From: a virus | Reading direction: 5' to 3' (one strand) | IMG/VR virus record: IMGVR_UViG_3300034022_000629 | Coordinates: 1 to 64,000 of that record | Length of the DNA: 64,000 nucleotides | Part shown: positions 1-64,000 of the stretch, one piece after another | Numbering within the stretch: position 1 is the first letter of the stretch | How the letters are laid out: the number at the start of each line of letters is the position of its first letter | The notes under the pieces: model-generated | Seen by the model: only the letters and a program-made list of their open reading frames with translations | Told to the model about the DNA's origin: nothing | Database searches by the model: none | Program-made: the position numbers and the translations under genes

Positions 1-637
1 CTTCTATAACATCCCAAGCATCTTCAAGTGCGTTGTGAGTTACAATACCATCAACGTTTGCACGTTCCTTACATTGAGTAAGGTTCGGTAATGATTTATC
101 GTTTGTCCAATCAACCATTAAGATTGCAGGATCTAATACTCTTTGACGAGTACGGATTAATTTTTGCCACCAAGGAAGTTCTTGTAAGAATAACTTATCA
201 AATGTTCCAAAGTTTTTACCGGCAACATTTAATGTAATCGGTTTAGTTTTACCATCAATGACGGGTGTTAATTTTCCATTCACGTGAGTTGATGGTGAAT
301 CCAAATGTGAAAATCCATTACACCAAAGAAACTTATAGAATTCTTTAATCACATCTTCTTTCTCATAGAAACTATAATCGGTATGTGTGTCCATTAAAAA
401 TCTAGTGTCATCAGTACCTTCAAGGTATTCACCAATCATTGCAATGATTTCTTTGTTCATCGTGATTGCTCTTGGTGAACCTGTGATTTCATTTTGAAGA
501 ACAATCGCATTAAACTTAGGACACTCTTCGTATGGTAATTTCTTTTCAGTATCTTCGATAATTGCACCGATAGATAATACTTTGTGTTTCTCAGAATCTA
601 ATCCTGAAGTTTCGATATCAACGCTAACGTAGACCAT
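1..637 (-). CDS. DEDDh 3'-5' exonuclease (DnaQ/DexA-like), N-terminal part; C-terminus lies beyond window start
   Basis: Not in the ORF track because no stop falls in the window. The minus-strand ATG is the complement of 635-637. Translation begins MVYVSVDIETSGLD (Exo I D-x-E motif), and THNALEDA further on matches the Exo III H-x4-D motif. Confidence 0.55.
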   Translation of the reverse strand, partial: MVYVSVDIETSGLDSEKHKVLSIGAIIEDTEKKLPYEECPKFNAIVLQNEITGSPRAITMNKEIIAMIGEYLEGTDDTRFLMDTHTDYSFYEKEDVIKEFYKFLWCNGFSHLDSPSTHVNGKLTPVIDGKTKPITLNVAGKNFGTFDKLFLQELPWWQKLIRTRQRVLDPAILMVDWTNDKSLPNLTQCKERANVDGIVTHNALEDAWDVIE

Positions 638-657
638 TTTACTTTTTTTTAAAATTA

Positions 658-957
658 TTAATTAAACATTTCATCTTTACCAACAGCATCGTGCTGTTTC
701 ACTAACTCGTTTATCCTACTCTCAATTCTAATTTGCAATGCACCTTCCAAACCTTTATCTTTCCAATTGGTTTCAAAATAAAATCTCGCCATATTAAATT
801 TTAGTTTAACTTGGTGAAGTTCAAAGCCTGGAATCATAATTAAATCTTCCATTTCTTTATCCAAGTAATCGGTTACTTCTGGAATGTTAAAACCTAAACC
901 ATACCAACCTTCGGGGATGTATGGTTTGTACTTCTCATTAAATTCATTTGATGTCAT
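658..957 (-). CDS. hypothetical protein
   Basis: 99-aa ORF tightly packed with its neighbours; no recognisable motif. Confidence 0.4.
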   Translation of the reverse strand: MTSNEFNEKYKPYIPEGWYGLGFNIPEVTDYLDKEMEDLIMIPGFELHQVKLKFNMARFYFETNWKDKGLEGALQIRIESRINELVKQHDAVGKDEMFN

Positions 958-1421
958 AGTCCTAATTTATTAAGTTGTTTAATTGTATCTTCAGCTGAAG
1001 TATGTAAAATACCAATACCCCCCGCTTCAATCCATCCATTTATATTATCAACTCTATCGTCAATAAGAATGTTGTTAGGACCTGCGAAATCTTTCTTATG
1101 TTTAGCACTTCTAAGAATCAATTTAACACCAGGTAATTCTCTATAAACCCAGTCAAATTTAGCTACCCTCGAATCTTCCTGACGAGATGGTGCTGAAAGT
1201 AATTTTGGATTATACTTTTCAATATAAGACCACAAGTCTTTCCCATCTTTCATCCAACCAAGGTTAATCCAAAAATCATAACCCGCTGCATTGATTGGGT
1301 CCCAAAAATCGGTGTCACTTCTATGTGAACCATCTAACTCGTGACCTGTAAGTTCTAAGTACCCCTTGTCAAAATCAACAAGTACCCCATCCATATCACA
1401 ATATATTTTATACTCTCCCAT
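954..1421 (-). CDS. HAD-family 5'(3')-deoxyribonucleotidase-like protein
   Basis: The N-terminal YCDMDGVLVDF matches the DMDGVLADF nucleophile motif of NT5C-type deoxyribonucleotidases; 155 aa. Confidence 0.55.
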   Translation of the reverse strand: MGEYKIYCDMDGVLVDFDKGYLELTGHELDGSHRSDTDFWDPINAAGYDFWINLGWMKDGKDLWSYIEKYNPKLLSAPSRQEDSRVAKFDWVYRELPGVKLILRSAKHKKDFAGPNNILIDDRVDNINGWIEAGGIGILHTSAEDTIKQLNKLGL

Positions 1422-1466
1422 AATATATGTTTTGAGTACAAATATAAGATATTAATTTGAATATAC

Positions 1467-1495
1467 AAAAAAACCCCAAAAAAATTTGGGGTTTT
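1467..1495. terminator. intrinsic terminator hairpin (aaaccccaaa / tttggggttt) flanked by A/T runs; usable in both orientations
   Basis: Perfect 10-bp stem with a 7-nt loop. It sits between the minus-strand genes at 1518-1742 and 954-1421. Confidence 0.45.
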
Positions 1496-1517
1496 ATAGG
1501 AAATAGTTGAAATATCT

Positions 1518-1742
1518 TTATTTTGTTTTAGCAACAACCGTTGGGTTATCACTTTTTGCATTGTCTATAACGTAATATTCACCATTCTCATCCTGACCTA
1601 TGGTCAATTCGTGATCGTCAGCTCCTGGTAATTCTTCAGGTTGGATTTTAGTATCGAAGTCGTCAAACTCTTGAGATTCCTTTAGGATACCCTCAACAAT
1701 TCTAGTGATATCGGTTTGTTTTAATTTAATAACTTTGGCCAT
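1518..1742 (-). CDS. small acidic hypothetical protein
   Basis: 74-aa ORF. A promoter-like TATATAAATATCA motif lies just upstream at 1754-1767. Confidence 0.4.
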   Translation of the reverse strand: MAKVIKLKQTDITRIVEGILKESQEFDDFDTKIQPEELPGADDHELTIGQDENGEYYVIDNAKSDNPTVVAKTK

Positions 1743-1945
1743 AGTTTCTTTTATATATAAATATCAGGTTATTTGGTTAAGATTTCTTACGATCCAAACC
1801 TTTCTTTTGATTCAATTTACGGGTGGCTTTAGCCATTTTCTCCCTATTTTTTTGTTTCTTTTCACTTTTTGTCATATTCTTAAATATAAGAAAAATAAAA
1901 AAGGGACACCTTTCGATGCCCCTTTGGTTTTCAGGGATTTATATC

Positions 1946-2890
1946 TTAATTAATTCCTTTAAATATTTGTGGAACTGTACCATAAACTGGTAACTTACCA
2001 TCCCATTTATTAATGAACTCCAATTGTAATAGCATTGGTGTAATGGTCTTTTGTTTTAAACTATTAGCCTCAGCTTCAGCCTTAGCGGATGTTAACATTG
2101 CCTCAGCGTTACCTTGTGCGGTTGCCACTTTAATCTTAGCTTCAGCCTCAGCTTGTTTAACTTTATTTTCAGCCATCAACGCCCCTTGAACGGCATTGTT
2201 CTTTGCTTCAATTGCTCTCTTAAATGTTTCAGGGTAAACTAAGTTAGATGTCAATTGATTAATGATGAAACCTTCAGGTAATAAACTAGCATCCAATGTT
2301 GCTCTTACTTTTGTTTCAAACAATTGACGGTTACTGATTAGTTCCTCAGCCGTATAAAAGTTAGCGGTCATTCTAAATGCGTCATAAATGTTTGTCTTTA
2401 AAAACCCATCTTCAATCTCACCTAAACTTCTACGGTATTTGGCAAAAATCGATGGAACCTTATCTCTCTTTACAGAATAGTTAATGATTGGTGAAATGTG
2501 AAATTCACTACCATCTTTTGAGTTAACAATAAATGCGTTCTCACCACTATATTCTTTATGTTGAATGTAAGTTGGGAACTCATAAATGTTATGTGTAATT
2601 GGATTAAAAAATACCATACCTGTTACTTCAGTAACATCACTAACCCCTTTGTTATCACCATAAAGGTTTACCTTAACACCTACGTGTCCAGCGTCAATTC
2701 TCTCACAAGAGAAAAATAAAAATACTAATGTAAAAAATAACCCTACTCCAATTAAAATACTTCTCATAATTTGTTTTTGTTTTTGTTTTTGTTCTTGATT
2801 AAATTCTTCTTCTAAACGATTTAATTGTTCGTCTGTTCTTCTATTTCCGTAAGCATCAAAACGATTATCATACCTATTAAATGCTTCCAT
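1946..2890 (-). CDS. SPFH/band-7 (prohibitin/HflK-like) membrane protein
   Basis: N-terminal TM segment, an SPFH core (VGVKVNLYG...), and a C-terminal Ala/Glu/Lys-rich coiled coil (AEAEAKIKVATAQGNAEA). An in-frame (QK)n stretch near the N-terminus comes from a hexanucleotide repeat. Confidence 0.6.
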   Translation of the reverse strand: MEAFNRYDNRFDAYGNRRTDEQLNRLEEEFNQEQKQKQKQIMRSILIGVGLFFTLVFLFFSCERIDAGHVGVKVNLYGDNKGVSDVTEVTGMVFFNPITHNIYEFPTYIQHKEYSGENAFIVNSKDGSEFHISPIINYSVKRDKVPSIFAKYRRSLGEIEDGFLKTNIYDAFRMTANFYTAEELISNRQLFETKVRATLDASLLPEGFIINQLTSNLVYPETFKRAIEAKNNAVQGALMAENKVKQAEAEAKIKVATAQGNAEAMLTSAKAEAEANSLKQKTITPMLLQLEFINKWDGKLPVYGTVPQIFKGIN

Positions 2891-2891
2891 A

Positions 2892-3257
2892 TTATTTATT
2901 TTTTGGCTTCTTTCTTGTTTTCACAAATGGTTCCTCACTTTTAGTTTTGGAAGCTTGTTTGGGATTTCTTTTCTTTTTAATTATTTCTTCCTTGGGTACA
3001 TAATCGTATTCAGTTTCTCCTGGTGGGATTACCTCATCTTTATTTGAAAAAAACTCAAACAGATCTTTCCATTGAATGAAATGATAAACAAACAATACTG
3101 AGAATATACCAACTAGTGCCGCCAAAATATTGGTGTACGAGTCTGCGGTAGTTAATCCTGGAAATACGATATATTCGAACACGATTACGACTCCGAATAT
3201 TACTCCAACAACAGCCAAGACACTTTTGTCGAATACTTTTTTTAATGTTTCTTTCAT
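2892..3257 (-). CDS. small membrane protein with a basic C-terminal tail
   Basis: Two predicted TM helices followed by a K/R-rich tail; adjacent to, and probably co-transcribed with, the SPFH gene. Confidence 0.4.
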   Translation of the reverse strand: MKETLKKVFDKSVLAVVGVIFGVVIVFEYIVFPGLTTADSYTNILAALVGIFSVLFVYHFIQWKDLFEFFSNKDEVIPPGETEYDYVPKEEIIKKKRNPKQASKTKSEEPFVKTRKKPKNK

Positions 3258-3386
3258 TTGTTTTAAATTTTACCCCATCCGGATTTTTCCATACAAATTA
3301 AACGATATTGTTCAACTGTTCTAAGGAAGTTTATTAATTTTTTCATAGTATTAAAATATAAATAAAATTTTTTAAATAAAAAAATA

Positions 3387-4043
3387 TTATCCAACAATTC
3401 CTTTCATATCATCTGTGTGATGATCTAACGGTCCTAACTCTGAACCGATTACAACTTTTTTCATCGGATTAATAATCTCACGATGTAAATCATAAGGTCT
3501 AAATTCTGGATGACCATCCATACCTACATCCATTCTTCTACCATTGGTAATCTTTTGTGCGTGTGGTAAGTGACAATGTCCGTGTAGCATTATTCTACCT
3601 TTACGTAAACCATTCCAAGATGATATTGGATAGTGCATACACTCCAACGTTTCACCCATATAGTTTACTTGTAGGAACCATTGAACACTATTGAATAAAC
3701 TTTGACAGTTCTCTCTGTTCCTATCAATGTGATGATCGTGGTTACCTAAGATTAAATGAATCTCTTGACATATGATTCTATCTCTTAACAATTGAATGTT
3801 TTCAAATCCACCGAATGACCAATCCCCAAAATGAATCAACACATCTTCTTGACCAACAACCTCATTGATGTTGTTAACAATGGTATCATTCATCTTATCT
3901 AACGTTGGGAAATCCCTTGTTTGATTTTCCGGAATATCTCCATTAGCTAATCTCCAATTAGTTGTTCCACGACATATGTTTCCGTGACTGAAATGGGTGT
4001 CTCCCGTTACCCAAACTTTTCTACTATCTTCTATCTTTATCAT
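3387..4043 (-). CDS. calcineurin-like metallophosphoesterase
   Basis: Motifs GDTHFSHG, HFGDWSFGG, LGNHDHH and HGHCH match metallophosphoesterase signature blocks. Confidence 0.65.
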   Translation of the reverse strand: MIKIEDSRKVWVTGDTHFSHGNICRGTTNWRLANGDIPENQTRDFPTLDKMNDTIVNNINEVVGQEDVLIHFGDWSFGGFENIQLLRDRIICQEIHLILGNHDHHIDRNRENCQSLFNSVQWFLQVNYMGETLECMHYPISSWNGLRKGRIMLHGHCHLPHAQKITNGRRMDVGMDGHPEFRPYDLHREIINPMKKVVIGSELGPLDHHTDDMKGIVG

Positions 4044-4456
4044 CCTCTAAAAAATTTAAAATCTTTTTTCTTATCCGGTCTTCTATTTGGTGGTTCTATT
4101 CTTTCTATTGCAGACCTAATTGCCGTTTCTCTTTCTGATTGTGCTTGAGTAATTCGTGATATTGGTGGTGGAGGTGGAATGGTTCTACCAAAACTTGTCA
4201 TTCGTTGTCTGTTAATTTCTGACATTGTTCTAAACCATCCTCTATGTCTCTCGTTACTTTCATTTTCTTTCTTTCGTTTTTCTTTTATGATTTTTTCCTC
4301 ATCATCTCCAATTAATAACGCCAATATTGGACCCAATATTATTGCACCTATTATTGTATCTAAACCTAATGTCCAACGTTTACTGTGATAGACCATCACA
4401 TATGTTGCGGATATCATCCAAAAAAATACTAAAACAAATATTAACTCGTTACTCAT
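4040..4456 (-). CDS. membrane protein with a Pro-rich segment
   Basis: Two TM helices, then a charged KEKRKKENE stretch and a PPPPPI run. Confidence 0.35.
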   Translation of the reverse strand: MSNELIFVLVFFWMISATYVMVYHSKRWTLGLDTIIGAIILGPILALLIGDDEEKIIKEKRKKENESNERHRGWFRTMSEINRQRMTSFGRTIPPPPPISRITQAQSERETAIRSAIERIEPPNRRPDKKKDFKFFRG

Positions 4457-4457
4457 A

Positions 4458-4976
4458 TTAACTAAATTCAGTTGATGTACTTACTCGAAGTCCATCGATT
4501 ATTAAATCATCGTACTTGGGGTCATCGAAAAACGAACCAACACCTTTAGCTCTTTCCTTTTTTCGATATTCACGATTAACAACTAACCCATCAGGTTCAC
4601 CCCATTCAAGTGCCATAGTAATAAAATCTTCAATACTCCACTCGTCACCATATTCATCAACCACCCTACCTGAACGAATGAAAGACAATAGTTCTTCTTT
4701 ATTAGAATAATATTTGTCCTTATGAAAATTCCAACAGAACTTCCAACCACCGCTTCGTTTACCTAAATGAATATTAGTTCCATCAATGAAGATACCCCAC
4801 GGACTTTCTCTACCCCATTGATTATCAATAGGTTCATCAAACCCACACTCAATGTTACTTGGTGATAAATCTAAGTTGGCAATACGTTCTAGTAATTTGA
4901 ATTTTCTTTCATCCATCTCGGATGCTTGGGGTATGCGGTAGTAATTTGTTCCCATAATGTTAGTAAGTTTGTACAA
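4458..4976 (-). CDS. hypothetical protein; the track start is TTG, the real start is probably the internal ATG at 4955
   Basis: 172-aa ORF. A TATCACA-containing motif lies upstream at 4993-5017. Confidence 0.4.
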   Translation of the reverse strand: MYKLTNIMGTNYYRIPQASEMDERKFKLLERIANLDLSPSNIECGFDEPIDNQWGRESPWGIFIDGTNIHLGKRSGGWKFCWNFHKDKYYSNKEELLSFIRSGRVVDEYGDEWSIEDFITMALEWGEPDGLVVNREYRKKERAKGVGSFFDDPKYDDLIIDGLRVSTSTEFS

Positions 4977-5018
4977 ATGTATATATTTTTTCTGATATCA
5001 CAAAATATATCACAAAAA

Positions 5019-5042
5019 AATCCCCAAATTTCTTTGGGGATT
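5019..5042 (-). terminator. intrinsic terminator (aatcccca / tggggatt) followed by a T-run on the minus strand
   Basis: Perfect 8-bp stem. On the minus strand it is followed by TTTTTTTGTGAT. It lies downstream of the minus-strand gene at 5093-6325. Confidence 0.45.
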
Positions 5043-5092
5043 AACTGAAACACGACTCGTGTCAGTCCGAGGATACTATCCAGGGAGAGGTT

Positions 5093-6325
5093 TTATTTTT
5101 TTATTTCTTTTAAGATATCTAAAGAAATGTTAACAACTGTTTCGTTAATTTTCTCAACATCAGATCTTCTAACGTTTGCATATTTTAATGCTGTTTTAGG
5201 TGAGATACCTTCTATCTTCGTTTTAAAATCACTGATAGCTTCTCTTAATCCTTGAGATACCGCAAAAACTGACATAATTGATTTGTCACCTGTAAATTCA
5301 ATATCTTCTAATGGAACCATTTTTTCTACTTTAATTACACCATCATCCAAATACCCACCATCTTGTAGAGTTAGTGGTTGCATTTTACCATTTGGGATTC
5401 TATATTCGTCTGGTCTTTTTCTACCAAACTTGTTTTTCATACTAATAGTCCAAATAAATTGGTCGTTTTGTTTAACACCCGTAATTTCAAAATCCATTTT
5501 CATTGAAACATCTAAGTTCAATTCTGAATAACCACTTTTATCTAATTGGAATACATCAGTTTTACCTAAGTATCTTTTGTCGCTCTTTTTAGTTTCTTCC
5601 CATTTACTATATTTTTGATTGAATTGTCTTGCCAAATATGATGTATTGTTCTGTTCAGTGTCTCTACCACCAATTCTAGCAACAACCGACTTTAAGAATG
5701 ATTGAGCATTTTCATATGTGTTGAAACTATGAACTCTATATTTTATTTCGTCATTATCCCAAACATCGTTATGTGTATCTTCAAATTTAAGGTCGTTAAC
5801 TATGATTGCTGGAATACTTCTTTTAGAAAGTATCTCATTAAATTGTTTACCTTTATCTGATTCAAGACCTAACTCATCTCTAAGGATAGGATTGAATAGT
5901 CTTCTAATATTTTCTTGTACGTCGTAATTTTCTCCACTTGCTTGGTAAGGTCTACGTTCGATATTGTTATCATCACCTTCGTCATCTGGTAAATTACTAT
6001 AGACTCTTTTAGTGTTTCTATGTGGATTGTATTTTGGACAAGTGTCACTTGACCACTTAACTCCACCATATTGTTGTTTTAGTTTTTCAACTAAATCTGG
6101 ATGACTATTAACAAACTCTTGAATATCACAAGTAAATATCACATTTACTCTACCACCTTGAGGGTTGTTAGGGTCGATTAACATATCGTGACCAATAAGA
6201 TTACCTTCGTCATCTTTAATTGGTCTACTAATAGCATCTGCTTTATCCCATATACGTCCCATTTCATCTATTTCGGTTGAACTTTCTGAAATGATAGACA
6301 TTAATTTTTCTTTCGATATTTCCAT
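5093..6325 (-). CDS. hypothetical protein (410 aa), possibly virion-associated
   Basis: Long ORF with no recognisable catalytic motif. A promoter-like motif lies upstream at 6341-6355. Confidence 0.45.
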   Translation of the reverse strand: MEISKEKLMSIISESSTEIDEMGRIWDKADAISRPIKDDEGNLIGHDMLIDPNNPQGGRVNVIFTCDIQEFVNSHPDLVEKLKQQYGGVKWSSDTCPKYNPHRNTKRVYSNLPDDEGDDNNIERRPYQASGENYDVQENIRRLFNPILRDELGLESDKGKQFNEILSKRSIPAIIVNDLKFEDTHNDVWDNDEIKYRVHSFNTYENAQSFLKSVVARIGGRDTEQNNTSYLARQFNQKYSKWEETKKSDKRYLGKTDVFQLDKSGYSELNLDVSMKMDFEITGVKQNDQFIWTISMKNKFGRKRPDEYRIPNGKMQPLTLQDGGYLDDGVIKVEKMVPLEDIEFTGDKSIMSVFAVSQGLREAISDFKTKIEGISPKTALKYANVRRSDVEKINETVVNISLDILKEIKK

Positions 6326-6340
6326 TACTACGTGTATTTT

Positions 6341-6355
6341 TATATAAATATCACA
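6341..6355 (-). promoter_or_regulatory. recurrent intergenic motif TATATAAATATCACA (minus-strand sense TGTGATATTTATATA), a candidate phage promoter
   Basis: Same or near-identical motif 5-30 nt upstream of the starts of minus-strand genes at 1754-1767, 6341-6355, 7949-7962, 13173-13189, 52055-52068 and 53415-53430. A split version lies at 9341-9367. Confidence 0.4.
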
Positions 6356-6387
6356 GAATCACACTTATTGTGTTTTGTGTGATAATA

Positions 6388-7944
6388 TTATGCCATTGTA
6401 GATGAAGATGATATCATATTAGCAACTTTGGCAACTTTGGGTCCACCTTGAGCAATTAGACTGTTACCACTATTTGATCTTCTATCTATTACAATTTGTA
6501 ATAACGACTTAGGGTCTTTATTACCAGATGCAACCGCTTCGTTAATTGTTCTTGCAAATTTTTGGAACCATCCCTCACCATTCCAAGTTGCGTATCCAAA
6601 ATTAAACGTTAAAGCTGCATCTTTTGATATAATATCTGCAGCTTCAGGTGACAAATGTGATTTACTAAATTTAATAAAGAATGGTTTCATAATGTCACCA
6701 GCCAATTTTCTTAATTTTCTATCCAACGACGGATTATCTTTCAACATATAACCGTGTTTCCATTTACTTCTAGCATCTTCGGCATCAATTAAAGCCCAAA
6801 ATTCCTGACCCGCAGGTCCAGTGGCTTCAGTACCTCCCGCCTTTCTATCCATACCAAACATTGTTTCACCAGATGCACCAAATCTACCATCTTTTACTCT
6901 ACCATCTTGTAACATATCTGGGTGATAATATCCACCCTCTAAATTATCTATGATAAGATTAACTATACCCTCCCAATCGTTAACTGTGACGTTACCACCA
7001 CTACCGTTAGCTTTATTGATATATGATGAAAGTTCTTCTGATTTAACACCTCTTTCTTTAAGAAGTTCGATTAATTTATTTAACATTGCAGGAGTCGCTA
7101 CTTTCAAATCTGTACTACCCGCACCAGCCTTACCTCCAGTTGCATTTGTTAATCCAGAAGCTAAATCACTTAAATTACCTGAAGATACACCTACGTGAAC
7201 GTGAGATGGAATACCATCTATTTGCATTATCTTACCAATAAGGTCACCTTCTTTAACTGAATCACCAACACTTACCGATGAGTCTATATGTGTATAGAAA
7301 ATATCTGGTTTACCGTCGTTACTTTTTACAGACACTTGGTCTCCGTATATTTTTTTAACTCCACTTTTAATTAATCCACCACTTGCCTTTCTAACTTTAT
7401 TTACAACACCACTAGTGATTGAGTAAACCTCAGTTCCAACTGGACCTGTAACATCCCAAGCGTTTCCACTTTGCCAATCAGATGCACTATGTGTACCTTG
7501 ACCAGGTTTACCTATTAATCCACCACCTTGTGAAACCAACTTAGACGCCTCATTGATTGATGTTTTACCATCATTTAATTTCTCTTGTGTGAATTTAGCA
7601 ACCGCAGCACCAGTCTCAGGACCAAAAAGACCATCAACACCATACCTTGGTAATTCATAACCTAATAAAATTAAACCTATTTGCATAGACTCAACTTCTT
7701 TTTGAAATTGATATGAACCTTTTTCTTGTTGGGTTATCCCGTTACCGCTTGCGGCAGTTTCAAGAGTTTTATAAAACGCCTCAACGTCGGGAGTAATAGC
7801 GTCAGCCTTCTTATCGTCGTGTTTATTGGTCTTAATACCCAAACCACCCATAATTTTATCCCAAAGTTCCCCCTCATTAACTACTTTTTTACCATAGTTA
7901 AGTCGGTGCATTCTTTCTAACTGTTCTATTAAATTCTTCTTCAT
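6388..7944 (-). CDS. multi-domain peptidoglycan hydrolase (PG-binding domain, M23 peptidase, GH108-like/PG_binding_3-like C-terminus)
   Basis: - LGYELPRYGVDGLFGPETGAAV matches PG_binding_1.
- The M23 core carries H...D and HVHVG metal-ligand motifs (YTHIDSS...GIPSHVHVG).
- The C-terminal EGGYYHPDM...GETMFGMD resembles the GH108 N-terminal motif. Confidence 0.65.
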   Translation of the reverse strand: MKKNLIEQLERMHRLNYGKKVVNEGELWDKIMGGLGIKTNKHDDKKADAITPDVEAFYKTLETAASGNGITQQEKGSYQFQKEVESMQIGLILLGYELPRYGVDGLFGPETGAAVAKFTQEKLNDGKTSINEASKLVSQGGGLIGKPGQGTHSASDWQSGNAWDVTGPVGTEVYSITSGVVNKVRKASGGLIKSGVKKIYGDQVSVKSNDGKPDIFYTHIDSSVSVGDSVKEGDLIGKIMQIDGIPSHVHVGVSSGNLSDLASGLTNATGGKAGAGSTDLKVATPAMLNKLIELLKERGVKSEELSSYINKANGSGGNVTVNDWEGIVNLIIDNLEGGYYHPDMLQDGRVKDGRFGASGETMFGMDRKAGGTEATGPAGQEFWALIDAEDARSKWKHGYMLKDNPSLDRKLRKLAGDIMKPFFIKFSKSHLSPEAADIISKDAALTFNFGYATWNGEGWFQKFARTINEAVASGNKDPKSLLQIVIDRRSNSGNSLIAQGGPKVAKVANMISSSSTMA

Positions 7945-7974
7945 ATTAATATAAATATCACAATTTTAGTTCAA

Positions 7975-8181
7975 TTATAGGATATGATCCTCTTCATCCT
8001 CATCAAATTTACCAAAGAGGTCATCACCCTTATAATCTGGGTGATTTTTACTCATATAATCTATTCCTCTAACCCAACTCCAAGAGATTAATGCGACAAC
8101 TATAAACATTAACGCGAAAACTGGTATGTATTCCATATTATTTATTCTTTTTATTATGTGATTTAGGTCTTCCGTTTTCAT
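7975..8181 (-). CDS. small membrane protein
   Basis: 68 aa with one TM helix and an acidic tail. Confidence 0.35.
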   Translation of the reverse strand: MKTEDLNHIIKRINNMEYIPVFALMFIVVALISWSWVRGIDYMSKNHPDYKGDDLFGKFDEDEEDHIL

Positions 8182-8500
8182 CTAACAGAACGAAAACTAT
8201 CTTATCAATTCTAACAATCGATTCTTTTGTATTTTTGTTTCTAACATCACAACATATCGTTACTGACGTTGTCCCGAATTTAACCAAGTCCATACCAAAT
8301 TCAATTATGTCACCAACCTTTGCGGTGGTTACAAAATCAATCTCAGACATCGCTTTGGTTACGATATTAGAACTACTCAACTGACAAATGGCAAAGATTG
8401 CCGCCTCCTCATCAATCCACTTTAATAATTGACCACCAAATAACGTACCTCTTGGGTTTAAATCACCTGGCTTAATCAACTTTCTAGTCCTATATATCAT
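8138..8500 (-). CDS. hotdog-fold acyl-CoA thioesterase (YciA/4HBT-like)
   Basis: GTLFGGQLLKWIDEEAAI matches the YciA-type thioesterase N-terminal motif; 120 aa. Confidence 0.55.
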   Translation of the reverse strand: MIYRTRKLIKPGDLNPRGTLFGGQLLKWIDEEAAIFAICQLSSSNIVTKAMSEIDFVTTAKVGDIIEFGMDLVKFGTTSVTICCDVRNKNTKESIVRIDKIVFVLLDENGRPKSHNKKNK

Positions 8501-8757
8501 TTTCTTTTTTGTTTTTCTCTGTACTCTCTATGTTTTTCTGACCAATTAGGGTCTCTATAATCAATTACGTAATCACAATAATCATAGTCGTTAACTATTT
8601 CTCTTGGTTGTGGTAAGTCTGTTTCATCCTCATCCGTTTTAATTATCTGTCTAACCTTACCATTAATAACTCTACGAACAATCCTCCAATACAATGAAGA
8701 CTTCTTTTCATTTCTAGGTCTATCTTTAACAATAGGTTTACGACGGCTTCTGCTCAT
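8497..8757 (-). CDS. small basic hypothetical protein
   Basis: 86 aa with an R/K-rich N-terminus. Confidence 0.3.
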   Translation of the reverse strand: MSRSRRKPIVKDRPRNEKKSSLYWRIVRRVINGKVRQIIKTDEDETDLPQPREIVNDYDYCDYVIDYRDPNWSEKHREYREKQKRK

Positions 8758-9319
8758 CAGTTAAGAATTTTATGATCTTTTCTTTTATTCCACTTTGTTT
8801 AATGCCCTCAATACTCTTCGGGGTTAAAACAAAATTATCCAATCCCCAAACTTCTTTCCATTCTTCTCCTTTACCCATATCCAAATCATCTACTGCAACC
8901 CATTCTGTGACCTCTGGGTGGTCTCTAAGGTATTGATGTATCTCCAAGGACCTTGACTGTTCTAAGTCCCACTGACGAGACCATATGAAGTTTTCAGGGA
9001 CATCACATTCACCTAAGTTTTTAGTAAATGCTATTGGTTTCTTTTTGAGTCCCTGTGACTCATAATATTCACCCATCTCCTCAACAGTGGCCCATCTTTT
9101 CCAATCAGATGAGACAACAATTTCAGCATTAGTTTCTTCCAGTATTTCATTTAGGGTATCGATTGCTTTCTTATTAAAATTATCAAAACGAGCGTCCAAC
9201 TCAAGTGACATAACTGATTGACTTAACTTACGTCCAACCTTTTTTTGTTTCTTAAATCTACCTCCCCATTCTGTTGACAAACAAATAACCCCATCGTGAT
9301 CTAAAAATATTACCTTCAT
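8738..9319 (-). CDS. HAD-like phosphatase
   Basis: The N-terminal FLDHDGVI matches the HAD motif I (DxDGx) nucleophile; 193 aa. Confidence 0.45.
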   Translation of the reverse strand: MKVIFLDHDGVICLSTEWGGRFKKQKKVGRKLSQSVMSLELDARFDNFNKKAIDTLNEILEETNAEIVVSSDWKRWATVEEMGEYYESQGLKKKPIAFTKNLGECDVPENFIWSRQWDLEQSRSLEIHQYLRDHPEVTEWVAVDDLDMGKGEEWKEVWGLDNFVLTPKSIEGIKQSGIKEKIIKFLTDEQKPS

Positions 9320-9373
9320 TTCTTCCTTTTTATGTTGTAAATATAAATAATATTTTCGAATATCACAAATTAA

Positions 9374-9799
9374 CTATGAATTTTCTTCAATATAATCGTG
9401 TTGTGGAGACCAAACTCCTTCAGAAGTTACTTTTGGATTCTCATTTCTATCAATCATAACCCATTCAGCTTTAACTAAACCCCAAGGTTTGAAATGTTCT
9501 AATACGTCCTCAAGTGAGAAACATTTACAACTGTAGATATCAAACTGAGCCATTGGTAATTCGTAATGATCCCAAATGTGAATTGATGCGTGTGATGTTG
9601 CCAAAGTAACCGTACCTGTTAAACCTTCATTACCTGGGTAATCAACGTAAACACTCGTAGGTCCACCTACAACTTCCATTTTAACTTTATGAACTAACTG
9701 GATAAACCATTCATTTAAATCACTAACTCTGTTCGGAGGATTAGTGAGCCAAACCTTCATCAAAAGGTGTTGGTGATAAGGAACAAATTCTTCTTGCAT
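9374..9799 (-). CDS. pyruvoyl-dependent S-adenosylmethionine decarboxylase-like proenzyme (SpeH/class 1 AdoMetDC family)
   Basis: ATSHASIHIWDH aligns with the ESHLTIHSFPE self-processing serine motif, and FDIYSCKCF with (I/V)D(V/I)YTCG; 141 aa. Confidence 0.5.
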   Translation of the reverse strand: MQEEFVPYHQHLLMKVWLTNPPNRVSDLNEWFIQLVHKVKMEVVGGPTSVYVDYPGNEGLTGTVTLATSHASIHIWDHYELPMAQFDIYSCKCFSLEDVLEHFKPWGLVKAEWVMIDRNENPKVTSEGVWSPQHDYIEENS

Positions 9800-9854
9800 A
9801 TATGTTTTTTTCTATTACATATATATCTTTGAATTTGTATTTTTCTAAGATTAT

Positions 9855-10103
9855 TTAAACTTTCTTATTCTTATAAAACCACATTATATGGGTTGTTAAT
9901 ATCGCTACGTTTACAAACATAGTTGGGTTATTCATAATCAGATATCCATACCAAATCCATAGAATGCAGGCTAGTGAATTTACCACCCTCAATTTAAACA
10001 TCGATTTAAACGTCATCGACATTAACACAACCACTGACGCAACCCAACCTAATACCTCAACCATTACTATATTTTTTAAAGTTCTTAACGAACCCAGTTT
10101 CAT
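9855..10103 (-). CDS. small 3-TM membrane protein
   Basis: Hydrophobic 82-aa ORF. Confidence 0.3.
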   Translation of the reverse strand: MKLGSLRTLKNIVMVEVLGWVASVVVLMSMTFKSMFKLRVVNSLACILWIWYGYLIMNNPTMFVNVAILTTHIMWFYKNKKV

Positions 10104-10740
10104 ACTTCTTTAATTCCTTTGTGTCTAATCCGTTATATAATCCCGTTGACATAAACGCCTGAATCTCATCATCGATAATTTTCTTATCATTAACATAACC
10201 CATTTTCATAAGTTTCTTTTTTAACTTATCGTAATGAGTTGGTTTAATTCCTTTTATAAGTTTATTAACGTCTCTCTTGTAATCTTTGTTGGTGAAATAT
10301 AGACCGTGAGCAATCTCGTGATCTAAAGTTTTTAAGTCTTTGCTACTCGCACCAATCAAATACCAATCGGTTCGTCTACCATCATTCTTTTCCGATGAAT
10401 CTTTTGCACAATACCAATAGATGTCGTTCATAATCGAATCGTACTCAGTGTCTTTACAAAACTGATGATGAGCAACTTGTAAAATGTTACAGGGAATATT
10501 ATAACCAGACCAATCTTCTGGATATGTAAATGTTTTCTTTTTCCAAGCATCTTTATAGAATCTCATATACTCCATCCAAGTAAAATATTTGTTCCTGAAT
10601 ATTTTATATGGTGACTCGTAGAATTCTTGGTATCGACAGAACAACATCGCTCTATCATAATTGTCGTCAACCAACACACAGTAAATGTTTGGTTTAATTT
10701 CTTTTACAACCCCCTGAACTAACGGATGATTGATTTTCAT
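10057..10740 (-). CDS. hypothetical protein with an HExxH motif (possible Zn-metallopeptidase-like fold)
   Basis: Contains HEIAHGLYF; no other anchors seen. Confidence 0.35.
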   Translation of the reverse strand: MKINHPLVQGVVKEIKPNIYCVLVDDNYDRAMLFCRYQEFYESPYKIFRNKYFTWMEYMRFYKDAWKKKTFTYPEDWSGYNIPCNILQVAHHQFCKDTEYDSIMNDIYWYCAKDSSEKNDGRRTDWYLIGASSKDLKTLDHEIAHGLYFTNKDYKRDVNKLIKGIKPTHYDKLKKKLMKMGYVNDKKIIDDEIQAFMSTGLYNGLDTKELKKYETGFVKNFKKYSNG

Positions 10741-10743
10741 AAA

Positions 10744-11319
10744 TTAAATTTTATTTATTTTAAATAACTCTTCGGTTAAATCAATATATGGTTGTGTTTC
10801 GGGATTATAATAGCCAACCATTTTGTCTATTTTTTCCTTATTGTCGTATGTTGTAGTTTTATTATGTTGTTCAACTCCCCAAATTGGTTCTGGTAATTCT
10901 CTAACATTAAACATAACCACTCGTTCTGGTGTTGCGCAAACATAAAAAACATCTTTGTCAGGTGATATAATCATATCGTCCCATTTTTTCTTTTCAACTA
11001 AGAAAGTATCATAATCTTTCTTTCTTCCTTTAGTTTCAATTCCACATTTTTCTAAAATACTACGCAAATCGATAGGAGAATATTTGTTATGTATATTTAA
11101 ATCTATCAAATCAGGATACAATTTTTTCAATTCAAAATAAATACTTGTTTCATCCTGACAAATGTAAGTTAGATATCTTTCTCTTCTTTTACTTAAAAGT
11201 AGTGGTATACAATTAATAATTGTATCTAAACAATTTTTATGTTCTTGTTCTTTTTCTAATTGTTCCGCTATCCGTTTTTCAATTTCTTCTACTGACAACT
11301 CTTCAATATCTCTCGACAT
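10744..11319 (-). CDS. hypothetical protein
   Basis: 191-aa ORF. Confidence 0.4.
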   Translation of the reverse strand: MSRDIEELSVEEIEKRIAEQLEKEQEHKNCLDTIINCIPLLLSKRRERYLTYICQDETSIYFELKKLYPDLIDLNIHNKYSPIDLRSILEKCGIETKGRKKDYDTFLVEKKKWDDMIISPDKDVFYVCATPERVVMFNVRELPEPIWGVEQHNKTTTYDNKEKIDKMVGYYNPETQPYIDLTEELFKINKI

Positions 11320-11903
11320 AAATCTTCTGGTATTTTACTTCTTTCATAAGCGTTAGATCTACCTTGTGTTCCTGTTTTAGAACCTCTAGGTGCTGCAACG
11401 TGACAAGGTGAACCATTCTTACACATTGGTCTTGGAACCCATACATCACTATTAGTCCATATGTCGGTTGGTTTCATTCTTTCATCACCATACTGACAAT
11501 ATGTAACAGTGTTTCGTTTGAACTTATCCATAAATGGCATCTTACGAAGAACTCCTCTTGGGTTTTCAATGAACCAATATGTTGGATTGAAATGTTCAAT
11601 CACTTCGATAGTTTTCTTAACTAATTCAATACCAAGTCGTGCGGTATCTGTCTTAGGAATGTACGCACCCTTACCTCCAGTCCAATGGTGACCTAAAGCG
11701 GCAACACTGAATCCTGTACAAGGTGGTGATGCCCAAATTACATCAGGTTGAAATGGAACTTTGGTTACATCAAAGTCTAAGATACTAACGGCATAATGTA
11801 TTCCGTCAAATGGTGTTAGGTCGGATGAAAATACTTCCATACCTAACTCTTCGGCAATCTTTCCAACGGAACGACTACCCGCAAATAATTCTAATACTTT
11901 CAT
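11289..11903 (-). CDS. DNA (cytosine-5)-methyltransferase, compact
   Basis: - Motif I: FAGSRSVG.
- Motif IV: ASPPCTGFS, carrying the catalytic Cys.
- Motif VI: FIENPRG (ENV block). Confidence 0.7.
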   Translation of the reverse strand: MKVLELFAGSRSVGKIAEELGMEVFSSDLTPFDGIHYAVSILDFDVTKVPFQPDVIWASPPCTGFSVAALGHHWTGGKGAYIPKTDTARLGIELVKKTIEVIEHFNPTYWFIENPRGVLRKMPFMDKFKRNTVTYCQYGDERMKPTDIWTNSDVWVPRPMCKNGSPCHVAAPRGSKTGTQGRSNAYERSKIPEDLCREILKSCQ

Positions 11904-12190
11904 TAAACTAAATGCTTAAATTTATCAGCAACGTTATTGATATAATTTTCCTCATCTAAAGATAATAGATGTCTACATTTTTTTAAATGGTCAAGACTAT
12001 CCCAAAAAGATTCATCGTTAACATTTGGTCTACGAACACCGTAATTAGATGCTTTAATATCTTTTTGGTCTTCACTAATGAACCCACACTCAACTAAGTA
12101 ATCAATTAGTTCTTGTCTTTCTCTAGATGAACAAGCATCAACAAATTCACTTGGATTAACGTCGATGTCGTCTGGTGTAAAATCTGGCAT
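11903..12190 (-). CDS. hypothetical acidic protein
   Basis: 95-aa ORF. Confidence 0.35.
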   Translation of the reverse strand: MPDFTPDDIDVNPSEFVDACSSRERQELIDYLVECGFISEDQKDIKASNYGVRRPNVNDESFWDSLDHLKKCRHLLSLDEENYINNVADKFKHLV

Positions 12191-12247
12191 AATAATTTTA
12201 TTTAAATGTTTAAATAAAATATAAGAAAAAAAATTGGAAATAAAAAA

Positions 12248-12580
12248 TTATAGAGAAAAAGATTCTCCACATCCACAGGTGCGGGATGCATTAGGATTGG
12301 ACCAACTAAATCCTTTACCGTTTAAACCAGATGAGTATTGTAGCTCGGTACCATATAGATAAAGAACTGATTTCTTATCTACCACTAATTTAACTCCACC
12401 GCCCGCCTCGAACACGTCGTCCGATTCGTGTATGTTGTCATCAAAGTCCATTGTATATGAAAGACCTGAACATCCTCCACCCTTTACCCCAACACGAAGA
12501 TGGTGAGTGTCTGGATTTATACCATCACCCACCATAAGTTCTATCACGTGTTCTAATGCTAACTCACTTATTGTAATCAC
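12248..12580 (-). CDS. iscA: IscA/HesB-family Fe-S cluster assembly (A-type carrier) protein
   Basis: GGGCSGLSY and the C-terminal CGCGESF carry the three conserved Cys of A-type carriers; 110 aa. Confidence 0.7.
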   Translation of the reverse strand: MITISELALEHVIELMVGDGINPDTHHLRVGVKGGGCSGLSYTMDFDDNIHESDDVFEAGGGVKLVVDKKSVLYLYGTELQYSSGLNGKGFSWSNPNASRTCGCGESFSL

Positions 12581-12762
12581 TTTAAACCAGTCTTATTTAA
12601 TAAAGAATCGGTTGTTTTAATATCAACCTTTATTTCTTTTATCACTTGGGTTTCCTTTCGTAATTTTGCAAGTTCTCGTTGTTGAAAGAAACATATTAAT
12701 AGTAATGCGATTGCACTTCCCTTAGTTATGTTGTCTTGATTTTTCTTGAAGAATTCTATCAT
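12577..12762 (-). CDS. small membrane protein
   Basis: 61 aa with one TM helix; overlaps both neighbours by 4 nt. Confidence 0.3.
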   Translation of the reverse strand: MIEFFKKNQDNITKGSAIALLLICFFQQRELAKLRKETQVIKEIKVDIKTTDSLLNKTGLK

Positions 12763-12766
12763 AGTT

Positions 12767-13162
12767 TTAATTAATTAATATATCCATACCATTTTTCTTT
12801 CGGTAATCGTTTATCGCTTCTTTGATAGCATCTTCCGCTAATACCGAACAATGTATCTTAACTGGAGGTAATGATAGTTCCTCCACCAATTCCATATTAT
12901 CCATTTTAATTGCATCATCTATTGACATTCCTTTCAACCATTCGGTTGCTAAAGAGGATGCTGCGATTGCCGATCCACATCCGAAGGTTTTGAACTTAGC
13001 GTCGGTTATGATGTTATCGTTAACTTCAATTTGTAATCTCATTACATCACCACATTCTGGTGCACCCACTAATCCCGTACCTACATTAGATTTACTTTTA
13101 TCCAAAGTACCTACGTTTCGTGGGTTATTGAAATGATCTATTACCTTATCTCCGTATGCCAT
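12767..13162 (-). CDS. iscU: IscU/NifU-like Fe-S cluster scaffold
   Basis: The GAPECGDVMRLQI, TFGCGSAIAASS and LPPVKIHCSVLAEDAI motifs supply the three Cys plus His characteristic of IscU. Confidence 0.8.
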   Translation of the reverse strand: MAYGDKVIDHFNNPRNVGTLDKSKSNVGTGLVGAPECGDVMRLQIEVNDNIITDAKFKTFGCGSAIAASSLATEWLKGMSIDDAIKMDNMELVEELSLPPVKIHCSVLAEDAIKEAINDYRKKNGMDILIN

Positions 13163-13185
13163 AGTATTTGTTTATATGATAAATA

Positions 13186-13431
13186 TCAGTCAATCAGTTC
13201 ATCTGTTATAATGTTATGATCATTTAAGATTTCGTGTATCTTTTCATATACCAATTCCAAAGCATCATACTTGTCAATTTCTTTACCTTCCATTGACCAT
13301 TCTAAACCTTTTTTAGTGTTATGTACAATATCCCATAACGCCATCGCCATATCTAAAGATTTAATTGCTCTTTTATGTGCCATAACATCGTCAGGATCAC
13401 TTAAGTTGTACTCTATTGTCGCTTTCGCCAT
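13186..13431 (-). CDS. hypothetical protein
   Basis: 81-aa ORF. Confidence 0.4.
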   Translation of the reverse strand: MAKATIEYNLSDPDDVMAHKRAIKSLDMAMALWDIVHNTKKGLEWSMEGKEIDKYDALELVYEKIHEILNDHNIITDELID

Positions 13432-13553
13432 AAGTCACTGAGTTTTTTACCTGGTTTAATTATTCTACCGTTTTCATCCATCATAGGTGCTCGGTATATT
13501 TCAAATGCCATCCATAAACCTACTAAAACTAATAAAATTCCAAACTTCATCAT
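13413..13553 (-). CDS. unannotated 46-aa single-TM peptide (MMKFGILLVLVGLWMAFEIY...)
   Basis: Found by hand translation of an otherwise empty 120-nt gap. Hydrophobic N-terminus; overlaps the next start by 19 nt. Below the ORF-track size cutoff. Confidence 0.25.
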   Translation of the reverse strand: MMKFGILLVLVGLWMAFEIYRAPMMDENGRIIKPGKKLSDLWRKRQ

Positions 13554-13559
13554 ATTGAT

Positions 13560-13862
13560 TTATTTTAATGATTCAACATATTTTGATTTCCAAAATTGCC
13601 ACCATTTACGTTTGACAATTGGTTTACATTCTGAGAATGGATTATCTCCAAATGCTACCTTATTTAAATACTTGGAAGATATTACATTGAAAAATATTTC
13701 GTGGTACTTTTTATCTACCGTGGAAAAATCGGCAATAACTTCAACGTTTAATGTTACAGGACCATCTTCAGTATATACTATAAAATGTTCTTGTAATTTA
13801 ACTAAACTACTTGTTTGTAAATTTATATAATTTCCATTTCCAATGTGAAAATCGGTTCCCAT
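13560..13862 (-). CDS. hypothetical protein
   Basis: 100-aa ORF. Confidence 0.35.
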   Translation of the reverse strand: MGTDFHIGNGNYINLQTSSLVKLQEHFIVYTEDGPVTLNVEVIADFSTVDKKYHEIFFNVISSKYLNKVAFGDNPFSECKPIVKRKWWQFWKSKYVESLK

Positions 13863-13863
13863 A

Positions 13864-14187
13864 TTACTCTGTTTGTGTTGTTAATATTAGTTCAAATTCG
13901 TTAGCACCTTTTTTGTTTTGTTCTTTGAACATTTCAAGTGCAATCTCATAACGACTAACCTCAGTAAATCTAATAAATAATTCATCTCGTAAACTATCTC
14001 GTTCATTAATGATTTGTACCTTTTCAATATCACCACCAGGAATATAACCATTGTCTGTTTGACACTTAACTAATTCTTCTTTTGTTTTTCTCAACTCTTC
14101 TAATTTATTAAAATAGTTAACCAATAAACCTGTAAAAGATAATGTAGCAACTACCACATAAAATCTAAGCTGTGTTAAAATTTTCAT
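13864..14187 (-). CDS. hypothetical membrane-anchored coiled-coil protein
   Basis: N-terminal TM helix followed by coiled coil. Confidence 0.35.
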   Translation of the reverse strand: MKILTQLRFYVVVATLSFTGLLVNYFNKLEELRKTKEELVKCQTDNGYIPGGDIEKVQIINERDSLRDELFIRFTEVSRYEIALEMFKEQNKKGANEFELILTTQTE

Positions 14188-14486
14188 TTGTCTAATTTTT
14201 TAATGTCTGTTAATATTTTCTCCACCTCTTGTTCAGATAGATAACCAAGTACATCGTCTGTAATTGGTGTGTCGTAAGTTATCTGACCATCTTTACCAAA
14301 GACAGCTAATTCATATAACCCTTTAGATCCTCCATATGTATGTTCACCTTGAACAATACTAGCCCCGTAACCATTTGAAAATTGTACTATACATTGTTTT
14401 CCTATCCCCATTGGGTGTATTTGGAAATTCAACTCCTCGAACACTATCGTGTCTAAGTTGTTCGTTGGTCTTGTTTTTACGTTCAT
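14184..14486 (-). CDS. hypothetical protein
   Basis: 100-aa ORF. Confidence 0.35.
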   Translation of the reverse strand: MNVKTRPTNNLDTIVFEELNFQIHPMGIGKQCIVQFSNGYGASIVQGEHTYGGSKGLYELAVFGKDGQITYDTPITDDVLGYLSEQEVEKILTDIKKLDK

Positions 14487-14530
14487 CTTTTTGTTTTTTT
14501 ACAAATGATTGTATTAAATAATAATTCATA

Positions 14531-14695
14531 TTAAAATATTTCTTCCGCAATTCCTAATACCTCAGCAACACCTAAAAATATTGCCGTGTTTCCGAATTGC
14601 TCGTTAAATAAAAAAAGACACGCCACAATTCGTAAAATTGATTTTACAATACTAATCCAAAAATGGCTGTTTGTTTTTGATTCTTTCTCTTGCAT
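14531..14695 (-). CDS. unannotated 54-aa membrane peptide (MQEKESKTNSHFWISIVKSILRIVACLFLF...)
   Basis: Hand-translated. Its ATG lies 5 nt after the methyltransferase stop, and it fills a 210-nt gap that is otherwise non-coding. Confidence 0.3.
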   Translation of the reverse strand: MQEKESKTNSHFWISIVKSILRIVACLFLFNEQFGNTAIFLGVAEVLGIAEEIF

Positions 14696-14699
14696 AACT

Positions 14700-15668
14700 T
14701 TAATATACTATTTTTTCTTGAGATTTCAAAATATCATCAACAATTTGTATCCTTTGACCAATCCATCTCATTACATTTACTGTCATTGAGTTACCAATAA
14801 TACCTTTAACATTTGAATATGATGGTTTTTTACCGTCAATTTCAAAGTCAAGATAATCATCAGGGAACCCCTGAAGTCTAAGTAATTCTTTCTCGGTAAA
14901 TTCTCGGATACCTCCCTCATCAACCCAATAGTTTGATGTTGAATCCTTACCAAACCCATCGGTTAATGTTTGAGAATATGATTTAGTTATCGTACCTGCG
15001 ATTCTAATTTGTCCGAGAAGACTTTTGGTACGGTCATCCCTCTCTTTAAGAGTCTCTTTTTTAAATTTCTTAAAACATCCTTCGTCAAATAATATTGCCG
15101 CAGGGACTCTCCAGTCGGTTCCACGATATCCAACAATGTAGACTCTTTTGCGTCGTTGGGGTACTCCAAAATATTGGGAGTCGAAAACCCTATAAGCGAT
15201 TGACCGTTTGGTACCTTGAACAATACCTCCCCCTCTGTTGATGTTGTCCGGTCTAAAATCGACACCTGTGAAAGAGGAGATGATGTCACACAACCCTTCT
15301 TTGTGTTCTTTATCAAAAACACCGTCGACGTTTTCCCATACGTTGTACTTGGGAGATTTTGACTCAAGAATTCCTCCATATTTAATGGCGAGTTGAGCAC
15401 GTAAGTCATCCATTCCTTTTCTGAGTCCTGAATTTGACCAAGCTTGGCACGGTGTGCCTCCGACGAACACGTCGAAATCTGTTTTTTTGAATTTTTCATC
15501 GTCTAGTAAGTTTAACATATTTGTATAAAAAGGAACATCAGGGTAATGATGTTTAAGGACTTTCTGTGGGAAACTTGCAAAGTCACATAGACCCGCACAT
15601 TCCCAACCAAGTGGCTCCCAAGCGACAGTCGCCGCCTCCATACCACTACATACTGAAAAATACTTCAT
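14700..15668 (-). CDS. DNA (cytosine-5)-methyltransferase
   Basis: - Motif I: FSVCSGMEAA.
- Motif IV: GGTPCQAWSNSG.
- Motif VI: NVWENVDG (ENV).
- Length 322 aa. Confidence 0.75.
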   Translation of the reverse strand: MKYFSVCSGMEAATVAWEPLGWECAGLCDFASFPQKVLKHHYPDVPFYTNMLNLLDDEKFKKTDFDVFVGGTPCQAWSNSGLRKGMDDLRAQLAIKYGGILESKSPKYNVWENVDGVFDKEHKEGLCDIISSFTGVDFRPDNINRGGGIVQGTKRSIAYRVFDSQYFGVPQRRKRVYIVGYRGTDWRVPAAILFDEGCFKKFKKETLKERDDRTKSLLGQIRIAGTITKSYSQTLTDGFGKDSTSNYWVDEGGIREFTEKELLRLQGFPDDYLDFEIDGKKPSYSNVKGIIGNSMTVNVMRWIGQRIQIVDDILKSQEKIVY

Positions 15669-15771
15669 ACGTTTGTAAGTTTAAATTGTTTCGATACAAA
15701 TGTAATAATAATTTCGGAAATACGAAAAAAAATTAAAATATTTTTCGGAATATGATATAACTAATTGATTA

Positions 15772-17166
15772 TTAGTTACTTAAAAAGTCATATTTTTCTT
15801 TTTTCCACTCTATATGTGGGTGTGATTTAAATCTATTAGTTAAGGTTTCAACTGCAGAATCAAATATATCAATTACTGGTGTGTTCGCCTTACCATATTG
15901 TTGAACTAGATTACCTTTTCTATATTGTAAGTTGATTCTTTTTCTTTTGTAAGTTAATGCAACATAAACATAAAGATTACCATTGGTAAATTGTTTACTC
16001 ATACAATTCTTCATAGTATATCCCTCCAACCTAAAATCTTCTTCCGTTAATAAAATCTTTGGTTTGTATACCTCACCATCAATATCAATCTCTGTTTCAA
16101 TAATATTAACAAAGTCCTCTGGGAATTCATATCTTAATTTATATCCACGAGCAAGGTGTAATTTAATTCCAGACCAGGACTCCAACATATTTTCAAACTC
16201 GTGATCGTCTTTTGCTTTGAACTTTAATTCTATATCTCTCTCCTCTAATAATTCCCTGATTGAAAATAACTTATTAAGATTGTATATTAAAGAATCAGAT
16301 CTCAATGTTTCTTTCTCCCAACCATTAATAAGTCTAACCATTGATTTCTTTTCCACATCATTCTTTAGTTGATGTATTTTTTTGTTTGGTGGTAAATCAT
16401 AGCAATGTTGTTCCCAAACAAATTGTTTCAAATATTCTAGATAGTTGTCACCAAATAATTTACAAATATAATTTAATGAACTAATGTGAATTGGTTTATC
16501 ACACTTTGTATTTAATTGACTAACTAGATACTTTGATTTAATTCCATATGAATCAAGGACTGACGGTAGGAACTTATTATCGTTCTTAACTAACCACTTC
16601 TTCTTTGGGTATTCATACTTAATGTCTTCATACACTCCGTCGTGTGATTTAATATCTTTAACATCTAAATGATAATCAACTAACATATCATAAAGTGGAT
16701 TAACAACACTTTTATGTTCGTAGTTTTTAGATTTAATGAAATCACTTTTAAAATTAGGTTCTATTTTCCTATAAATGATATCGTTGATTGATTCAATTGC
16801 TCTATCATACTTGACACCCCAAAATTTTAATCTCTTCTCACCTCTATAATAACCATTCTCACTTAACTCGGAAAGTAATTTAAATGAATTCTTTTTAGTA
16901 AGGTATGAAGACTTGAATTGTTTCTCATCTGTTAAGTTATTATTGTTAAGTCTATAACCAACAACGATATCTCCAGTTGTAATGTTTAAATTAAATGTAT
17001 GAGTAAATGTGATTTGTTTTTTGGTTCCCCACCTTTGATAATCAAAATCAAACGTGCCAACAAATTCAATGTTGTTATCGTCAGAATACAATTTCAAATC
17101 ACATAGTGAAACTGATCCACTTTTACTATCTACCTTTTTCTGATTGTGTATTAATAATAAATCCAT
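15772..17166 (-). CDS. PcfJ-like domain protein (paralogue A)
   Basis: The C-terminal EGYTMKNCMSKQF...YVYVALTYK aligns with the HCV-motif region of its neighbour. An internal LPSVLDSYGIKSK...ICKLFGDNYLEYL segment is shared with the 17205-19097 protein. Confidence 0.45.
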   Translation of the reverse strand: MDLLLIHNQKKVDSKSGSVSLCDLKLYSDDNNIEFVGTFDFDYQRWGTKKQITFTHTFNLNITTGDIVVGYRLNNNNLTDEKQFKSSYLTKKNSFKLLSELSENGYYRGEKRLKFWGVKYDRAIESINDIIYRKIEPNFKSDFIKSKNYEHKSVVNPLYDMLVDYHLDVKDIKSHDGVYEDIKYEYPKKKWLVKNDNKFLPSVLDSYGIKSKYLVSQLNTKCDKPIHISSLNYICKLFGDNYLEYLKQFVWEQHCYDLPPNKKIHQLKNDVEKKSMVRLINGWEKETLRSDSLIYNLNKLFSIRELLEERDIELKFKAKDDHEFENMLESWSGIKLHLARGYKLRYEFPEDFVNIIETEIDIDGEVYKPKILLTEEDFRLEGYTMKNCMSKQFTNGNLYVYVALTYKRKRINLQYRKGNLVQQYGKANTPVIDIFDSAVETLTNRFKSHPHIEWKKEKYDFLSN

Positions 17167-17204
17167 CTACATAAAATATAGATGGATTTATTTAGTTTGT
17201 GTAG

Positions 17205-19097
17205 TTAAAACTCTTCGAAGGGTAGTCTGATACCGTTGAATATATCTGTAACCCTTACTGGTAGTAACTCTTGGGTGATTTCAATACCGTTTATTTTAAC
17301 TGGAACTTTCTTCTTTTCTTTCCAATTAAGGGTTCCCCATCTTGAACATTGTTCTATTTTTTGAGATAACAGTAAAAGACCGTCTTCAAATGTTGATGGT
17401 GGTGAGGCGTTACAGAACGACCTTTGTTGAATACATTTACCTGATTGGATATCAAATTCACACGTTACCCTATCCATACCACTTTGATTTCTTAACGATA
17501 TTATTATGGATTTATCTTTATCAGAATAGGTTGCAACACAGTGATGCATAAACGCACCTTCTTCAATATAATCTTCTTCCCTTCTAAGAACGTAAGGGTA
17601 TAGTGTGTGTAATGATTCGTCATTTTCCAAACACTCTAAAGGTTTTTGTAAATCTTCTAAAACTTTATCTTCGTATTGATATTCAATGACCCAACCTTTT
17701 TTGATTGCTCCCATCATTTTGGTTAACTCTCTATGTTCGACGTGAAATTCGTCCATAGTTCTAGACTTCAAATAAATTGATGGGTCATATTCTCTCACCC
17801 TATCAATCATTCTTATGTGGTCATCAACCAACTGAATAAATCTTTCCGAAAGAGCACTATTAGAATCCATATAATTAAACGAGTTAACTATCTTTATAAG
17901 GTTTTCTTTTTCAATATCCTTTAAACCATATACCTTATTCATTTCCCTTAACATCACCGCTTTGGTTCCAACATCATTATAATCTCTAATTCCAAATTTA
18001 CGAGTCGACTTTTCAAATATCATTGGGTTTACATTTCCAATGTACTTTGCATAATCACTATCAAAGTAATGAATGAACTTACATAAACCATAAATGTCAA
18101 TGTTAGGATATTCGTGTAAAATTTTAATAGTTGCTTTAGTTTTAATACCTAACATATCCAAAACGGATGCCACTAATTTCCTATCATTCTTTTTTAAGAA
18201 CTTCTCTGTGGGATATAACTTAGTTAGGAGGTAATCATAATGACTGTTTGGTACTTTAATCTTTTTATTTTTAATGAATGCAGTCATTACATCATTAATG
18301 AAACTTTCTTGATTTGATGAGTATGAAATGCAACCTAAATCAAGACCTAAAGATTCCTGGATTTTTCTTGTAAATAAAGTATCATCAAAACTATTTTGAT
18401 AGTCGTTATATAATCTTGAGTAATCACCTATCCCCTTTGTTTTAATTGTGAGGAATGATGTGTTCTGAATTAAATTATGTAACGATTGGAAACTATTTGT
18501 TCTGAATACTTGTGAATTTTGTTTACCTCTAACAGTTTTAGTTAGGGTTGTAAAATTACCAGTAACCAAATTAAAAGTTAAAGACTGAACAATATAACTT
18601 TTTTTAAAGTAAATACAATTATAACTTCTGTGTTTATCTTGTCTATAAAGTTTAATTGTAATCTTATCTCCGTGTCTTCTGATTGACCTCTCAATTATGG
18701 TAACATTAATTTCAGAAAGTGGTCTACCGTAATGACTTTTAATTTGTCTATCCTTTGTTGTTTCAAAGGAACAATTACCTAACTTATTTTTCTTAACGTA
18801 GTAAGTTAAACGAAAGGTTTCTTGTACTGGTTCAGTTGTTGCAGCGTAAAACACCTTCTTCTTTTTCTTCTCAGGTAAGGAGACTATTTTACCTATGGGT
18901 TTTAAGACGTTAACTAAACGTTCAAGTTTTTTATTTGGGGCATCCCAATCAATTTCTAAACTATCTAAATCATCAATTAATGACTTGGATAATTCCCTTT
19001 TCTCATCTAATCTACAATAATCTTTAAATGGGGTTATCGTTGCGTATTGAAATTTTTCTCTTAAAATGTCTTCCATATCGTTAAGTTTAGGGTACAA
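17205..19097 (-). CDS. PcfJ-like domain protein (paralogue B, contains a conserved HCV motif)
   Basis: The C-terminal EEGAFMHHCVATYSDKDKSIIISLR matches the conserved HCV signature recalled for the PcfJ-like family; 630 aa. Confidence 0.5.
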   Translation of the reverse strand: MYPKLNDMEDILREKFQYATITPFKDYCRLDEKRELSKSLIDDLDSLEIDWDAPNKKLERLVNVLKPIGKIVSLPEKKKKKVFYAATTEPVQETFRLTYYVKKNKLGNCSFETTKDRQIKSHYGRPLSEINVTIIERSIRRHGDKITIKLYRQDKHRSYNCIYFKKSYIVQSLTFNLVTGNFTTLTKTVRGKQNSQVFRTNSFQSLHNLIQNTSFLTIKTKGIGDYSRLYNDYQNSFDDTLFTRKIQESLGLDLGCISYSSNQESFINDVMTAFIKNKKIKVPNSHYDYLLTKLYPTEKFLKKNDRKLVASVLDMLGIKTKATIKILHEYPNIDIYGLCKFIHYFDSDYAKYIGNVNPMIFEKSTRKFGIRDYNDVGTKAVMLREMNKVYGLKDIEKENLIKIVNSFNYMDSNSALSERFIQLVDDHIRMIDRVREYDPSIYLKSRTMDEFHVEHRELTKMMGAIKKGWVIEYQYEDKVLEDLQKPLECLENDESLHTLYPYVLRREEDYIEEGAFMHHCVATYSDKDKSIIISLRNQSGMDRVTCEFDIQSGKCIQQRSFCNASPPSTFEDGLLLLSQKIEQCSRWGTLNWKEKKKVPVKINGIEITQELLPVRVTDIFNGIRLPFEEF

Positions 19098-19146
19098 ATA
19101 TAGTAAAAAAAGTTAGGATATACGTATTTATATAAAAAAATATATT

Positions 19147-19275
19147 ATGGCGAAAGCAAAAGGTTCATCCACATCTCAAAAGGTTTCTTTTGGAAAAAAA
19201 GGTAAAGGTAAATATAAGAAAAATTTTGGTCCAAAAGCCCAAAAACCAAAGAGATACAGAGGTCAAGGTCGTTAA
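19147..19275 (+). CDS. 42-aa lysine-rich basic protein (MAKAKGSSTSQKVSFGKKGKGKYKKNFGPKAQKPKRYRGQGR)
   Basis: Hand-translated plus-strand ORF in a gap between minus-strand genes, preceded by a TATTTATATAAAAAAATATATT A/T box. Below the track cutoff. Confidence 0.3.
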   Translation: MAKAKGSSTSQKVSFGKKGKGKYKKNFGPKAQKPKRYRGQGR

Positions 19276-19751
19276 TTTAAACGACCCCCTCCTTTGTACG
19301 ATTTAATGTATCTTGGCTCATCAATACTACTGAGCTTGACATTCTCGTATCTGTTGGCTGCGTGGACAAAAATCCTATTACCTAAGTAAACCCCACAGTG
19401 CCAACCACTTGGACTTTGAGTACTTCTAAAATAGATAAGATCTCCCATTTGTAGACTATCTTTAGTAACCCTAGTTATTTGATACCATTGTTGGTAACAA
19501 ACATCCTTTAAATCAAGACCATACACATCTTTATACAATCTTTTATTGAATTGTGAACAATCAATACCCTTTTTAGTACTACCCCCTAATTTATATTTAA
19601 CACCTAACCAATTATTAATGAAATTACCTAAAGGTGGGTTATTTATTTGTAACCATTCTACATAATCTGCAAATTGATTTCGTTGTACTGTCTGTGCCAC
19701 CAACCCCCTAGAGATTAGCATTAGCGTTGTAATTAAAATAATTTTTCTCAT
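19272..19751 (-). CDS. secreted NlpC/P60 (C40) cell-wall peptidase
   Basis: Signal peptide (MRKIILITTLMLISRGLVAQ), then YKLGGSTKKGIDCSQF carrying the catalytic Cys and HCGVYLG carrying the His. Confidence 0.7.
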   Translation of the reverse strand: MRKIILITTLMLISRGLVAQTVQRNQFADYVEWLQINNPPLGNFINNWLGVKYKLGGSTKKGIDCSQFNKRLYKDVYGLDLKDVCYQQWYQITRVTKDSLQMGDLIYFRSTQSPSGWHCGVYLGNRIFVHAANRYENVKLSSIDEPRYIKSYKGGGRLN

Positions 19752-20056
19752 AATAACGATAATAAAATATACGATAGTTTATATCCCACAAACGCTCCCA
19801 ATGCGGATGGGATTGGAAAGACTATCAACTTTCCAAAGTCTGTAACATATTTGGGTCGATTAACAATCCTACCCATAAAAAAATAATAACAAAGATAACA
19901 TAAAAATACTGCAATGTCTGTACGTGTGGCAATAAACACTACTAATGTTGCACCCAAGAATCCAAATACAAAGTTATCTCTTACACCTTCCCAAACTTCT
20001 TTATTTGTGGCTTCTTTCCATTCTTTAATTATTTTCTTAGTTCTATTTTTTACCAT
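19748..20056 (-). CDS. small 2-3 TM membrane protein, holin candidate
   Basis: Lies immediately upstream of, and overlaps, the peptidase gene; hydrophobic core with charged termini. Confidence 0.35.
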   Translation of the reverse strand: MVKNRTKKIIKEWKEATNKEVWEGVRDNFVFGFLGATLVVFIATRTDIAVFLCYLCYYFFMGRIVNRPKYVTDFGKLIVFPIPSALGAFVGYKLSYILLSLL

Positions 20057-20171
20057 CGGACCTCCCTAACTCTTGTTGTAATTGTTGTATTCTTAGTTTA
20101 TCCCTTTGGGTTGAATCTTTCTTTGATTTTAATTCTAAAATCTCTTTAACGATTTCTTCTTTACTCATAAT

Positions 20172-21320
20172 TTAATTACTTAATGGTGCTTTTATTGACG
20201 GGTGATATTGGTAATTTTCTAATATTACATCTTTTTCTCCGAATGAAAATATACCATCCATAATGTGTACAGTTGGTAAATTAAATGGTTCTCTGTTTAT
20301 TTGTTCTTTAGCTTGTTCAATATGGTTCTTATATAAATGAACATCACCTAAATTACCTATTAATTCATCTGGTACCATACTCATTTCATCCGCAATCATC
20401 ATTAATAATAAACCATATGACGCAATGTTAAATGGTAAACCTAAAAATGTATCAACAGATCTTTGATTCCACATTAAGGATATTGCTCGTTTAGGTATAT
20501 TGTGTGATTGTAACTCTTCACTCAATCCCCCACCAAATGGAACTATATCATCAACCATTGATTTAAACCTTTCCTCACCAACTTTCTTCTTTAATAAGTC
20601 CCACATCTCTTCCCCAGTTAACTTTCTAGTGTAGACTTGAAAACCATAATGACAAGGCGGTAAAACCATTTGGTCTAACTCACCCACGTTCCAAGCACTT
20701 ACCATCAATCTTCTACTATCTGGATTTGTTTTAAGTTCATCAATTAGATTTTGAATTTGGTCTAAATAAATTGGGTCACCGTTATCGGATATGTCTTGTA
20801 ATCCACCCCATTTTCTCCATTGTTTACCATAAATTGGTCCGAGTTCTCCCCATTCCTTAGCAAACTCATCATCAATTTTGATAAGATTAATAAATTCTTC
20901 TTGAGTTAATGGTGTTAACATATCCGAATTACTGAACAGTATTTCAATGTGTGGTTGGATACCCATAATATCTCCACATTTATATCCATCAATAATCTCA
21001 TTAATCTTTTTAGAATAGTTTTTATAAGCATCACCATTCCAAATGCTACATCCATTCATCACTAGATACTTGATGTTAGTACTACCACTTAAAAACCAAA
21101 TCAACTCGGTTACCATAGTTTTCCAAGCCATTTTCTTAGTTGTTAATAATGGAAACCCCTGAGCCATTCTATGACGTATTTGTCTACCAAAAACTGAAAT
21201 GGTTCCAGTTCCAGTTCTATCCGTTTTAACAACTCCATTATCCAAAATATCTTGTAGTAAATCTTGATACTTCTTATCAATCGTATTCATCATATTAATT
21301 TTTTTCTTCTTCAATTTCAT
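20172..21320 (-). CDS. thyA: thymidylate synthase family enzyme (ThyA-like, dUMP-specific Asn) with two large insertions
   Basis: - RTGTGTISVFG motif present.
- GELGPIYGKQWR motif present.
- LPPCHYGFQVY carries the catalytic Cys.
- GLPFNIASYGLL carries the Asn that specifies dUMP.
- Length 382 aa against roughly 264-316 aa for a typical ThyA. Confidence 0.75.
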   Translation of the reverse strand: MKLKKKKINMMNTIDKKYQDLLQDILDNGVVKTDRTGTGTISVFGRQIRHRMAQGFPLLTTKKMAWKTMVTELIWFLSGSTNIKYLVMNGCSIWNGDAYKNYSKKINEIIDGYKCGDIMGIQPHIEILFSNSDMLTPLTQEEFINLIKIDDEFAKEWGELGPIYGKQWRKWGGLQDISDNGDPIYLDQIQNLIDELKTNPDSRRLMVSAWNVGELDQMVLPPCHYGFQVYTRKLTGEEMWDLLKKKVGEERFKSMVDDIVPFGGGLSEELQSHNIPKRAISLMWNQRSVDTFLGLPFNIASYGLLLMMIADEMSMVPDELIGNLGDVHLYKNHIEQAKEQINREPFNLPTVHIMDGIFSFGEKDVILENYQYHPSIKAPLSN

Positions 21321-21499
21321 ATCCTTCTTGGATTTGTACTCCCATCATATAGGTTAACCACCTGATTGTTAACCCCCAACAAGGTGACGTTATACCCGTT
21401 TCAAGGAACTCCGTTTTGTTATAAAAAAAAACTACCGTTGGTATTATGAACCAATGGTGCCTTTTATTATAAATAAAAAAGTCTTTGTAGTAAATTTTT

Positions 21500-21787
21500 T
21501 TACTCTTCATAGTCTCCAGTTGTTTTTCTTAATAATCTATCAACCTCATCTTCCTTTTCTCTCATCTCAATCACTCTGATGTAGTATGTATCAGGTGAGT
21601 TTGTTTCGGTTTTCATATTCTTATCAAACCACTTACTAAACCATTTACCTTTGTACGCTAGAACTTGACATCTGTCAGCAAATTCATTAGCGTCATCTTG
21701 GTCTAGTAGACCCTCGTCAACAAGTTTTGCAAGTACAATGTCTTTTACCTTGTTGTAATTTTCCATTTCTGAAGTTAAATCAATCAT
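21500..21787 (-). CDS. hypothetical protein
   Basis: 95-aa ORF. Confidence 0.35.
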   Translation of the reverse strand: MIDLTSEMENYNKVKDIVLAKLVDEGLLDQDDANEFADRCQVLAYKGKWFSKWFDKNMKTETNSPDTYYIRVIEMREKEDEVDRLLRKTTGDYEE

Positions 21788-21992
21788 TTTCTTTTAATTT
21801 ACTTAAACATTTATACAATATATGCGACTCTTCTAAAGTATATAATCCGCTTTGTTGACCGTAAGATATGGAGGCCTCTATTATTTGAATGGTGTCCTCT
21901 TTACTGATATTATCAATAAATGAATCGAATTCCTTTTTGCTCTTGAATTCTATTAATCCTCCGAATATATTTTCCATAATTAAAGTATACAA
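21780..21992 (-). CDS. hypothetical protein
   Basis: 70-aa ORF; first gene of the minus-strand block next to the divergent region at 21993-22024. Confidence 0.35.
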   Translation of the reverse strand: MYTLIMENIFGGLIEFKSKKEFDSFIDNISKEDTIQIIEASISYGQQSGLYTLEESHILYKCLSKLKEND

Positions 21993-22024
21993 AATTTAAA
22001 TCAAAATTCCAAATAATTATAGAT

Positions 22025-22390
22025 ATGAATGTTACAATAGGTGGTAAAATGTTCCCTGGTGAGTACTTAACAAGCCCAGAAGATATCCAAAAGGGTATGA
22101 TGGGTCGAGACTCTCTTGAGGGTTGTATGGTCTTTAAAATGGGTAAAGGTCACCATTCATTTTGGATGAAGAACTGTTTAATCCCATTGGATATTGTTTT
22201 TGTTCTAAACAACAGAGTAAGTGGTATTCATCACAATTGTCCCGCTCCGGATAGACATCGTATGAACCCACCAAAATATACAGGTCTTGGTGATCACGTT
22301 GTTGAGTTCCCAGGTGGAACCTGTAAAGATTTTAAGGTAGGAGATAAGGTCAACCTTTACCTTGGAACACCTCAGAATCCCATTAGATAA
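22025..22390 (+). CDS. DUF192 (COG1430)-like protein
   Basis: IPLDIVFVLNNRV and the overall size resemble the DUF192 family. Confidence 0.45.
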   Translation: MNVTIGGKMFPGEYLTSPEDIQKGMMGRDSLEGCMVFKMGKGHHSFWMKNCLIPLDIVFVLNNRVSGIHHNCPAPDRHRMNPPKYTGLGDHVVEFPGGTCKDFKVGDKVNLYLGTPQNPIR

Positions 22391-22497
22391 AATTATACCT
22401 CTTTCCATTGATTTTTTAAATTATTTTTGTTAACTTTTATAAAATATAAGTAATCAATAACAATAAAACAAACTATTTATAATTAAACATTAATACT

Positions 22498-22677
22498 ATG
22501 GGCTGCGGATGTAAAAAAAGAGCTGACGAACAACCTGTTCAAGAACAGACTCAAAACGTAACAATCAAATTAACTGAATCTAATACAGGTTCATCAACTA
22601 CCATTACCCAAACTCAAGAGGAGTTGGTAGAGAAAATTGTCGCTAAACTTAACGATTTAGAGGGCAATAACCAATAA
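22498..22677 (+). CDS. 59-aa protein with N-terminal MGCGCKK (possible lipid-anchoring motif) and a Thr/Gln-rich body
   Basis: Hand-translated; ends 2 nt before a strong terminator hairpin. Confidence 0.3.
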   Translation: MGCGCKKRADEQPVQEQTQNVTIKLTESNTGSSTTITQTQEELVEKIVAKLNDLEGNNQ

Positions 22678-22678
22678 T

Positions 22679-22718
22679 ATATCGGACAGGGAATATCGGA
22701 TTCTGTCCGATATTTTTT
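22679..22718 (+). terminator. rho-independent terminator (atatcggacag / ctgtccgatat stem plus T6)
   Basis: Perfect 11-bp stem with a 13-nt loop, followed by TTTTTT. Confidence 0.55.
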
Positions 22719-22750
22719 ACCTTATCTGTATATAAAATTTTATATATTAT

Positions 22751-22948
22751 ATGAAAGCGCAAACAAAATTAACGAGTGTGAATATCTTAGATGATGTTTA
22801 CAAAAAATTCAAAATTAAATCAATCGAAGGTTCAATTAACCTTCAAAAATTGGTTAATCGATCATTGGACCTTTACAATAAAGATGAAAAGTTCAGAGAC
22901 CTAATAAACGATCATAACGGATTAGCCGCTAGCGGTTCAAAGTTTTAA
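22751..22948 (+). CDS. small hypothetical protein
   Basis: 65 aa; immediately precedes the glycosyltransferase genes. Confidence 0.35.
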   Translation: MKAQTKLTSVNILDDVYKKFKIKSIEGSINLQKLVNRSLDLYNKDEKFRDLINDHNGLAASGSKF

Positions 22949-22952
22949 ATTA

Positions 22953-24308
22953 ATGAAGAAAAAAATATTACTTTTATCTGATGATTTAAGAATGACATCA
23001 GGTATTGCTACTATGTCCAAAGAAATCGTATTAGGTACCGTCCACAAATACGATTGGGTTCAGTTGGGTGCATCGATTAGTCACCCTGAAATTGGGAAGA
23101 TTGTTGATGTAAATGACGACATAAGAAAACGCACCGGAGTTGAAGATGCGAATTTAAAGATTATACCATACAATGGTTATGGGGATATCAATATGATTCG
23201 TAGATTGTTAGACGAAGAAAAACCAGATGCCATTCTTCATTTTACGGACCCACACTATTGGCAATGGTTATACGATAACGAACACGAGATAAGACAGCGT
23301 GTACCAATTTTATATTGGCACATTTGGGATGACTTACCAGATCCACAATACAATAGAGACTTCTATGAAAGTTGTGATTGGGTTGGTGGTATTTCAAAAC
23401 AAACATACGGTATTATTCATCGTGTTAGTAAAAGAACCGATAAGGTTACATTTAAACCTTTGGAAGATTGGCAGATAAGTTACGTTCCTCACGGTATTAA
23501 TCCAGATTTATTTAAACCGTTAGATACTATCAGTGAAGAAGTAACTAAATTTATTCACGGAGAAAAGAAATATGACTTTGTTCTATTTTACAACAGTAGA
23601 AACATTAGAAGGAAACAACCAAGTGACGTAATTTATTCATTTAAATTATTCTGTGATAGATTACCAAAAGAAAAGGCTGAAAAATGTTTATTGCTAATGC
23701 ACACATCTCCGGTTGATGAGAATGGTACAGACTTACCTGCAGTTATTAATGACCTTTGTCCTTATGATGTTAGATTCACGGGTATTAAATTAGAACAAGA
23801 TAAGCTAAATGAATTCTATAACATTGTTGATTGTACAATTAACATTGCAAACAATGAAGGATTTGGTTTAACGACGGCAGAATCTTTAATGTCGGGAACA
23901 CCAATCATTGTAAATGTTACTGGTGGGTTACAGGATCAATGTGGATTTGATTTTAGTGCCGATGATTATATTAGTGTCGGTACTTTACATAGTAAGGAAG
24001 AAAGAAGTCAAACAGCTCACGGTGAATGGGTTATTCCTGTTTGGCCATCGGCAATTAACTTAAATGGTTCAGTACCAACACCATACATTTTTGATGATAG
24101 GGTTAATGATATTGAAGTTGCTGATGCTATTATGAAAATGTATAAGTTTAGTAAAAAGAAGAGAAAAGAAAAAGGATTAAAAGGTAGAGAGTTTATGATT
24201 AACAATCTATCAAATAAAATAATGTGTGATAAACTGATTGAAGGTATTGATACCACAATGGAAAAATTCACACCAAGAAAAAGATTCGACACATATAAAG
24301 TAATATGA
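22953..24308 (+). CDS. GT-B glycosyltransferase (group 1 / GT4-like)
   Basis: NEGFGLTTAESLMSGTPII matches the GT4 E-x7-E motif. Confidence 0.6.
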   Translation: MKKKILLLSDDLRMTSGIATMSKEIVLGTVHKYDWVQLGASISHPEIGKIVDVNDDIRKRTGVEDANLKIIPYNGYGDINMIRRLLDEEKPDAILHFTDPHYWQWLYDNEHEIRQRVPILYWHIWDDLPDPQYNRDFYESCDWVGGISKQTYGIIHRVSKRTDKVTFKPLEDWQISYVPHGINPDLFKPLDTISEEVTKFIHGEKKYDFVLFYNSRNIRRKQPSDVIYSFKLFCDRLPKEKAEKCLLLMHTSPVDENGTDLPAVINDLCPYDVRFTGIKLEQDKLNEFYNIVDCTINIANNEGFGLTTAESLMSGTPIIVNVTGGLQDQCGFDFSADDYISVGTLHSKEERSQTAHGEWVIPVWPSAINLNGSVPTPYIFDDRVNDIEVADAIMKMYKFSKKKRKEKGLKGREFMINNLSNKIMCDKLIEGIDTTMEKFTPRKRFDTYKVI

Positions 24309-25561
24309 TTAAACCATTTTTATTATTTAGAGGACCAGTAAAAACAAGAAGCGGATATGGTGCACATTCAAGAGACTTACTTGAATCACTTTATAAGATG
24401 GACTTGTTTAATATTAAAATTGATAGTTGTTCTTGGGGAAGTACTCCATTAACCGCATTAGAAGAAGGGAATGAATTCCATAATTGGATTAATGAAAACA
24501 TCATTACCAACTTACCGGATCAACCAGAGATTTATGTACAAGTAACCGTACCAAATGAATTTCAAAGAGTTGGTAAATTTAATATAGGTGTGACCGCAGG
24601 TATTGAAACAACTGTGGCACCTAAAAATTGGGTGGATGGTTGTAATAGGATGGATCACATCATAACCACTTCAACATTTTCTAGAGACGTTTTATTACAA
24701 ACAGTTTATAATGAAACAGAAAATAATACTGGAAAATTAATTAAACAATTTAGAATTGAAAAACCCGTTTCAGTATTGTTTGAAGGTGTTGATACATCAA
24801 TATATAATAACAAATATAAAGGTATCGATGTCGATATTACGGAAGATTTTGCGTATCTTTTTGTTGGTCATTGGTTGAAAGGTGATACTGGTCAAGATCG
24901 TAAAGATGTTGGAATGTTGATTAGATGTTTCATTGAAGCATTTAAGGATGAAGAAGTAAAACCTGCGTTAGTTCTTAAAACGTCGTCAGCAACTTTCTCA
25001 GTTAGACAAAGAGAAGATTTTAGAAAGAAAATTGAGGATATTGTTAAGTTAAGTAAAACCGATACTCCTCCATCAATTTATCTTTTGTTTGGTGAATTAA
25101 CCAATGAGGAAATGAATGAGTTATATAATCATCCTAAAATAAAAGCAATGGTTTCAATAACAAAAGGTGAAGGATTTGGTAGACCGTTATTAGAATTTAC
25201 AATGACGGGTAAACCTGTGATAGCATCTAATTGGTCTGGACATAAAGACTTCTTACCTATGGAGAAAGCTATAATGGTTGGTGGTTCATTAACTGAAGTA
25301 CACGAAAGTGTGATAGATGATTTTATCATTAAGGGTTCCAAATGGTTCACAGCCAATTATAACGAGTTTACAGAAGTGATGAAAATTGTTATTAAAGATT
25401 ATGATAAGTTTTTGGAGAAGTCTGAATTGCTTAGAGAGTTTAACTCTGAAAACTTTACGTTGGATAATATGAAAAATAAGTTTGAATCTATTTTAAAACA
25501 AAATACAATTCAACCAAAAGAACATAAATTGGTTTTACCAAAACTCACAAAAGTTAACTAA
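24305..25561 (+). CDS. GT-B glycosyltransferase (group 1 / GT4-like)
   Basis: KGEGFGRPLLEFTMTGKPVIAS matches the E-x7-E motif. Confidence 0.6.
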   Translation: MIKPFLLFRGPVKTRSGYGAHSRDLLESLYKMDLFNIKIDSCSWGSTPLTALEEGNEFHNWINENIITNLPDQPEIYVQVTVPNEFQRVGKFNIGVTAGIETTVAPKNWVDGCNRMDHIITTSTFSRDVLLQTVYNETENNTGKLIKQFRIEKPVSVLFEGVDTSIYNNKYKGIDVDITEDFAYLFVGHWLKGDTGQDRKDVGMLIRCFIEAFKDEEVKPALVLKTSSATFSVRQREDFRKKIEDIVKLSKTDTPPSIYLLFGELTNEEMNELYNHPKIKAMVSITKGEGFGRPLLEFTMTGKPVIASNWSGHKDFLPMEKAIMVGGSLTEVHESVIDDFIIKGSKWFTANYNEFTEVMKIVIKDYDKFLEKSELLREFNSENFTLDNMKNKFESILKQNTIQPKEHKLVLPKLTKVN

Positions 25562-25812
25562 TGTCATTTAAATTTCTCACAGGTAACCAAGATATGTTTA
25601 CACATTTGGAACCCACCCAACTATTAACATTAAGACAACCAACAATGATTAACAATGTTGAATTTTGTTTTCAGTTTGGTGATAATGAACCCGTAGTATT
25701 TGCAACAGGACCTAATGAATGTCAAATTCGATTAAGTCCACAAACAGATGCTAATATTATGTTCACAGATAATCATAGACAGTTTAAATTATTTGCAAGA
25801 GAAAGACAATGA
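25561..25812 (+). CDS. hypothetical protein
   Basis: 83 aa; start overlaps the preceding stop (ATGA-type coupling at 25561). Confidence 0.35.
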   Translation: MSFKFLTGNQDMFTHLEPTQLLTLRQPTMINNVEFCFQFGDNEPVVFATGPNECQIRLSPQTDANIMFTDNHRQFKLFARERQ

Positions 25813-26018
25813 GAAAGTTTACCTTCTTTGTTGGTATTAGTAAACCAACACTAACCGCAACTTGGTCACCTGAATTCAATGATAATTTATTTACTAACCA
25901 CGGTATTGATGCTGAGGCGGAACTAACAAGAATAATGTCAGCAGAAATTGCAAGAACAATAGATGAAGATATAATAAGAACATTAACAAGAGAAATAAAC
26001 GGAGGATTAAGAGCCTAA
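25809..26018 (+). CDS. hypothetical protein
   Basis: 69 aa; 4-nt overlap with the upstream gene. Confidence 0.35.
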   Translation: MRKFTFFVGISKPTLTATWSPEFNDNLFTNHGIDAEAELTRIMSAEIARTIDEDIIRTLTREINGGLRA

Positions 26019-26019
26019 T

Positions 26020-26865
26020 ATGAAAATTTTAGTAACAGGAGGAGCAGGATTTATAGGAACTAATCTAATTAAGAGATTATTATTTGAAGGGCATAATGTA
26101 GAATCTATTGACAACTACGATAGTGGGTTAGTGTCCAATCACGTAGATGGGTGTAACTATCATACGGGAGATATAGAATCTATTGGTTTGATGGATAAAG
26201 ACTTTGATATGATATATCATTTAGCGGGACTAAGTAGAATCCAACCATCGTTTAAAAATCCAACAGAAACTTTCAGAGTTAATACTATAGGTACCGAGAG
26301 TGTTTGTTCATTTGCAAAGAAAATAAATGCTAAGGTTGTATATGCGGGTTCGTCGTCAAGATGGCACGACCCATTTCAATCACCATACGCTTGTTACAAA
26401 CATATGGGTGAAGAGATTTGTAAAATGTACAGAAAGGTTTATGATATAGACATTGAAATTGTTAGATTTTATAATGTTTACGGACCTAACGAAGTTGTTG
26501 ACGGTGATTGGGCCGCAGTTATTGGTATATGGAGAAGACAAGTTATTAATAAGGAACCAATTACTATTGTTGGTGACGGTAATCAAAGACGAGATTTCAC
26601 ACACGTTATTGATATAGTTGATGGTTTATATAGGGTTGGTACGAGTAACGAAAAACACGAAGACGCTTGGGAGTTAGGTACTGGAACCAATTATTCAATA
26701 CTTGAAGTCTATGAAATGTTTAAGGAAAAATTTGGGTGTGATAAGTTACACATTGAGAATCAGAAGGGTAACTATCGTATAACTTTGCGTGAAAATAACG
26801 ATGCAATCGACCGTTTAGGTTGGTCACCAGAAAATAGATTAAAAAATTATGTAGATAGTTTATGA
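26020..26865 (+). CDS. NAD-dependent sugar epimerase/dehydratase (short SDR, UDP-hexose 4-epimerase-like)
   Basis: N-terminal Rossmann motif ILVTGGAGFIG and a catalytic YACYK (YxxxK). Confidence 0.7.
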   Translation: MKILVTGGAGFIGTNLIKRLLFEGHNVESIDNYDSGLVSNHVDGCNYHTGDIESIGLMDKDFDMIYHLAGLSRIQPSFKNPTETFRVNTIGTESVCSFAKKINAKVVYAGSSSRWHDPFQSPYACYKHMGEEICKMYRKVYDIDIEIVRFYNVYGPNEVVDGDWAAVIGIWRRQVINKEPITIVGDGNQRRDFTHVIDIVDGLYRVGTSNEKHEDAWELGTGTNYSILEVYEMFKEKFGCDKLHIENQKGNYRITLRENNDAIDRLGWSPENRLKNYVDSL

Positions 26866-27485
26866 AAATAAGTTTTGCTATAACAGTATCCAAAGAGATA
26901 AACGAAATTAAACATTTAGTTCCATTCTTATTAGAACATAAACGACCTCAAGATGAGATAGTTGTTTTGTTTGATGAAAAAAATGGAGACAAGGAAGTGT
27001 TAGATTTTTTATTGCCTTTTAATATCAAACCTAACGTACAAACCTGGAGAGGTTTTGATTTTGATTATAACTTTGCCGATTGGAAGAATAAATTAAATTC
27101 TTATTGTGTTGGGGATTATATATTTCAATTAGATGCTGATGAGATGGTAAGTGAGTATATGATAAAGAACGTTACTGAAATCATTTCTATGAATAAGGAC
27201 GTTGAGTTATTTTTTCTACCAAGAATAAACATAGTAAGTGGAATAACTCAGGATCATATTAATAGATGGGGATGGATAGTTGATGACTTAGGTAGGATTA
27301 ACTTTCCAGACTTTCAAGGTAGAATATATAAGAAAGGTTTGGAATGGCAGGGAAAAGTTCACGAAAGAATTGTAGGAACGAAGTCCTATTCATTACTACC
27401 ATCAGATGAAGAGTCGTATTGTATTAAACATTACAAAGACATATCTAAACAAGAACAACAAAATAACTTATACAGTAAAATATGA
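26862..27485 (+). CDS. putative GT-A-fold glycosyltransferase
   Basis: FQLDADEMV is DxD-like; gene context. Confidence 0.35.
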   Translation: MKISFAITVSKEINEIKHLVPFLLEHKRPQDEIVVLFDEKNGDKEVLDFLLPFNIKPNVQTWRGFDFDYNFADWKNKLNSYCVGDYIFQLDADEMVSEYMIKNVTEIISMNKDVELFFLPRINIVSGITQDHINRWGWIVDDLGRINFPDFQGRIYKKGLEWQGKVHERIVGTKSYSLLPSDEESYCIKHYKDISKQEQQNNLYSKI

Positions 27486-28030
27486 AACTAGAAGAAATAT
27501 ACAATCAGAGATGTTCAACTCCATCGGATATTAATGAACACTTACCAACATTAAAGAAATACGCCGAGGAGTGTGACCACATTACCGAAATGGGAGTTAG
27601 ATGGGTGGTATCAACTTACGCCTTTATGATGGGGGGACCTAAAAAATTAATATCAATTGACATTAACCCCGTTGAAAAACACGGAATTAAAGTTGAAGAC
27701 TTAGTTGAATTAGCCAAAGAAAAAAATGTTGATTTTGAATTTCAATTAGGTGACACTACTGTAATTGAAATTGATGAAACTGATTTTCTTTTTATTGATA
27801 CTTGGCACGTTTACCAACAATTAAAAACAGAATTAACACTACACGGTAATAAAGCTAGAAAATATATTGGATTCCACGACACCACAATATTTGAAACTAG
27901 AGGGGAAAACGGTCATCCTGGTTTATGGCCCGCAATCGAGGAGTTCTTATCTGAAAACCCTCATTGGTCAGTCCACGAAAGGTTTACAAATAACAACGGA
28001 TTAACTATATTAAAGAGAAATGAAGATTGA
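27482..28030 (+). CDS. putative class I SAM-dependent methyltransferase (TylF/MycF-like)
   Basis: SDINEHLPTLKKYA and ITEMGV resemble macrocin-O-methyltransferase-like proteins. Confidence 0.4.
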   Translation: MKLEEIYNQRCSTPSDINEHLPTLKKYAEECDHITEMGVRWVVSTYAFMMGGPKKLISIDINPVEKHGIKVEDLVELAKEKNVDFEFQLGDTTVIEIDETDFLFIDTWHVYQQLKTELTLHGNKARKYIGFHDTTIFETRGENGHPGLWPAIEEFLSENPHWSVHERFTNNNGLTILKRNED

Positions 28031-28598
28031 ATTTATAATACCGACTTATAATAGGGTACATCACTTAATGACTATTATTAGTTCAATATTTGCTCAAACT
28101 AATCCAAATTGGTATATACACGTTGTTGCCGATTGTCCACCCGAAGGAACATTAGATAAGATAATGGACTTTTACAAGGATAGTGATAAAATAAAATTCA
28201 CAATTTTAGAAAAAAGGTATAACGATTGGGGACATACCCCAAGAAATTACGGATTAAAAAACTCTAAAGAAGAGTGGGTTATTATGACGGGAGAGGATAA
28301 CTACTACGTTCCTACTTTTGTTGGGGAATTTTTAAAAGTTGCAACTCAGAACACCATATTTGTTTATTGTAATATGGTTCATAATTGGGTGAATAAAGAC
28401 TACATTGCAATTAAATCTCAACCAATATTAGGTCACATTGATATTGGTAATTTTATGGTTAAAAAAAGATTAGCTAAAGATATGGAATTGGATGTGACAG
28501 AAGCTAACGCCGATGGTTTGTTTGTTGAGGAATACTTGAGACAATATCCTTTCGGTAAACAAAAGTTTATAGAAAAATTTTTATATGTCCACAACTAA
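28020..28598 (+). CDS. GT2-family glycosyltransferase
   Basis: The N-terminal EFIIPTYNRVHHL motif is typical of GT2. Confidence 0.6.
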   Translation: MKIEFIIPTYNRVHHLMTIISSIFAQTNPNWYIHVVADCPPEGTLDKIMDFYKDSDKIKFTILEKRYNDWGHTPRNYGLKNSKEEWVIMTGEDNYYVPTFVGEFLKVATQNTIFVYCNMVHNWVNKDYIAIKSQPILGHIDIGNFMVKKRLAKDMELDVTEANADGLFVEEYLRQYPFGKQKFIEKFLYVHN

Positions 28599-29349
28599 AA
28601 AGAAATGTGCGGTTTTTACTATTGTAAAAAATGAAAATTACTTCTTACCAATATGGTTAAAACATTATAAGAGGTACTTTGATAATTCAGACATTTATAT
28701 CTTAGACCATCAATCGAATGATGGGTCAACTGAAGGATTAGATGTTAATGTTGACTTAGTTATTAACGAAATGGCATTTGATCATCAATGGTTAGTTAAT
28801 ACCGTAGAAAACTTCCAAGTTAAATTACTTGAGAACTATGAATCGGTTTTATTTGTGGAAATAGATGAGATAATATATACTCTTGACAAACCATTAAATG
28901 AAGTTATAATTGATTTTATTAACGATGATAATTTACTTGTTCAATCTTGTACTAGTAGAGATTTATTACAAATTTTAGAAACAGAAAAGTCTTTAGAAGA
29001 GGGTGATTTAATTATTGAAAATAGAAACTATTGGTTCGAGGATGCAATTTACCATAAAACATTATTATCTAAAGTACCTTTAAAATGGGTGGTTGGATTT
29101 CATTACATAACTAACCATACCACAAACCACACACTTAACCTTAGAATGTGTCACTTACATCGTTTTGATTTTGAATTAATGTGTGAAAGAAATATTCATC
29201 GTATAAATAATACCCAAATTGAGGGTGGTGCAAATGGTTTTCAAAATAAAACAACAGATAAAAATAAATTAATGGATTTCTTTATTATGGAACATAATAA
29301 AAAGGAACTCATTCCTGAAGAACATAAAATAGCTCTAAAACATATATGA
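28585..29349 (+). CDS. putative nucleotide-sugar-dependent transferase (GT-A-like)
   Basis: The N-terminal AVFTIVKNENYFLPIW resembles GT-A-fold DUF-type transferases. Confidence 0.35.
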   Translation: MSTTKKKCAVFTIVKNENYFLPIWLKHYKRYFDNSDIYILDHQSNDGSTEGLDVNVDLVINEMAFDHQWLVNTVENFQVKLLENYESVLFVEIDEIIYTLDKPLNEVIIDFINDDNLLVQSCTSRDLLQILETEKSLEEGDLIIENRNYWFEDAIYHKTLLSKVPLKWVVGFHYITNHTTNHTLNLRMCHLHRFDFELMCERNIHRINNTQIEGGANGFQNKTTDKNKLMDFFIMEHNKKELIPEEHKIALKHI

Positions 29350-29972
29350 ATTTAATTGATAAAAATATCTACAATGAATTTACTTTATTGCCCGAAGATA
29401 CATCTGGTTGGAATGGGAATAGTGAAGTTTTTGTTAAATTAATTACAGAAATTAAACCTAAAACAATTATTGAAGTTGGTTCTTGGAAAGGACAGTCAGC
29501 AATTAATATGGGTAAAACAACTAAGGAATTGGGATTAGGTACCACAATACATTGTGTGGACACTTGGTTAGGTGCAATTGAATTTTGGTCAAGTTTAAAG
29601 GAAACAGAAGAACGTAATTTATTATTACGTCACGGATACCCTCAGATTTATTATCAATTTTTAAGTAATGTAATTCACAATGGTTTACAAGATACTATTT
29701 TACCATTTCCAAATACATCGGAAAATGGATTTAGATATTTTAGAGATATAAAACTGACCGCGGATTTAATTTACATCGACGCCTCTCACGAGGAGGAAGA
29801 TGTTTATAAAGATGTAAATAATTATTTTACCTTATTAAACGCGGGAGGTATAATATTTGGGGATGATTATGTTAGTTGGATTGATGTAAAGAAATCAATT
29901 GACAGATTCGTTAAAGAACAAAATTTAACTTTAGAAGTATTGGAAAATAATTTTTGGGTTATAAAAAAATAA
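29346..29972 (+). CDS. class I SAM-dependent methyltransferase (Methyltransf_24-like)
   Basis: IIEVGSWKGQSAINMG is a GxG SAM-binding motif; YIDASHEEEDV is typical of the family. Confidence 0.5.
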   Translation: MNLIDKNIYNEFTLLPEDTSGWNGNSEVFVKLITEIKPKTIIEVGSWKGQSAINMGKTTKELGLGTTIHCVDTWLGAIEFWSSLKETEERNLLLRHGYPQIYYQFLSNVIHNGLQDTILPFPNTSENGFRYFRDIKLTADLIYIDASHEEEDVYKDVNNYFTLLNAGGIIFGDDYVSWIDVKKSIDRFVKEQNLTLEVLENNFWVIKK

Positions 29973-29976
29973 GATT

Positions 29977-31071
29977 ATGGTATATGATTACTTAATAGTG
30001 GGTTCTGGATTCTTCGGTAGTATCTGTGCACACGAACTTAACAAAACAGGTAAGAAGGTTTTAGTGATTGATTCAAGAAATCATATAGGTGGTAACTGTC
30101 ACACAGAAAATAAAGATGGTATCAATGTTCACACATATGGTCCTCACGTATTTCACACATCAAATGAAGAAGTTTGGAAATGGATTAATCAATTTGTTGA
30201 ATTCAATAACTTCAGACTGAATCCTGTTGCCAATTACAAAGATGAATTGTATTCGTTACCTTTTAATATGTGGACATTTAATAAGTTATGGAATGTTACC
30301 ACACCTGAACAAGCTAAACTTGTTATTGAGAATCAATCTAAAGAGATTGGTGAACCAACTAACTTAGAGGAACAAGCAATTAAATTGGTTGGTAAGGATG
30401 TGTATGAGAAATTGATTAAAGGATATACCACCAAACAATGGAAGAAAGACCCTAAAGAATTACCTAAAGAGATTATAACTAGATTACCTGTTAGATTTAC
30501 ATTTGATGGTAACTACTTCAATGACAAGTATCAAGGTATTCCAATTGGTGGTTACACACAGATATTTGAAAAGTTATTAGATGGTATTGAAGTTAGGTTG
30601 GGTGTTGATTATTTCAAAGATGAATTACCCGAACATACTAAAGTAATATACACTGGTCCTATTGATAGGTTCTTTGATTACAAGTATGGTGAATTAGAAT
30701 ATAAAACAACAAGGTTCGAACATAAACACTTTGACACACCAAACTATCAAGGTACAGCAGTAATGAACTACACTGAAGAAGAGATAGTACATACTAGAAC
30801 TATTGAACATAAACATTTTGAAAGTTCAGACACACCAACAACTTGGGTTTCGTGGGAATATCCTCACACATATAAGGCAGGTGAGACCGAACCATATTAT
30901 CCTGTGAATGATAAATCAAATACTGAGATATATTCAAAGTATAAAGAAGAGGCAAATAAATTAAGTGATAGTGTTTTATTTGGTGGTAGGTTAGCCGAGT
31001 ACAAATATTATGATATGCATCAAGTAATTGCGTCAGCGTTAGATTTTATAAATAAAGAAATTAATAAATGA
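29977..31071 (+). CDS. glf: UDP-galactopyranose mutase
   Basis: N-terminal FAD-binding DYLIVGSGFFGS, followed by NCHT and GPHVFHT; 364 aa, typical of Glf. Confidence 0.8.
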   Translation: MVYDYLIVGSGFFGSICAHELNKTGKKVLVIDSRNHIGGNCHTENKDGINVHTYGPHVFHTSNEEVWKWINQFVEFNNFRLNPVANYKDELYSLPFNMWTFNKLWNVTTPEQAKLVIENQSKEIGEPTNLEEQAIKLVGKDVYEKLIKGYTTKQWKKDPKELPKEIITRLPVRFTFDGNYFNDKYQGIPIGGYTQIFEKLLDGIEVRLGVDYFKDELPEHTKVIYTGPIDRFFDYKYGELEYKTTRFEHKHFDTPNYQGTAVMNYTEEEIVHTRTIEHKHFESSDTPTTWVSWEYPHTYKAGETEPYYPVNDKSNTEIYSKYKEEANKLSDSVLFGGRLAEYKYYDMHQVIASALDFINKEINK

Positions 31072-32177
31072 ATATAACATTTGTATTGGCGGTATTAAAT
31101 AAATTAGATTTAACCAAGGATTGTTATAATCATTTACGTAAGTTATATCCAGAGGTACCGTTAGTTATTAGTAGTGGCGGATCTTTAGATGGTACAAAGG
31201 AATGGTTAGAATCTTTAGATGATGAGTATATGTCATATTTTCACGACGATGAAAGATTGACATTTTCCGATACCTACAATGCTGGAATTAAATTAGTTGA
31301 TACTGAGAAATTAGTGTTGATACATAACGATATGGTTATTGGTGAACAGTTCTTAGAGAACTTAGATAGATTATTAGATGAGAATCCAAATACTTTATTA
31401 TCGTACACCACAATTGAACCTCCAATCTTTAAGGGACACAAAAGACCTGGTAAAGTATTAATGGATATGGGGTCATCGTTTCATAATTTTGACCATACTT
31501 TATTTGAACGATACGTTCAAGACAATAAAGATAAATGTAATATCTACGATGGTGCGGTTTTCTTTATGAGTGGGACCAAGAAAATGTTTGATGATATTGG
31601 CGGGTTTGATGGTTTTAGTTTTGTCCCTTGTTTCTGTGAGGATGATGATTTCTTAATTCGTGCGAAACTAAAAGGCTACGAACTTAAAACTACGGACTGT
31701 GCAATCACCTATCATTTTGTTTCGCAGACATCTAGATTTAGTGACGAGATGAAGACCGATAGGTTTAAAATTGAAGTTTCGTCAAATAGAAACTTTATTA
31801 GGAAGTGGGGTATTCCAATATCATCGTTTAATGAATTAAGATATTGGGAAGATAAGATTTTCAAATATAATACCTTTTCAATTGGTTTGACAACTAGAGA
31901 TAAATCGAAATTAGTACAATTAGAACCTTACTTTGATAAAATCGATTTAGGGGTGATTCCTGAAGATTATATAGAGAATGAACAAAAGAATACACGCTAC
32001 GATTTAAGGTCGAAATTTACCCTTACTGACACCGTTGACGTGATGGTTTATGAAACTGCACCATTCACAGATGAAGACATTTATACTTTGAATAGATTAA
32101 GGTTGTCATTACCTCATTATGAACCTGGACAATACAATATAGGTAATATGTTAATAGAAATAAAAAAGGGACTATAA
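31068..32177 (+). CDS. GT2-family glycosyltransferase
   Basis: The N-terminal FVLAVLNKLDL and the FCEDDDF (DxD-like) motif fit GT2 architecture. Confidence 0.5.
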   Translation: MNITFVLAVLNKLDLTKDCYNHLRKLYPEVPLVISSGGSLDGTKEWLESLDDEYMSYFHDDERLTFSDTYNAGIKLVDTEKLVLIHNDMVIGEQFLENLDRLLDENPNTLLSYTTIEPPIFKGHKRPGKVLMDMGSSFHNFDHTLFERYVQDNKDKCNIYDGAVFFMSGTKKMFDDIGGFDGFSFVPCFCEDDDFLIRAKLKGYELKTTDCAITYHFVSQTSRFSDEMKTDRFKIEVSSNRNFIRKWGIPISSFNELRYWEDKIFKYNTFSIGLTTRDKSKLVQLEPYFDKIDLGVIPEDYIENEQKNTRYDLRSKFTLTDTVDVMVYETAPFTDEDIYTLNRLRLSLPHYEPGQYNIGNMLIEIKKGL

Positions 32178-32184
32178 GTCCCTT
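32166..32184. terminator. bidirectional intrinsic terminator between convergent genes (aagggact-ata-agtccctt with A/T tracts on both sides)
   Basis: Perfect 8-bp stem. It sits exactly between the plus-strand gene ending at 32177 and the minus-strand gene ending at 32190. Confidence 0.55.
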
Positions 32185-32189
32185 TTTTA

Positions 32190-32645
32190 TTATTTCTTAA
32201 TCAACTTAAATAGTACTTGATATTTGTCTTTTGTTTTTCCCGCTTCCTTTAGATCTTCTTTGGTAATTTCAGGATATTCAATTTCAATTTCTTGATTTAA
32301 AAGTACACCATATTCATTATCAAATTCGATGTACTGAGGGTTAACAACTTTACCAGTTACGGTACCTTCATCGTCCTTAACTTCGTTGTACATTTTTACT
32401 AAGACGCCACCATTACCATCTTCTTCTCCATACTTTTTGATTAATTCATCTCTTAATGCTTCAACCTTAGTTCTCTCGCCTTTAAGTTCTGTTGAGAAGT
32501 CACTCAATTCGTATTTCAAAATGATTGAAAGGTTTTGTTTACTGAATCCCTCAAACACCTGTTCTCCAGTTTGTGGTTCGATATACCCGTTAATTTCGCT
32601 TTCTAATTGTAGAACGTCCCCTAATTTTAATGTGATTTTTTCCAT
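32190..32645 (-). CDS. hypothetical acidic protein
   Basis: 151-aa ORF. Confidence 0.4.
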   Translation of the reverse strand: MEKITLKLGDVLQLESEINGYIEPQTGEQVFEGFSKQNLSIILKYELSDFSTELKGERTKVEALRDELIKKYGEEDGNGGVLVKMYNEVKDDEGTVTGKVVNPQYIEFDNEYGVLLNQEIEIEYPEITKEDLKEAGKTKDKYQVLFKLIKK

Positions 32646-32696
32646 ATTTTTTAATTTTCTTTTATAATATATATTTTATTTTTCAAAAAGTGAATC

Positions 32697-33305
32697 TTAT
32701 TTCCACCACCATCCTTTACCGTCAAAAACGGCATAGTCCATTATTAAATTAATTCTATCTGATTGACTTTGGTTTCTAACCTCGTGTTCAACCATATCAT
32801 TCAATTCCCAAACCTCTCCAACCTTAAAGAACTTATCTTCATCCCTAACATTGTAGATAATCTTATCTTCCTCGGAAATCAATGCAACGTGAACTCTATG
32901 ACTAAGGGTGTAAGAACCACCAACGTCTATATGTCTATTAACATTCTTACCTGCAAATAGTTTAACGAACACAGCCCTAGCAAGATAACCTGGACCGTAT
33001 TCTTTTTCCAAGACCTTCATAACAGGTTCCAATAATTCTTCCATATTAAGAAGATCCCAATACTTGTGTTTAGTTCCGTTAAAGTGTCTAAAGTCTTTAT
33101 CATATATTAATTGAATGGCTTGGGTTGCGGAATGGAATCTACTATATGCTTCTTGTCTAAAAGTATCAGCACCCCAATCCTCATCTTCAATTTTACTTAA
33201 GGAATCAATTAATGGTTGTGGGTTAATTGTACCCAAAAATTTAAAATTTTCTCCTATGTTCATAGAATAGTGATTAATGCGTATGTTATCATAAGTGATA
33301 TCCAA
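32697..33305 (-). CDS. cupin-type aspartyl/asparaginyl beta-hydroxylase-like 2OG oxygenase
   Basis: NRHIDVGGS...HRVHVAL...MVEHEV gives an H-x-D...H pattern and the right size for this family. Confidence 0.45.
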   Translation of the reverse strand: MDITYDNIRINHYSMNIGENFKFLGTINPQPLIDSLSKIEDEDWGADTFRQEAYSRFHSATQAIQLIYDKDFRHFNGTKHKYWDLLNMEELLEPVMKVLEKEYGPGYLARAVFVKLFAGKNVNRHIDVGGSYTLSHRVHVALISEEDKIIYNVRDEDKFFKVGEVWELNDMVEHEVRNQSQSDRINLIMDYAVFDGKGWWWK

Positions 33306-34264
33306 ATTATTAATGCTTTAAGATATGTCATAAATCCTGTGTGAAAATACTTTTGACCTATCGGTAAACATTTATGTGAAGGCGATATCAAATACGCGGA
33401 ATATTCCAAAGTGAAAAACAATACAAAATAATGCATACCAAATACACTTGTTAATAAACTAACAATACTTGCATATTTTGCTGAAGACCCTAATAAAAAT
33501 GAAGATAAGAAAGATATCATCGACACTATTAAAATGTATTCTGGTTTGTTATATTGTTTTATATAACCTTCCATAACGCCATAATAAGAACCAACTACGT
33601 TACCTAATATAATCACTAACGCAACAATCCATATTAGTTCCCAATTAATATAATTTATTAACTTAGTCCAACTGTTAGAATAATAGACTAGATAGAGTGT
33701 AAATATTGTAAACGCTCCAAAATAATAATCGGTGAAGCAACTAATAATAATTGTACCTAAGAATGGTAAAACAACATTAGTAATATTCTTCCAATTAATT
33801 GGGTCGTCACTTACTTCGATATCTATTTCATCGTCATCCATAGATAGGATATAATAACTAATATATAATCCTGAAATCAATAACAATGGCCAGATATATG
33901 ACATAAACTGCATATAGGTTAACCCTAACACCGCCATAGGAATAATAACTGTTTTCTCTAATGGTGACCATAGATAGTAATGATGAGTTGCAAGGTAATC
34001 GATGATACCAAACTTCTTACGTTTCTTATTATCAATCGGAGCAATACTATTCAACATAGATGCCGATAGTGCAACACGACCTGGTATGGGTAGAATACCA
34101 CCAAATAGTGATACTAAGAATACTACCATCTTTTTAGATTTAACTTTTTGTTCTAGTAATCTAAAGATATCCATAAGGTATCCTCTTTCTTTGAGGATAC
34201 CTGTTACGAACATTATGAATATTAAGTAGACAAGGAACTCTTGTCCTTTGATTAAAATCTCCAT
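33260..34264 (-). CDS. polytopic membrane protein (about 10 TM)
   Basis: Very hydrophobic throughout. Confidence 0.45.
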   Translation of the reverse strand: MEILIKGQEFLVYLIFIMFVTGILKERGYLMDIFRLLEQKVKSKKMVVFLVSLFGGILPIPGRVALSASMLNSIAPIDNKKRKKFGIIDYLATHHYYLWSPLEKTVIIPMAVLGLTYMQFMSYIWPLLLISGLYISYYILSMDDDEIDIEVSDDPINWKNITNVVLPFLGTIIISCFTDYYFGAFTIFTLYLVYYSNSWTKLINYINWELIWIVALVIILGNVVGSYYGVMEGYIKQYNKPEYILIVSMISFLSSFLLGSSAKYASIVSLLTSVFGMHYFVLFFTLEYSAYLISPSHKCLPIGQKYFHTGFMTYLKALIIWISLMITYALITIL

Positions 34265-35136
34265 CCAAATATAATTGTGGTTCTTGATAATTTTGCGTCT
34301 TGGTTAAGTCCTGGCATATGCTCAATGTTTAAATATGCTTTGTTGTTGAAACGATATTGTACAAGTGGTCCAATATACCATTCTTGAAAACCTCCCTTAT
34401 AATCGTTATATCTAAACATATGTGACACACCTAACGTTAAATCATTGTTGATAATATTACCATATGAAGCGGTGTATGCGTATTCTCTTTCTTGTTCTTC
34501 TTTGGTTCCAGCTAAGTTACCCTCGTAAATTGCATTAAATCCCCAAATACCACTCTTACCAATTCTATCACCTAATAATAATTTTGGTTCGATACCCCAA
34601 CGACCATCTAACATTTTGGTTTCGAAGTATAATGTTGGGTTACCCCACACTTTACCCCAATCGGCAAGAGCGTAACGGAACTCCCAAGAGAATCCTCTCC
34701 ATTTAAATTCCTTGTCACCATTTTCACCATCATAAACTGTGTGAGAATAAAAGTCTAATTGAAGTCTCTTACCTAAACCGAATGTGAATTCATCTCTCAT
34801 TCTAATTTGTGCTGGTCCGTTTCTTCTTTGTCTAATGTCAAACCACTTCTCGTACATTGCGGTACCTGGTGGATTCATTACATAAACTCTAGTGGATGCA
34901 AACATTCTCATTGTCGTCCAAAGTGGTTGACCATAAGGACCTACCTTGGTCATTAAAGGTACCTTCTTTGCTGTAACAACAATTTCTTGTAATTGATTAG
35001 GGACTGTGTCCGTTTGAACTTTTAAGGATTGTTCTGAACCTTTCTGAATTGCACTACTACTGTATTGTCCAAATGACATAGTGGTAGTAAACAATAGTGC
35101 TAACATTAGCGATAGCATTGTGATTGTTTTTCTCAT
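34252..35136 (-). CDS. secreted beta-barrel outer-membrane-protein-like protein
   Basis: Signal peptide ending ...SFGQ. Alternating amphipathic segments and a C-terminal ...FGWRF with an aromatic terminal residue. Confidence 0.4.
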   Translation of the reverse strand: MRKTITMLSLMLALLFTTTMSFGQYSSSAIQKGSEQSLKVQTDTVPNQLQEIVVTAKKVPLMTKVGPYGQPLWTTMRMFASTRVYVMNPPGTAMYEKWFDIRQRRNGPAQIRMRDEFTFGLGKRLQLDFYSHTVYDGENGDKEFKWRGFSWEFRYALADWGKVWGNPTLYFETKMLDGRWGIEPKLLLGDRIGKSGIWGFNAIYEGNLAGTKEEQEREYAYTASYGNIINNDLTLGVSHMFRYNDYKGGFQEWYIGPLVQYRFNNKAYLNIEHMPGLNQDAKLSRTTIIFGWRF

Positions 35137-35200
35137 TTTGTTTTTGTTTAAGAAAAGTTTATTATTGATGTAATATAACTAAAAAAGATGAAAATAAAAA

Positions 35201-35220
35201 GGGGTTTATCTCTAAACCCC
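35201..35220 (-). terminator. intrinsic terminator (ggggttta / taaacccc) followed by a T-run on the minus strand
   Basis: Perfect 8-bp stem with a 4-nt loop. Confidence 0.45.
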
Positions 35221-35226
35221 CTATTT

Positions 35227-35478
35227 TTACTTCTTAAATCCTAATTTTTCCCAAATTATTTTAAATGGACAAACACCTGTTAGTGCGGCCAAAGGTAATA
35301 ATACAGGCGGTAACCAATGTACCCAACTAATGTTATCAAATCCCGCCAAACAATTGGCAATAAATACAACGACTCCTATTGATAGGAACGTCATTCTTGC
35401 TGACGGTGAGGCGTCACCTAACTTAAATAAACTCATACTATATGTTTTAAAATTATTGTTAATGAAATTATTATCCAT
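35227..35478 (-). CDS. DUF2892 (YgaP-like) small membrane protein
   Basis: Two TM helices plus a GVCPF motif. Confidence 0.45.
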   Translation of the reverse strand: MDNNFINNNFKTYSMSLFKLGDASPSARMTFLSIGVVVFIANCLAGFDNISWVHWLPPVLLPLAALTGVCPFKIIWEKLGFKK

Positions 35479-35765
35479 ATTGTGTTAAAAACAATAAGGG
35501 TTGGGAGTGATTTCCTCATACTAGCCCAAATTAAAAGAGATGATGTTAAAAGAGTTAAAAAATGTAACCACCAAATTTCTTTACCAAACACCAAACCTGG
35601 TACAATGATTGCAGCTTTAGCCATCCAAGCCGAACATTCAATTGTGTTGTAGTTTGTCCAATATTCTTTATCGGTGTACATTAAAATTTTATTCCAAATC
35701 TTTTTGTATCCAATTAGTCCAAACAATAGACTAATAAATGTGAAATATGTTAAGATGTATATCAT
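35433..35765 (-). CDS. membrane protein (3-4 TM)
   Basis: Hydrophobic 110-aa ORF. Confidence 0.35.
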   Translation of the reverse strand: MIYILTYFTFISLLFGLIGYKKIWNKILMYTDKEYWTNYNTIECSAWMAKAAIIVPGLVFGKEIWWLHFLTLLTSSLLIWASMRKSLPTLIVFNTIWIIISLTIILKHIV

Positions 35766-35974
35766 TTTATTTTATTTAAAAGTTCTTCTTTAAATTCTTT
35801 CTCAGGTTTTTGAAAGTGCATCCACATTGGTTTTTTACATTGGCAAGTGGATTCAGTTATTCTATTAACCAAATCATTATATTTCTCTTCTAAAAATTGA
35901 ATACGTTCTTTTAATTCTTTAATCTCGTCCATAGAATTTTTTAAGGTATTCATAGTGGTTAGGTAATTGGTCAA
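35762..35974 (-). CDS. small hypothetical protein; the track start overlaps the halogenase 3' end, so the real start is probably an internal ATG
   Basis: 70 aa, coiled-coil-like, with a CQCKKP motif. Confidence 0.3.
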   Translation of the reverse strand: MTNYLTTMNTLKNSMDEIKELKERIQFLEEKYNDLVNRITESTCQCKKPMWMHFQKPEKEFKEELLNKIK

Positions 35975-37436
35975 CTAACAGTTCTGCTTCCTTGCGGATA
36001 ATCTCCATTTTCATATCACAAAACTTATCGTATTTTGGATTTAATTTAAATCTACTATTTTTATAGAACCCCATAGCCCATAACCATTGGAACCAATTAA
36101 CTCCACCAAATATACGACCTCTAAACAATTGTTCAGGTGGTTGTATTGACATAATATGTAACTTTTGTTTTAATGTGTCAGGTACAAATGATTTCTCTTT
36201 TACGTCTTTCCAAAATTGAGTATCGTTCCTATTACATAATAAATAATGTGCCTGAATGAAATCTCTAATATCAATCATCATATCGATGTTATCTTTATTG
36301 ATTGCATCAATTGTTGATGATGTGTAGTTAAGATTATTTTTTTCTAATTCCGTTGCTAATGTTGCCATTATACCTTGAAACGTTGAAATACCTGTCGACT
36401 CCATTGGTTCCGCAAAACCACCAGCTAATCCACAAGCAACTACATTTTTAACTGCTACTTTTTCACGAGTACCAATTCTCATATTAATTTTTATAACCTT
36501 ACCATCGTATCCTCCGTGAAATTCTCTATATTCTTTTTCCGCATCCTCATCACTAATATGTTTTGATGAGTACACATACCCAGAACCTATTCTATCGAAG
36601 ATGGGTGTTTTCCATAACCAACCACTATTCATTGTGTAAAGTCTCGAATATGGTTCCATTTCTGATTTCTTATCTTTATATGGGATTGGTGCCGCAATGG
36701 CTTTATCACAAAATAATGAATCACTAAATGAAATGAATGGTTCATTCATAACTGATTCAATTAATACACCTTTGAACCCAGAACAATCAATAAACAAATC
36801 AGCCGCAAATTTTTGTTGATCCCATAATTTAATGTCTTGAATATAACCAAAGTCATTTAGTTTAACTTGTTTTAATTGACCCTCAACAAATTTAACACCA
36901 TTAGGTATACATACTTTATTTTTAATAACTTCAGCAAATTTAATTGCGTCGAAATTATAACTGTAAACACTCTCAATATCTTCGTAAGTTGGTAGATAAG
37001 TTAAATCATCATCAATTTTTGGACAAAGATTATTATCACATAATTTAGAAGATATAAATAACTCATCTAATTTTTTTGAGTCGTCTTTATATTTCGATAC
37101 AAGGTGTTGTAGTAAGTTTGTGTTTTTATTAACAAATAATTTAGATTCATTCTCAACACGAACCATATGTTCACCAGTACTAGACCAATTCATAAACTTA
37201 CCTCCGTACTTATATGTTGCAGACGATTCATTCATCCAATCTTCTTCTTTAAGTCCTATAAATTTCATATAAGAATGAAGACTAGCCGTTGAACTTTCAC
37301 CAACACCAATTGCACCAATTTTATTTGAGTGAATTACTGTGATGTCTAATTTTTCTTTAAATACTTTAGACAATAATGCTGCTGTCATTATGCCAGCTGT
37401 ACCGCCACCAACGATTACAATTTTTTTAATTTCCAT
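35919..37436 (-). CDS. flavin-dependent (tryptophan-type) halogenase
   Basis: - N-terminal FAD motif IVIVGGGTAGIMTA.
- GWLWKTPIFDRIGSGYVY matches the GWxWxIP halogenase signature.
- AGGFAEPMESTGI matches the F-x-x-P-x-S-x-G motif.
- Length 505 aa. Confidence 0.7.
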   Translation of the reverse strand: MEIKKIVIVGGGTAGIMTAALLSKVFKEKLDITVIHSNKIGAIGVGESSTASLHSYMKFIGLKEEDWMNESSATYKYGGKFMNWSSTGEHMVRVENESKLFVNKNTNLLQHLVSKYKDDSKKLDELFISSKLCDNNLCPKIDDDLTYLPTYEDIESVYSYNFDAIKFAEVIKNKVCIPNGVKFVEGQLKQVKLNDFGYIQDIKLWDQQKFAADLFIDCSGFKGVLIESVMNEPFISFSDSLFCDKAIAAPIPYKDKKSEMEPYSRLYTMNSGWLWKTPIFDRIGSGYVYSSKHISDEDAEKEYREFHGGYDGKVIKINMRIGTREKVAVKNVVACGLAGGFAEPMESTGISTFQGIMATLATELEKNNLNYTSSTIDAINKDNIDMMIDIRDFIQAHYLLCNRNDTQFWKDVKEKSFVPDTLKQKLHIMSIQPPEQLFRGRIFGGVNWFQWLWAMGFYKNSRFKLNPKYDKFCDMKMEIIRKEAELLVDQLPNHYEYLKKFYGRD

Positions 37437-37448
37437 AAAATGTTTTTT

Positions 37449-38180
37449 TTAAGCTTCAGGTGCAGGTACTGCGTCGAATCTTGAGTCTCCAGGTATAATT
37501 GTTCTTTCCACAGGTAAAACGACATTTAAAATATCATCACCTTCCGTATTTTTTAATTGGGTAACATATGATTCCTCTTCAGAAAACATTTGAGCAATTT
37601 GTAATTTATAATTCTCATAAGCCACCAATACTGACGGAACTAATTCCGAAACCGAAACACCTCTTGCATCCGCAATTAAACTTAATGTTGGTGTTGGTGA
37701 TGTTGGGTCTTCGGTATAATCTTTAGCTTCACTAACTTGTGAATCCCAAGTTGCTCTTTCTTGTGGGGTCTTATTGATTGATAAAGTTTCAAACTTTTGT
37801 TTGTAGTAATCTTTAACCATTCTTATTCTAACCCAACGAATTGCTTCATATCTATCAGTAACTTCACTATCGACCATTGGTCTCTTGATACGAATACCTT
37901 TGTTTGCATCAAAATCTTCATCGAAGAATTCAGCAGATTGACCTCCTGAATAATTCTTATAAAGTTTGGCACTTTCTTTAGTTGCAATAAAATAAAGAAG
38001 TCCATTTATTACTTGTTCATTACATAAAACGATACCATATTTTTGAATTAGTCCAGTTGATACTTTTGCTATATCAGGTACTGTGCAGAAATAATAGTTC
38101 TCTGCGTATCTTAATTGTTCCAACCCACTTATCATTGGATGACCTTCACCCTGTGGTATTCTGTATGCTATGTAGTCCAT
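37449..38180 (-). CDS. hypothetical protein
   Basis: 243 aa; lies upstream of the tail-fibre genes. Confidence 0.4.
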   Translation of the reverse strand: MDYIAYRIPQGEGHPMISGLEQLRYAENYYFCTVPDIAKVSTGLIQKYGIVLCNEQVINGLLYFIATKESAKLYKNYSGGQSAEFFDEDFDANKGIRIKRPMVDSEVTDRYEAIRWVRIRMVKDYYKQKFETLSINKTPQERATWDSQVSEAKDYTEDPTSPTPTLSLIADARGVSVSELVPSVLVAYENYKLQIAQMFSEEESYVTQLKNTEGDDILNVVLPVERTIIPGDSRFDAVPAPEA

Positions 38181-38181
38181 T

Positions 38182-38835
38182 TTACTCTTGTTTAAAATCT
38201 ATTTCTTTTCTTTGGTTATTTTCTAGGAGTTCTTGATCCCCTATCATATCTAAATATTTTACTTGTCCTTTTACTTCGTTTGTAATTTTAGTTGCCTCAA
38301 CTAACGCTTTCCTAAAATTGGTATCACCCATTTGCATTAACGCCTCTAAATTACCAACACCAATACGACCAACTGTTAGTAATTCTAACGCCGCTTGGTT
38401 TGCCAACCTTTTAATCCAATAATCAGTTTCATATACTTCTTGATTTTCCATCAACTCCTTTACATCAATTTTAGATCTAAACTCTTCTAAAATTTGTTCA
38501 AGATACGAAAGTTCCCCTTTGGTTCTTTCCATACTTCTGTTTCCATTTTCATATCCGATATCTAATTTCTTAATTTCGTGTTGATACAACGCCTTTTGAG
38601 CCTCTGAAGTTTCTGATAAAAATTTTTCCATCACTAAATTCCTTTCTAAACGATTTTTCTCCATATCCAAACCAATTTGCTCAAGGTTAGTAATTCTAAC
38701 CTCCATTTCTAATAAAATCTGTTTGAATTGTCTAAAATTATTGTGTTGAGACCCAACAACGAAATGTTTAATTTGGAATTGACTCATTGAAAAGTTTAAG
38801 TCTTTATATTCCAACGGTAATTTATCTTCTGTCAT
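38182..38835 (-). CDS. coiled-coil hypothetical protein
   Basis: 217 aa with heptad-like Leu/Glu/Lys content. Confidence 0.4.
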   Translation of the reverse strand: MTEDKLPLEYKDLNFSMSQFQIKHFVVGSQHNNFRQFKQILLEMEVRITNLEQIGLDMEKNRLERNLVMEKFLSETSEAQKALYQHEIKKLDIGYENGNRSMERTKGELSYLEQILEEFRSKIDVKELMENQEVYETDYWIKRLANQAALELLTVGRIGVGNLEALMQMGDTNFRKALVEATKITNEVKGQVKYLDMIGDQELLENNQRKEIDFKQE

Positions 38836-38888
38836 ATTTCTTTGTTTTTTATAATATAAGTAAATAATTTGACATTGTCAAATGAATA

Positions 38889-40475
38889 TTAAAATGATGC
38901 CCACATTCCTGAACCAGATGATGCTGAGCGAGGTGCATCGGTAATTTGAACTATAGTGTCAATATTATAGTTAATTTTATCTGAGTGTGCGTTTTGACCA
39001 TCGGTACAACTGTAACCACCCGCAAAATAACCCCAGTTCATTCCCATAAGTCCCGCGTGTTCGTTATTCCATCTTGTTTGTGAACCACTATTGATAGTCC
39101 AAGTTGATGTAGTGTTTACGAATTTAAATATTCTATTTCCATCAGAAGTGGTACAATAAGTACCACCCCAATTACCCGCTAAATAAAATTTATCTTGTTT
39201 TGAATTAACACCCTTTTCCGCTCCGCTTCCTGGCATACCTAACGCTCCTGGATTACTATTTGTTGATACAGTTGTCCAAACTTCAGTTGAGTGTGGCATT
39301 TTATTGGTTACGGTTGTTGAACCTCCATACGCTGAAGCAAATTGAAAACTATAGTCTTTATCAAACCAGCCAACAGCGTATTGTCCAACAGGTGCACCTG
39401 TTGTAGATGTCCAAGTTTCAGATGCAAACAATAATATGTCCATATAAGTGGTACCCTTACCAACTTCAAATCCTTTAGTTCCATAAGATGCTAAAGTATT
39501 ATATGTTCCACCTTGAGCTGAAGGTAATGCGGATGGTAAGTAACCAATACCGTGTTGACAAGATGATGGAGAACCTCCAGCACCGTTGGGTCTAGCGGCA
39601 ATTGCTTGTACTGTATCGGTAGCAAAGTTTACTCTATCATTTGTTGTGTCACCATTTTGTACATTATGGTAAGTGTATCCATTTGACATTGCACTTGCCC
39701 ATCCAGCATATTTAATTGCTTTGTTTAATGAAGATGCCATATATGACCAACTATCTGTTGCATATAATAATCTAAGAATGTTACTATATAAAGTACTGCC
39801 AATATAACCACCCCCAACGTATCCCCTTACTAAATTTAAATCAAATCTGTATGTGTTTGTTAGAAAGGCAAAAACTGGTCTATCGTTATGTTTAAGAGTT
39901 GCTGCCTGTGATTCAATTCTAAGTGGTTGAACTTCGGTATCTCCAGCCTCACCCACAACAATACAAACAGCATCTGTTGATGCGATTGTTGTTGAAGATG
40001 AATTAGTGAAATTTGTCCAAGGTCCACCAGGTCCATCTGTAGCATACTGTAATGTTAAAGTGTTTCCACTTCTTTGCCATTTAAACCAATAACCTGTTGT
40101 AGCAGCACCACCACTACCGATAGGTGCGTGATATTGTCCAAAGAACGTTGCACTATATCCATTCGGAAATCCAGATGTGTTTAACGCTCCCGCGTAAGGT
40201 CCATTACCATCAGCTGAATATCCATTAAAATCTGTATGATTAACGGTTGGTCCATAAACAAATCCAGTACCTCTATAGTTGTGAGCCCAATATGCAATAA
40301 TAATAAAATCTTCACCAGCTGCAAAGGTATAATCATATACAACTGTTGTATATCCACTACCAGAACTAAAAATTGTACTATTAGTGCCTGACAACGTTCC
40401 ACGTATGTGATAAGTTGATGGTTGTCTCCAACCTCGTCCTTTGTCAAATAATTCTATATTACCTGTTACTTGCAT
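38889..40475 (-). CDS. tail fibre / receptor-binding-like protein, paralogue 3 (Kelch-like repeats)
   Basis: Shares GY(V/I)GGGYIGS blades and the C-terminal ...QITDAPRSASSGSGMWASF with its two neighbours. Confidence 0.5.
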   Translation of the reverse strand: MQVTGNIELFDKGRGWRQPSTYHIRGTLSGTNSTIFSSGSGYTTVVYDYTFAAGEDFIIIAYWAHNYRGTGFVYGPTVNHTDFNGYSADGNGPYAGALNTSGFPNGYSATFFGQYHAPIGSGGAATTGYWFKWQRSGNTLTLQYATDGPGGPWTNFTNSSSTTIASTDAVCIVVGEAGDTEVQPLRIESQAATLKHNDRPVFAFLTNTYRFDLNLVRGYVGGGYIGSTLYSNILRLLYATDSWSYMASSLNKAIKYAGWASAMSNGYTYHNVQNGDTTNDRVNFATDTVQAIAARPNGAGGSPSSCQHGIGYLPSALPSAQGGTYNTLASYGTKGFEVGKGTTYMDILLFASETWTSTTGAPVGQYAVGWFDKDYSFQFASAYGGSTTVTNKMPHSTEVWTTVSTNSNPGALGMPGSGAEKGVNSKQDKFYLAGNWGGTYCTTSDGNRIFKFVNTTSTWTINSGSQTRWNNEHAGLMGMNWGYFAGGYSCTDGQNAHSDKINYNIDTIVQITDAPRSASSGSGMWASF

Positions 40476-40484
40476 ATTCTATAA

Positions 40485-41450
40485 TTAATAACCACTCCAC
40501 ATTGGTGATCCTGAACTTAATGACCTTGGTGCGTCTGGTATTTGTATAACCGTATCTGTTGGGTATTCCACCCTATCTGTGTGTGCATTTTGTGCTCCAT
40601 TATATCCTCCCGCCCAATATCCGTGATTCTGACCCATAACTGGTGATTGTTCACCATTAGCTAAAGTTTGGTTATATGGATTTGTTTGATATGAATATGT
40701 TATGTGCATAAATTTCATAAATGGATAGGTTACATTATCCCCAATAACATATGATTTAGCATCTTTTGTTGGTAGTCCTTTACCCCAAGCACCTAAAGAT
40801 GTTGTATAGTTAGGTGAACAAGATATAGATCCCCAAGTTTCAGTTGCGTATGGATATCTTCTAGTCACACCATCATTACCCAAACTAAATCCCGCTAATT
40901 TATCAAACCAAGCTTGTGTATATGCGGTTCCAGTTGCAATACTACCATCACTAGCTGCCACCCAAGTATCTGCCGCGAAGTTTAATTTATCGTAGTTAGT
41001 ACTATTTGCGTTTGCTAAGGTATATGCTCTAGTCCCAAAAAAAGAACCGTCGGTGTTGTAACCAATACCGTGTTGTATTTGTGATGAACTATTAGCACTT
41101 GCGTAGTTTCTATTATTGATGTTAGTACATACTTCAGTACTAAATGCCATTTTTTGATTTATTACATCTCCACCGCACCAAAACATATATCCGTTTGTGT
41201 GTGAACTTGCCCAACCTCCATAATATAAACTTGATCGTAACGATGCGTTTGCAGATGTTCCCCAAGCATCTGTTGCATTTTGTATTGTTGTTACAACTGA
41301 CCAAACTGAAGAACCAATATAACCACCACCGATATATCCTTTAGTTAAGGATAAACCATTCTTATAATCATCGGCAATGTATTCAAGGTTCAAAGCTGAA
41401 CCATTGTATTTCATTGTTCCCGTATAATTTATTTGTCCGTATACTTTCAT
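40485..41450 (-). CDS. tail fibre / receptor-binding-like protein, paralogue 2
   Basis: Repeated GGxY...TD(A/T)W units and a C-terminal QIPDAPRSLSSGSPMWSGY. Confidence 0.5.
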   Translation of the reverse strand: MKVYGQINYTGTMKYNGSALNLEYIADDYKNGLSLTKGYIGGGYIGSSVWSVVTTIQNATDAWGTSANASLRSSLYYGGWASSHTNGYMFWCGGDVINQKMAFSTEVCTNINNRNYASANSSSQIQHGIGYNTDGSFFGTRAYTLANANSTNYDKLNFAADTWVAASDGSIATGTAYTQAWFDKLAGFSLGNDGVTRRYPYATETWGSISCSPNYTTSLGAWGKGLPTKDAKSYVIGDNVTYPFMKFMHITYSYQTNPYNQTLANGEQSPVMGQNHGYWAGGYNGAQNAHTDRVEYPTDTVIQIPDAPRSLSSGSPMWSGY

Positions 41451-41454
41451 ATTA

Positions 41455-42426
41455 TTAAATTGGACTCCACATTGGAGATGCTGAACTTAATGATCTTGGC
41501 GCGTCCGCAATTTGAACGACCGTATCTGTATTGTGAAACACTTTGTCACTATGCGCATTTTGACTATAGGTACCTTGATATCCACCAGCTAAATAACCGT
41601 GATTCTGTCCCATAGTTCCTGCGTGTTCACAGTTGGGTTGTGTTTGACTTCCAAAATTTACAGTCCACGTTGATATACTATTTCTAAATTGGAATATTGT
41701 ATTATTATACCAACCACTATTACCCGCAACATACGCCTTACCTTTTTTAGTATTAAGACCTTTCTCTAATTGTCCTTGTGGCATACCCATAGTAATTGGT
41801 CCACTAACTGTTGAAAGTGTTGACCAAGTTTCGGATGCAAATGGAAATATTTTAGTGTAATTATTTAACGATGCAAAGTTCCAACCATACTCTTTATCAA
41901 ACCAACCGTAAGCGTGAGATGCTTGACCTATGTTACCATCCGACCTTGCGGTCATTGAATCTGTTGTAAAATCTAATTTATCATAACTAGTTGATGAGTT
42001 TCCACAAGTGTATGCATATCTTCCATATGGTACTCCCGTTGTTTCAAATCCAACACCTTGTTGAATCAATGATGGTGAATAACTACCATTTGTTCTTGCT
42101 GCGGTTGTTGTAACTGTCTCATTGGCAAACATTACTTTATTAACTGTGGATGCATTTCCTTGAAAAACATAACCGAATGTATGTGCTGAAGCCCATCCTC
42201 CGTAATTGGTTGTGAATGTTAATATATTAGATGAAGTTGCCCAAGCATCTGTCGCATAACTTAATAATGTTATGGTATTCCATACTGAAGCACCAACATA
42301 ACCACCACCAATCAAACCACGAATAAGAACTAATCCTAATTCGTAGTGACTATCTAAAACACTTTTAATATCTCTACCTTGTACTGTTAGATTTCCCGTA
42401 AAATTTACATCTCCGTTTACTTTCAT
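41455..42426 (-). CDS. tail fibre / receptor-binding-like protein, paralogue 1
   Basis: Same architecture as its two neighbours, with a C-terminal QIADAPRSLSSASPMWSPI. Confidence 0.5.
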   Translation of the reverse strand: MKVNGDVNFTGNLTVQGRDIKSVLDSHYELGLVLIRGLIGGGYVGASVWNTITLLSYATDAWATSSNILTFTTNYGGWASAHTFGYVFQGNASTVNKVMFANETVTTTAARTNGSYSPSLIQQGVGFETTGVPYGRYAYTCGNSSTSYDKLDFTTDSMTARSDGNIGQASHAYGWFDKEYGWNFASLNNYTKIFPFASETWSTLSTVSGPITMGMPQGQLEKGLNTKKGKAYVAGNSGWYNNTIFQFRNSISTWTVNFGSQTQPNCEHAGTMGQNHGYLAGGYQGTYSQNAHSDKVFHNTDTVVQIADAPRSLSSASPMWSPI

Positions 42427-42427
42427 A

Positions 42428-45400
42428 TTACAGTCCTAATTTACCTTTTAATTCTGTTATAATCAAGTTCTGTTCGTTTATTTCTTGCTTTAATTCTTTA
42501 ACTGCCTCAATAAGATATGCATTTATTCTACCGTAAGAAACTGAATCAACTTCACCATCTTTATTTTTAAGAACAACTAATGGTGTTACATCATACATTT
42601 CTTCCGCAATCACACCCGCCTCAATATTACCACTATCTTTTCTTGTGTATGTTACACCTCTCATTTGAAGTATCTTATCTAAACCGTATTTAATTGTTTC
42701 AATATTTGTTTTATATCGAATGGATGAATTTTCAGTAAAAATACCACCAACCGTTATACTACCTTTGGTATAGAAGTTACCAGTTGCTGAACTCATTTCA
42801 GCAACAATGGATGGTTGACCTGTTGATGTTCCCGCTTCCCAAGTCCAACCATAACCGCTAGAGTTTTCAATGAAACTACGAAGTGCCCACGATGTTACAA
42901 AATTACCAGCTGCAGGTGAGGTAATATTACCCGTTGGTCCAGTACTGGCAACGTTTACTGCTGCCATATATTGACACCACGCCGTATAACCACTTGAATA
43001 CCAATTAATACCGTGAGTTGTATTGGCACTTCTTTGTATAAAATGACTTCTAGCATATAAATCAACAAATGTTGGTGAGTTACCCGTACCAACACTTTGG
43101 TTAATCGTATATGCTGTTATGTTACCTGCAGTACCTGCAGTTGAAGCATATGACACAGATTGTGAACCAATGTTACCCGTGGTAATTGCATCTGTTATTC
43201 CATAACCACTTATTGTTGTTGGTTTTGATGAAACGTTTGCGAAAGATATACCTGTGATGTATCCGTTTGGATTCGTTGCGTTATATGGTGTATAACCTAA
43301 CGCTGTTGTAACGTTACCACTGGTTATACTCGAAATATATCCCGATGGGTTAGTTGCATTGTATGGGGTAAATCCAAGTGCCGTTGTTACATTACCACTC
43401 GTTATACTTGAAATGTAACCAGATGGGTTCGTTGCGTTGTATGGAGTGTAACCTAATGCGGTTGTAACGTTGCCGCTAGTTATACCTGTTAAATAAGCAC
43501 TATTATTTGTGAACTGTGAAATGTTCATTGAACTTAATGCTCCCGCTGTCGCTACCGTTTGTGAACCAATATTACCACTATGTATAAACTCTCTCCAAGT
43601 TTGCCATCCACTATCATTTCTTCTTCTAAAATACGCAACGTCCGAAGCGTAATCAAACGCTAATTGTGTTCTTCTATCAAAGTTATTACCAATATTAACA
43701 GTTCTTATATTTGGTGATGATAACGGTGGTGTACCTGAAGGTACTGGGTCAAATGTTGTAAAACTTTCTCCCCAATCAGAATCTATATTACCAGTTATTG
43801 TACCATTAGATTTTACAGAATCAGTAATTCCATATCCACTAAGTGTTGTTGGTTTTGATGAAACGTTAGCAAATGATATACCTGTAATATAACCCGATGG
43901 GTTAGTTGCATTATACGGAGTAAATCCTAAAGCTGTTGTTACATTACCACTGGTTATACTTGAGATATACCCTGATGGATTGGTTGCGTTGTATGGAGTG
44001 TAACCTAATGCGGTTGTAACGTTACCACTAGTTATACTTGAAATGTAACCAGATGGGTTAGTTGCGTTGTATGGTGTAAATCCTAAAGCCGTTGTTACGT
44101 TACCGCTCGTTATACCTGTTAAATAAGCACTGTTATTTGTGAACTGTGAAATGTTCATTGATGTCAACGCGCCCGCCGTAGTTGCTGTTGTTGCATTACC
44201 ACTTAATGCGCCTGTGAACGTTGTTGCACTTACTGTTGAGAATGTTGGTGTACTAGTTGTTAATACTGCTTGGTTTATAACTGAACCATATCCTATTGTT
44301 GAACTTAAGGTAATTTGTGCACTACCCGATACCAAACCAGACGGTATACTACCAATTGATCCGAATGTTATTTGAGACGAGCCCGACACTATACCAGATG
44401 GAATACTCGATAAACTACCATATGTAATTTGACTAGATCCAGATACAACACCATCCGCATTCATTTTACTTTTTACACCACTTGTAAATGTTGCTGATGT
44501 TGTGTCAAGACTAACTGTTCTTGTTGCGGATATGTCACCGCCACCACTTAAACCATTACCTGCAGTAATTGATACCGCTGTGTGATCGATATGTCTATTT
44601 GTATCATACCCTGTTGTTGAGTTATGTGCTATTTGTGATGAACCAGAAACTATTGTTGTTCCTGTTGAAACAATTGTACCATTAATAACGGTGTTAGATA
44701 AAACAGTAACGGTTGTACCGTCATCTGTTATGTTTGAATCATTTAAGTGATCTCCTCCGGCAGATTTTGCAATTCTACCACTTGTTAATGTTAATTCACT
44801 TCCTAATGAACCAGAGCTACGAGGTCCAGATAATATAACACCACCACCATACGAAGCCTCACTTGAGTTTTGATAAACCCACCTATTATTAACTGAGTCC
44901 CATAATAAAGATCCTGTCGCGATTCCAACCGAACCCGAATCGTGAACTTCTAATCCACCAAATCTAGAACCTGGACTCGCTGTGTTTACTGTAATAATAT
45001 TATCCTCAACTCTTAATTGAGATGATGTCACATATGTTATAGATGAGGAACCAAAAACTGTTAAGTTTTCAGTAATTATTACCGAACCACTAATTGTTTG
45101 TAAGCCTTTGAATGTGTTAGAACCGGTGGTTGCGTAACTACCACTTTTACCTTCAATCGAATCTAACCTATTGCTTTGATTTAATGTTGTGGTAGCAATT
45201 GAAGAACTTAATGATCCAATACTAGAACTTAATCCGCTTGTTGTTGTTGCAACTGATGATGATAAACTCCCAATACTAGAACTTAATCCACTTGTTGTTG
45301 TTGCAACACTTGAAGATAAACTTCCAATACTACTTGTTAAAGAAGAACTTAATCCTAATGTTGTAGTTGCAACTGAAGAAGATAAACTTCCAATTGAACT

Positions 45401-46525
45401 AGACAATGAGGAACTTAATCCTGATGTAGTTGTTGCAACGCTTGAACTTAAACTTCCAATGGAGGAACTTAATCCACTAGTTGTTGTTTCGACACTAGAA
45501 CTTAACGAACCAATACTAGAACTCAACCCACTTGTTGTGGTTGCAACAGAGCTAGATAATGAACCTATACTTGTGGATACACTTGAGCTGAATGTTGAAT
45601 ATCCTGTGGTACCTGTTATTAAAACTTGATCACTTCCAGATATAACTGTTTCCGTGTTAAGTTTATTTTTAATTGTGGTATCAATAGAACTAGTAAATGT
45701 ATTTAAACTACTTGTTGATGTTTGTAGTGTTCCAATTATCGTGTTATTAGAACCTGTGTAGGTATTCAATGAACCAATAGACCCCGTCACTCCTTCGATA
45801 GAAGTCAACCTACCATTCTGAGTTGTTTCTACTGTATTGTTTGAACTTGTAAAAGAATTAAAATCTGTTCTTATTGAAGAACTATCCGATTCAAGTGATG
45901 TCAATCTACCTGAAGCACTCGATGTGAATGTATTTAAAGAACCTGTCGATGTTTGTAAAGTTCCGATTACCGTATTATTACTACCAGTGTAGGTGTTTAA
46001 CAAACTAACAGAACCTGTAACTCCCTCAATAGATGTTAATCTACTATTTTGTGTGGTGTTAGTTGAATCATTTGAACTTGTATATGATTGAAATGTTGTT
46101 TCATCCAACTTTCCTGTACCAACAGGGACACCATTTAAAGTTATTGATCCCGAAATGGTAAGTGCTCCCGTAATTTCTGTATTTGAATTAACCCTTAATC
46201 CATTCGAATTTGAAATGGATGCTGTGGCAACCCCATCAGCAATTTGAGTTAAATTAAGACCCGTAACCCCACTTGCTGGAATATTATATAGATTTGTACC
46301 GTCACCCTTGAAGGAACCAGTGAAGGATCCTGTAGTGTACGATGAGGTGAATTGGTGAAAACTTGAGGTTAAGGTGTATTTTGGGGCTTCGGATGCGGTT
46401 AACGCATTCGTGGATGTTCCACTAACCGTCGCATTTATGTTTCCTAATACGGTTAAGTCTCCTGAGATTTCAGCTGAACTCGATACCGATAGCGATCCAG
46501 ATATGTGTGCGTCAAATATATTCAT
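42428..46525 (-). CDS. large tail fibre protein with Ser/Thr-rich tandem repeats and a C-terminal peptidase-S74 intramolecular chaperone domain
   Basis: - 1365 aa.
- Repeats (SSSIGSLSSSVATTTSGL)n and (GYTPYNATNPSGYISSITSGNVTTAL)n.
- The C-terminus (...ENSSIRYKTNIETIKYGLDKILQMRGVTYTRKD...) matches the autoproteolytic chaperone domain of tail spikes and endosialidases, spanning about 42428-42823. Confidence 0.7.
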   Translation of the reverse strand: MNIFDAHISGSLSVSSSAEISGDLTVLGNINATVSGTSTNALTASEAPKYTLTSSFHQFTSSYTTGSFTGSFKGDGTNLYNIPASGVTGLNLTQIADGVATASISNSNGLRVNSNTEITGALTISGSITLNGVPVGTGKLDETTFQSYTSSNDSTNTTQNSRLTSIEGVTGSVSLLNTYTGSNNTVIGTLQTSTGSLNTFTSSASGRLTSLESDSSSIRTDFNSFTSSNNTVETTQNGRLTSIEGVTGSIGSLNTYTGSNNTIIGTLQTSTSSLNTFTSSIDTTIKNKLNTETVISGSDQVLITGTTGYSTFSSSVSTSIGSLSSSVATTTSGLSSSIGSLSSSVETTTSGLSSSIGSLSSSVATTTSGLSSSLSSSIGSLSSSVATTTLGLSSSLTSSIGSLSSSVATTTSGLSSSIGSLSSSVATTTSGLSSSIGSLSSSIATTTLNQSNRLDSIEGKSGSYATTGSNTFKGLQTISGSVIITENLTVFGSSSITYVTSSQLRVEDNIITVNTASPGSRFGGLEVHDSGSVGIATGSLLWDSVNNRWVYQNSSEASYGGGVILSGPRSSGSLGSELTLTSGRIAKSAGGDHLNDSNITDDGTTVTVLSNTVINGTIVSTGTTIVSGSSQIAHNSTTGYDTNRHIDHTAVSITAGNGLSGGGDISATRTVSLDTTSATFTSGVKSKMNADGVVSGSSQITYGSLSSIPSGIVSGSSQITFGSIGSIPSGLVSGSAQITLSSTIGYGSVINQAVLTTSTPTFSTVSATTFTGALSGNATTATTAGALTSMNISQFTNNSAYLTGITSGNVTTALGFTPYNATNPSGYISSITSGNVTTALGYTPYNATNPSGYISSITSGNVTTALGFTPYNATNPSGYITGISFANVSSKPTTLSGYGITDSVKSNGTITGNIDSDWGESFTTFDPVPSGTPPLSSPNIRTVNIGNNFDRRTQLAFDYASDVAYFRRRNDSGWQTWREFIHSGNIGSQTVATAGALSSMNISQFTNNSAYLTGITSGNVTTALGYTPYNATNPSGYISSITSGNVTTALGFTPYNATNPSGYISSITSGNVTTALGYTPYNATNPNGYITGISFANVSSKPTTISGYGITDAITTGNIGSQSVSYASTAGTAGNITAYTINQSVGTGNSPTFVDLYARSHFIQRSANTTHGINWYSSGYTAWCQYMAAVNVASTGPTGNITSPAAGNFVTSWALRSFIENSSGYGWTWEAGTSTGQPSIVAEMSSATGNFYTKGSITVGGIFTENSSIRYKTNIETIKYGLDKILQMRGVTYTRKDSGNIEAGVIAEEMYDVTPLVVLKNKDGEVDSVSYGRINAYLIEAVKELKQEINEQNLIITELKGKLGL
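43195..44176. repeat. segmental duplication (copies at about 43195-43549 and 43810-44176), each holding three 78-nt tandem repeats encoding GYTPYNATNPSGYISSITSGNVTTAL
   Basis: Near-identical nucleotide blocks, e.g. ggttgtaacgttaccact(g/a)gttatact(c/t)gaaat..., at both loci. Confidence 0.65.
45184..45590. repeat. about 7.5 tandem copies of a 54-60-nt unit encoding SSSIGSLSSSVATTTSGL(SS) inside the tail fibre gene
   Basis: Visible in the protein and as the repetitive antisense shadow ORF at 45189-45629 (ELNPLVVVAT repeats). Confidence 0.7.
45679..46045. repeat. two copies of a roughly 228-nt unit encoding RLTSIEGVTGS(V/I)..LNTYTGSNNT(V/I)IGTLQTST.SLNTFTSS
   Basis: Duplicated protein segment with matching nucleotide blocks at 45700-45830 and 45900-46030. 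Confidence 0.55.
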
Positions 46526-46579
46526 CTAAATGTGTGTTATACAATAGATAAATACTTTATATTTTATATTGTGACTTAA

Positions 46580-47383
46580 TTAAATTAACGCCTTTTTGGG
46601 TTGTGTTAATCCCAATGGTAGGTATTCTCTGAAATTTTTATATATATAATCGAATAATACTCTACCATAGTGTTTATGATGTTCAATACCAGGATGTAAA
46701 TTATCTGAACCTAAGTCCATTTTAAACTTATCTAATGCTGTAAATCTATTAAACTCCTTATAATCCGTTAGTAAATGTTTACCATCCCATAACCAATTAC
46801 ATTTTTTTGACTCTAAAAATAACTTTATTAACATATGATTTTTATACCAATTTACAAAATCGGCATTTTTATTTTGTAATGCGTCCATACTACTTTGAAT
46901 TATTTTACCGTCTTCCGTTTCCGATAATTTTCCCCAGGATTTGGTTGGTATATATGGTTCGATACTATTATCTTCAGTATAAATTTCTCTCCTATGTGGG
47001 AATGTATACATTATTAAAACTAAATCTGGTTTAATTAAATCATAATAACTCATTAAACACCTACTTATAAAATCATTACTCCTTCCTCCTGTTCCAAAAT
47101 TAAAATTTACACCATTTTCAATATGACTACAAAATTGAGCGGGCCAAGTTTCATCATCATTTACACCAACACCTTCAGTGATTGAACAACCTAATGACAT
47201 TACCTTAAACCCTTCTTTTTTTATACTGTCACCTCTAAACCCCAATTCATTATATGTGTATACACATTTACCAGTGCTATCACCACCAGAAGTTGTGTAA
47301 GTTTGATTTACTCTTTCTTTTAATGAATATCTATAAGATGATATTTCAAATCCTTCTGGATTCCAATATTGTAAAGATTTCAT
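46580..47383 (-). CDS. SGNH-hydrolase-like protein with a G-C-S variant of block I
   Basis: MSLGCSITEGVG matches the LGDSITEG block of SGNH esterases except Cys replaces Asp. Confidence 0.35.
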   Translation of the reverse strand: MKSLQYWNPEGFEISSYRYSLKERVNQTYTTSGGDSTGKCVYTYNELGFRGDSIKKEGFKVMSLGCSITEGVGVNDDETWPAQFCSHIENGVNFNFGTGGRSNDFISRCLMSYYDLIKPDLVLIMYTFPHRREIYTEDNSIEPYIPTKSWGKLSETEDGKIIQSSMDALQNKNADFVNWYKNHMLIKLFLESKKCNWLWDGKHLLTDYKEFNRFTALDKFKMDLGSDNLHPGIEHHKHYGRVLFDYIYKNFREYLPLGLTQPKKALI

Positions 47384-47883
47384 ATCAATTTATTTATTTC
47401 CAATGGATTTATGTGTTCGTTTTGTAAAAACCATAATAAAGAGTATCGTTCTCCTTTTAAAATTGTTGTTATTTCGTGGTCTATTCTTGTATCAAATAAA
47501 TATGTATTCCCCATCACTTTATTTAATACGATTTCATTTGGGTTATACAACTTAAAGTCTCCACCCTCAAAATCGTCACTTAATAAGACTCCCACAGCAT
47601 ATAGCCTATTTTCTCGAATGTCGTTGTGTTTTCCAAACCAATCACCTTTTGTAAATTTATGAAAATGAATGACTTCTTTATTTCTTTTTATTTGTATGTT
47701 TGATTCTTCTTCAAAAAATGTTTTAAGTTTATCAAACAACCATTTGGTTTCCAACGAATATCTAATTGGTTGTGAATTGAATTTTCTATCGCCCATTATC
47801 CAATTTGTAATGTGAGTGTCGTTATATAATATTATAGATTCACACTCCTCTTTACTAAATAATATTTTTTCTTTTAAAATCAT
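47380..47883 (-). CDS. 2OG-Fe(II) oxygenase superfamily protein (prolyl-hydroxylase-like)
   Basis: FGKHNDI...RIDHEIT gives the H-x-D...H facial triad spacing; 167 aa. Confidence 0.45.
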   Translation of the reverse strand: MILKEKILFSKEECESIILYNDTHITNWIMGDRKFNSQPIRYSLETKWLFDKLKTFFEEESNIQIKRNKEVIHFHKFTKGDWFGKHNDIRENRLYAVGVLLSDDFEGGDFKLYNPNEIVLNKVMGNTYLFDTRIDHEITTILKGERYSLLWFLQNEHINPLEINKLI

Positions 47884-48415
47884 ACGTTAAAGTATATGTG
47901 TCTTTTCTATATTTTTTATCATAATCAATCATATCCAAATGTTTTGGATTTTCAATATTTAAATAACTAATTACCTTATTAACATCTGTTTTATTAACGT
48001 ATATGTTTTCATATGTTGTTTGAAATAAATTTTTATTTTTTAAACGGTTTTTTAAATGTTCATATTTGTAAACCATTTCTATTATTTTATTTTTATTGTC
48101 ATCAATCCACTCATTTGTTATCTCATATGTCTCGTGCCACCTTCCTTTATTATCTGCATTAATAAAACTTATGGCACTGTCAATATCATTTTCTCTACTC
48201 AAACAAATAACCTTATCAAATTTTTCAATAACTTCATTTGATGGGTTATATTCTTCAATAACAATTTTTCTAATTATATTATTTTTTTCAAATACAGAAT
48301 TAAATTGTTTAAAATCATAATGTGTTGCATCTAATTCAATATCTAATTCTTTCGATATCCATTTACATAATGTAGTAGAACCACATCTTGTATGTGATAG
48401 TATTAAAATTCTCAT
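47855..48415 (-). CDS. sulfotransferase-like P-loop protein
   Basis: SHTRCGSTTLCKW resembles the 5'-phosphosulfate-binding loop, and LSRENDIDSAIS resembles the 3'-phosphate R-x-x-x-D-x-x-x-S motif. Confidence 0.45.
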   Translation of the reverse strand: MRILILSHTRCGSTTLCKWISKELDIELDATHYDFKQFNSVFEKNNIIRKIVIEEYNPSNEVIEKFDKVICLSRENDIDSAISFINADNKGRWHETYEITNEWIDDNKNKIIEMVYKYEHLKNRLKNKNLFQTTYENIYVNKTDVNKVISYLNIENPKHLDMIDYDKKYRKDTYTLTYDFKRKNII

Positions 48416-49456
48416 CTATATCAATGTTTTATCTGTATTATCTATAAACTCATATAGGTTATGAAAAAGGTTTTGATTTTTCCATATTCTATTTAACTCT
48501 TTTTTAAATAAATGATGTTCAGGGTGTTCATCGTCCCATACTTGCTTTAATTTAAATTCACCTTCAGAAAATGTTCCCCAATTAGTTATTTTACCAAAGA
48601 ACACATTTACTTTCTCACCAAAAATGGAATACATCAAGTTATAAAATTCTTCCATTTCCATATAGTTAGAATCTTGAACAACAAAGGATGTTTTTACATT
48701 TATAGGTAACGTACTTATGAATTTTAAATTATCTATTAGATTATCCCATTTACCACCTAATCTAGTTTTATTTTCATACGTGTCTTTTGTTCCCGCATCT
48801 ATACTGATTTCACAAGTGTGAACATATTTGTGTATGTTAGACATACTATCCCACATTTCTTTATTCCACATTGATGCGTTAGTGTGTAAGTGTATTGATT
48901 TTAGATTTGGATATTTTTTGGGGTTGAAGTTTCTAAGATAATTCCTAAATCCAACTGATACAAATGGATCCCCGGAACCGGTGATGTATAATGTTTTTAC
49001 GTATTGTGAAAAGTAAGTGTCAATGTCTTCAATTGTTTTCTCTACTCGTTTTATACCTTTACTGTCTTCAACAATTAAATCTACCCTACAAGAAGGACAT
49101 TTGTAATTACAAGTCCTATCAAAATTCATCACTATATTATCTGGTGTATTATTCTTTACTATTGGGTCAACAATGGTTGAATTTGATTTTAGTGTTACTG
49201 GTCCAGATGTTACACCGTAGTTTACTAATTTACTTAAATAAGGACAAAGCTCTTTACTACAATACTTAAACGAACCATCTAATATTGAATTTCTAATGTT
49301 AATTATTGGTTCACTGTTGTAAACATCTTTTAACGGTATTTCAGATAATTCCACTTTGTTTGGTAACCAGGATGGGCAACACACAAAACAAACATTATTA
49401 TGTATTTCTAATGAATTAAATGGCACATTACACGTGTAATTTTTTAAATCAACCAT
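48416..49456 (-). CDS. radical SAM enzyme with an N-terminal Cys-rich extension
   Basis: DRTCNYKCPSC is the CX3CX2C motif, sitting about 115 aa into the protein. Upstream of it lies YTCNVPF...NNVCFVCCPSW. Confidence 0.55.
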   Translation of the reverse strand: MVDLKNYTCNVPFNSLEIHNNVCFVCCPSWLPNKVELSEIPLKDVYNSEPIINIRNSILDGSFKYCSKELCPYLSKLVNYGVTSGPVTLKSNSTIVDPIVKNNTPDNIVMNFDRTCNYKCPSCRVDLIVEDSKGIKRVEKTIEDIDTYFSQYVKTLYITGSGDPFVSVGFRNYLRNFNPKKYPNLKSIHLHTNASMWNKEMWDSMSNIHKYVHTCEISIDAGTKDTYENKTRLGGKWDNLIDNLKFISTLPINVKTSFVVQDSNYMEMEEFYNLMYSIFGEKVNVFFGKITNWGTFSEGEFKLKQVWDDEHPEHHLFKKELNRIWKNQNLFHNLYEFIDNTDKTLI

Positions 49457-49459
49457 TGT

Positions 49460-50185
49460 TTAAATTAATTGATTTCTTGGTTCGAATCTTTTTTCAAAGT
49501 TATCGAACACCCATTTTTTTAACTTATCATCTTTTACGATGTTGTTTTTTATTGGGTTGCTTTTATTTATTCTACCTACCTTGAAATCAATTTCATATTT
49601 GTTACACATAAACTCTTCAAATTTATCGATTTCATCGATATTAAATTCATAGGTACATTTATTATTATCGACCCAATATGATTGAGATAGTAACAGTATA
49701 AGTGGATTAAAAGTATAGTCTATATTTTTAGGTATATTTTTCACAAATTTATATATTATTGATTTGTTAAACTCCCTCATTTTAATTATTTCTTCATATT
49801 TCGTTAAGTCGGTTTTCATTTCCCCAATCGAATAAATTGAATCTACATAATCATTAGTAAAATTATTATATATAAAATCGTTATCAACATCCTCCCACTT
49901 TACGGACATTTCATTACCATTAATTTCGTACATATACCAACTATGTTGTAGTGCACTTATCCACCTATCAAAATAATTTCTTTTAATAACTACAGTTTCC
50001 ATTTTTCCAAAATTTACATATAGGTCAGATAACTTAACGTGTATATGTTTTGGATACTCTATATCTACTCCAAAATTGTGATGATTAATTGTAAGTGAAG
50101 AATTAAGAATTGAATTTTCGATTGACGTACTAGCACACCTCGGAACAGATACCCAAATTAAATTGTTATTTATACATATGGACAT
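49460..50185 (-). CDS. sulfotransferase-like protein (second paralogue)
   Basis: VSVPRCASTSI and VIKRNYFDRWIS parallel the two motifs of the 47855-48415 protein. Confidence 0.35.
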   Translation of the reverse strand: MSICINNNLIWVSVPRCASTSIENSILNSSLTINHHNFGVDIEYPKHIHVKLSDLYVNFGKMETVVIKRNYFDRWISALQHSWYMYEINGNEMSVKWEDVDNDFIYNNFTNDYVDSIYSIGEMKTDLTKYEEIIKMREFNKSIIYKFVKNIPKNIDYTFNPLILLLSQSYWVDNNKCTYEFNIDEIDKFEEFMCNKYEIDFKVGRINKSNPIKNNIVKDDKLKKWVFDNFEKRFEPRNQLI

Positions 50186-50191
50186 AATAAA

Positions 50192-50473
50192 CTAGATAAA
50201 TGTTTTATTAGTTTTTTCCTCCATTTTATATTTTTTATCGATTACTTCCCATTTTCCCAATGGGCAGGGATTAAATTCCAGACTAAAAATTTTTTTGGAT
50301 ATTGGACAACCACATTCACCACATATTGTGGCAAGTTTTAGTTTTTTAGTAATTACTTTTTTTGATGGACATACATCACATACCCCACCTCTTTCGATTG
50401 ATTTGTTCAATTGATTTTCATTGGGGTTATAACTAACAACCCACGCATCAATTATCTCCTTAATGTTAATCAT
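50192..50473 (-). CDS. small Cys-rich (Zn-ribbon-like) protein
   Basis: CDVCPS...CGECGCP...CPLGKW, i.e. multiple CxxC pairs. Confidence 0.35.
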   Translation of the reverse strand: MINIKEIIDAWVVSYNPNENQLNKSIERGGVCDVCPSKKVITKKLKLATICGECGCPISKKIFSLEFNPCPLGKWEVIDKKYKMEEKTNKTFI

Positions 50474-50565
50474 TATTAACTGTTATCTTGTACTATTAGA
50501 TTTCCTATTGTAGTAACTATAGAATCTGTAAGTTGTTTTTCTTGATTTGTCATATTTTTAATTTT

Positions 50566-52038
50566 TTAAGCGCAGTAATTACAAATACCATTATTACAAC
50601 ATTGTCCCTTATTACAACTACCTTGTCCACCATATGGTGTGCCGAAGCACTCGAAGTTATTATGTTCAACAGCCGCAAAGTAAGATACATCTGAAATGGT
50701 TGGGTTACCTGTCGATGTTAAAAATAGATGAGCTCTTTCTACACCAATTGTCCATCCTGAAAATTCTTGATCCACAATATTAATTGATTGAACGGTTTTT
50801 TCTACGATTTGTACGTTTTCATATTCTGATGTGTCTATAAGTAAAACAACATTTCCAGGAATAAAATCCATTATTTTAACAAATTTTATTTCATTATTTT
50901 CGTAAATTAAATAACTCGAACTAATAGTGTCAAACCAGTTTGTTCCATCGGTAAATGTTATTTCGGCAATCTCCACAGTAATATCTATTCTGTTTTTAGT
51001 GGTAACTTTATTTGTACTATAAATTACACCATCTAGAAACGTTTGCATATCGATTTGATAGTTCGCTAAAACGTTTATGGCGTCGATATTGTCGGCATTA
51101 GGGATGTCAATGGTTCTAAGAAGGTCTCCCACCTGTAAATCTAATCCACTTTTTGTTGTACCGTCGGCCATAATAACATAGTCGTCATCCAATAATTTTG
51201 GTTGATTTAATGTAAAGTCTGTGGTATAATAAATCTTTCTGTAAAGTCTATCAATTTCAAAAGTTTCTTCATTATAGATAATATTATTTGTTAATTTTTG
51301 AATTGATATATCAGTGTAAGACCCTATATGAATTGATTCTAAATTTGGGGGGAATAACATACTTATTTTTCTAATCTTAGTTACCCTATTAGAATGAACT
51401 TTTGATTCGTTAAAATAATACGGCATTAAAAAATAATCTTTAGTAACGTTTTGTAAAACGAGGTCCAATTCTGTTTGATTTGTCACCTTATAAAACTTAG
51501 GATAGACTTCCTTATTATAAGCAGGTTTTACGGCTTTTAAAATAAAATTAGGATGTATCCCATTGTCTTGGATGTTTGTTATATTATTTATTAGAACATC
51601 TTCTTCATTTAAATAAGCGAATTCCGAACCAAATTCACTATCCTTAATCAAATTTAAATATTCAATTTTATTTGCACAATAAGAACTATCCAATATAGCC
51701 GTGGTGTCAAATGAGGTCCTCACAATTAAATGTGTTGTACTATCTTCAATATATGGAATTGTTATTGAAGTTGGAGTGGTACCAATTGTTTCAAATTCCA
51801 AAGATAAATTTGTTGCTACGTTTTGAATTTGTTCTTTAATTTTAACGTTCGCCCCTATATATGTTATCTTCGTAAACAAATTTGAGGTGACAAAATTCTG
51901 AAAATCTGTCATATCAAATACTTCATTATCATTTTCTATTTTTTGTATGGGATATCCGATATTCGTATTCATCTCAATAGGTCTTAAATCACCCGCTGAA
52001 TCGTAGACAAAATCTAAACCAACTATTACTGCTCTCAT
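50566..52038 (-). CDS. hypothetical protein with a Cys-rich C-terminal knot
   Basis: 490 aa ending GSCNKGQCCNNGICNYCA. A promoter-like motif lies upstream at 52055-52068. Confidence 0.4.
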   Translation of the reverse strand: MRAVIVGLDFVYDSAGDLRPIEMNTNIGYPIQKIENDNEVFDMTDFQNFVTSNLFTKITYIGANVKIKEQIQNVATNLSLEFETIGTTPTSITIPYIEDSTTHLIVRTSFDTTAILDSSYCANKIEYLNLIKDSEFGSEFAYLNEEDVLINNITNIQDNGIHPNFILKAVKPAYNKEVYPKFYKVTNQTELDLVLQNVTKDYFLMPYYFNESKVHSNRVTKIRKISMLFPPNLESIHIGSYTDISIQKLTNNIIYNEETFEIDRLYRKIYYTTDFTLNQPKLLDDDYVIMADGTTKSGLDLQVGDLLRTIDIPNADNIDAINVLANYQIDMQTFLDGVIYSTNKVTTKNRIDITVEIAEITFTDGTNWFDTISSSYLIYENNEIKFVKIMDFIPGNVVLLIDTSEYENVQIVEKTVQSINIVDQEFSGWTIGVERAHLFLTSTGNPTISDVSYFAAVEHNNFECFGTPYGGQGSCNKGQCCNNGICNYCA

Positions 52039-52065
52039 ATTATTTTCTTATTTCTATATAAATAT

Positions 52066-52281
52066 CTATTTTTTATCTTTTAATCCGTATTTAATCCATC
52101 TATACCATATCCTCTCGTGAAGATAATATTGAACGGGTTTATAGACCAATTCAGCAACCCCAAACGCGGCGCCAACCTTAATAGAACCACTTATCCACCA
52201 CATTAAACCAAATCCAATTAAAGTACTTATAATTCGATATGAGATGGTTTTAGCTATGTGTCTCTTACGCTCTACAATCAT
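52066..52281 (-). CDS. DUF2061-like small membrane protein
   Basis: 71 aa, 2 TM, with a basic tail. Confidence 0.35.
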   Translation of the reverse strand: MIVERKRHIAKTISYRIISTLIGFGLMWWISGSIKVGAAFGVAELVYKPVQYYLHERIWYRWIKYGLKDKK

Positions 52282-52661
52282 TACCCCTTAGTTTGGTCAT
52301 ATTTTATGGTTCCGTCAGGACTCATATGTCCAGTTCTAATTGCGGTTCCACTAATCACCGCAACATCTGCAGGTGGTTCGTGATAGATTACATCGTAACC
52401 CACTCCTCTACCATAGTTGATACTTTCAATATCTGGAATGATAGATAGTAAAATCTTATCAAAATTTTCATTAAAGAATGGTTCCTGTATTAACATTTGA
52501 AACACCTCTTGAGCGGTTTTTGGGTTATTCTCATCGACTTGAACGTCTCTGATTGCCACCCAAACATTCTTACCTTGGGATAGTTGTTGGTTAATTAACC
52601 ATTCGTGACCTTTGTGCCAATTCTGCCAACGGCCGACGTACATTGCGTACTTCTTACTCAT
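52281..52661 (-). CDS. minimal nucleotidyltransferase (cytidylyltransferase / HxGH superfamily)
   Basis: YVGRWQNWHKGHEWL carries the H-x-G-H motif, and the C-terminal ISGTAIRTG resembles the ISST/RTxGISTT motif; 126 aa. Overlaps the APS kinase gene by 8 nt. Confidence 0.45.
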   Translation of the reverse strand: MSKKYAMYVGRWQNWHKGHEWLINQQLSQGKNVWVAIRDVQVDENNPKTAQEVFQMLIQEPFFNENFDKILLSIIPDIESINYGRGVGYDVIYHEPPADVAVISGTAIRTGHMSPDGTIKYDQTKG

Positions 52662-53115
52662 ATGATTTTAATTTTAATTTAAGTTCCTGAACAGTTTCAA
52701 ATTCAGGTCTATTAGTGGTATCTATATCTATAAAAAATTCGGTAGGGGGTTGGTAATTTTCAACGTGAAATTGTTCCCTACCTCTGATATCAGTTGTATG
52801 TACATATACCTCAACCAAATCCTCGCCCATTGTGGATTTAAATGTATCTCTTTGATCTTTATAAGGTGAAACTAATGAGACAATTGCAACGTCTCCCTTT
52901 TTGTGAATAAATTTGGCAATATTTTGTGCCAATTCAATATTTTTACGTCTTCCTTGCTCGGAATAGTCTTTGTTTTCGAATATCTCTCTAATGTCGTCAC
53001 CGTCCACAACTACCCCTTTGTTTGGGTACGACGCTTGTAACCAACCAGCTAATGTTGTTTTTCCTGAACCAGGTTGACCCGTTAACCATATAATCATATG
53101 GAAAATATAACGCAA
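52654..53115 (-). CDS. cysC: adenylylsulfate (APS) kinase
   Basis: IWLTGQPGSGKTTLA is the P-loop. VVDGDDIRE, RRKNIELAQNIAKF, VIVSLVSPY and the C-terminal ENYQPP parallel the canonical CysC blocks. Confidence 0.7.
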   Translation of the reverse strand: MRYIFHMIIWLTGQPGSGKTTLAGWLQASYPNKGVVVDGDDIREIFENKDYSEQGRRKNIELAQNIAKFIHKKGDVAIVSLVSPYKDQRDTFKSTMGEDLVEVYVHTTDIRGREQFHVENYQPPTEFFIDIDTTNRPEFETVQELKLKLKSYE

Positions 53116-53179
53116 AAAAATTGTAAAATCAATGGATGGTTACACAATTTTACAATTAATTACTTTGAAATAGCGACTA

Positions 53180-53401
53180 TTAAAGTTCTTCGGATACTGG
53201 TTCTAACTCTGAGTAATGATAACTAACACCATCTACAACTAACGCTAATGTGTCTTTAAACTCATTATATGCTTGAAATGAGATGTTTTCTTTAATAAAT
53301 GTTAAAGCCTCTTCTTTAGTTGCGAAGGTATGATTAGCAATTTCTAATAATTCATCTTCACCGGCTGCATTTATGGTTAAACCGTTTATTTTGTAGTTCA
53401 T
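53180..53401 (-). CDS. small hypothetical protein
   Basis: 73 aa. A promoter-like motif lies at 53415-53430. Confidence 0.35.
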   Translation of the reverse strand: MNYKINGLTINAAGEDELLEIANHTFATKEEALTFIKENISFQAYNEFKDTLALVVDGVSYHYSELEPVSEEL

Positions 53402-53465
53402 ATTCTTTCTTTTTTATATAAATATCACAGTTATTAATAAAGTTTGTACTCGAATCCGTATTCAT

Positions 53466-54053
53466 TCAAAAAATGGTTTTATATATATTTCCCTCTATGA
53501 TAATATCTGATTTAGATATATCGGGGTTTATCGTCTTTCCAAAATTGTTTTGTTCGGTGTATAACACTTTAAATGATGGAGGTAAAGAGACTAATTCCCA
53601 ATCAACACTTCTTTTAAAACCATTCTGTTTAAAATGTTCTATCAATTTTTCCGCACCTTTGGGTTTTATCAAATAACAATAACAATTTGGGAACCACTGA
53701 GTTATATTATTTAAAAAATATATATCAAAATCCTTTTGAAACAGTTCCTCTAAGTTTAAAACTTCATTATTGATTAAGTCAATATCATCCTCAAATACAC
53801 ATATGTTTTTTTGTTGTCTCAAACATTCCTCCCACATCAACATATTTGACAATGCAACAGATCTTACACAATTAGGGTCAACATTCCAAAGGTGATAATC
53901 TGATTCTTTAAAAAAATCTTTGGGTGCTTCTTGCAATTTACCATCTAATGCGTCGAAAAAACTAAATGGATATTTTTCACCAATTAGTTTTGATATGTAA
54001 TCTCTTCTATCTTGTCTTCTTTTTAATGATAAGACTTTAACTTCGTAATTCAT
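53466..54053 (-). CDS. GT25-family (LgtB/Lic2B-like) glycosyltransferase
   Basis: The N-terminal KVLSLKRRQDRRDYI...FFDALDG matches the GT25 N-terminal signature. Confidence 0.5.
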   Translation of the reverse strand: MNYEVKVLSLKRRQDRRDYISKLIGEKYPFSFFDALDGKLQEAPKDFFKESDYHLWNVDPNCVRSVALSNMLMWEECLRQQKNICVFEDDIDLINNEVLNLEELFQKDFDIYFLNNITQWFPNCYCYLIKPKGAEKLIEHFKQNGFKRSVDWELVSLPPSFKVLYTEQNNFGKTINPDISKSDIIIEGNIYKTIF

Positions 54054-54714
54054 ATAGTAATTTCCAATCTTTCTTTATTTGGTTATCAAAAAATTCAAAC
54101 ATATTGGATTTAAAATTCTCGGGATTGGACTCCCATAACGATTGACCATCAACTCCGTATTCCCATCCATTTAAACTACCCCATATTGACCTATCGTTTT
54201 CGGGGTGTGGGGGTACAAACGTATTAATTCCTTGTTTTTGTAATTGGTATGAGAAATTCATATCTTCACCACATAACCAATACTTTGGGTTGGGAATTTC
54301 CGACCAATAATATTTTAACCACTCTTTTTTAAAAAACCAATTATGTACAACATAATCAACTTGTGTTCTTATTTCATTTGGGTTATCCCAACCAACTCTT
54401 TGGTAATTATCTTGGTATTTCTCATTTGATTTGAAGATATAACCACAAGTACCATATAATCCAACTTGTTCTTCCATATTTTTTAAACAATTCTCTATCC
54501 ACTTTTCACCTGGTATCGTGTCGTCATCGATAATACACACATACTCAGTCTTTGCATTTAACGCTAATGAGAATCTAGACCACACTCCTAAATTTTGTAT
54601 TGAGTTATCACAAACCAATATTTGAGTTGGCTTTATTGTTTGATTTTTAATAGAGTTCCACTGTTCTTCTAAAAGATGTGGTCTTTTATATTTTGTTAAT
54701 ATTACAGTTACCAT
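54037..54714 (-). CDS. GT2-family glycosyltransferase
   Basis: VILTKYKRPHLL...VCDNS and IIDDDT (DxD) motifs. Confidence 0.55.
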   Translation of the reverse strand: MVTVILTKYKRPHLLEEQWNSIKNQTIKPTQILVCDNSIQNLGVWSRFSLALNAKTEYVCIIDDDTIPGEKWIENCLKNMEEQVGLYGTCGYIFKSNEKYQDNYQRVGWDNPNEIRTQVDYVVHNWFFKKEWLKYYWSEIPNPKYWLCGEDMNFSYQLQKQGINTFVPPHPENDRSIWGSLNGWEYGVDGQSLWESNPENFKSNMFEFFDNQIKKDWKLLYELRS

Positions 54715-56035
54715 TTAATAAATTTAAATTTTTAAGTGCCGATATGTCTTTATCTTTTTGGTCTGGATGTTCTAAATGAACAATAATCCCATATTGTCTT
54801 TTGAATTTAAGATTCTTACTGATTAATCTCCTATGTCTTTCATCATCCTCTCTACCCCAACCTTCAAACATTTCATTATTCATTCCCACATTTAAAAATT
54901 TTTCCCTATCAATAATAAAAATACCACCAATACACTTAGTTCCCCACGCGTCCCTCAAAGTGTAATTTGGTTCATCGAAACATTCCGTATATGGTAATGA
55001 ATAGTCAATTTTATTCATCATAATTTCTTTTACTGCAAAATATATATTATAAAAATTTAATAAGATAATGTCGGCATCAACAACACAAATAATTTTTTTA
55101 TTTGATATTTTAACACCATCATTTATACATTTAGATTGATTATGAGGTAAGTCTTTTTTAATAAAAATATAATTAAAATCATCCACTTGGATAGTTTGCT
55201 TATTTCCCTGTTCTGAAACTATAAACGTAGAATCTTTAAAATTTGTTTTGTAGTAGTTAACTACCTTTAATAAATTATCTTTTCTTTTTTCTGTGTCATA
55301 TCTATAAGGGAAAATAAAATCAACTTCGAACATAATAGGTTTTAACCTATCATCGTAAGTAAAATTAAACGCTCTTAAGTGTTTTAATGTTTCACAAAAC
55401 TCCTCGTTAATTTCATAATGTAAACCAGATAACAAACAAGACATAATAATGGAATACCCCTCTTGATCTCCAAATCTTTCATTGTTTACTAAACTGTCTG
55501 ATTTGTGTTTTATATCTGTAAAACTAACATAATATTTAAAAAATTCATCTATAATTTTCTCATCAACATTTTCAAAATTAAAAACAAAAACATCCTCCCA
55601 TACTGATGTTATTTTTTCTAAATTAAAGTTATATTTCTCTAATTCTTTTCTATAATTGGTATAGTTTTTTTGTGATAAAAAAATTTCCATATTTTCGGGG
55701 GAACCACTTCTTGTAAATGAAAACCCAGATTTAAATTTTATATTTTCAAAATCATTAAAAAACTGTTTATTAAAAATTAAAATATCTGAATCAATGTATA
55801 ATATTTTTTTATATCCAATTCCATAAACATCTTTTATCACGTTTATTTTGTGATGATACGAACAAGGATGTGATTGATAATTAATCACCTTAACGTTACT
55901 CAACTCATAAAAATCTGGTCTATCCGTGTACACAAATAAATCAAATAGTTTTGTGTCGACACTATTAAGTAACATCAAAGATAGTTCGTGAAACTCTTCA
56001 CTTCCATATGCAAACGTTAAGAAAGCTGATTTCAT
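54686..56035 (-). CDS. two-domain glycosyltransferase (N-terminal GT-A-like domain plus C-terminal GT7/GT2-like domain)
   Basis: The C-terminal half has VVDADII (DxD) and EGWGREDDERHRR, resembling the galactosyltransferase C-terminal WGWGxEDDD block. Confidence 0.45.
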   Translation of the reverse strand: MKSAFLTFAYGSEEFHELSLMLLNSVDTKLFDLFVYTDRPDFYELSNVKVINYQSHPCSYHHKINVIKDVYGIGYKKILYIDSDILIFNKQFFNDFENIKFKSGFSFTRSGSPENMEIFLSQKNYTNYRKELEKYNFNLEKITSVWEDVFVFNFENVDEKIIDEFFKYYVSFTDIKHKSDSLVNNERFGDQEGYSIIMSCLLSGLHYEINEEFCETLKHLRAFNFTYDDRLKPIMFEVDFIFPYRYDTEKRKDNLLKVVNYYKTNFKDSTFIVSEQGNKQTIQVDDFNYIFIKKDLPHNQSKCINDGVKISNKKIICVVDADIILLNFYNIYFAVKEIMMNKIDYSLPYTECFDEPNYTLRDAWGTKCIGGIFIIDREKFLNVGMNNEMFEGWGREDDERHRRLISKNLKFKRQYGIIVHLEHPDQKDKDISALKNLNLLNGNCNINKI

Positions 56036-56157
56036 TTTTAGTGATTATATGTAAATGGGTCGTTTTTTTGCATCATTTTTATTTTTTTCTTTATGTTTCT
56101 TTTACGTTTCCATTCTTGGTATTGGTCTTTAAACCATTCTATTATGTTTTTCATATT

Positions 56158-57837
56158 CTATTTTTTATGTATTAAATAATTATCAATTATTAACAAATCA
56201 ATGTCCGTATCTCTAAAGGTGTCCATCGCATCTTTGGGGGTCAACACCATTGTTTTATCTTTAATATTAAAAGAAGTGTTCAACAAAATGGGGTAACCGC
56301 TTAATTTTTCAAATTCACTTAATAAACTATACATTGTGGTGAATTTTGGAGCAGTTTGAACTCTTGCGGTACCATCTACGTGAGTAGTTGCTTTTAAAAT
56401 ATTAACGTATTCTTTTTTTACATCAACCACTTGATTCATATATGGTATGTCATCCTCCATATTAAAATATTTAAGTTGTTTGTCATATGTAACCATAGGT
56501 GCAAATGGTCTGAATAGTTCTCTTTTTTTAATTAACTTATTAATTCTATCTTGCATACCATCAATTGTTGGGTTAGCTAAAATGGACCTATTTCCTAAAG
56601 ATCTGGCTCCGAATTCACAACGACCCCTATACCAACCAACTACCTTACCTTCATTTAATTTTTTAGCAACATAACTTATTAAACTAAACTCAGAATTGAA
56701 TTTGAAATATCTTGTTCCGTTAAGTGCAGTTTTAATTTCTTTATCACTATACTCTGGACCTAAAAATGGGTTTTTAGGTATTTTATGTTTAAAGAGTCCA
56801 TTAATCACCTGATAATGTACACAAGCACCAATTGATGATCCCGCATCAGATGGTGCTAACGGTATCCATATTTTATTTATACGTGTACTTTTTGTTATTT
56901 TACCATTCGCCCTACCGTTATATGCGCAACCACCACTTAAACATAAATTAGTGGAGTCGTCAAAAATACCAATTGATTTTATAACATCAAACAATATTTC
57001 TTCATACCTCATCTGTATTGATGCCGCCAAATCTTTGTGTATTTGTTCAATCACTTCATTAACCATTCTAGGTTCAATACCCAATAGGTCGACAAGTTTC
57101 TCATTAAACATAATTCGACCGTTCCTATCCCAACAAAAAACATCCATATTACATATTAATTGTCCATTTTTTAATTTGATAAGTTCCCTAACTTTTTTAA
57201 TATATTTTTCTGGATTGCCGTACGACGCTAAACCCATTACTTTATATTCTCCTTCATTTGGTTTAAAACCCAAAAAAGAAGTCATCGCAGAATAAAATAA
57301 TCCAATAGAATGTGGGTATTGACTATAGGTGTAATAATCTAAGGATTTACCGTTATTTTTACTGAATGAAAGTGTATCAAATTCACCAACCCCGTCGACT
57401 GTTAAACTAACACCATTATTAAATGGTGAACTATAATATGAATAATAATGATGAGACTCGTGATGTGTTGAGTAAAATATATTTTTACTTATTTTATTCA
57501 ACATTCTTTTAAGATGCCAAATATTTTTTTTAATTTCATAATATGATTTAATACAGTATATTGGATTTTTAAAAAAGTTTTTCTTGATATTACTTTTAAC
57601 TCTCTTTAATTTTAATTCTGGATTCTCATAATAACAAACAGATGTAATATTGTCTTTGGTTATTTTAAACTCTCTTATTGCGTAATTTAAAGAATTTAAT
57701 GGGAAGGATTTATCGTGTTTAATTCCTGTGAATTTCTCCTCCTCACAAGCATAAATCAATTGCCCGTTTCTGAATATACAAACAGATGAATCGTGATAAT
57801 ATGCTGAAATCCCTATAATATATTTGGTTGTTCCCAT
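56158..57837 (-). CDS. carbamoyltransferase (NodU/CmcH family)
   Basis: The N-terminal IIGISAYYHDSSVCIF...ACEEEKFTGIKHDKSFP matches the CmcH/NodU N-domain, and the 559-aa length is typical. Confidence 0.75.
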   Translation of the reverse strand: MGTTKYIIGISAYYHDSSVCIFRNGQLIYACEEEKFTGIKHDKSFPLNSLNYAIREFKITKDNITSVCYYENPELKLKRVKSNIKKNFFKNPIYCIKSYYEIKKNIWHLKRMLNKISKNIFYSTHHESHHYYSYYSSPFNNGVSLTVDGVGEFDTLSFSKNNGKSLDYYTYSQYPHSIGLFYSAMTSFLGFKPNEGEYKVMGLASYGNPEKYIKKVRELIKLKNGQLICNMDVFCWDRNGRIMFNEKLVDLLGIEPRMVNEVIEQIHKDLAASIQMRYEEILFDVIKSIGIFDDSTNLCLSGGCAYNGRANGKITKSTRINKIWIPLAPSDAGSSIGACVHYQVINGLFKHKIPKNPFLGPEYSDKEIKTALNGTRYFKFNSEFSLISYVAKKLNEGKVVGWYRGRCEFGARSLGNRSILANPTIDGMQDRINKLIKKRELFRPFAPMVTYDKQLKYFNMEDDIPYMNQVVDVKKEYVNILKATTHVDGTARVQTAPKFTTMYSLLSEFEKLSGYPILLNTSFNIKDKTMVLTPKDAMDTFRDTDIDLLIIDNYLIHKK

Positions 57838-58649
57838 ATTCGATTTACAATTTCATCATTTTTTAATAATTTCCATCCCGTTTTATTTAAACAGATTGGT
57901 TCCTTACTATTATTTATTTTTGATACCCAATAATTAACAAACTCTTCGGTTTTAGACTCTAACTTTAAATTTAAAAATGGTAATATGTTCTCATTTAGAT
58001 AACGAAAATGTTCCTCCACAGTTGGGTGCCATTCATACAACCAATCATTAGGTTTATTTTCATCCCACATAGTTTTAAGTCTCTTTTTATTAGTGATATC
58101 ATTTCGTTCAGTTAAATTAAGATACTCCATCATAGGTGGTAAATCAAGTGTAATGTTGTAAAAGTCAACAACGTCGTTTACCGACTGAAATAACAATCCT
58201 TTTTTACTCGAATCGATTTGTTTCAAATCGGACATTGAAAATGTGACAACCTTAGCACCAATAAGATTAACAAATGATTTTAAATTTGAAATAGTTGCAC
58301 AATCTCTAAGAGCGTAATGTGTTGGATCAGCCCAGGTTACCTTAAAGTCATCTGTATAAACATTGGCGGTGAAAATATTTCCAGGCGTATGCCACTTTCC
58401 ATTTGACCTCCTATCCTCTCTTTGAAACGATGTCCAATTGAATATAATTAGATCTTCGTGATTAAATTTATAGTGTTTGTGAGCCTCCATAAACTTTATA
58501 AAAAGATATGAATTTCCCGCACCACACCTACCAAAGTTTCTACCATAAAGTCCTTTATTCTTGAAATCTTCTACCATAATATCGGCCCAAGTTGGCCAAG
58601 CATATGAGGTAAAACTACAACCAAACGTAAAAACTCTTTTGAAATTCAT
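57813..58649 (-). CDS. SGNH-hydrolase-like protein (G-C-S block I variant)
   Basis: The N-terminal FTFGCSFTSYAW parallels FGDSFT. Confidence 0.35.
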   Translation of the reverse strand: MNFKRVFTFGCSFTSYAWPTWADIMVEDFKNKGLYGRNFGRCGAGNSYLFIKFMEAHKHYKFNHEDLIIFNWTSFQREDRRSNGKWHTPGNIFTANVYTDDFKVTWADPTHYALRDCATISNLKSFVNLIGAKVVTFSMSDLKQIDSSKKGLLFQSVNDVVDFYNITLDLPPMMEYLNLTERNDITNKKRLKTMWDENKPNDWLYEWHPTVEEHFRYLNENILPFLNLKLESKTEEFVNYWVSKINNSKEPICLNKTGWKLLKNDEIVNRIWEQPNIL

Positions 58650-58650
58650 A

Positions 58651-59715
58651 TTATAAAATTGTTTTTCTTGTGTTTTCCCAAATATTGATATTACCTTTTA
58701 GGAATTTATAGTATCGACTACTAATGTTTTCTACCTCACTACTTTGACCGAATATGTCATTCATTTTTTGTATTGAACTAAATCCATTAAATCTTTGTAT
58801 GATTGTTTCCCTAACAATGAAAAGTACGGCGTCTAATGATTTGTTACCACATAAATGTATTATCCAGTTAAAATCATAATTGGCTAAGGCGTATAATTCA
58901 GTTTCATTACTTATTATTTTTTTCTTATTATTAAAACTAATTGTAAATGGATACGTTATATTAACCAAATCAGAAGTTTCGTGATTTATTGATAGATTTT
59001 GTTGTTGATTAAATAAATAAAATGTCTCCTTCTCCTCCTTAACAACATCCTCATCAATTATCTCATCTTCTTTATTAATCATTTTTATTGCTGTGGATAT
59101 AAACAACTGTTCAATAACACAAGCGTAATAGTAATTGGAATCGAAATGTTCTTTATTCTCCTCGTATATTTTTAAACAATATTCACTAGCCTTTTTAATA
59201 GTTTCGTAATCGTTACCACCAAAAATGCACATATTTGGAATATCAAAAAAATCAATATGTTTTTTAAATTCTTCGGGTAATTTATCTTCAATTTCAAAAG
59301 TTCCTTTTAAGTACGTATTATACATACTCATATTGGTTTTAAAGTTATTTTCTTTTTTTAGTGGGATATCGCTTGAAGCGTAGAATACTGGTTCTTTGTC
59401 TATTTTTTTTGGTAACGCATAAATAAAAGTATCCAAATCTAAATGTGCAAATGGTTCGGTTTGTAAACTATATGTCACCATTTTTGGAATTGAGAATGTT
59501 TTACATTTAAACCCATCGAATGGTTCGGTTATAATTTCATCATAAGGTACACCTAACTTTCTTACTATTTTTTCAATATCTTTTGTGGTATATAGAATTA
59601 CTTTATCAAAACTAAATTTAGCTAGATGTACAGATAATAACATATTATATGCTAAACTTCTATTGAAGTTACTTTTTATGTTGTGACTTGGGACATATGT
59701 GTGTATTCCAATCAT
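58651..59715 (-). CDS. hypothetical protein
   Basis: 354-aa ORF inside the glycan module. Confidence 0.4.
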   Translation of the reverse strand: MIGIHTYVPSHNIKSNFNRSLAYNMLLSVHLAKFSFDKVILYTTKDIEKIVRKLGVPYDEIITEPFDGFKCKTFSIPKMVTYSLQTEPFAHLDLDTFIYALPKKIDKEPVFYASSDIPLKKENNFKTNMSMYNTYLKGTFEIEDKLPEEFKKHIDFFDIPNMCIFGGNDYETIKKASEYCLKIYEENKEHFDSNYYYACVIEQLFISTAIKMINKEDEIIDEDVVKEEKETFYLFNQQQNLSINHETSDLVNITYPFTISFNNKKKIISNETELYALANYDFNWIIHLCGNKSLDAVLFIVRETIIQRFNGFSSIQKMNDIFGQSSEVENISSRYYKFLKGNINIWENTRKTIL

Positions 59716-60425
59716 ATTAATTTTTTTGCTTTCATTGAATCATCCAATTCCGAGTTTAATTTTTCATTATGTCTAATAGTATAATGAATTAAATCATTTA
59801 TATGTTCCGAAATCACTTTGTGTGCGTTTTCACTATAATGCGCATCTTGTATCTTTCCTTCTGTCTCTTGTAAAATGGTTTGAACAATCGGTAATGATAT
59901 TACATCCATTCCCTGATGAAAATTATAAAAGGGTGACCAATGTATTATGATATTATTATGAAAGGTTCTGTTTAATAATATCATTATTCTATTCAATTCA
60001 GTTACATAACAGGAACCGTCAAGTCTATTAACTAAAACCTCTTCAACAGTATCAGGTGAAACCCCAATTAATTTAGCCGTTTCTTTTTTAAATGTAGAAT
60101 CCCCACCAGGAAGTATACTTGTAAATTTACCAAATTTATTTGCCAACCTTGTTCTATGTATACTAGACCAACCAATAACAATCACATCCCCATCTTTTAT
60201 TTGGTCTAAATGATTTATAATGATATCCAAAATGGTGTAATTATCTGCACCTCCGTGTCCTCTATTGTGGCAAGTATATCCATAATCATCGATTAAAAAA
60301 TCCGAAAATACTTTAGGTGAATATCCCTTATATTCAGCATATTTAAATCTCCAATCCTTTAAGTTTGGTACTGGTGACATTGATTGTGTAAACGAATCCC
60401 CAAATACCCAAATTGTCTTACCCAT
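59712..60425 (-). CDS. SGNH/GDSL hydrolase (canonical GDS block)
   Basis: The N-terminal TIWVFGDSFTQS is block I, GHGGADNYT is block II-like, and DAHYSENAHK near the C-terminus is a D-x-x-H block. Confidence 0.5.
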   Translation of the reverse strand: MGKTIWVFGDSFTQSMSPVPNLKDWRFKYAEYKGYSPKVFSDFLIDDYGYTCHNRGHGGADNYTILDIIINHLDQIKDGDVIVIGWSSIHRTRLANKFGKFTSILPGGDSTFKKETAKLIGVSPDTVEEVLVNRLDGSCYVTELNRIMILLNRTFHNNIIIHWSPFYNFHQGMDVISLPIVQTILQETEGKIQDAHYSENAHKVISEHINDLIHYTIRHNEKLNSELDDSMKAKKLI

Positions 60426-61821
60426 TAAAATTTAATTTTTTATATGTTTCATAAATTTCATCTGTACTAACCATAACATTAAAATTGTTAACAAATACAG
60501 ACTCCATTTCTTTAGTTATTTTATACATTTTTTCTTGGTCCCACGTTGATATTTCCTCCATTACATCTATTATCTTTTCTAACCTTTTTGCGAAGTCCAA
60601 TTCTGTGTCGTAACTTTCATCCCACCACTTATCAAAGGTTTGAAACCCATATTCTTTTAATTTAGTTAAGGAATTTGGGTTTCCTATTAATATAAACGGT
60701 TGTGCACAAAAAATAGGTTTGAATGTTTTCTCTGAAAAGAAAATAGAACTATTGTTAATTAACGATTCAGTTACAACGTTAACAAACGATGAGTTATGCG
60801 CTCCTAAATTTAAATTAGTTGCTTTATTATTTTCTAAATCTGGTTCATCATATATAGATGAAATTGTTGAATCGTACCCTCTGTAAAATTCAATTAGTTT
60901 TTCTTTATGAAGTCTATTCATTAAGAGACCTTGGATGTGCACCAAATAGTCATTTTTACGATTAATTAACGAAGCGCCTAACGAGGTTATATGGGAAGTT
61001 AGTTTTTTGTTTGTTTTTAATTCAGCAAAAATCGCCATCCTATGTAATTTTGGTACTCTATTGAAACATAAAAATTGATTAGTTTTATAATGATTTTTAT
61101 TATTTTCAATAGAACTATAAAATCCCTTTTTTAAAGACTCTTGAGCATTTAAATCTGACATTTTACCATTATCATAAAACCAAAGATTATGTTGGAAATA
61201 GTTGTATGGTATGATGGTAAAACTATCAGTTACGTAACCCTTTGAAACTAATTTGTTTTTAGATTCTAAAGCCTTTAGGTTAGCACAAATGAAAATAAGA
61301 TGTTCTTTATCAAAACCGTATCTCTTTGAGAGATTATCCATCCAAATAAAATCATTTTGTTTATCTCCAAAGAACCCTTCAGTTAATTGTATAAAACATA
61401 TCTTTGCTTTCTTTTCTAAAACCTTTTTAATTAATCGTTCATTAAAATCAACTGTGGGGTAATTCTCATATAGGGAGGGGGTAAATAAAACAATTGGGTA
61501 AATAAAATTAATGTTCTTATCGATTGCGTCATCTAAGGTGTGTGCTTTAAAAACATTATGAGTATTATCAAAAAATTCTTCAAATTTTTGTGAGTGAAAT
61601 TGTCCCATAACTCTCTTAAAATCTTCAGTTACCTCATTTGTTATTGTATATGGAAATTTAATATCTAATTCTTTTTCCACCTCGTCAAGTCTATCACATT
61701 TAGCGGTATACCAAGTATGAATGTCATAATTAACTAAATTGGAGTTACCATAGTAGATTTTACCATTTTCATCGTAAACTAAAACTTCGTTATAAGCGAC
61801 ATTTATTTTCTCAATATTCAT
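60418..61821 (-). CDS. hypothetical protein
   Basis: 467-aa ORF. Confidence 0.4.
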   Translation of the reverse strand: MNIEKINVAYNEVLVYDENGKIYYGNSNLVNYDIHTWYTAKCDRLDEVEKELDIKFPYTITNEVTEDFKRVMGQFHSQKFEEFFDNTHNVFKAHTLDDAIDKNINFIYPIVLFTPSLYENYPTVDFNERLIKKVLEKKAKICFIQLTEGFFGDKQNDFIWMDNLSKRYGFDKEHLIFICANLKALESKNKLVSKGYVTDSFTIIPYNYFQHNLWFYDNGKMSDLNAQESLKKGFYSSIENNKNHYKTNQFLCFNRVPKLHRMAIFAELKTNKKLTSHITSLGASLINRKNDYLVHIQGLLMNRLHKEKLIEFYRGYDSTISSIYDEPDLENNKATNLNLGAHNSSFVNVVTESLINNSSIFFSEKTFKPIFCAQPFILIGNPNSLTKLKEYGFQTFDKWWDESYDTELDFAKRLEKIIDVMEEISTWDQEKMYKITKEMESVFVNNFNVMVSTDEIYETYKKLNFNG

Positions 61822-61837
61822 ATAAAATAATTATCAA

Positions 61838-63100
61838 TTATATCATTTTTTTGTTTATTTCTGTATAGAACTTTAAACCAATTTCCGTTTCAAATTTCTC
61901 CAATCTCAATTTGTCTAACGTGTCGTTATATTTTTTAAATTTTTGATATAAATCAAACTTATCTATATTATCAACGTCAGTGACACTAAAAAGGTAAATA
62001 GACCCCAATAGTTCCATTATTTCCTTTCTAACCTCTTCACATACACCTAACAACTCTAAATCCTCGTTAAACGTCTCTAAACGAGTTTTAAACCTATTCT
62101 TAATATCATCAGATATCCATTTACAACTTAAATAATCAGGACCATATATTGGGTTTATGGCTAACATCCTTCTTCGTGAGTAATTTATGTTTTTTTCAAT
62201 TAGTCCTTGGTTGATTAGTTCAATAATCATATCAAACGTGTGTAGATAATTTAGAACCCCATAAGAAAATGTGTAAAAAATATGTGAATTAGTTAAAAAT
62301 TCAGATACTTTATTAGCGTTTTCAATGAATGATTCAGTCTTAAACCCTGAACGAATGTATTCACCAACCTTACCTACACCATCAAGACTTGGAAATAGGG
62401 TAATCTTATCAAAATGAGACCAATAATCAAAGATGTGTTTATCTTTGTAGGTAATTTTAGATAGATTGGTACTATACCTTAAATAAACTTGTTTATTCCT
62501 TTTAATTAACTCATCAAGAATGTCATAATGGTGTGCGCTAATCAAGGGTTCCCCACCAGCAAAATATATTTCATCAACATATTCATAATGGTCACCTAAT
62601 TGTTTTAAAAAATCCTCAGTATCATCTAGTGTAATAATTGCTTGGTTACCTTGGTTACTATTCATACTAACGGCATCGTTAAACCAGGAGGAACTAAACC
62701 CGTGATAACACATTCGACATTTAAAATTACATAGGTTTGTAATTCTTATATCCCATAAATGGAACTTTGTTTTGTCACCATCAACGTATTCAACACAATC
62801 CGGATATTGTTTATTAAGTCTTTGTCTATATGATTCTGAATTCAGTTTCTCATTATTAATACAGTTTGAGCATTGTTTGACAACTTCACCGTTTAGCATC
62901 TTACCCTTAATTTCTTTGGACTTATCTGATTGGTAAATCTCACTTAACGAATCATTGTTAATATTACCAAGAGGATCATTTAAATCCCAATTACAACAAG
63001 GAAGAACATTACCATTTGGATGAACGTAAACACTCATCCAAGGTGCAACACAAAAAGATTTTGAATCAACTAGTAAAGATTTCTTCTCATTTTCATTCAT
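61838..63100 (-). CDS. radical SAM enzyme with an N-terminal Cys-rich extension
   Basis: ITNLCNFKCRMC is the CX3CX2C motif, about 120 aa in. Upstream is FCVAPWMSVYVHPNGNVLPCCNWD, which parallels the 48416-49456 protein. Confidence 0.55.
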   Translation of the reverse strand: MNENEKKSLLVDSKSFCVAPWMSVYVHPNGNVLPCCNWDLNDPLGNINNDSLSEIYQSDKSKEIKGKMLNGEVVKQCSNCINNEKLNSESYRQRLNKQYPDCVEYVDGDKTKFHLWDIRITNLCNFKCRMCYHGFSSSWFNDAVSMNSNQGNQAIITLDDTEDFLKQLGDHYEYVDEIYFAGGEPLISAHHYDILDELIKRNKQVYLRYSTNLSKITYKDKHIFDYWSHFDKITLFPSLDGVGKVGEYIRSGFKTESFIENANKVSEFLTNSHIFYTFSYGVLNYLHTFDMIIELINQGLIEKNINYSRRRMLAINPIYGPDYLSCKWISDDIKNRFKTRLETFNEDLELLGVCEEVRKEIMELLGSIYLFSVTDVDNIDKFDLYQKFKKYNDTLDKLRLEKFETEIGLKFYTEINKKMI

Positions 63101-63999
63101 TACATAAAGTAGTTTACTAAGGTCGGGTAATTCGTTTTAACGATATCAATTGTCGATTCACTTCTGTAACCATCTAATATTGTAAATTTTGTATATTCCT
63201 TTTTTAGTTCATCATCACTTGGTTGTTTACTATACATAAATTCAACTAATGCTTTGATGTCATTTGTTTGTTCTTTAAAATCAAACGTTTCCCAATGTGA
63301 CTTTATTCTATCTTTTTCCTCTTTAGGTAACATATAGATTGACATATGTGGTGGGTAGTGAACAATGTTTAACCAAAAGTCAAATAGAGGGGTGTTATCT
63401 CTCATCCATTGAATTGTTTTTGGTAATTCATACGCATTTACCCAAGAAGTTGTGTGGGTGTAGGTGAACCCTAAATTCCTATATTTCTTTTTTAGTTCGT
63501 GGTACTTAAACAAGTTCTCTTTCACTTCATCCCATATTGCATTTTTTCTAAGGTACTCAAACGTTCCTTCTGTTCCATCAATACTCAAACCAATACCAAC
63601 CGCTTTAAATCCCTCACAGATTTTAATCATTAGGTCTTCATTAAGAATGGTACCGTTGGTGGACATATTCAACAAGATATTCTTACTGTGTCCTTCATTA
63701 ATCATATGTGTTAAGACTCTTTCCCAAGTGTTTGAATAGAATGGTTCTCCACCAACAATTTCAAGTCTTCTAACGTGAGGTAACCAAGTATCCATACTTT
63801 CAATAAACTCACTTGTTTGGTGTCCAGGTTGTCCGTGTTGTAGTCCAAAATATCGAATTCCAAATTTTTCCCATTCCGATTCTGGAATGTCGTTTACTTC
63901 TTTCAACCAACTAGTACTGTGACTTGGTGAACAACTTCTACATTTTAAATTACAAGAGTTGTTTAGAATTATTTGATAGTCTTCCGGATATTCAGGCAC
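63100..63999 (-). CDS. radical SAM enzyme, 5'-truncated by the window edge
   Basis: NNSCNLKCRSC is the CX3CX2C motif. The track's first codon is GTG at the window edge and the frame stays open upstream. Confidence 0.5.
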   Translation of the reverse strand: MPEYPEDYQIILNNSCNLKCRSCSPSHSTSWLKEVNDIPESEWEKFGIRYFGLQHGQPGHQTSEFIESMDTWLPHVRRLEIVGGEPFYSNTWERVLTHMINEGHSKNILLNMSTNGTILNEDLMIKICEGFKAVGIGLSIDGTEGTFEYLRKNAIWDEVKENLFKYHELKKKYRNLGFTYTHTTSWVNAYELPKTIQWMRDNTPLFDFWLNIVHYPPHMSIYMLPKEEKDRIKSHWETFDFKEQTNDIKALVEFMYSKQPSDDELKKEYTKFTILDGYRSESTIDIVKTNYPTLVNYFM

Positions 64000-64000
64000 T

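Follow-up and report, generated by a model that had tools for sequence, protein, structure and literature searches.

A strictly oriented A/T-rich box 5' of genes in an uncultured phage and its relatives is a candidate phage-specific promoter element

Distribution and orientation of the box

The analysed sequence is a stretch of 64,000 nt (the window) from an uncultured phage, probably with a host in the Bacteroidota. Intergenic DNA makes up 4.8% of the window and the GC content of the genome is 32%. The boxes and associated features are compiled in Table 1. In the first-pass annotation the same 14-16-mer had been described at six positions 5–30 nt upstream of start codons. All six boxes are present on the minus strand directly 5' of ATG codons, and the repetition is real, but the core common to the six sites comprises only 9–11 nt: the 15-mer TGTGATATTTATATA is matched exactly at 6341–6355 and 53415–53429, with one mismatch at 7948–7962 and with two at 1754–1768, while 52055–52068 has the 11-mer GATATTTATAT in common with it and 13173–13189 just TGATATTTAT. 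The boxes are indeed near the ATG, although the gap between 15-mer and ATG measures 3–16 nt, with 3 nt at 7948.

Table 1. Boxes, hairpin and host-type promoters in the window. Scores refer to the position matrix built from immuto sites.
Feature	Position	Strand	Sequence	Context	Score
Box	1754..1768	-	CCTGATATTTATATA	11 nt 5' of ATG of 74-aa gene (1518-1742)	17.4 (top)
Box	6341..6355	-	TGTGATATTTATATA	15 nt 5' of ATG of 410-aa gene (5093-6325), function not assigned	
Box	7948..7962	-	TGTGATATTTATATT	3 nt 5' of ATG of 518-aa Peptidase_M23 / peptidoglycan-hydrolase gene (6388-7944)	
Variant box	13173..13189	-	CTGATATTTATCATATA	5' of NifU-like 131-aa gene (12767-13162)	12.8
Box	52055..52068	-	AGATATTTATATA	16 nt 5' of 490-aa gene (50566-52038), function not assigned	
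Box	53415..53429	-	TGTGATATTTATATA	13 nt 5' of 73-aa gene (53180-53401)	
Box	19121..19139	+	TACGTATTTATATAAAAAA	5' of 42-aa ORF (19147-19275, +); absent from first-pass list	11.0
Variant box	46544..46558	-	AAGTATTTATCTA	22 nt 5' of 1365-aa tail-fibre gene (42428-46525); absent from first-pass list	
Variant box	22470..22485	+	ACTATTTATAATT	5' of 59-aa plus-strand gene (22498-22677); absent from first-pass list	
Weak variant	1880..1888	-	(T)ATATTTAA	4 nt 5' of ATG of conserved 32-aa basic ORF (1777-1875); absent from first-pass list	
Hairpin	6358..6383	-	ATCACAC/GTGTGAT	right after peptidase stop codon, right before 6341 box	
Host-type promoter	4974..5014	-	TTTG(TGATAT)-N19-TACATTTG	downstream of terminator at 5019-5042; not the box	
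Host-type promoter-like	9341..9367	-	TTTG-N20-TATATTTA(C)	5' of 193-aa HAD-like gene; not a split box	
Host-type -7 box	1439..1446	-	TATATTTG	probably early class; others at 15697-15704, 19095-19102	

The motif search with orientation statistics revealed an intergenic, sense-biased motif; equal frequencies in coding regions or in antisense orientation were not seen. GATATTTATAT occurs five times in the window, each time on the minus strand and in intergenic DNA. TATTTATA is found ten times in sense orientation (seven intergenic) versus five times antisense (one intergenic; binomial P ~2e-8). As a control for AT-richness, 8-mers were ranked within intergenic DNA only: with 7 sense versus 1 antisense copies TATTTATA shares first place among the oriented 8-mers, compared to an average of 1.4 for AT-only 8-mers. 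The single intergenic "antisense" copy lies 5' of the conserved plus-strand 42-aa gene. The orientation of the box is strict and flips together with the gene strand. The coding-strand reading of the box holds up, rather than the T4 late-promoter sequence TATAAATA on the other strand.

A position matrix built exclusively from sites of Flavobacterium phage immuto was scanned over the window. The six listed sites occupy ranks 1–6, all of them intergenic and sense. The sole strong intergenic match on the plus strand, at 19121–19139, is located in a minus-strand block and precedes the conserved and very basic 42-aa ORF (MAKAKGSS...YRGQGR). Among the genes behind a box in the window only the tail-fibre and M23 peptidase genes are recognisably late; the remaining ones have no assigned function or, for NifU, a metabolic one.

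Conservation in relatives of the window

For the 410-aa gene, 21 orthologues retain the core [AG]TATTTATAT[AT]AA on their 5' side, also behind a different upstream gene, and TATTTAT is invariant there at protein identities between 97% and 38%. The box is also kept 5' of the peptidase, 74-aa, 42-aa and tail-fibre genes, with varying flanks and even varying neighbouring genes. For the peptidase gene, ATATTTAT-N5/6-ATG is found in nine divergent orthologues with a variable spacer sequence, and the 1754 box is retained in six relatives (L006, L007, L009, L138, L142, L147), each with different flanks. The 13173 variant is kept as CTGATATTTATAATG in L006, the core of the 52055 box is identical in L162 and L163 (protein 88% identical), and the tail-fibre box persists in L163 despite a different upstream gene. 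The 42-aa ORF and its upstream box are both kept in L010 and L011, and L147 has GTATTTAT-TTAC-ATG at the position equivalent to 1880–1888. The hairpin next to the 6341 box shows a compensatory change (ATTACAC/GTGTAAT) in L007 and L136. Overall, conservation covers (A)TATTTAT(A/T) and an A/T-rich stretch behind it, not the whole 15-mer. The functional core is TATTTAT instead of the initially proposed TGTGATATTTATATA, whose TGTG part the relatives have lost.

The box in cultured phages

In immuto ATATTTAT occurs 31 times in sense versus 4 times in antisense orientation, and 22 of the 31 sense copies fall in the non-coding 5.1% of the genome. The genes behind it encode terminase, tail sheath, tail tube, baseplate hub, tail spike and a virion protein. 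Microcystis phage Mel-JY01 shows 18 sense versus 3 antisense copies of ATATTTAT[AG]T, located 5' of terminase, portal and tail tube, so that in the two phages together terminase, portal, sheath, tube, baseplate and tail-fibre genes are preceded by a box. In Mel-JY01 the spacer that separates box and ATG contains a GGAG ribosome-binding site. Its genes carry Shine-Dalgarno sites, its host therefore not being a member of the Bacteroidota, and the recorded host is a cyanobacterium. In immuto the 45 nt 5' of the boxes are devoid of information and thus of a second element, and no -33/-35 partner was found. In Flavobacterium siphophage 11b the box is not enriched (8 sense vs 12 antisense, none 5' of a start), and no enrichment was detected in the huge phage LR756508. 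The window family has a glycosyltransferase cluster, ThyA, a 69-aa gp23-like fragment and the box in common with immuto and Mel-JY01, four features that indirectly point to kinship.

Spacing to start codons and terminators

Box-to-ATG distances range from 2 to about 100 nt. The distance from TATTTAT to the ATG is bimodal, with 17 sites at 3–6 nt, 27 sites at 14–23 nt and almost none at 7–13 nt; because gene starts were taken from a simple ORF caller, some of the short spacings may reflect a wrong start codon. Such a distribution is expected if transcription starts at a fixed position ~5–7 nt after the box and leaders of 1–7 nt are avoided, which suggests that part of the box-driven transcripts would be leaderless.

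Boxes also tend to follow terminators. Of the 22 immuto boxes, 8 lie within 70 nt 3' of a hairpin plus T-run compared to 16 of 199 box-less genes (Fisher P = 7e-4), and some boxes are only 8–27 nt 3' of terminators. At the immuto terminase gene the terminator end is followed by 14 nt, the box, 18 nt and the ATG. In the window the 74-aa gene (1518–1742) is flanked by terminators at 1900–1925 and 1470–1495, and on the minus strand the weak variant at 1880..1888 comes immediately 3' of the former. Where the box is 2–12 nt from the ATG, there is no space for a separate core promoter downstream of it.

Host-type promoters in the same phages

A second promoter class of the type TTG...TAnnTTTG/A, distinct from the box, is present in the same phages. 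Bacteroidetes sigmaA promoters reportedly carry -33 TTTG and -7 TAnnTTTG elements (Bayley et al. 2000; Chen et al. 2007). Separate promoters of this type occur in the window (TA[TC]ATTTGTA at 1446, 4981, 15704 and 19102) and in immuto, where 25 copies of TTG-N-TATATTTAGGTA cluster at 61–76 kb and the boxes are segregated from this cluster. The genes served by these promoters are probably the early ones.

Two elements initially taken for relatives of the box belong here. The supposed split form at 9341–9367 is host-type promoter-like, and L138 retains TTG...TATATTTAC at the equivalent site. The TATCACA pair at 4993–5017 corresponds to two TGTGATAT copies (4995–5002, 5007–5014) in the -33 region of the 4974..5014 promoter. 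The statement that the box does not match the Bacteroidetes sigmaA consensus stands insofar as it has no -33, TA at -7 positions 1–2 is not conserved, and A/T instead of G follows TTT. Nevertheless, both are A/T-rich elements with a TTT(A/G) end near the start site, and the box has ATATTTA in common with the early -7 elements, which read TATATTTGTAC in the window and TATATTTAGGTA in immuto.

Search for the factor reading the box

A profile built from 120 gp55 sequences matched nothing in immuto and Mel-JY01, nor in the window and its relatives; no phage specificity factor is encoded in the window. For the 85 hypothetical proteins of immuto no Sigma70 Pfam domain appeared among the 25 of 29 matched families listed. 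Genes for multisubunit or single-subunit RNA polymerases were found neither in the window nor in the fetched flanks of its relatives nor among the annotated products of immuto, and nine large unassigned proteins (seven of immuto, two of Mel-JY01) have no RNA-polymerase domain. Immuto and Mel-JY01 do have small zinc-ribbon proteins in common, which have no assigned function.

Discussion

Four other explanations were weighed. That an AT-rich word recurs by chance in AT-rich intergenic DNA is practically negligible as an explanation: at 32% GC the 15-mer with 2 mismatches was indeed only weakly above shuffled sequence (4 observed vs 1.2 expected), but this is contradicted by the intergenic 8-mer ranking, by the independent matrix that placed the six sites first, by conservation across relatives and by the same bias in two other genomes and its absence in two controls. 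We also consider a weak host sigmaA promoter unlikely, in which the box would be a -7 variant without -33 that the unmodified holoenzyme reads with no phage factor. The shared ATATTTA and the failure to detect a phage sigma factor or gp55 would fit such a promoter, yet the conserved TA of TAnnTTTG aligns with variable box bases, the -33 TTG is missing, the immuto boxes are kept apart from the early cluster, and the box is absent 5' of genes in Flavobacterium phage 11b while present in Mel-JY01 with its Shine-Dalgarno sites and cyanobacterial recorded host.

Slightly less likely still is an operator bound by a phage regulator, a late-gene activator or repressor, in place of a core promoter. Short conserved boxes near start codons can be operators, and the zinc-ribbon proteins common to immuto and Mel-JY01 might be cited in favour; the box is however asymmetric with a strict orientation, nothing else that is conserved nearby qualifies as core promoter, and between a terminator 8–27 nt upstream and an ATG 2–12 nt downstream a -10 element, start site and leader have no space. 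The same terminators leave the box region as the only possible place for a promoter, which argues against a role in the mRNA as translation enhancer, T4 RegA-like repressor site or processing or stability signal. We regard such a role as very unlikely, even though the box is A/U-rich and near start codons and A/U-rich leaders matter in Bacteroidota, which do not use Shine-Dalgarno sites: the box stands anywhere from 2 to about 100 nt before the ATG, Mel-JY01 has an ordinary GGAG in between, and the window has no Rfam match.

Measured against all comparative evidence, the proposal of a promoter for phage-directed transcription holds up, given orientation, conservation, late genes, terminator adjacency and absence in 11b; the identity of the polymerase is an inference, as are promoter activity, start-site position and late timing. 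Probably late and structural genes are driven by a phage-specific class of promoters in which the box provides the core, -10-like element, where "late" derives from the gene functions in immuto and Mel-JY01.

T4 late promoters consist of TATAAATA, spanning -13 to -6, and are recognised by gp55 together with gp33 and the gp45 clamp. Like the box they are single 8-bp A/T-only elements near -10 with no -35 partner, stand in very short intergenic spacers before capsid, tail and lysis genes and coexist with host-type early promoters; the portal, capsid, sheath and tube proteins of immuto and Mel-JY01 are moreover of T4 type. If T4 geometry is applicable, TATTTATN-N5-ATG would place +1 on the A of the ATG. 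Unlike in T4, the coding strand here reads TATTTATA, the reverse complement of the T4 box except for two central positions, and sense TATAAATA is the depleted orientation in immuto (15 vs 30). No gp55 homologue was detected with the profile, and immuto replicates by a family A polymerase, DnaB and DnaG with no clamp annotated.

Phage sigma factors that read single-element middle or late promoters include phiEco32 gp36 and SPO1 gp33-gp34, the latter with -10 GATATT. There too a phage-specific -10-like element marks a temporal class, and GATATT is contained in the window's version of the box, but its G is not conserved in the relatives and the hypothetical proteins of immuto showed no sigma-70-family domain among the matched families listed. 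PMC4331800 reportedly deals with such promoters. The jumbo phages phiKZ and AR9 (PMC5312081) have non-virion RNA polymerases whose promoters are short A/T-rich motifs beside the start site and do not depend on host sigma factors. Contigs with relatives of the window measure 320–333 kb; unlike in phiKZ and AR9, no RNA-polymerase genes were found in the sequences searched.

The core (A)TATTTAT(A/T), followed by A/T-rich and then A-rich sequence, would act alone and in one orientation without a -33/-35 partner, and transcription would begin a few bases 3' of it. At about one third of the sites, with the ATG 3–6 nt after TATTTAT, the start would fall on or beside the A of the ATG and yield leaderless mRNA; the other sites would give a short leader of roughly 8–17 nt. 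A separate gene set, probably early, would be under host-type promoters with -33 TTG and -7 TAnnTTTG. The most likely reader of the box would be the host core RNA polymerase with a phage-encoded specificity factor, or the sigmaA holoenzyme with a phage co-factor, and the proposed logic would be the same as that of T4 late promoters with gp55.

Distribution and orientation of the box

All six copies of the box (core TATTTAT, read on the coding strand) that the first-pass annotation had reported were found just upstream of minus-strand ATGs. The 14-16-mer said to be common to them holds in part: exact TGTGATATTTATATA is present at two sites only, while the common part is GATATTTATAT, or TGATATTTAT at 13173. 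Five exact copies of GATATTTATAT occur in the window, all of them intergenic and on the minus strand. The motif search with orientation statistics that the annotation had proposed showed a bias of TATTTATA for the sense orientation and for intergenic regions, with 10 sense copies (7 intergenic) versus 5 antisense copies (1 intergenic; P ~2e-8). Because intergenic DNA is AT-rich, words were also counted within intergenic DNA only, oriented by gene direction. Here TATTTATA was the joint top oriented 8-mer (7 versus 1), and ATATTTAT was found 6 times versus 0, AT-only 8-mers averaging 1.4. Two further elements listed with the box are real sequences, but the “split form” at 9341-9367 is a host-type promoter (TTTG-N20-TATATTTA) and the TATCACA pair at 4993-5017 lies within another (TTTG-N19-TACATTTG). 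An exact 15-mer scan of viral contigs gave scattered chance matches among the matches listed.

Late-type genes of the window that carry the box encode a tail fibre and the M23 peptidase. The 74-aa gene and its box are flanked by two strong terminators.

Features of the window with their coordinates
Feature	Position	Strand	Remark
Box	1754-1767	-	upstream of 74-aa gene (1518-1742)
Box	6341-6355	-	upstream of 410-aa gene (5093-6325)
Box	7949-7962	-	upstream of M23 peptidase gene (6388-7944)
Box	13173-13189	-	
Box	52055-52068	-	
Box	53415-53430	-	
Box	19121-19139	+	precedes 42-aa ORF
42-aa ORF	19147-19275	+	MAKAKGSSTSQKVSFGKKGKGKYKKNFGPKAQKPKRYRGQGR
32-aa basic ORF	1777-1875	-	MTKSEKKQKNREKMAKATRKLNQKKGLDRKKS; between terminator and 1754 box
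Hairpin ATCACAC/GTGTGAT	6358-6383	-	directly after peptidase stop codon, without T-run
Early-class promoter	1446		TA[TC]ATTTGTA with -33 TTTG
Early-class promoter	4981		TA[TC]ATTTGTA with -33 TTTG
Early-class promoter	15704		TA[TC]ATTTGTA with -33 TTTG
Early-class promoter	19102		TA[TC]ATTTGTA with -33 TTTG
102-aa protein gene	19748-20056		neighbour of ThyA
ThyA segment	20158-20764		
Glycosyltransferase / sugar-modification cluster	22751-32177	+	
69-aa ORF	25809-26018	+	inside glycosyltransferase cluster
Tail-fibre-like genes	38889-46525	-	four in a row
Tailoring-enzyme genes	35919-37436	-	
Tailoring-enzyme genes	48416-49456	-	
Tailoring-enzyme genes	56158-57837	-	
Tailoring-enzyme genes	61838-63100	-	

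Conservation of the box in relatives

IMG/VR and metagenomes supplied orthologues of the 410-aa gene at 97% to 38% protein identity. All of them carry [AG]TATTTATAT[AT]AA with the ATG ~20 nt downstream; the upstream flank varies and in some the upstream gene is a different one. In the relatives' loci the peptidase and 74-aa orthologues, as well as those of several other genes, also have the core upstream, and a variant, AAGTATTTATCTA, is kept before the tail-fibre gene. A TGTG extension was considered as part of the element and discarded, as it is lost in relatives.

An extremely basic 42-aa ORF is encoded on the strand opposite to all its neighbours and has a plus-strand box of its own. ORF and box are both conserved in two distant relatives (loci L010 and L011), which shows that the box changes strand together with its gene. 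The product might condense DNA or be an internal virion protein; the ORF is below the size handled by ordinary gene callers. The 32-aa basic ORF is conserved in loci L007, L009, L138 and L147 of relatives and deleted in L006. What appeared to be a conserved hairpin upstream of the 1754 site proved to be the coding sequence of this ORF. In the hairpin that follows the peptidase gene the two arms have changed together in L007 and L136 (ATTACAC/GTGTAAT), a compensatory substitution.

The box in cultured phages

The 160-kb genome of Flavobacterium phage vB_FspM_immuto_2-6A (immuto) was fetched whole; nearly all of its genes are on one strand. ATATTTAT occurs there 31 times in sense versus 4 times in antisense orientation, and 22 of the 31 sense copies fall within the 5.1% non-coding fraction (P ~5e-22). 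Boxes are found upstream of the terminase, tail sheath, tail tube, baseplate hub and tail spike genes as well as before genes for a virion protein, a fibre-like protein, PhoH, GroES and others. When a matrix was built from 22 immuto sites alone, the six sites of the first-pass annotation were window matches 1-6. In Microcystis phage Mel-JY01 (190 kb), whose portal protein is 48% identical to that of immuto, ATATTTAT[AG]T was counted 18 times sense versus 3 times antisense. Here the stretch from the box to the start of the terminase, portal, tail tube and other genes measures 30-45 nt and includes a GGAG site. In Flavobacterium siphophage 11b, of similar GC content, 8 copies are sense versus 12 antisense and no start has one upstream; enrichment is likewise absent from LR756508, a 484-kb phage with a related portal. 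Given these two controls, the box is a feature of certain phage lineages rather than of AT-rich DNA or Flavobacterium phages at large.

Comparison with known promoter classes

The box is asymmetric, oriented and without a partner element, and positions -45 to -4 of the 22 immuto sites contain no conserved sequence. Its distance to the ATG ranges from as little as 2-12 nt up to ~100 nt, which rules out a role in ribosome binding and leaves no room for a separate downstream -10 element. A hairpin with a T-run was found at most 70 nt upstream of 8 of the 22 immuto boxes versus 16 of 199 box-less genes (P = 7e-4); at the immuto terminase gene 14 nt separate the end of the terminator from the box, and a further 18 nt separate the box from the ATG. 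We consider it quite probable that the box is a phage-specific core promoter, and from gene function we infer that the genes it precedes are late.

The architecture is of the T4 late type, namely a single A/T-only octamer before late genes. There is no -35 element, the upstream flanks vary freely among relatives, and in immuto, Mel-JY01 and the window the box stands before genes that are late as judged by their function. The sequence, however, differs. The T4 late consensus is the 8-bp TATAAATA, read at about -10 on the non-template (coding) strand, whereas the coding strand of the box reads TATTTATA; the earlier remark that the T4 consensus lies on the non-coding strand holds up. Sense TATAAATA is the minority orientation, with 5 versus 10 copies in the window and 15 versus 30 in immuto. 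T4 also encodes gp55 (with gp33 and the gp45 clamp), and a gp55 profile search of the box phages gave no match.

The Bacteroidetes sigmaA -7 element is TAnnTTTG. With TTT as the anchor of the alignment, the box is nnTATTTA(T), so that positions 1-2, TA in the -7 element, are variable and A takes the place of the G. The -33 element (TTTG/TTG, 19-21 nt upstream) is absent at the six window sites and at the immuto box sites, and is carried by a separate early class of both. An extended -10 promoter (TGnTATAAT) might be suspected from the TG before ATATTTAT at 5 of 6 window sites, but this TG is not kept in relatives or immuto, and the hexamer needs A2 and T6 while TATTTA has no T at position 6. 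A sigma-70 promoter scan of the window gave no enrichment. The box thus departs from the extended -10, -7 and -33 elements alike. We take it to be a putative class of phage late promoters that has a consensus of its own and is read by a putative factor. The searchable literature yielded no account of the TATTTATA/ATATTTAT motif, which is not proof of novelty; the promoter in the phi14:2 crAss-like paper is a different one, of a tripartite sigma-70-like middle type.

The early class of immuto, TTG-N-TATATTTAGGTA, has 25 copies clustered at 61-76 kb before small genes. In segments L154-L156 (immuto ~60.9-76.2 kb) these 25 near-identical copies, each before a small ORF, read AAAAGTTG-N-TAT(A/C)TTTAG(G/A)TATCAATAATTAAAAC; this -7 box ends in TTTAG versus the textbook TTTG. 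Host-like promoters together with a separate class before virion genes are the classic early/late layout.

Spacing between box and start codon

Among 48 non-redundant sites from the window and its relatives, the distance from TATTTAT to the ATG, which depends on our own start-codon calls, was 3-6 nt in 17, 14-23 nt in 27 and 7-13 nt in 2. ATATTTAT-N5/6-ATG is kept in nine peptidase orthologues despite differing spacer sequence. For -10 elements and T4 late promoters the start site lies ~5-7 nt after the element. If transcription also began ~5-7 nt past the box, the short-spaced class would give leaderless mRNAs and the long-spaced class leaders of 8-17 nt, and a start site fixed at this distance would avoid unproductive leaders of 1-7 nt. 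From the spacing pattern, we give the prediction of leaderless transcripts from short-spaced boxes roughly even weight.

Candidates for a factor reading the box

No sigma factor or RNA polymerase was detected in PHROGs for 40 window proteins or in the relatives' Pfam tables, and T4 gp55 gave no tblastn match. An hmmsearch of six-frame ORFs with a gp55 profile (120 homologues), which derives from T-even-like sequences and has limited sensitivity, found nothing at E <0.2 in the window (64 kb of its phage's genome), the relatives, immuto or Mel-JY01. The phage sigma factor or gp55-like gene that the first-pass annotation had suggested looking for was not found within the 64-kb window. Among the 25 listed of 29 matched Pfam families, 85 hypothetical proteins of immuto showed no Sigma70 domain, and no RNA-polymerase domain was present in nine large proteins of unassigned function (seven from immuto, two from Mel-JY01). 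The Pfam tables for the window genes (64 kb of possibly ~320 kb) and the immuto annotation contain no RNA-polymerase gene, which promoters of the T7-like, N4-like or phiKZ/AR9-like kind would require. No informative PHROG was found for small proteins common to immuto and Mel-JY01 (151/147 aa, and zinc ribbons of 191/212 aa and 77/81 aa); when the 151/147-aa and 191/212-aa pairs were aligned with gp55 by hhalign, probabilities were <1%, and none of the small proteins resembles gp55.

Use of the box in Mel-JY01, a phage with Shine-Dalgarno genes, argues for a phage-encoded determinant. ATATTTA is common to the box and the early -7 element, so the box may derive from the latter. The reader may be a region-2-like factor, or sigmaA together with a phage co-factor; that a phage-encoded factor reads the box we regard as about an even chance. 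A wider proposal, which is possible but rather unlikely, holds that the box marks a previously undescribed late-transcription system of an abundant aquatic group of phages with T4-type capsids, whose hosts come from different phyla (Flavobacterium and, by record, Microcystis), which would employ a factor without detectable sigma-70 or gp55 similarity, and in which about one third of the promoters would yield leaderless mRNAs with AUG as the 5' end. Immuto-type capsid proteins form at least 8,000 clusters in public metagenomes, the best 120 listed being 74-94% identical to that of immuto. No contig among these 120 had a length known from the window's relatives (320-333 kb, or 160,334 bp for L011).

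Gene content and relationships of the window phage

The window has 32% GC and is densely coding (4.8% intergenic by our own ORF calls), with minus-strand genes at 1-21977 and 32190-64000 and plus-strand genes at 22025-32177. The genes that could be recognised have phage-like or auxiliary functions, namely tail fibres, M23 peptidase, DNA methylases, ThyA, a glycosyltransferase cluster, tryptophan halogenase, radical-SAM enzymes and a carbamoyltransferase. There are no tRNAs or Rfam matches in the window. The A-rich sequence before start codons has no Shine-Dalgarno site, and TTTG-N19-21-TAnnTTTG occurs in several intergenic regions; since both fit Bacteroidota, the host is probably a member of this phylum.

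The sole segment close to a cultured phage is the ThyA part, with 84-85% nucleotide identity to immuto. The neighbouring 102-aa protein is 64% identical to immuto gp220, and the two look like a recently exchanged module between phages otherwise barely related. By tblastn, the 410-aa and 464-aa proteins had no match in 50,697 phage records. Their homologues are common in freshwater metagenomes on contigs up to 320-333 kb (L009 on Ga0620986_00525, 320,920 bp; L149 on Ga0209358_10000005, 333,612 bp), and for one cluster a 636-kb contig is reported. The window's family possibly consists of jumbo phages without a cultured representative. The 410-aa protein was modelled with AlphaFold (mean pLDDT 68.5); Foldseek against PDB gave no match at E <0.06, so that the protein was not assignable as a virion protein.

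Of the tail-fibre-like proteins, those of 321 and 323 aa are paralogues, as they share a near-identical C-terminal peptide (...APRSLSS[GA]SPMWS...), and one of 1365 aa contains a Peptidase_S74 intramolecular chaperone domain. The tailoring-enzyme set is unusually rich for a phage: tryptophan halogenase, two radical-SAM enzymes, a NodU/CmcH-type carbamoyltransferase, 2OG-Fe(II) oxygenase-like proteins and an APS-kinase-like protein. Several genes of the glycosyltransferase cluster, which may be a virion glycosylation module, are common to immuto and Mel-JY01 (27-46% protein identity), with more genes matching in immuto (48985-59988) than in Mel-JY01 (84024-89690). The first gene of the immuto cluster is small, box-preceded and homologous to window 22751-22948. 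The 69-aa ORF has a match to part of the T4-type major capsid protein (PF07068 Gp23) and shares 44-48% identity over ~50 aa with the immuto and Mel-JY01 capsid proteins; a capsid fragment and a mimic of a glycosylation substrate are both possible readings.

Implications

The two promoter classes would provide a sequence rule for gene timing, with late genes marked by TATTTAT without an upstream partner and early genes by TTG...TAnnTTTG/A, so that timing could be read directly from the genomes of such phages. The rule would also flag small unannotated late genes, e.g. the 42-aa and 32-aa basic ORFs. The box itself is a defined DNA bait for the putative factor that would redirect RNA polymerase, and the spacing pattern leads to a testable prediction on leaderless translation in Bacteroidota phages.

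Follow-up and report, generated by a model that had tools for sequence, protein, structure and literature searches.

The window analysed here, a stretch of 64,000 nucleotides from IMG/VR virus record IMGVR_UViG_3300034022_000629, carries on its minus strand an iscU gene (positions 12767–13162) for a 131-aa Fe-S cluster scaffold of the Bacteroidota type and, downstream of it, a gene for a 110-aa A-type Fe-S carrier of the HesB/IscA/ErpA superfamily (12248–12580, minus strand, GTG start). The slot between the two is occupied by a 61-aa ORF on the same strand (orf61, 12577–12762), whose stop overlaps the GTG start of the carrier gene (GTGA). Gene prediction yielded orf61 in four independent contigs, and it gave no match in Pfam, NCBIfam or PHROG searches; no more than 8 of the 80 related viral loci contain it.

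Sequence features of the IscU and carrier proteins

The initial annotation had placed an IscA-type carrier and an IscU scaffold at 12248–13162, which the two ORFs match exactly, and had proposed HMM searches as a check. For the upstream ORF, searches with Pfam and NCBIfam models bore the IscU identity out. The whole protein scored 212.8 bits with the IscU model TIGR01999 (cutoff 192.4) and matched the Pfam NifU_N domain (PF01592) with E = 6.7e-50, whereas the alternatives remained below their cutoffs (NifU_clost, 162.5 versus 187.9 bits; NifU_proper, 119.6 versus 273.3; SufU, 63.3 versus 92.5). The top matches in a PDB sequence search were IscU of Haemophilus influenzae (E = 8e-57) and of Escherichia coli (E = 2e-54), with which the window protein aligns from end to end. 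Alignment to structures 2l4x and 1q48 placed the cluster ligands at C37, D39, C62, H104 and C105, equivalent to C37, D39, C63, H105 and C106 of E. coli IscU, and all five were invariant in 85/85 viral and 80/80 Bacteroidota copies. The LPPVK sequence that is read by the HscA-type chaperone, likewise shared with the E. coli and H. influenzae proteins, lies at residues 98–102 and was found unchanged in all 165 copies checked. The residues through which E. coli IscU contacts IscS (Y3, G38, V40, K59, G64 and K103 in the 3lvl interface) are presumably kept as well, Y11F being a difference.

The downstream protein passed the cutoff of the general A-type model TIGR00049 (108.2 bits, cutoff 58.8), matched Pfam Fe-S_biosyn (PF01521) with E = 1.9e-15 and found HI1723, Aq_1857 and E. 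coli IscA in the PDB. Its ligand cysteines, C37 and the C102-G-C104 pair, form the Cys-X(n)-Cys-Gly-Cys triad also seen in IscA, SufA and ErpA; C37 is retained in 72 of 73 viral copies and C102-G-C104 in all 73. The protein had been described as an IscA-type carrier, and of this description the A-type part stands but the IscA part is too specific, as the scores fell short of both IscA models (TIGR02011, 89.1 versus 150.6 bits; NF007049, 86.9 versus 181). It was also under the equivalog cutoffs for SufA (TIGR01997, 86 versus 136.2) and ErpA (NF010147, 99.9 versus 117). ErpA is nevertheless its top-scoring equivalog, as it is for the carriers of Bacteroidota operons, which likewise stay below that cutoff, and the subtype therefore leans towards ErpA. 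A-type carriers are specifically required to mature [4Fe-4S] proteins, radical-SAM enzymes included, as known for IscA/ErpA in E. coli and Isa1/Isa2 in yeast.

The claim that both proteins keep their complete Cys/His ligand sets thus holds, and with ligands and motifs intact, IscU and the carrier look like working Fe-S assembly proteins. Both are under purifying selection, with dN/dS values of 0.08 among viral IscU copies and 0.19 among viral carrier copies. All viral IscUs have in common a deletion of one or two residues in the loop after position 49; this deletion apart, neither IscU nor the carrier showed fixed phage-specific residue changes that would be a sign of altered function.

Conservation of the gene pair among viruses

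A close IscU is encoded on more than 589 IMG/VR viral contigs, and the best 80 loci were used for all locus counts. The carrier gene lies downstream of iscU on the same strand in 70 of these 80 and immediately adjoins it in 29. In 36 of the 80, iscU is followed by a gene for a 102-aa ferredoxin, mostly between iscU and the carrier gene, in the slot that orf61 takes in the window. The ferredoxin of these sister lineages is of the 7Fe type (FdxA-like), unlike the [2Fe-2S] Fdx of the E. coli ISC system, and was not seen within the 64 kb of the window's own lineage. Such a protein is what an Fe-S/radical-SAM module that requires electrons would need, and no description of a 7Fe-type ferredoxin between a phage iscU and carrier gene was found in the literature searched.

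The two proteins match phrog_8429 and phrog_17776, the first of which is listed in PHROGs as 'NifU-like Fe-S cluster assembly protein' and as an auxiliary metabolic gene. The pair has the attributes of such genes, being host-derived, flanked by phage genes, recurrent in viruses, under purifying selection and ameliorated in composition.

Bacteroidota origin

The closest cellular IscUs come from Sphingobacteriaceae, Adhaeribacter, Mucilaginibacter, Hymenobacter and Sediminibacterium and are 79–86% identical to the window copy, and some viral IscUs are up to 92.6% identical to that of a Sediminibacterium MAG. In a neighbour-joining (NJ) tree built on dereplicated sequences, the 55 unique viral IscUs all fall into one clade, flanked by two Bacteroidota clades. 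From this phylogeny, the predicted host range is Bacteroidota, within Chitinophagaceae/Sphingobacteriales.

The cellular genes are arranged in the order iscS-iscU-carrier in 78 of 80 Bacteroidota loci. Comparison with the operons of Mucilaginibacter litoreus and Hymenobacter daecheongensis showed that the phage shares with them the order of iscU and carrier and the APECGDV loop of IscU. The phage version differs in having no iscS, in an IscU that, in the window copy, lacks the C-terminal tail ending in His, and in a base composition that has adjusted to the 32% GC of the phage. The viral carrier is far more diverged than IscU, at 53–61% identity to bacterial carriers, and we therefore base the co-acquisition of carrier and IscU on gene order and not on a tree.

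Phage context and an upstream motif

Many other genes of the window have PHROG matches, among them a tail-fibre protein gene (42428–46525; Peptidase_S74), and near-identical IMG/VR viral contigs exist, including independent contigs 100% identical to the window over 12–20 kb. The iscU-carrier block also contains genes for thymidylate synthase and DNA methyltransferases and an AdoMet decarboxylase-like gene. GC3 is ∼0.30 in both iscU and the carrier gene and 0.24–0.32 in other phage genes, a match that points to long residence in the phage. When positions 11000–14500 were searched against 50,697 phage records with megablast, no match was obtained, nor did tblastn of the 464-aa product of a neighbouring gene find one in phages, and a cultured relative was not found. 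The clade appears to be a large one, made up of uncultured, AT-rich freshwater phages, the freshwater habitat of the source being deduced from the IMG sample series.

The sequence GATATTTATC lies at positions 13178–13187 on the minus strand, 15 nt upstream of the iscU ATG. The form GATATTTAT[A/C] occurs six times in the window, each time on the minus strand and 5–18 nt upstream of the ATG of a gene; the overall count is not significant by itself (3.6 expected), and what stands out is the consistent strand and position. The full 16-nt upstream motif has one exact copy in the window, and its count of two when up to two mismatches are allowed is not above chance, so that the 10-nt core alone recurs. 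Among the 80 viral loci, 44 have ATATTTAT no more than 45 nt upstream of iscU, including loci in which the upstream genes differ. GATATTTATC probably acts as a promoter or regulatory element of the phage and places the cassette under separate control. We considered a T4 late promoter and rejected it, as the coding strand reads TATTTATA, the reverse complement of TATAAATA, and the orientation is therefore wrong. A copy of GATATTTAT[A/C] is also found ahead of the block that holds a gene for a 346-aa radical-SAM protein (see below); none was seen upstream of or within a six-gene radical-SAM array in the available sequence.

Missing ISC components

The classical ISC system of E. coli and H. influenzae comprises IscS, IscU, IscA, HscB, HscA and Fdx. 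Only two of these six components are found in the phage. No IscS gene was detected in the window, in its 6-kb extension or within 10 kb on either side of iscU in the 80 viral loci. A scan of IMG/VR with a 12-sequence profile yielded no Bacteroidota-type IscS; it returned only nine IscS-like genes, all at most 53% identical and none on a contig of the IscU list. A single-sequence scan for IscS, based on lineage-specific peptide patterns, likewise gave no match in IMG/VR. The Pfam families of HscA, HscB and the ISC ferredoxin were absent from the predicted genes of the window and its extension, and the phage also differs from the E. coli system in having no IscR. Without an IscS of its own, the phage module must depend on that of the host, and with two of six components it supplements the ISC system of the host. 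The suggestion in the initial annotation that the phage provisions its own Fe-S maturation hence goes too far.

Radical-SAM proteins as candidate clients

Three radical-SAM proteins had been claimed for the window, and Pfam searches upheld all three; the phage total is at least seven, and all of these have a CxxxCxxC motif as well as a Cys cluster near the N terminus. The first (48416–49456, minus strand, 346 aa) matched PF04055 with E = 2e-9, carries CNYKCPSC at residue 116 and is encoded in a block running into the tail-fibre gene. It lies outside family NF033640 (54.8 bits, cutoff 170). The second (61838–63100, minus strand, 420 aa) is a twitch-domain radical-SAM protein with 323 bits against the same cutoff, in which Pfam recognised SPASM at residues 17–80 and Radical_SAM at residues 119–278, with CNFKCRMC at residue 124. 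Its gene is the last of a tandem array of six paralogs. The third (63100–64000, minus strand) is the 3′ part of a paralog cut by the end of the window. Two contigs match window positions 51838–64000 with 100% identity, extend past this end and supplied the full gene, of 411 aa, together with four further paralogs. The paralogs of 522, 418, 450, 351 and 411 aa each exceed the NF033640 cutoff, and the six score 221–323 bits; the twitch domain of each is an auxiliary-cluster domain. The label 'glycan enzymes' given to these proteins is putative, with neighbouring glycosyltransferase genes as its sole basis; by family, the six paralogs are NF033640 twitch-domain radical-SAM proteins.

The 346-aa protein is a candidate client for [4Fe-4S] clusters, and the 420-aa protein is one that would need two clusters. 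Linkage of such genes to the pair is loose. In the window, the radical-SAM genes are 35–50 kb from iscU and the carrier gene, with a plus-strand gene block between, and a radical-SAM gene lies within 10 kb of IscU in only 6 of the 80 related loci. Homologues of the 346-aa protein occur on eight IMG/VR contigs that also carry IscU. For the 420-aa protein, tblastn against phages found only 20–24% identity, in Vibrio KVP40-like and Ralstonia jumbo phages, and an IMG/VR scan gave matches of at most 44% identity with no contig in common with the IscU list, which makes this protein unusable for a co-occurrence test. Radical-SAM genes are common in large phages generally. The earlier idea that the pair serves the radical-SAM enzymes is therefore sustained as far as a phage-borne, conserved and selected pair and at least seven potential users are concerned, but the link between the two is one of co-occurrence only, at a distance of 35–50 kb.

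Discussion

The account we favour, with somewhat better than even confidence, is that IscU and the carrier were captured together from a Bacteroidota operon and boost Fe-S assembly capacity downstream of host IscS during infection. An ancestor of the phage clade would have taken the iscU-carrier part of an iscS-iscU-carrier operon and not kept the desulfurase. Phage IscU would dock on host IscS, receive sulfur and assemble [2Fe-2S] clusters, presumably using the host reductant and the host chaperone that recognises LPPVK, and the phage carrier would receive clusters and pass [4Fe-4S] to apo-proteins. The net result would be extra scaffold and carrier capacity at a time when host expression fails and the phage makes many cluster-hungry proteins. 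The use of host IscS and the direction of cluster flow are what we infer from this arrangement, as is the role of phage radical-SAM proteins as main clients; a supply of clusters to these proteins is a plausible hypothesis.

The pair may instead feed the Fe-S enzymes of the host, those of respiration, the TCA cycle, isoprenoid and nucleotide metabolism and DNA repair, either once transcription in the host has ceased or when sunlit, oxic lake water imposes oxidative or iron stress, so that phage radical-SAM proteins would not be the selective reason for its presence. We consider such general support of host metabolism a possible though not a likely account. It would explain why the pair is unlinked to radical-SAM genes in most relatives and why it lies within a block for nucleotide and DNA metabolism, and it agrees with the presence of iscU and erpA in the small, podophage-type genomes of HMO-2011-type phages (PMC9038755) and with the view of Nishimura et al. 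that host and viral proteins are probably both served (PMC5332604). However, at least seven phage proteins that need about two clusters each are an obvious new demand, and on eight related contigs IscU occurs together with the gene for the 346-aa radical-SAM protein. The host-support and phage-client readings are compatible with each other.

A stronger version of the phage-client reading would make IscU, the 7Fe ferredoxin where present, and the carrier a private line of supply, specific to the phage, that has evolved jointly with the diverged twitch-domain radical-SAM family. Phage IscU would tap host IscS, the carrier would preferentially load the catalytic and auxiliary [4Fe-4S] sites of the phage radical-SAM proteins, and in sister lineages the ferredoxin would give electrons for cluster coupling, SAM cleavage or both. 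We regard this as unlikely.

It is very improbable that the pair acts by redirecting sulfur traffic, with the extra IscU competing with TusA-type acceptors for IscS, so that sulfur is diverted from tRNA thiolation and other pathways and translation or frameshifting is altered in favour of the phage. An IscU kept without IscS does have the configuration of a competitor, and there is a precedent in lambda and E. coli (PMC3296357, PMC11302665), where competition between IscU and TusA for IscS alters tRNA-Lys thiolation, gpG/gpGT frameshifting and infection dynamics (PMC3296357). However, the ISC pathway shields the host against lambda, the opposite of a benefit to the phage, the precedent is from E. 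coli and not from Bacteroidota, and a pure competitor needs neither full ligands and LPPVK nor a co-conserved carrier under strong purifying selection. Finally, contamination with bacterial DNA, chimeric assembly or decaying passenger genes, which might be suspected from the 79–86% identity to bacterial proteins and from IscU-bearing 'phage' records that are evidently bacterial (contigs of Acinetobacter phage MD-2021a; short Salmonella and Staphylococcus records), we regard as refuted by an IscU protein that recurs unchanged, among the same phage neighbours, on 27 contigs of independent samples, contigs identical to the window over many kilobases, relatives on several hundred viral contigs, a GC3 that is phage-like and unlike that of Bacteroidota homologues, a viral clade with a common loop deletion, and the low dN/dS of both genes.

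Phage capture of part of an ISC system has parallels. Marine T4-like genomes encode an A-type carrier and/or IscU together with up to 12 radical-SAM genes, and it was already proposed that these Fe-S genes serve viral radical-SAM and host proteins (Nishimura et al. 2017, PMC5332604). The present phage resembles them in having these components without a full ISC system, alongside multiple radical-SAM genes. The marine viral IscUs, however, group with gammaproteobacterial homologues (six of six; PMC5332604), whereas the present clade nests in Bacteroidota and so was acquired independently of the marine ones; the present pair further differs in keeping the gene order of the donor operon as a conserved cassette. 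Phage C48C1 (OQ984149, Kyanoviridae), which has a complete genome, encodes a 'NifU-like' IscU 72% identical to the window copy. This IscU falls outside the present viral clade, the 8 kb around its gene yielded no A-type carrier, and it looks like a separate acquisition. Fe-S genes go unmentioned in a 2026 paper on freshwater jumbophages, and the literature searched yielded no experimental test of the role of Fe-S assembly genes in aquatic phages.

Fe-S assembly genes belong to the auxiliary metabolic genes that recur in aquatic phages, and the present case confirms an established pattern; what is new is a well-documented further example that derives from Bacteroidota, the phenomenon itself having been described before. 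The IscU phylogeny also allows the hosts of a large group of uncultured lake phages to be predicted. Since the donor operon is identifiable, the desulfurase has been dropped, a ferredoxin has been added in sister lineages and the genome encodes at least seven two-cluster radical-SAM proteins, the clade offers a clean test case in which a generic booster and a dedicated supply line can be told apart directly with recombinant proteins. If the private supply line were true, it would be a virus-encoded pathway for cofactor maturation with client specificity, and not a generic booster.

Identification of the Fe-S assembly genes

ORF calling showed that the region 12248–13162 is filled by three minus-strand ORFs running in the same direction. 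The iscU gene (12767–13162, −) codes for a 131-aa protein that matches Pfam NifU_N (E = 6.7e-50) and scores 212.8 bits with TIGR01999, exceeding the curated cutoff of 192.4, while the NifU and SufU models of NCBIfam score under theirs. As judged from end-to-end alignment with H. influenzae and E. coli IscU, with C37, D39, C62, H104 and C105 at the ligand positions and LPPVK (98–102) at that of the chaperone motif, this protein is IscU. The 110-aa product of the ORF at 12248–12580 (−, GTG start) is, by the same kind of evidence, an A-type carrier (PF01521, E = 1.9e-15; TIGR00049, 108.2 bits versus a cutoff of 58.8), with the cysteine triad C37...C102-G-C104. The HMM searches that the initial annotation had called for returned both families above the TIGR01999 and TIGR00049 cutoffs; its IscU scaffold and its complete sets of cluster ligands are borne out. 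Its term 'IscA-type', however, says more than the evidence permits, since the carrier scores under the ErpA, IscA and SufA equivalog cutoffs of NCBIfam, with ErpA the highest of these.

The intervening orf61 (12577–12762, −; 61 aa), whose stop overlaps the carrier start codon, had no family match in Pfam, NCBIfam or PHROG searches. It resembles the N-terminal part of 99–102-aa proteins that fill the iscU–carrier gap elsewhere (regions compared: L073 10411–10909 and L065 3470–3977, both numbered loci with IscU relatives), with 54% identity to the L073 protein. An additional 62-aa PspC-domain protein is found in the gap of L073 and L074, and the slot appears to be an insertion hotspot for small genes.

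A scan of IMG/VR found a close IscU encoded on >589 viral contigs, some of 200–335 kb. Among the best 80 of these loci, the carrier lies downstream of iscU on the same strand in 70, and in several of the remaining 10 the region is cut off by the contig end; the gap is <60 nt in 29 loci and 250–500 nt in 24. The five ligands and LPPVK are retained without change in 85/85 viral copies of IscU, and the carrier triad is kept in 72/73. With Nei–Gojobori dN/dS values among viral copies of 0.08 for IscU and 0.19 for the carrier, we conclude from sequence comparison that these are maintained, functional genes.

A probable truncated Bacteroidota operon

In a GTDB scan with one genome per species, the nearest cellular IscUs occurred exclusively in Bacteroidota-type records (including Sphingobacteriaceae, Adhaeribacter, Mucilaginibacter, Hymenobacter, Pontibacter, Sediminibacterium and Chitinophagaceae) and were 79–86% identical to the window copy; for some viral copies, identity to a Sediminibacterium MAG is as high as 92.6%. 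Of the 80 bacterial loci analysed, 78 have an IscS (cysteine desulfurase) gene directly upstream of iscU, checked with NCBIfam in two genomes, and 79 an A-type carrier downstream; the donor arrangement is therefore iscS-iscU-carrier. The phage pair corresponds to the last two genes in unchanged order, which suggests that the cassette represents the donor operon in truncated form.

With E. coli and H. influenzae as the root, neighbor-joining placed the 55 unique viral IscUs in a single clade that lies between two Bacteroidota clades, each with 36 sequences; phage C48C1 (Kyanoviridae) has an IscU that falls elsewhere, outside the viral clade. A loop deletion of 1–2 residues is common to viral IscUs, and comparison with the bacterial sequences revealed no fixed amino-acid replacement. 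The viral carriers split into two clades, both separate from that of the bacterial copies, to which they are only 51–70% identical; that the carrier was captured together with IscU is suggested by gene order and is not shown by the tree. Only two 'bacterial' IscU loci lack an adjoining IscS. One of them, L136 (CAIRSV010000294.1, a 23-kb 'uncultured Bacteroidetes bacterium' MAG contig), has its carrier 3 kb downstream of iscU; the contig may be a mis-binned mobile or viral one, even though its IscU falls with bacterial sequences.

No IscS was found in the 64-kb window or within ±10 kb of iscU in the best 80 viral loci (0/80), and a profile scan of IMG/VR gave only nine IscS-like genes (≤53% identical), none on IscU-list contigs. 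Precomputed Pfam annotations, available for nearly all of the window and for the 6 kb that follow, contained no HscA/HscB, ferredoxin or IscR. The earlier proposal that the phage provisions its own Fe-S maturation is therefore overstated: the pair is a two-component add-on that would have to rely on host desulfurase, reductant and chaperones, a dependence that fits the kept LPPVK and the near-host sequence identity.

In 36 of the best 80 IMG/VR loci, the gene immediately after iscU codes for a 102-aa ferredoxin and usually separates iscU from the carrier (L009 10425–10733; also L011–L013, L024, L035–L038, L042 and others). The ferredoxin has the pattern CxxCx4Cx3CP...CxxCxxCx3CP, matches Fer4 families in Pfam and, among single-domain PDB entries, is most similar to 7Fe ferredoxins. 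This protein is present neither in the window, where orf61 takes the slot, nor in any of the 80 Bacteroidota iscS-iscU-carrier loci, and was therefore added on the phage side. Since Fe-S assembly and radical-SAM activation both require an electron donor, the variant strengthens the view of the cassette as a functional Fe-S module.

Candidate radical-SAM clients

Pfam confirmed all three radical-SAM calls of the initial annotation (48416–49456, 61838–63100 and 63100–63999). Two contigs, L171 and L172, match window 51838–64000 at 100% identity and run on past the window end, which reveals the two terminal genes as members of a six-paralog tandem array with products of 522, 418, 450, 351, 411 and 420 aa (window 61838–64000, −, and onward in L171 141–7963). 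All six exceed the NCBIfam cutoff for NF033640, 'twitch domain-containing radical SAM protein' (221–323 bits versus 170), and are mutually 21–30% identical. Each has CxxxCxxC and an N-terminal Cys cluster, and a twitch/SPASM-like Cys domain precedes the radical-SAM core; twitch domains hold a single auxiliary Fe-S centre (PMC11002830). Together with the 346-aa protein (48416–49456), the phage encodes at least seven radical-SAM proteins, each of which probably requires about two [4Fe-4S] clusters. Carbamoyltransferase, glycosyltransferase and APS-kinase genes border the array, and the designation 'glycan enzymes' is a guess from these neighbours.

Further enzymes using iron or other cofactors are encoded at 47380–47883 (−; 2OG-Fe(II) oxygenase-like, adjoining the 346-aa radical-SAM gene), 32697–33305 (−; Asp/Arg-hydroxylase-like) and 35919–37436 (−; tryptophan-halogenase-like flavoenzyme), and phage iron demand may extend past Fe-S clusters. 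SAM-related genes surround the Fe-S pair (9374–9799, 11289–11903 and 14700–15668, all −), comprising an AdoMet-decarboxylase-like protein and two DNA methyltransferases, one of C5 type; the related contig L163 has an additional N6/N4 methyltransferase.

Physical linkage between pair and clients is loose. In the window they lie 35–50 kb apart with a plus-strand block between, and in only 6 of the best 80 loci does a radical-SAM gene of any kind lie within 10 kb of IscU. Eight IMG/VR contigs of the IscU top-80 list also carry a homologue of the 346-aa protein, at 6–7 kb from IscU in three. The window has six copies of the sequence GATATTTAT[A/C], all on the minus strand and 5–18 nt upstream of a gene ATG (1756–1765, 6343–6352, 7950–7959, 13178–13187, 52057–52066 and 53417–53426). 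The genes that follow are iscU, those starting at 1742, 6325, 7944 and 53401, and the gene at 52038, the first of a block that includes the 346-aa radical-SAM gene and extends as far as the tail fibre. One-mismatch variants fall inside genes. The core ATATTTAT is found upstream of iscU in 44 of the best 80 viral loci, including loci with a different upstream gene; in the available sequence of the six-gene array, neither form was observed. The motif is probably a phage promoter or regulatory element, and its positions hint at shared control of iscU and the 346-aa radical-SAM block. A T4 late promoter was rejected, as the coding-strand motif is the reverse complement of the consensus TATAAATA.

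Role of the pair in infection

We favor, with moderate confidence, a role in which phage IscU and carrier would raise scaffold and carrier capacity downstream of, and fed by, host IscS, the phage's own radical-SAM enzymes being major recipients of the clusters. The main alternative, that the same biochemistry mainly serves host Fe-S enzymes, is compatible with phage clients and seems to us rather unlikely. Far less probable, and modelled on the case of lambda in E. coli (PMC3296357), is an IscU that competes for IscS and diverts sulfur from tRNA thiolation; that the ligands are all conserved, and the carrier along with IscU, speaks against a purely competitive protein. Contamination or decaying passenger genes can be dismissed, given the phage neighbours, identical copies on independent contigs, phage-like GC3, retained ligands and low dN/dS.

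The window encodes a 1365-aa tail-fibre protein, thymidylate synthase, several DNA methyltransferases and a peptidase. Identical IscU protein is encoded by 27 contigs, four contigs from different samples share the gene neighbourhood around iscU, and further contigs are 100% identical to the window across 12–20 kb. GC3 of iscU and carrier (~0.30) matches other phage genes (0.24–0.32) and not the Bacteroidota homologues (0.36–0.76). Searches of phage records with window piece 11000–14500, the 464-aa neighbour and the 420-aa radical-SAM protein found no close cultured phage.

Secondary BLAST matches revealed an internal direct repeat of ~344 bp (~85% identity; 43190–43531 and 43820–44161) in the tail-fibre gene (42428–46525, −). 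A glycan-related island (22953–32177, +) encodes two GT1-like glycosyltransferases, an NAD-dependent epimerase/dehydratase, two GT2 enzymes, a methyltransferase and a UDP-galactopyranose mutase-like (GLF) protein, and a 69-aa ORF within it has an odd Pfam Gp23 match. Many of the IscU/carrier matches among GenBank phage records appear to be bacterial sequence filed as phage (H2/H3, H18/H19 and H24/H25, contigs of Acinetobacter phage MD-2021a; short Salmonella, Staphylococcus and Listeria 'phage' entries), examples being contigs with both iscU-iscA and erpA, and SufU-type matches; counts of 'phages with IscU' from that collection would be inflated.

Photic-zone viromes had earlier yielded viral genes for Fe-S assembly (sufA, iscU), iscU and erpA are present in HMO-2011-type phages (PMC9038755), and PHROGs labels the IscU family an auxiliary metabolic gene. 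Complete marine viral genomes carry A-type carrier and/or IscU genes, one T4-like genome having a carrier and 12 radical-SAM genes, and the viral proteins were proposed to serve host and viral Fe-S proteins (Nishimura et al. 2017, PMC5332604). The marine viral IscUs of that study group with gammaproteobacterial homologues, whereas the present clade is of Bacteroidota origin and its setting apparently freshwater. The pair is thus a further example of a known phenomenon; new are this origin and apparent setting, the cassette as a truncated donor operon, as gene order suggests, the ferredoxin variant and the six-paralog twitch radical-SAM array.

Follow-up and report, generated by a model that had tools for sequence, protein, structure and literature searches.

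An uncultured jumbo phage of approximately 320 kb, sampled here by a window of 64,000 nucleotides, carries two neighboring genes, B followed by A (Table 1), whose products are ancient duplicates with a common domain plan. To judge from the loci compared below, the pair is apparently a fixed, syntenic core module of a deep lineage of phages with genomes of about 300-335 kb, and the start codon of A is enclosed in a conserved RNA hairpin just after the stop codon of B. Our best explanation, to which we give close to an even chance, is that B and A are two subunits of one PcfJ-type machine, vertically inherited in this uncultured lineage and performing one of its core functions.

The two open reading frames of the original prediction were confirmed, both on the minus strand and co-oriented. 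B had been listed with 630 codons and a TTG start at 19097; an ATG located seven codons inside this frame (MEDIL...) is the start in all homologs, and because of this the true B is probably the shorter, 623-residue version.

Table 1. Features of the B-A locus and its immediate surroundings
Feature	Position	Strand	Description	Evidence
Gene B	17205..19076	-	Canonical PcfJ-like protein, 623 aa (probable start)	PF14284 match, AF2, BFVD, motif residues
Gene A	15772..17166	-	Degenerate PcfJ-like paralog, 464 aa	BLASTP, hhalign, AF2, dN/dS
RNA hairpin at the B-A junction	17156..17192	-	17-bp stem, 3-nt loop	
B stop codon and conserved non-coding motif	17193..17207	-	TAA-CTACACAA; stop at 17207-17205	
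Promoter-like divergent intergenic region upstream of B	19077..19142	-		Two lineage-conserved motifs
Dcm-type m5C methyltransferase	14700..15668	-	322 aa; neighbor outside the module, directly downstream of A	

Sequence and structure of the two proteins

Protein B consists of an N-terminal extension with a long β-sheet domain, a helical middle part, and the C-terminal PcfJ α/β domain (residues ~440-600); its AF2 model has a pLDDT of 83.8. Its residues 493-567 match PF14284 with 45.3 bits (E 1e-11), where Pfam sets the gathering cut-off at 25 bits, and the isolated C-terminal domain scores 47.6 bits. In a BFVD fold search, 7 of the 11 best matches of B are annotated as PcfJ-like (E 1e-26 to 4e-3), and the remaining four have no such annotation in the table. 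B retains the full set of canonical PcfJ residues, as defined from cellular PcfJ sequences used as reference, i.e., (E)EG..MHHCV..Y, S.R, T, Q.R..CN, and the upstream E(W)H. The positions in B are E447 H448, E506 G507, H511 H512 C513, Y517, S527 R529, T538, Q550 R552, and C555 N556. All of them other than S527 and R529 are invariant across 107 sequences; these two are invariant in an alignment of 30 sequences, and among the 107 S527 is again invariant and R529 is kept in at least 90 %.

Protein A has the three domains of B minus the first ~160 residues of the latter (AF2 pLDDT 88.7). Composition-adjusted BLASTP aligns A with B at E 1e-11 (22 % identity over ~300 residues), including the segments that had been quoted as common to both proteins, which are real and alignable. 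A comparison of the two family profiles by hhalign gives a probability of 99.7 %, E 3e-25, and 390 aligned columns (B163-587 to A55-456) that take in the whole PcfJ domain. Genome G+C content is 31-34 %, and both proteins are rich in K, N and I, which might suggest that their likeness is a compositional artifact of AT-rich coding, or that one of the two frames is no gene; we regard the probability of this as negligible. The Smith-Waterman score of 185 compares with 48.7 +/- 8.7 for shuffled sequences (z 15.7), and this value, together with the hhalign probability, excludes the low-complexity, K/N-rich artifact that the original prediction had itself considered. Hundreds of full-length homologs of each protein, dN/dS far below 1, and confident AF2 models for both argue in the same direction.

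The PF14284 profile, which had been proposed as a check, recognizes B and fails to detect A: the A protein of the window has no match in Pfam at E <= 1, its isolated C-terminal domain has none at E <= 10, and 4 of 30 A-family relatives match PF14284 weakly (best E 3.5e-4). Thus, the designation of the pair as PcfJ-like paralogs holds fully for B, and for A by profile homology only. Of the canonical residues, A has only E381 G382, C388, Q422 and N428 left, and the other sites are substituted (HH to KN, so that MHHCV becomes MKNCM; EWH to ESW; R529 to L; T538 to N; R552 to Y/F; C555 to A/T). As most of the canonical residues are missing, A is best described from its sequence as a divergent relative and not as a canonical member of the family. 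On the other hand, A has a particular invariant cluster, namely C388, K391, Q392, Q414, Q422, K426 and N428, and because these Cys, Gln, Asn and Lys residues are kept, A may be active in its own right instead of being a dead partner.

Both proteins also share a helical segment, YP.(E/K)K(F/W)L.KND.K...(I/V)LD..GIK(S/T)K, which may be HTH-like, judging from the pattern and the predicted helices only; Pfam HTH models do not match it. Domain-wise Pfam scans at E <= 10 found nothing for the N-terminal or the helical domains.

Searches with both proteins and both family profiles by phmmer and hmmsearch returned nothing credible among PDB sequences, and neither A nor B has a match in NCBIfam or PADLOC; their matches in PHROGs carry no functional label. 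A homolog search that started from a Planctomycete PcfJ yielded 22 matches only and no informative domain fusions, and we found no functional study in the literature on PcfJ, PcfJ-like proteins, PF14284 or PcfK. The earlier statement that PcfJ has no known function therefore agrees with the literature, solved structures, NCBIfam and PADLOC. Among 50,697 GenBank phages, megablast with positions 15000-20000 and tblastn with full-length A and B gave no match, and only the isolated C-terminal domain of B retrieves PcfJ genes of cultured phages.

Conservation of the pair

At 50 % identity, the B family falls into 1148 clusters with E <= 1e-3, of which 271 have E <= 1e-30, and the match is full-length in all of the top 150 clusters. 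The window and its 130+ related loci come from IMG/VR viral contigs on which phage genes are present. A follows B directly in 82 of the 83 loci with room for it, and is itself directly preceded by B in 52/52 loci; this adjacency holds when B is as little as 34 % identical, and the same order is seen on JGI/ENA/Logan contigs. The gap between the two genes is 39-99 nt, and order and gap are essentially invariant. One locus of the B family (L062) has no A; this observation, and the fact that PcfJ of other phages works as a single copy, speak against a two-subunit arrangement.

Purifying selection on both genes is strong (dN/dS 0.04-0.10 overall). A is better conserved than B, with a mean column identity of 69 % and dN/dS of 0.044-0.059, versus 53 % and 0.062-0.10 for B. 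The divergence of A follows the divergence of B (Spearman 0.63) and hardly that of thyA or NlpC/P60.

The junction hairpin

The 3' arm of the hairpin holds the ATG of A (17166-17164) and codons 2-4. The minimum free energy is -19.4 (z -6.5), a value reached by 0 of 200 shuffles; across relatives, it is 93 % paired, and covariation is 0.184 versus 0.114 (0/500). The ATG of A is base-paired in 50 of 51 relatives, control starts have z of about 0, and no comparable structure is seen at the start codon of either B or the methyltransferase. It is the structure and not the sequence that is kept, with compensatory changes present and with both arms rewritten where the N-terminus of A differs (the L068 group with M-I-T, L053, L085). 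The G.U pairs are valid on the mRNA strand only. Rfam has no family for this hairpin. In addition, TTTTAACTACACAA(T), located between the B stop codon and the hairpin, is preserved in nearly all relatives, even those with B only ~35-45 % identical.

Structurally, the hairpin is that of a start-codon-hairpin coupled gene pair, which suggests translational coupling of A to B. There is no Shine-Dalgarno sequence at the A start. The base of the stem lies 9-22 nt past the B stop (median 14; 12 nt in the window), i.e., about where the footprint of a terminating ribosome ends or slightly beyond, and for this reason re-initiation or scanning may be required for coupling. Alternatively, the hairpin might do no more than restrain the expression of A, or it might be the binding site of a repressor. 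As for other interpretations of the junction, an intrinsic terminator was rejected, as conservation does not extend to the U-rich tail (L068 group) and the stem is within the coding start of A; so was a fusion of the two proteins by read-through or frameshifting, because the frames differ and the gap varies in length.

Neighboring genes

The upstream side of B has a small ORF in divergent orientation, an NlpC/P60 gene and, ~1 kb from the pair, thyA. The intergenic region contains a TATAAATA-like motif (19125-19132) and TATATTTG (19095-19102), the latter fitting TAnnTTTG; both are conserved across the lineage, and TAnnTTTG is found at the same position in 16/18 diverse loci. A promoter function of this region is no more than inferred from these motifs, since neither the T4-late-promoter pattern (TATAAATA) nor the Bacteroidota -7 pattern (TAnnTTTG) is enriched window-wide; a scan of the region for sigma-70 promoters and terminators gave chance-level results. 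As a hint only, TAnnTTTG would fit a host among the Bacteroidota, and bacteria of AT-rich, aquatic type are candidate hosts.

The original prediction placed the pair between two m5C methyltransferase genes. In fact both, the Dcm-type gene of Table 1 (PF00145, E 2e-44) and a weaker match at 11289-11903 (1.4e-5), are on the downstream side, so that there is no bracketing. The Fe-S genes reported from the region are real (NifU_N, 12767-13162; Fe-S_biosyn, 12248-12580). An orphan Dcm-type methyltransferase usually comes after A, and in about 20 loci this slot is occupied by a different Dcm of ~317-328 residues or by nothing; dS of the methyltransferase is 0.14-0.32, versus 0.3-2.7 for A and B. Read from these sequence comparisons, the methyltransferase is mobile cargo in a variable slot and the pair is the core module, so its linkage to the pair is not obligate and the pair should not be regarded as part of a restriction-evasion island.

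Possible function of the pair

If B and A are subunits of one machine, a ribosome finishing B would open the hairpin or re-initiate, and A would be translated mainly on these occasions, so that the two proteins would be made together in fixed proportion. The conserved cis-acting RNA element argues for such co-production, and hence for joint action. B and A would assemble into a hetero-oligomer, in which B may supply a His/Cys site, either catalytic or metal-binding, and A, which retains the HTH-like helical segment common to both, may be a partner without catalytic activity. Such a complex would act on nucleic acid in the early or DNA-metabolism program, and not as an accessory anti-defense factor. 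A role in DNA transactions is plausible by analogy, because PcfJ genes of other phages are found in replication, recombination and nucleotide-metabolism modules (see below).

It is somewhat unlikely, in our estimation, that B and A are two independent, subfunctionalized PcfJ-like proteins that form no complex, with the hairpin keeping A low or responsive to a regulator such as a repressor, an RNase or temperature. A does have its own invariant cluster and is more conserved than B, PcfJ is single-copy elsewhere, and the base of the stem is slightly past the usual reach of a terminating ribosome; however, neither order nor spacing changes in more than 130 locus observations, the hairpin is always immediately after the B stop, and A and B have diverged in a correlated way. 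None of these is decisive, but all are easier to explain by joint function. The counter-defense role that had been suggested for the pair is not supported, and we consider it unlikely that B and A are counter-defense or establishment factors directed at host restriction or other defenses, possibly in concert with the orphan m5C methyltransferase gene that lies downstream. The family takes its name from a conjugative plasmid, PcfK-like and PcfJ genes of Bacteroidales stand beside tra genes, an orphan methyltransferase is the usual neighbor of A, and PcfJ genes of temperate phages belong to the early region, a frequent site of anti-restriction genes as well. Yet accessory anti-defense genes usually turn over, whereas this pair is under the purifying selection described above and has a fixed, not patchy, distribution throughout the divergent lineage, and it is the methyltransferase that varies. 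The database results, from PADLOC (a library of defense and not of anti-defense proteins), NCBIfam and the unlabeled PHROGs, also fail to indicate such a role.

With respect to biochemical activity, it is quite improbable, though worth stating, that PcfJ is a thiol/His-dependent, possibly GNAT-like, enzyme modifying nucleic acids or proteins, here in the form of an obligate heterodimer of active and degenerate subunits with hairpin-set stoichiometry and an essential early or replication function. A more specific version, in which the C-terminal domain of PcfJ would be a GNAT-like transferase that depends on acyl-CoA and the pair would consist of an active and an inactive protomer modifying a protein, a nucleotide or tRNA, is a long shot.

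Conjugative elements and phages widely encode PcfJ-like proteins, which have no assigned function. No new mechanism is revealed here; the pair belongs to a known, uncharacterized family, and its value is that of a well-characterized lead. The alignment of more than 1000 clusters at 50 % identity defines which PcfJ residues matter, and comparison of the canonical and the degenerate paralog suggests that the functional site is made up of the His/His/Cys, Arg and Cys-Asn positions. Were the improbable reading as a thiol/His-dependent modifying heterodimer true, the pair, from a globally distributed jumbo-phage lineage, would be the first tractable handle on the role of PcfJ in mobile elements generally.

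Relation to known systems

PF14284 is named after PcfJ of the Enterococcus faecalis plasmid pCF10. B resembles this family in its above-threshold score, in the motifs (E)EG..MHHCV..Y, S.R, (S/A)T and Q.R..CN..P, and in the upstream E(W)H that it shares with cellular PcfJ proteins. It differs in having ~440 further residues (β-sheet and helical), kept in 150+ clusters at 50 % identity, in being phage-borne and not plasmid-borne, and in being paired with a degenerate paralog that Pfam misses.

In conjugative transposons of Bacteroidales, for which one reference case was examined (L165; Parabacteroides distasonis NZ_OY725750.1), WP_178495392.1 and WP_320643334.1 form a PcfK-like and PcfJ pair. 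There too a PcfJ-domain protein, of ~430 residues, adjoins a fixed small partner gene, beside genes for DNA transfer. The partner, however, is a 136-residue PcfK-like protein encoded upstream, whereas here it is the 464-residue PcfJ paralog encoded downstream, and the context is conjugative there and viral here. No PcfK-like gene was seen near the pair among the small ORFs scanned, and the neighbors are thyA, NlpC/P60 and the Dcm methyltransferase, not PcfK or tra genes.

Classical examples of start-codon hairpin coupling are the MS2 coat-replicase junction and several E. coli ribosomal-protein operons. As in these examples, the downstream start is locked in a stable stem just 3' of the upstream stop; unlike in them, the start here lacks a Shine-Dalgarno sequence, the stem begins at the distance from the stop given above, and coupling is inferred from sequence.

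Further parallels are PcfJ genes of cultured phages, such as Bacillus phage BigBertha (gp50, AGY46558.1, 472 residues), Streptococcus phage Javan110 (Javan110_0036) and Campylobacter phage CJLB-5 (QPB07545.1). Their C-terminal domains are 25-32 % identical to that of B, their length of ~460-470 residues is like that of A, and B can be aligned across ~500-650 columns with BFVD models of PcfJ-like proteins from phages. They differ in being single genes with no tandem paralog, and in being missed by full-length tblastn. The PcfJ gene adjoins a replication initiator and SSB in Javan110, follows an initiator and the DnaI loader in Javan270, and follows Bet in CJLB-5. In BigBertha it adjoins thyA, a dNMP kinase and DHFR, and proximity to thyA is common to this gene and the B-A pair.

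Two homologous PcfJ-like proteins

Genes A (downstream) and B (upstream) lie in AT-rich DNA (G+C 27-37 % over the window in 2-kb windows, about 31-34 % near the pair), where transcription runs leftward across positions 1-21.8 kb. B as listed is counted from a TTG; all B homologues begin at an ATG seven codons further in (MEDIL...), so that B most probably has 623 residues. It is a new member of the Pfam PcfJ family PF14284 (45.3 bits, cut-off 25), whereas A has no match in Pfam, and weak PcfJ matches are seen in only 4 of 30 A-family members; the expected match to PF14284 thus holds for B and not for A itself.

The relationship between A and B is nevertheless clear. BLASTP aligns A186-458 with B295-596 (E 1e-11, 22 % identity), taking in both the internal segment and the C-terminal block that the original prediction had described as common to the two. 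In a Smith-Waterman shuffle test z is 15.7, and profile-profile comparison, with 30-sequence alignments of each family, gives a probability of 99.7 % and E 3e-25 over 390 columns, B163-587 corresponding to A55-456. Homology to B therefore spans nearly all of A, with about 160 N-terminal residues extra in B; the two are PcfJ-like paralogues, as predicted, and their similarity is no low-complexity artefact. Confident AlphaFold2 models (pLDDT 83.8 for B, 88.7 for A) have a common plan, with a long antiparallel β-sheet, an all-helical middle and a C-terminal α/β domain. In BFVD, B is matched best by PcfJ-like proteins from uncultured phages, in alignments of about 500-650 columns.

We aligned the C-terminal domain of six B-family, six A-family and five cellular PcfJ proteins, the last from one Planctomycete MAG locus and its relatives. 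The superfamily signature consists of an upstream E(W)H, followed by (E)EG..MHHCV..Y, S.R, (S/A)T and Q.R..CN..P. B has it in full (E447 H448, E506 G507, H511 H512 C513, Y517, S527 R529, T538, Q550 R552, C555 N556), and these residues are nearly all invariant among 107 sequences. All that A has left of it is EG, its cysteine C388, Q422 and N428: MHHCV has become MKNCM, EWH has become ESW, CN has become (A/T)N, and the two signature arginines are replaced by Leu and Tyr/Phe. Despite this loss, A is better conserved than B, with mean column identity of 69 % versus 53 % and dN/dS, for the same genome pairs, of 0.044-0.059 versus 0.062-0.10. A is thus a degenerate yet strongly constrained paralogue and not a decaying copy.

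A fixed pair in a changing neighbourhood

Full-length relatives of A or B are missing from GenBank phages; metagenomes hold hundreds of homologues of both, many on 300-340-kb contigs. An exhaustive profile search gave 1148 clusters at 50 % identity, 271 of them at E <= 1e-30, and the best 150 of the 1148 are all full-length, at about 600 aa. When 185,579 species genomes were scanned by sequence pattern, one weak cellular match only came up, in a Planctomycetaceae MAG; there, a long PcfJ-domain ORF is followed immediately by a secretion ATPase of CpaF/VirB11 type and a gene resembling prepilin peptidase.

B has 137 loci in IMG/VR, and A has 158. A directly follows B in 82 of the 83 fetched loci with room for it, and B stands before A in all 52 cases, at identities down to 34 % (B) and 37 % (A). 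The exception, L062, has farther downstream a 223-aa ORF with a segment, ...TKWCVTQESHYKRY..., loosely recalling the PcfJ HCV..Y motif. Across loci, the identity of A to its window counterpart rises and falls with that of B (Spearman 0.63, versus 0.0-0.4 for thyA or NlpC/P60), a measure that rests on the window as single reference and is given little weight.

The slot after A is usually occupied by the 322-aa Dcm; six loci have a different, non-orthologous Dcm of about 317-328 aa (MKKxxVILxLFAGYGG...), and about 15 have none (about 20 loci in all: L003, L004, L014, L020, L022, L076, L044, L047, L051-54, L061, L063, L070, L077-82). Relative to close relatives, dS of Dcm is 0.14-0.32, several-fold below A and B (flanking genes, 0.3-2.7), which suggests recent exchange between phage genomes. 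Given the constant B-A order and the changing gene after A, the pair is a fixed module and Dcm a swappable cassette, or mobile cargo. This argues against the accessory counter-defence role proposed for the pair.

Neither is the pair bracketed by two m5C methyltransferase genes, since both lie downstream of A, together with small ORFs and the Fe-S genes, whose presence was correctly noted. The IscU gene is missing in the close relative L001 and is thus variable cargo. The thymidylate-synthase homologue (382 aa) has intact PCH and PFNIASY motifs; the 266-position Pfam model is spread over residues 16-381, indicating about 100 inserted residues. Its identity to relatives does not follow that of the pair, being for example 77-85 % where B has 36 %. 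An extremely basic conserved ORF, MAKAKGSSTSQKVSFGKKGKGKYKKNFGPKAQKPKRYRGQGR, is transcribed in the direction away from B, its start adjoining a conserved promoter-like region. Elsewhere, large auxiliary-metabolism islands include several glycosyltransferases and an NAD-dependent epimerase. Of two small ORFs between glycosyltransferase genes, the 69-aa one, with a precomputed Pfam Gp23 (T4 major-capsid) match in L001, may represent a piece of a capsid gene or a small protein of decoy type.

Features of the window and of related loci
Feature	Position	Strand	Remark
A	15772-17166	-	464 aa, long ORF
B, ORF as listed	17205-19097	-	630 aa from TTG
B, most probable	17205-19076	-	623 aa
Octamer CTACACAA	17197-17204	-	non-coding
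TAnnTTTG (TATATTTG)	19095-19102	-	about 20-30 nt upstream of ATG of B
TAnnTTTG	15697-15704	-	upstream of Dcm
Dcm-type m5C methyltransferase	14700-15668	-	322 aa
NifU/IscU-like	12767-13162	-	NifU_N E 7e-50
HesB/IscA-like Fe-S carrier	12248-12580	-	E 2e-15
Second m5C-methyltransferase-like	11289-11903		weak match
Basic ORF	19143-19271	+	42-47 aa; L001 9802-9930, L003 7796-7930, L005 7792-7929
NlpC/P60	19272-19751		upstream of B
thyA homologue	20172-21320	-	upstream of B
Auxiliary-metabolism island	22953-32177	+	
Small ORFs	25561-26018	+	83 and 69 aa; L001 2059-2516
Tryptophan halogenase	35919-37436	-	auxiliary metabolism; E 4e-105
Auxiliary-metabolism island	54037-63999	-	
Carbamoyltransferase	56158-57837	-	in island
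Radical-SAM/SPASM enzyme	61838-63100	-	in island
223-aa ORF, L062	12571-13242	+	
Cellular match, L007 (CAZTPX010000005.1)	5775-8528, 8656-9936		Planctomycetaceae MAG

The B-A junction

The 38-nt junction reads TAA-CTACACAAACTA-(AATAAATCCATCTATAT-TTT-ATGTAGATGGATTTATT), the part in parentheses being a 17-bp hairpin whose 3' arm holds the ATG of A and the next three codons. Its MFE is -19.4 kcal/mol (z -6.5; no equal fold in 200 shuffles), and it is among the best inverted repeats of the entire 64 kb (I4). Among 51 distinct junctions of relatives, 50 have every base of the ATG paired (median MFE over the junctions -15.6, median z -5.9); in the same comparison, the starts of B and Dcm have no comparable structure (z about 0), and Rfam holds nothing similar. 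The arms covary around the ATG (tagATG/CATCTA, tacATG/CATGTA, tatATG/CATATA), and codon 2 GAT, GAA or GAC is matched by AATCC, TTTCC or AGTCC in the opposite arm. In the L068 group, where A starts M-I-T, the 5' arm has a different sequence throughout (GTTATTGT), and two of the pairs are G.U. Pairing holds for 93 % of cells in a subset of 19 sequences without gaps, versus 24-57 % for slid partners, with double changes in four pairs (10 cells) and a covariation score above all 500 shuffles. RNAalifold predicts the same stem, and the G.U pairs are sensible on the mRNA strand only.

From the stop of B to the stem base there are 12 nt (relatives: median 14, range 9-22). This interval holds the octamer CTACACAA, directly after the TAA, which is present in nearly all related B-A junctions and kept even at about 35-45 % protein identity. 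No Shine-Dalgarno sequence precedes A or B. The simplest interpretation would be translational coupling, in which the ribosome finishing B would open the stem or re-initiate, and A would thereby be initiated; alternatively, the hairpin might throttle A or serve as the operator for an RNA-binding repressor.

TAnnTTTG is conserved at the position equivalent to that upstream of B in 16 of 18 diverse loci, with no enrichment window-wide (102 versus 104 expected). It resembles the -7 promoter element of Bacteroidota, and the host may therefore be a member of that group.

Possible function and comparison with other PcfJ genes

Sequence comparison links neither A nor B to any solved structure. In B, the invariant His-His-Cys lies at a helix N-terminus; taken with a distant His, the Cys-Asn, the Gln and both Arg, it suggests that B has either a catalytic site of thiol/His type or a metal site, most of which is missing from A. 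The best-conserved common segment, YP.EK.LKKND.KL..S.LD..GIK.K..IK, is predicted to form a helix-helix-turn-helix with conserved lysines, a model compatible with nucleic-acid binding, and matched no HTH model in a Pfam scan. We favour a core two-subunit module, the second subunit being a degenerate partner made in step with the first. The pair demonstrates no new mechanism; it provides the clearest definition of functional residues in the PcfJ family, and the case is clean and testable.

What the original prediction observed stands, except for the bracketing, and its interpretation was half right, in recognizing PcfJ-like paralogues of unknown function; our literature search found no functional study of PcfJ proteins. 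Elsewhere, the PcfJ gene of Bacillus phage BigBertha is two genes away from thyA, dNMP kinase and DHFR, and that of Streptococcus Javan110 is followed directly by a replication initiator and SSB. In Javan270 the gene comes after an initiator and a DnaI loader, in Campylobacter CJLB-5 it comes after Bet, and in a Parabacteroides element it adjoins a PcfK-like gene beside tra genes. These contexts would fit an early role related to DNA. Compared with what has been described, the obligate pair of canonical and degenerate proteins with a start-codon hairpin is a new form of a family already known.
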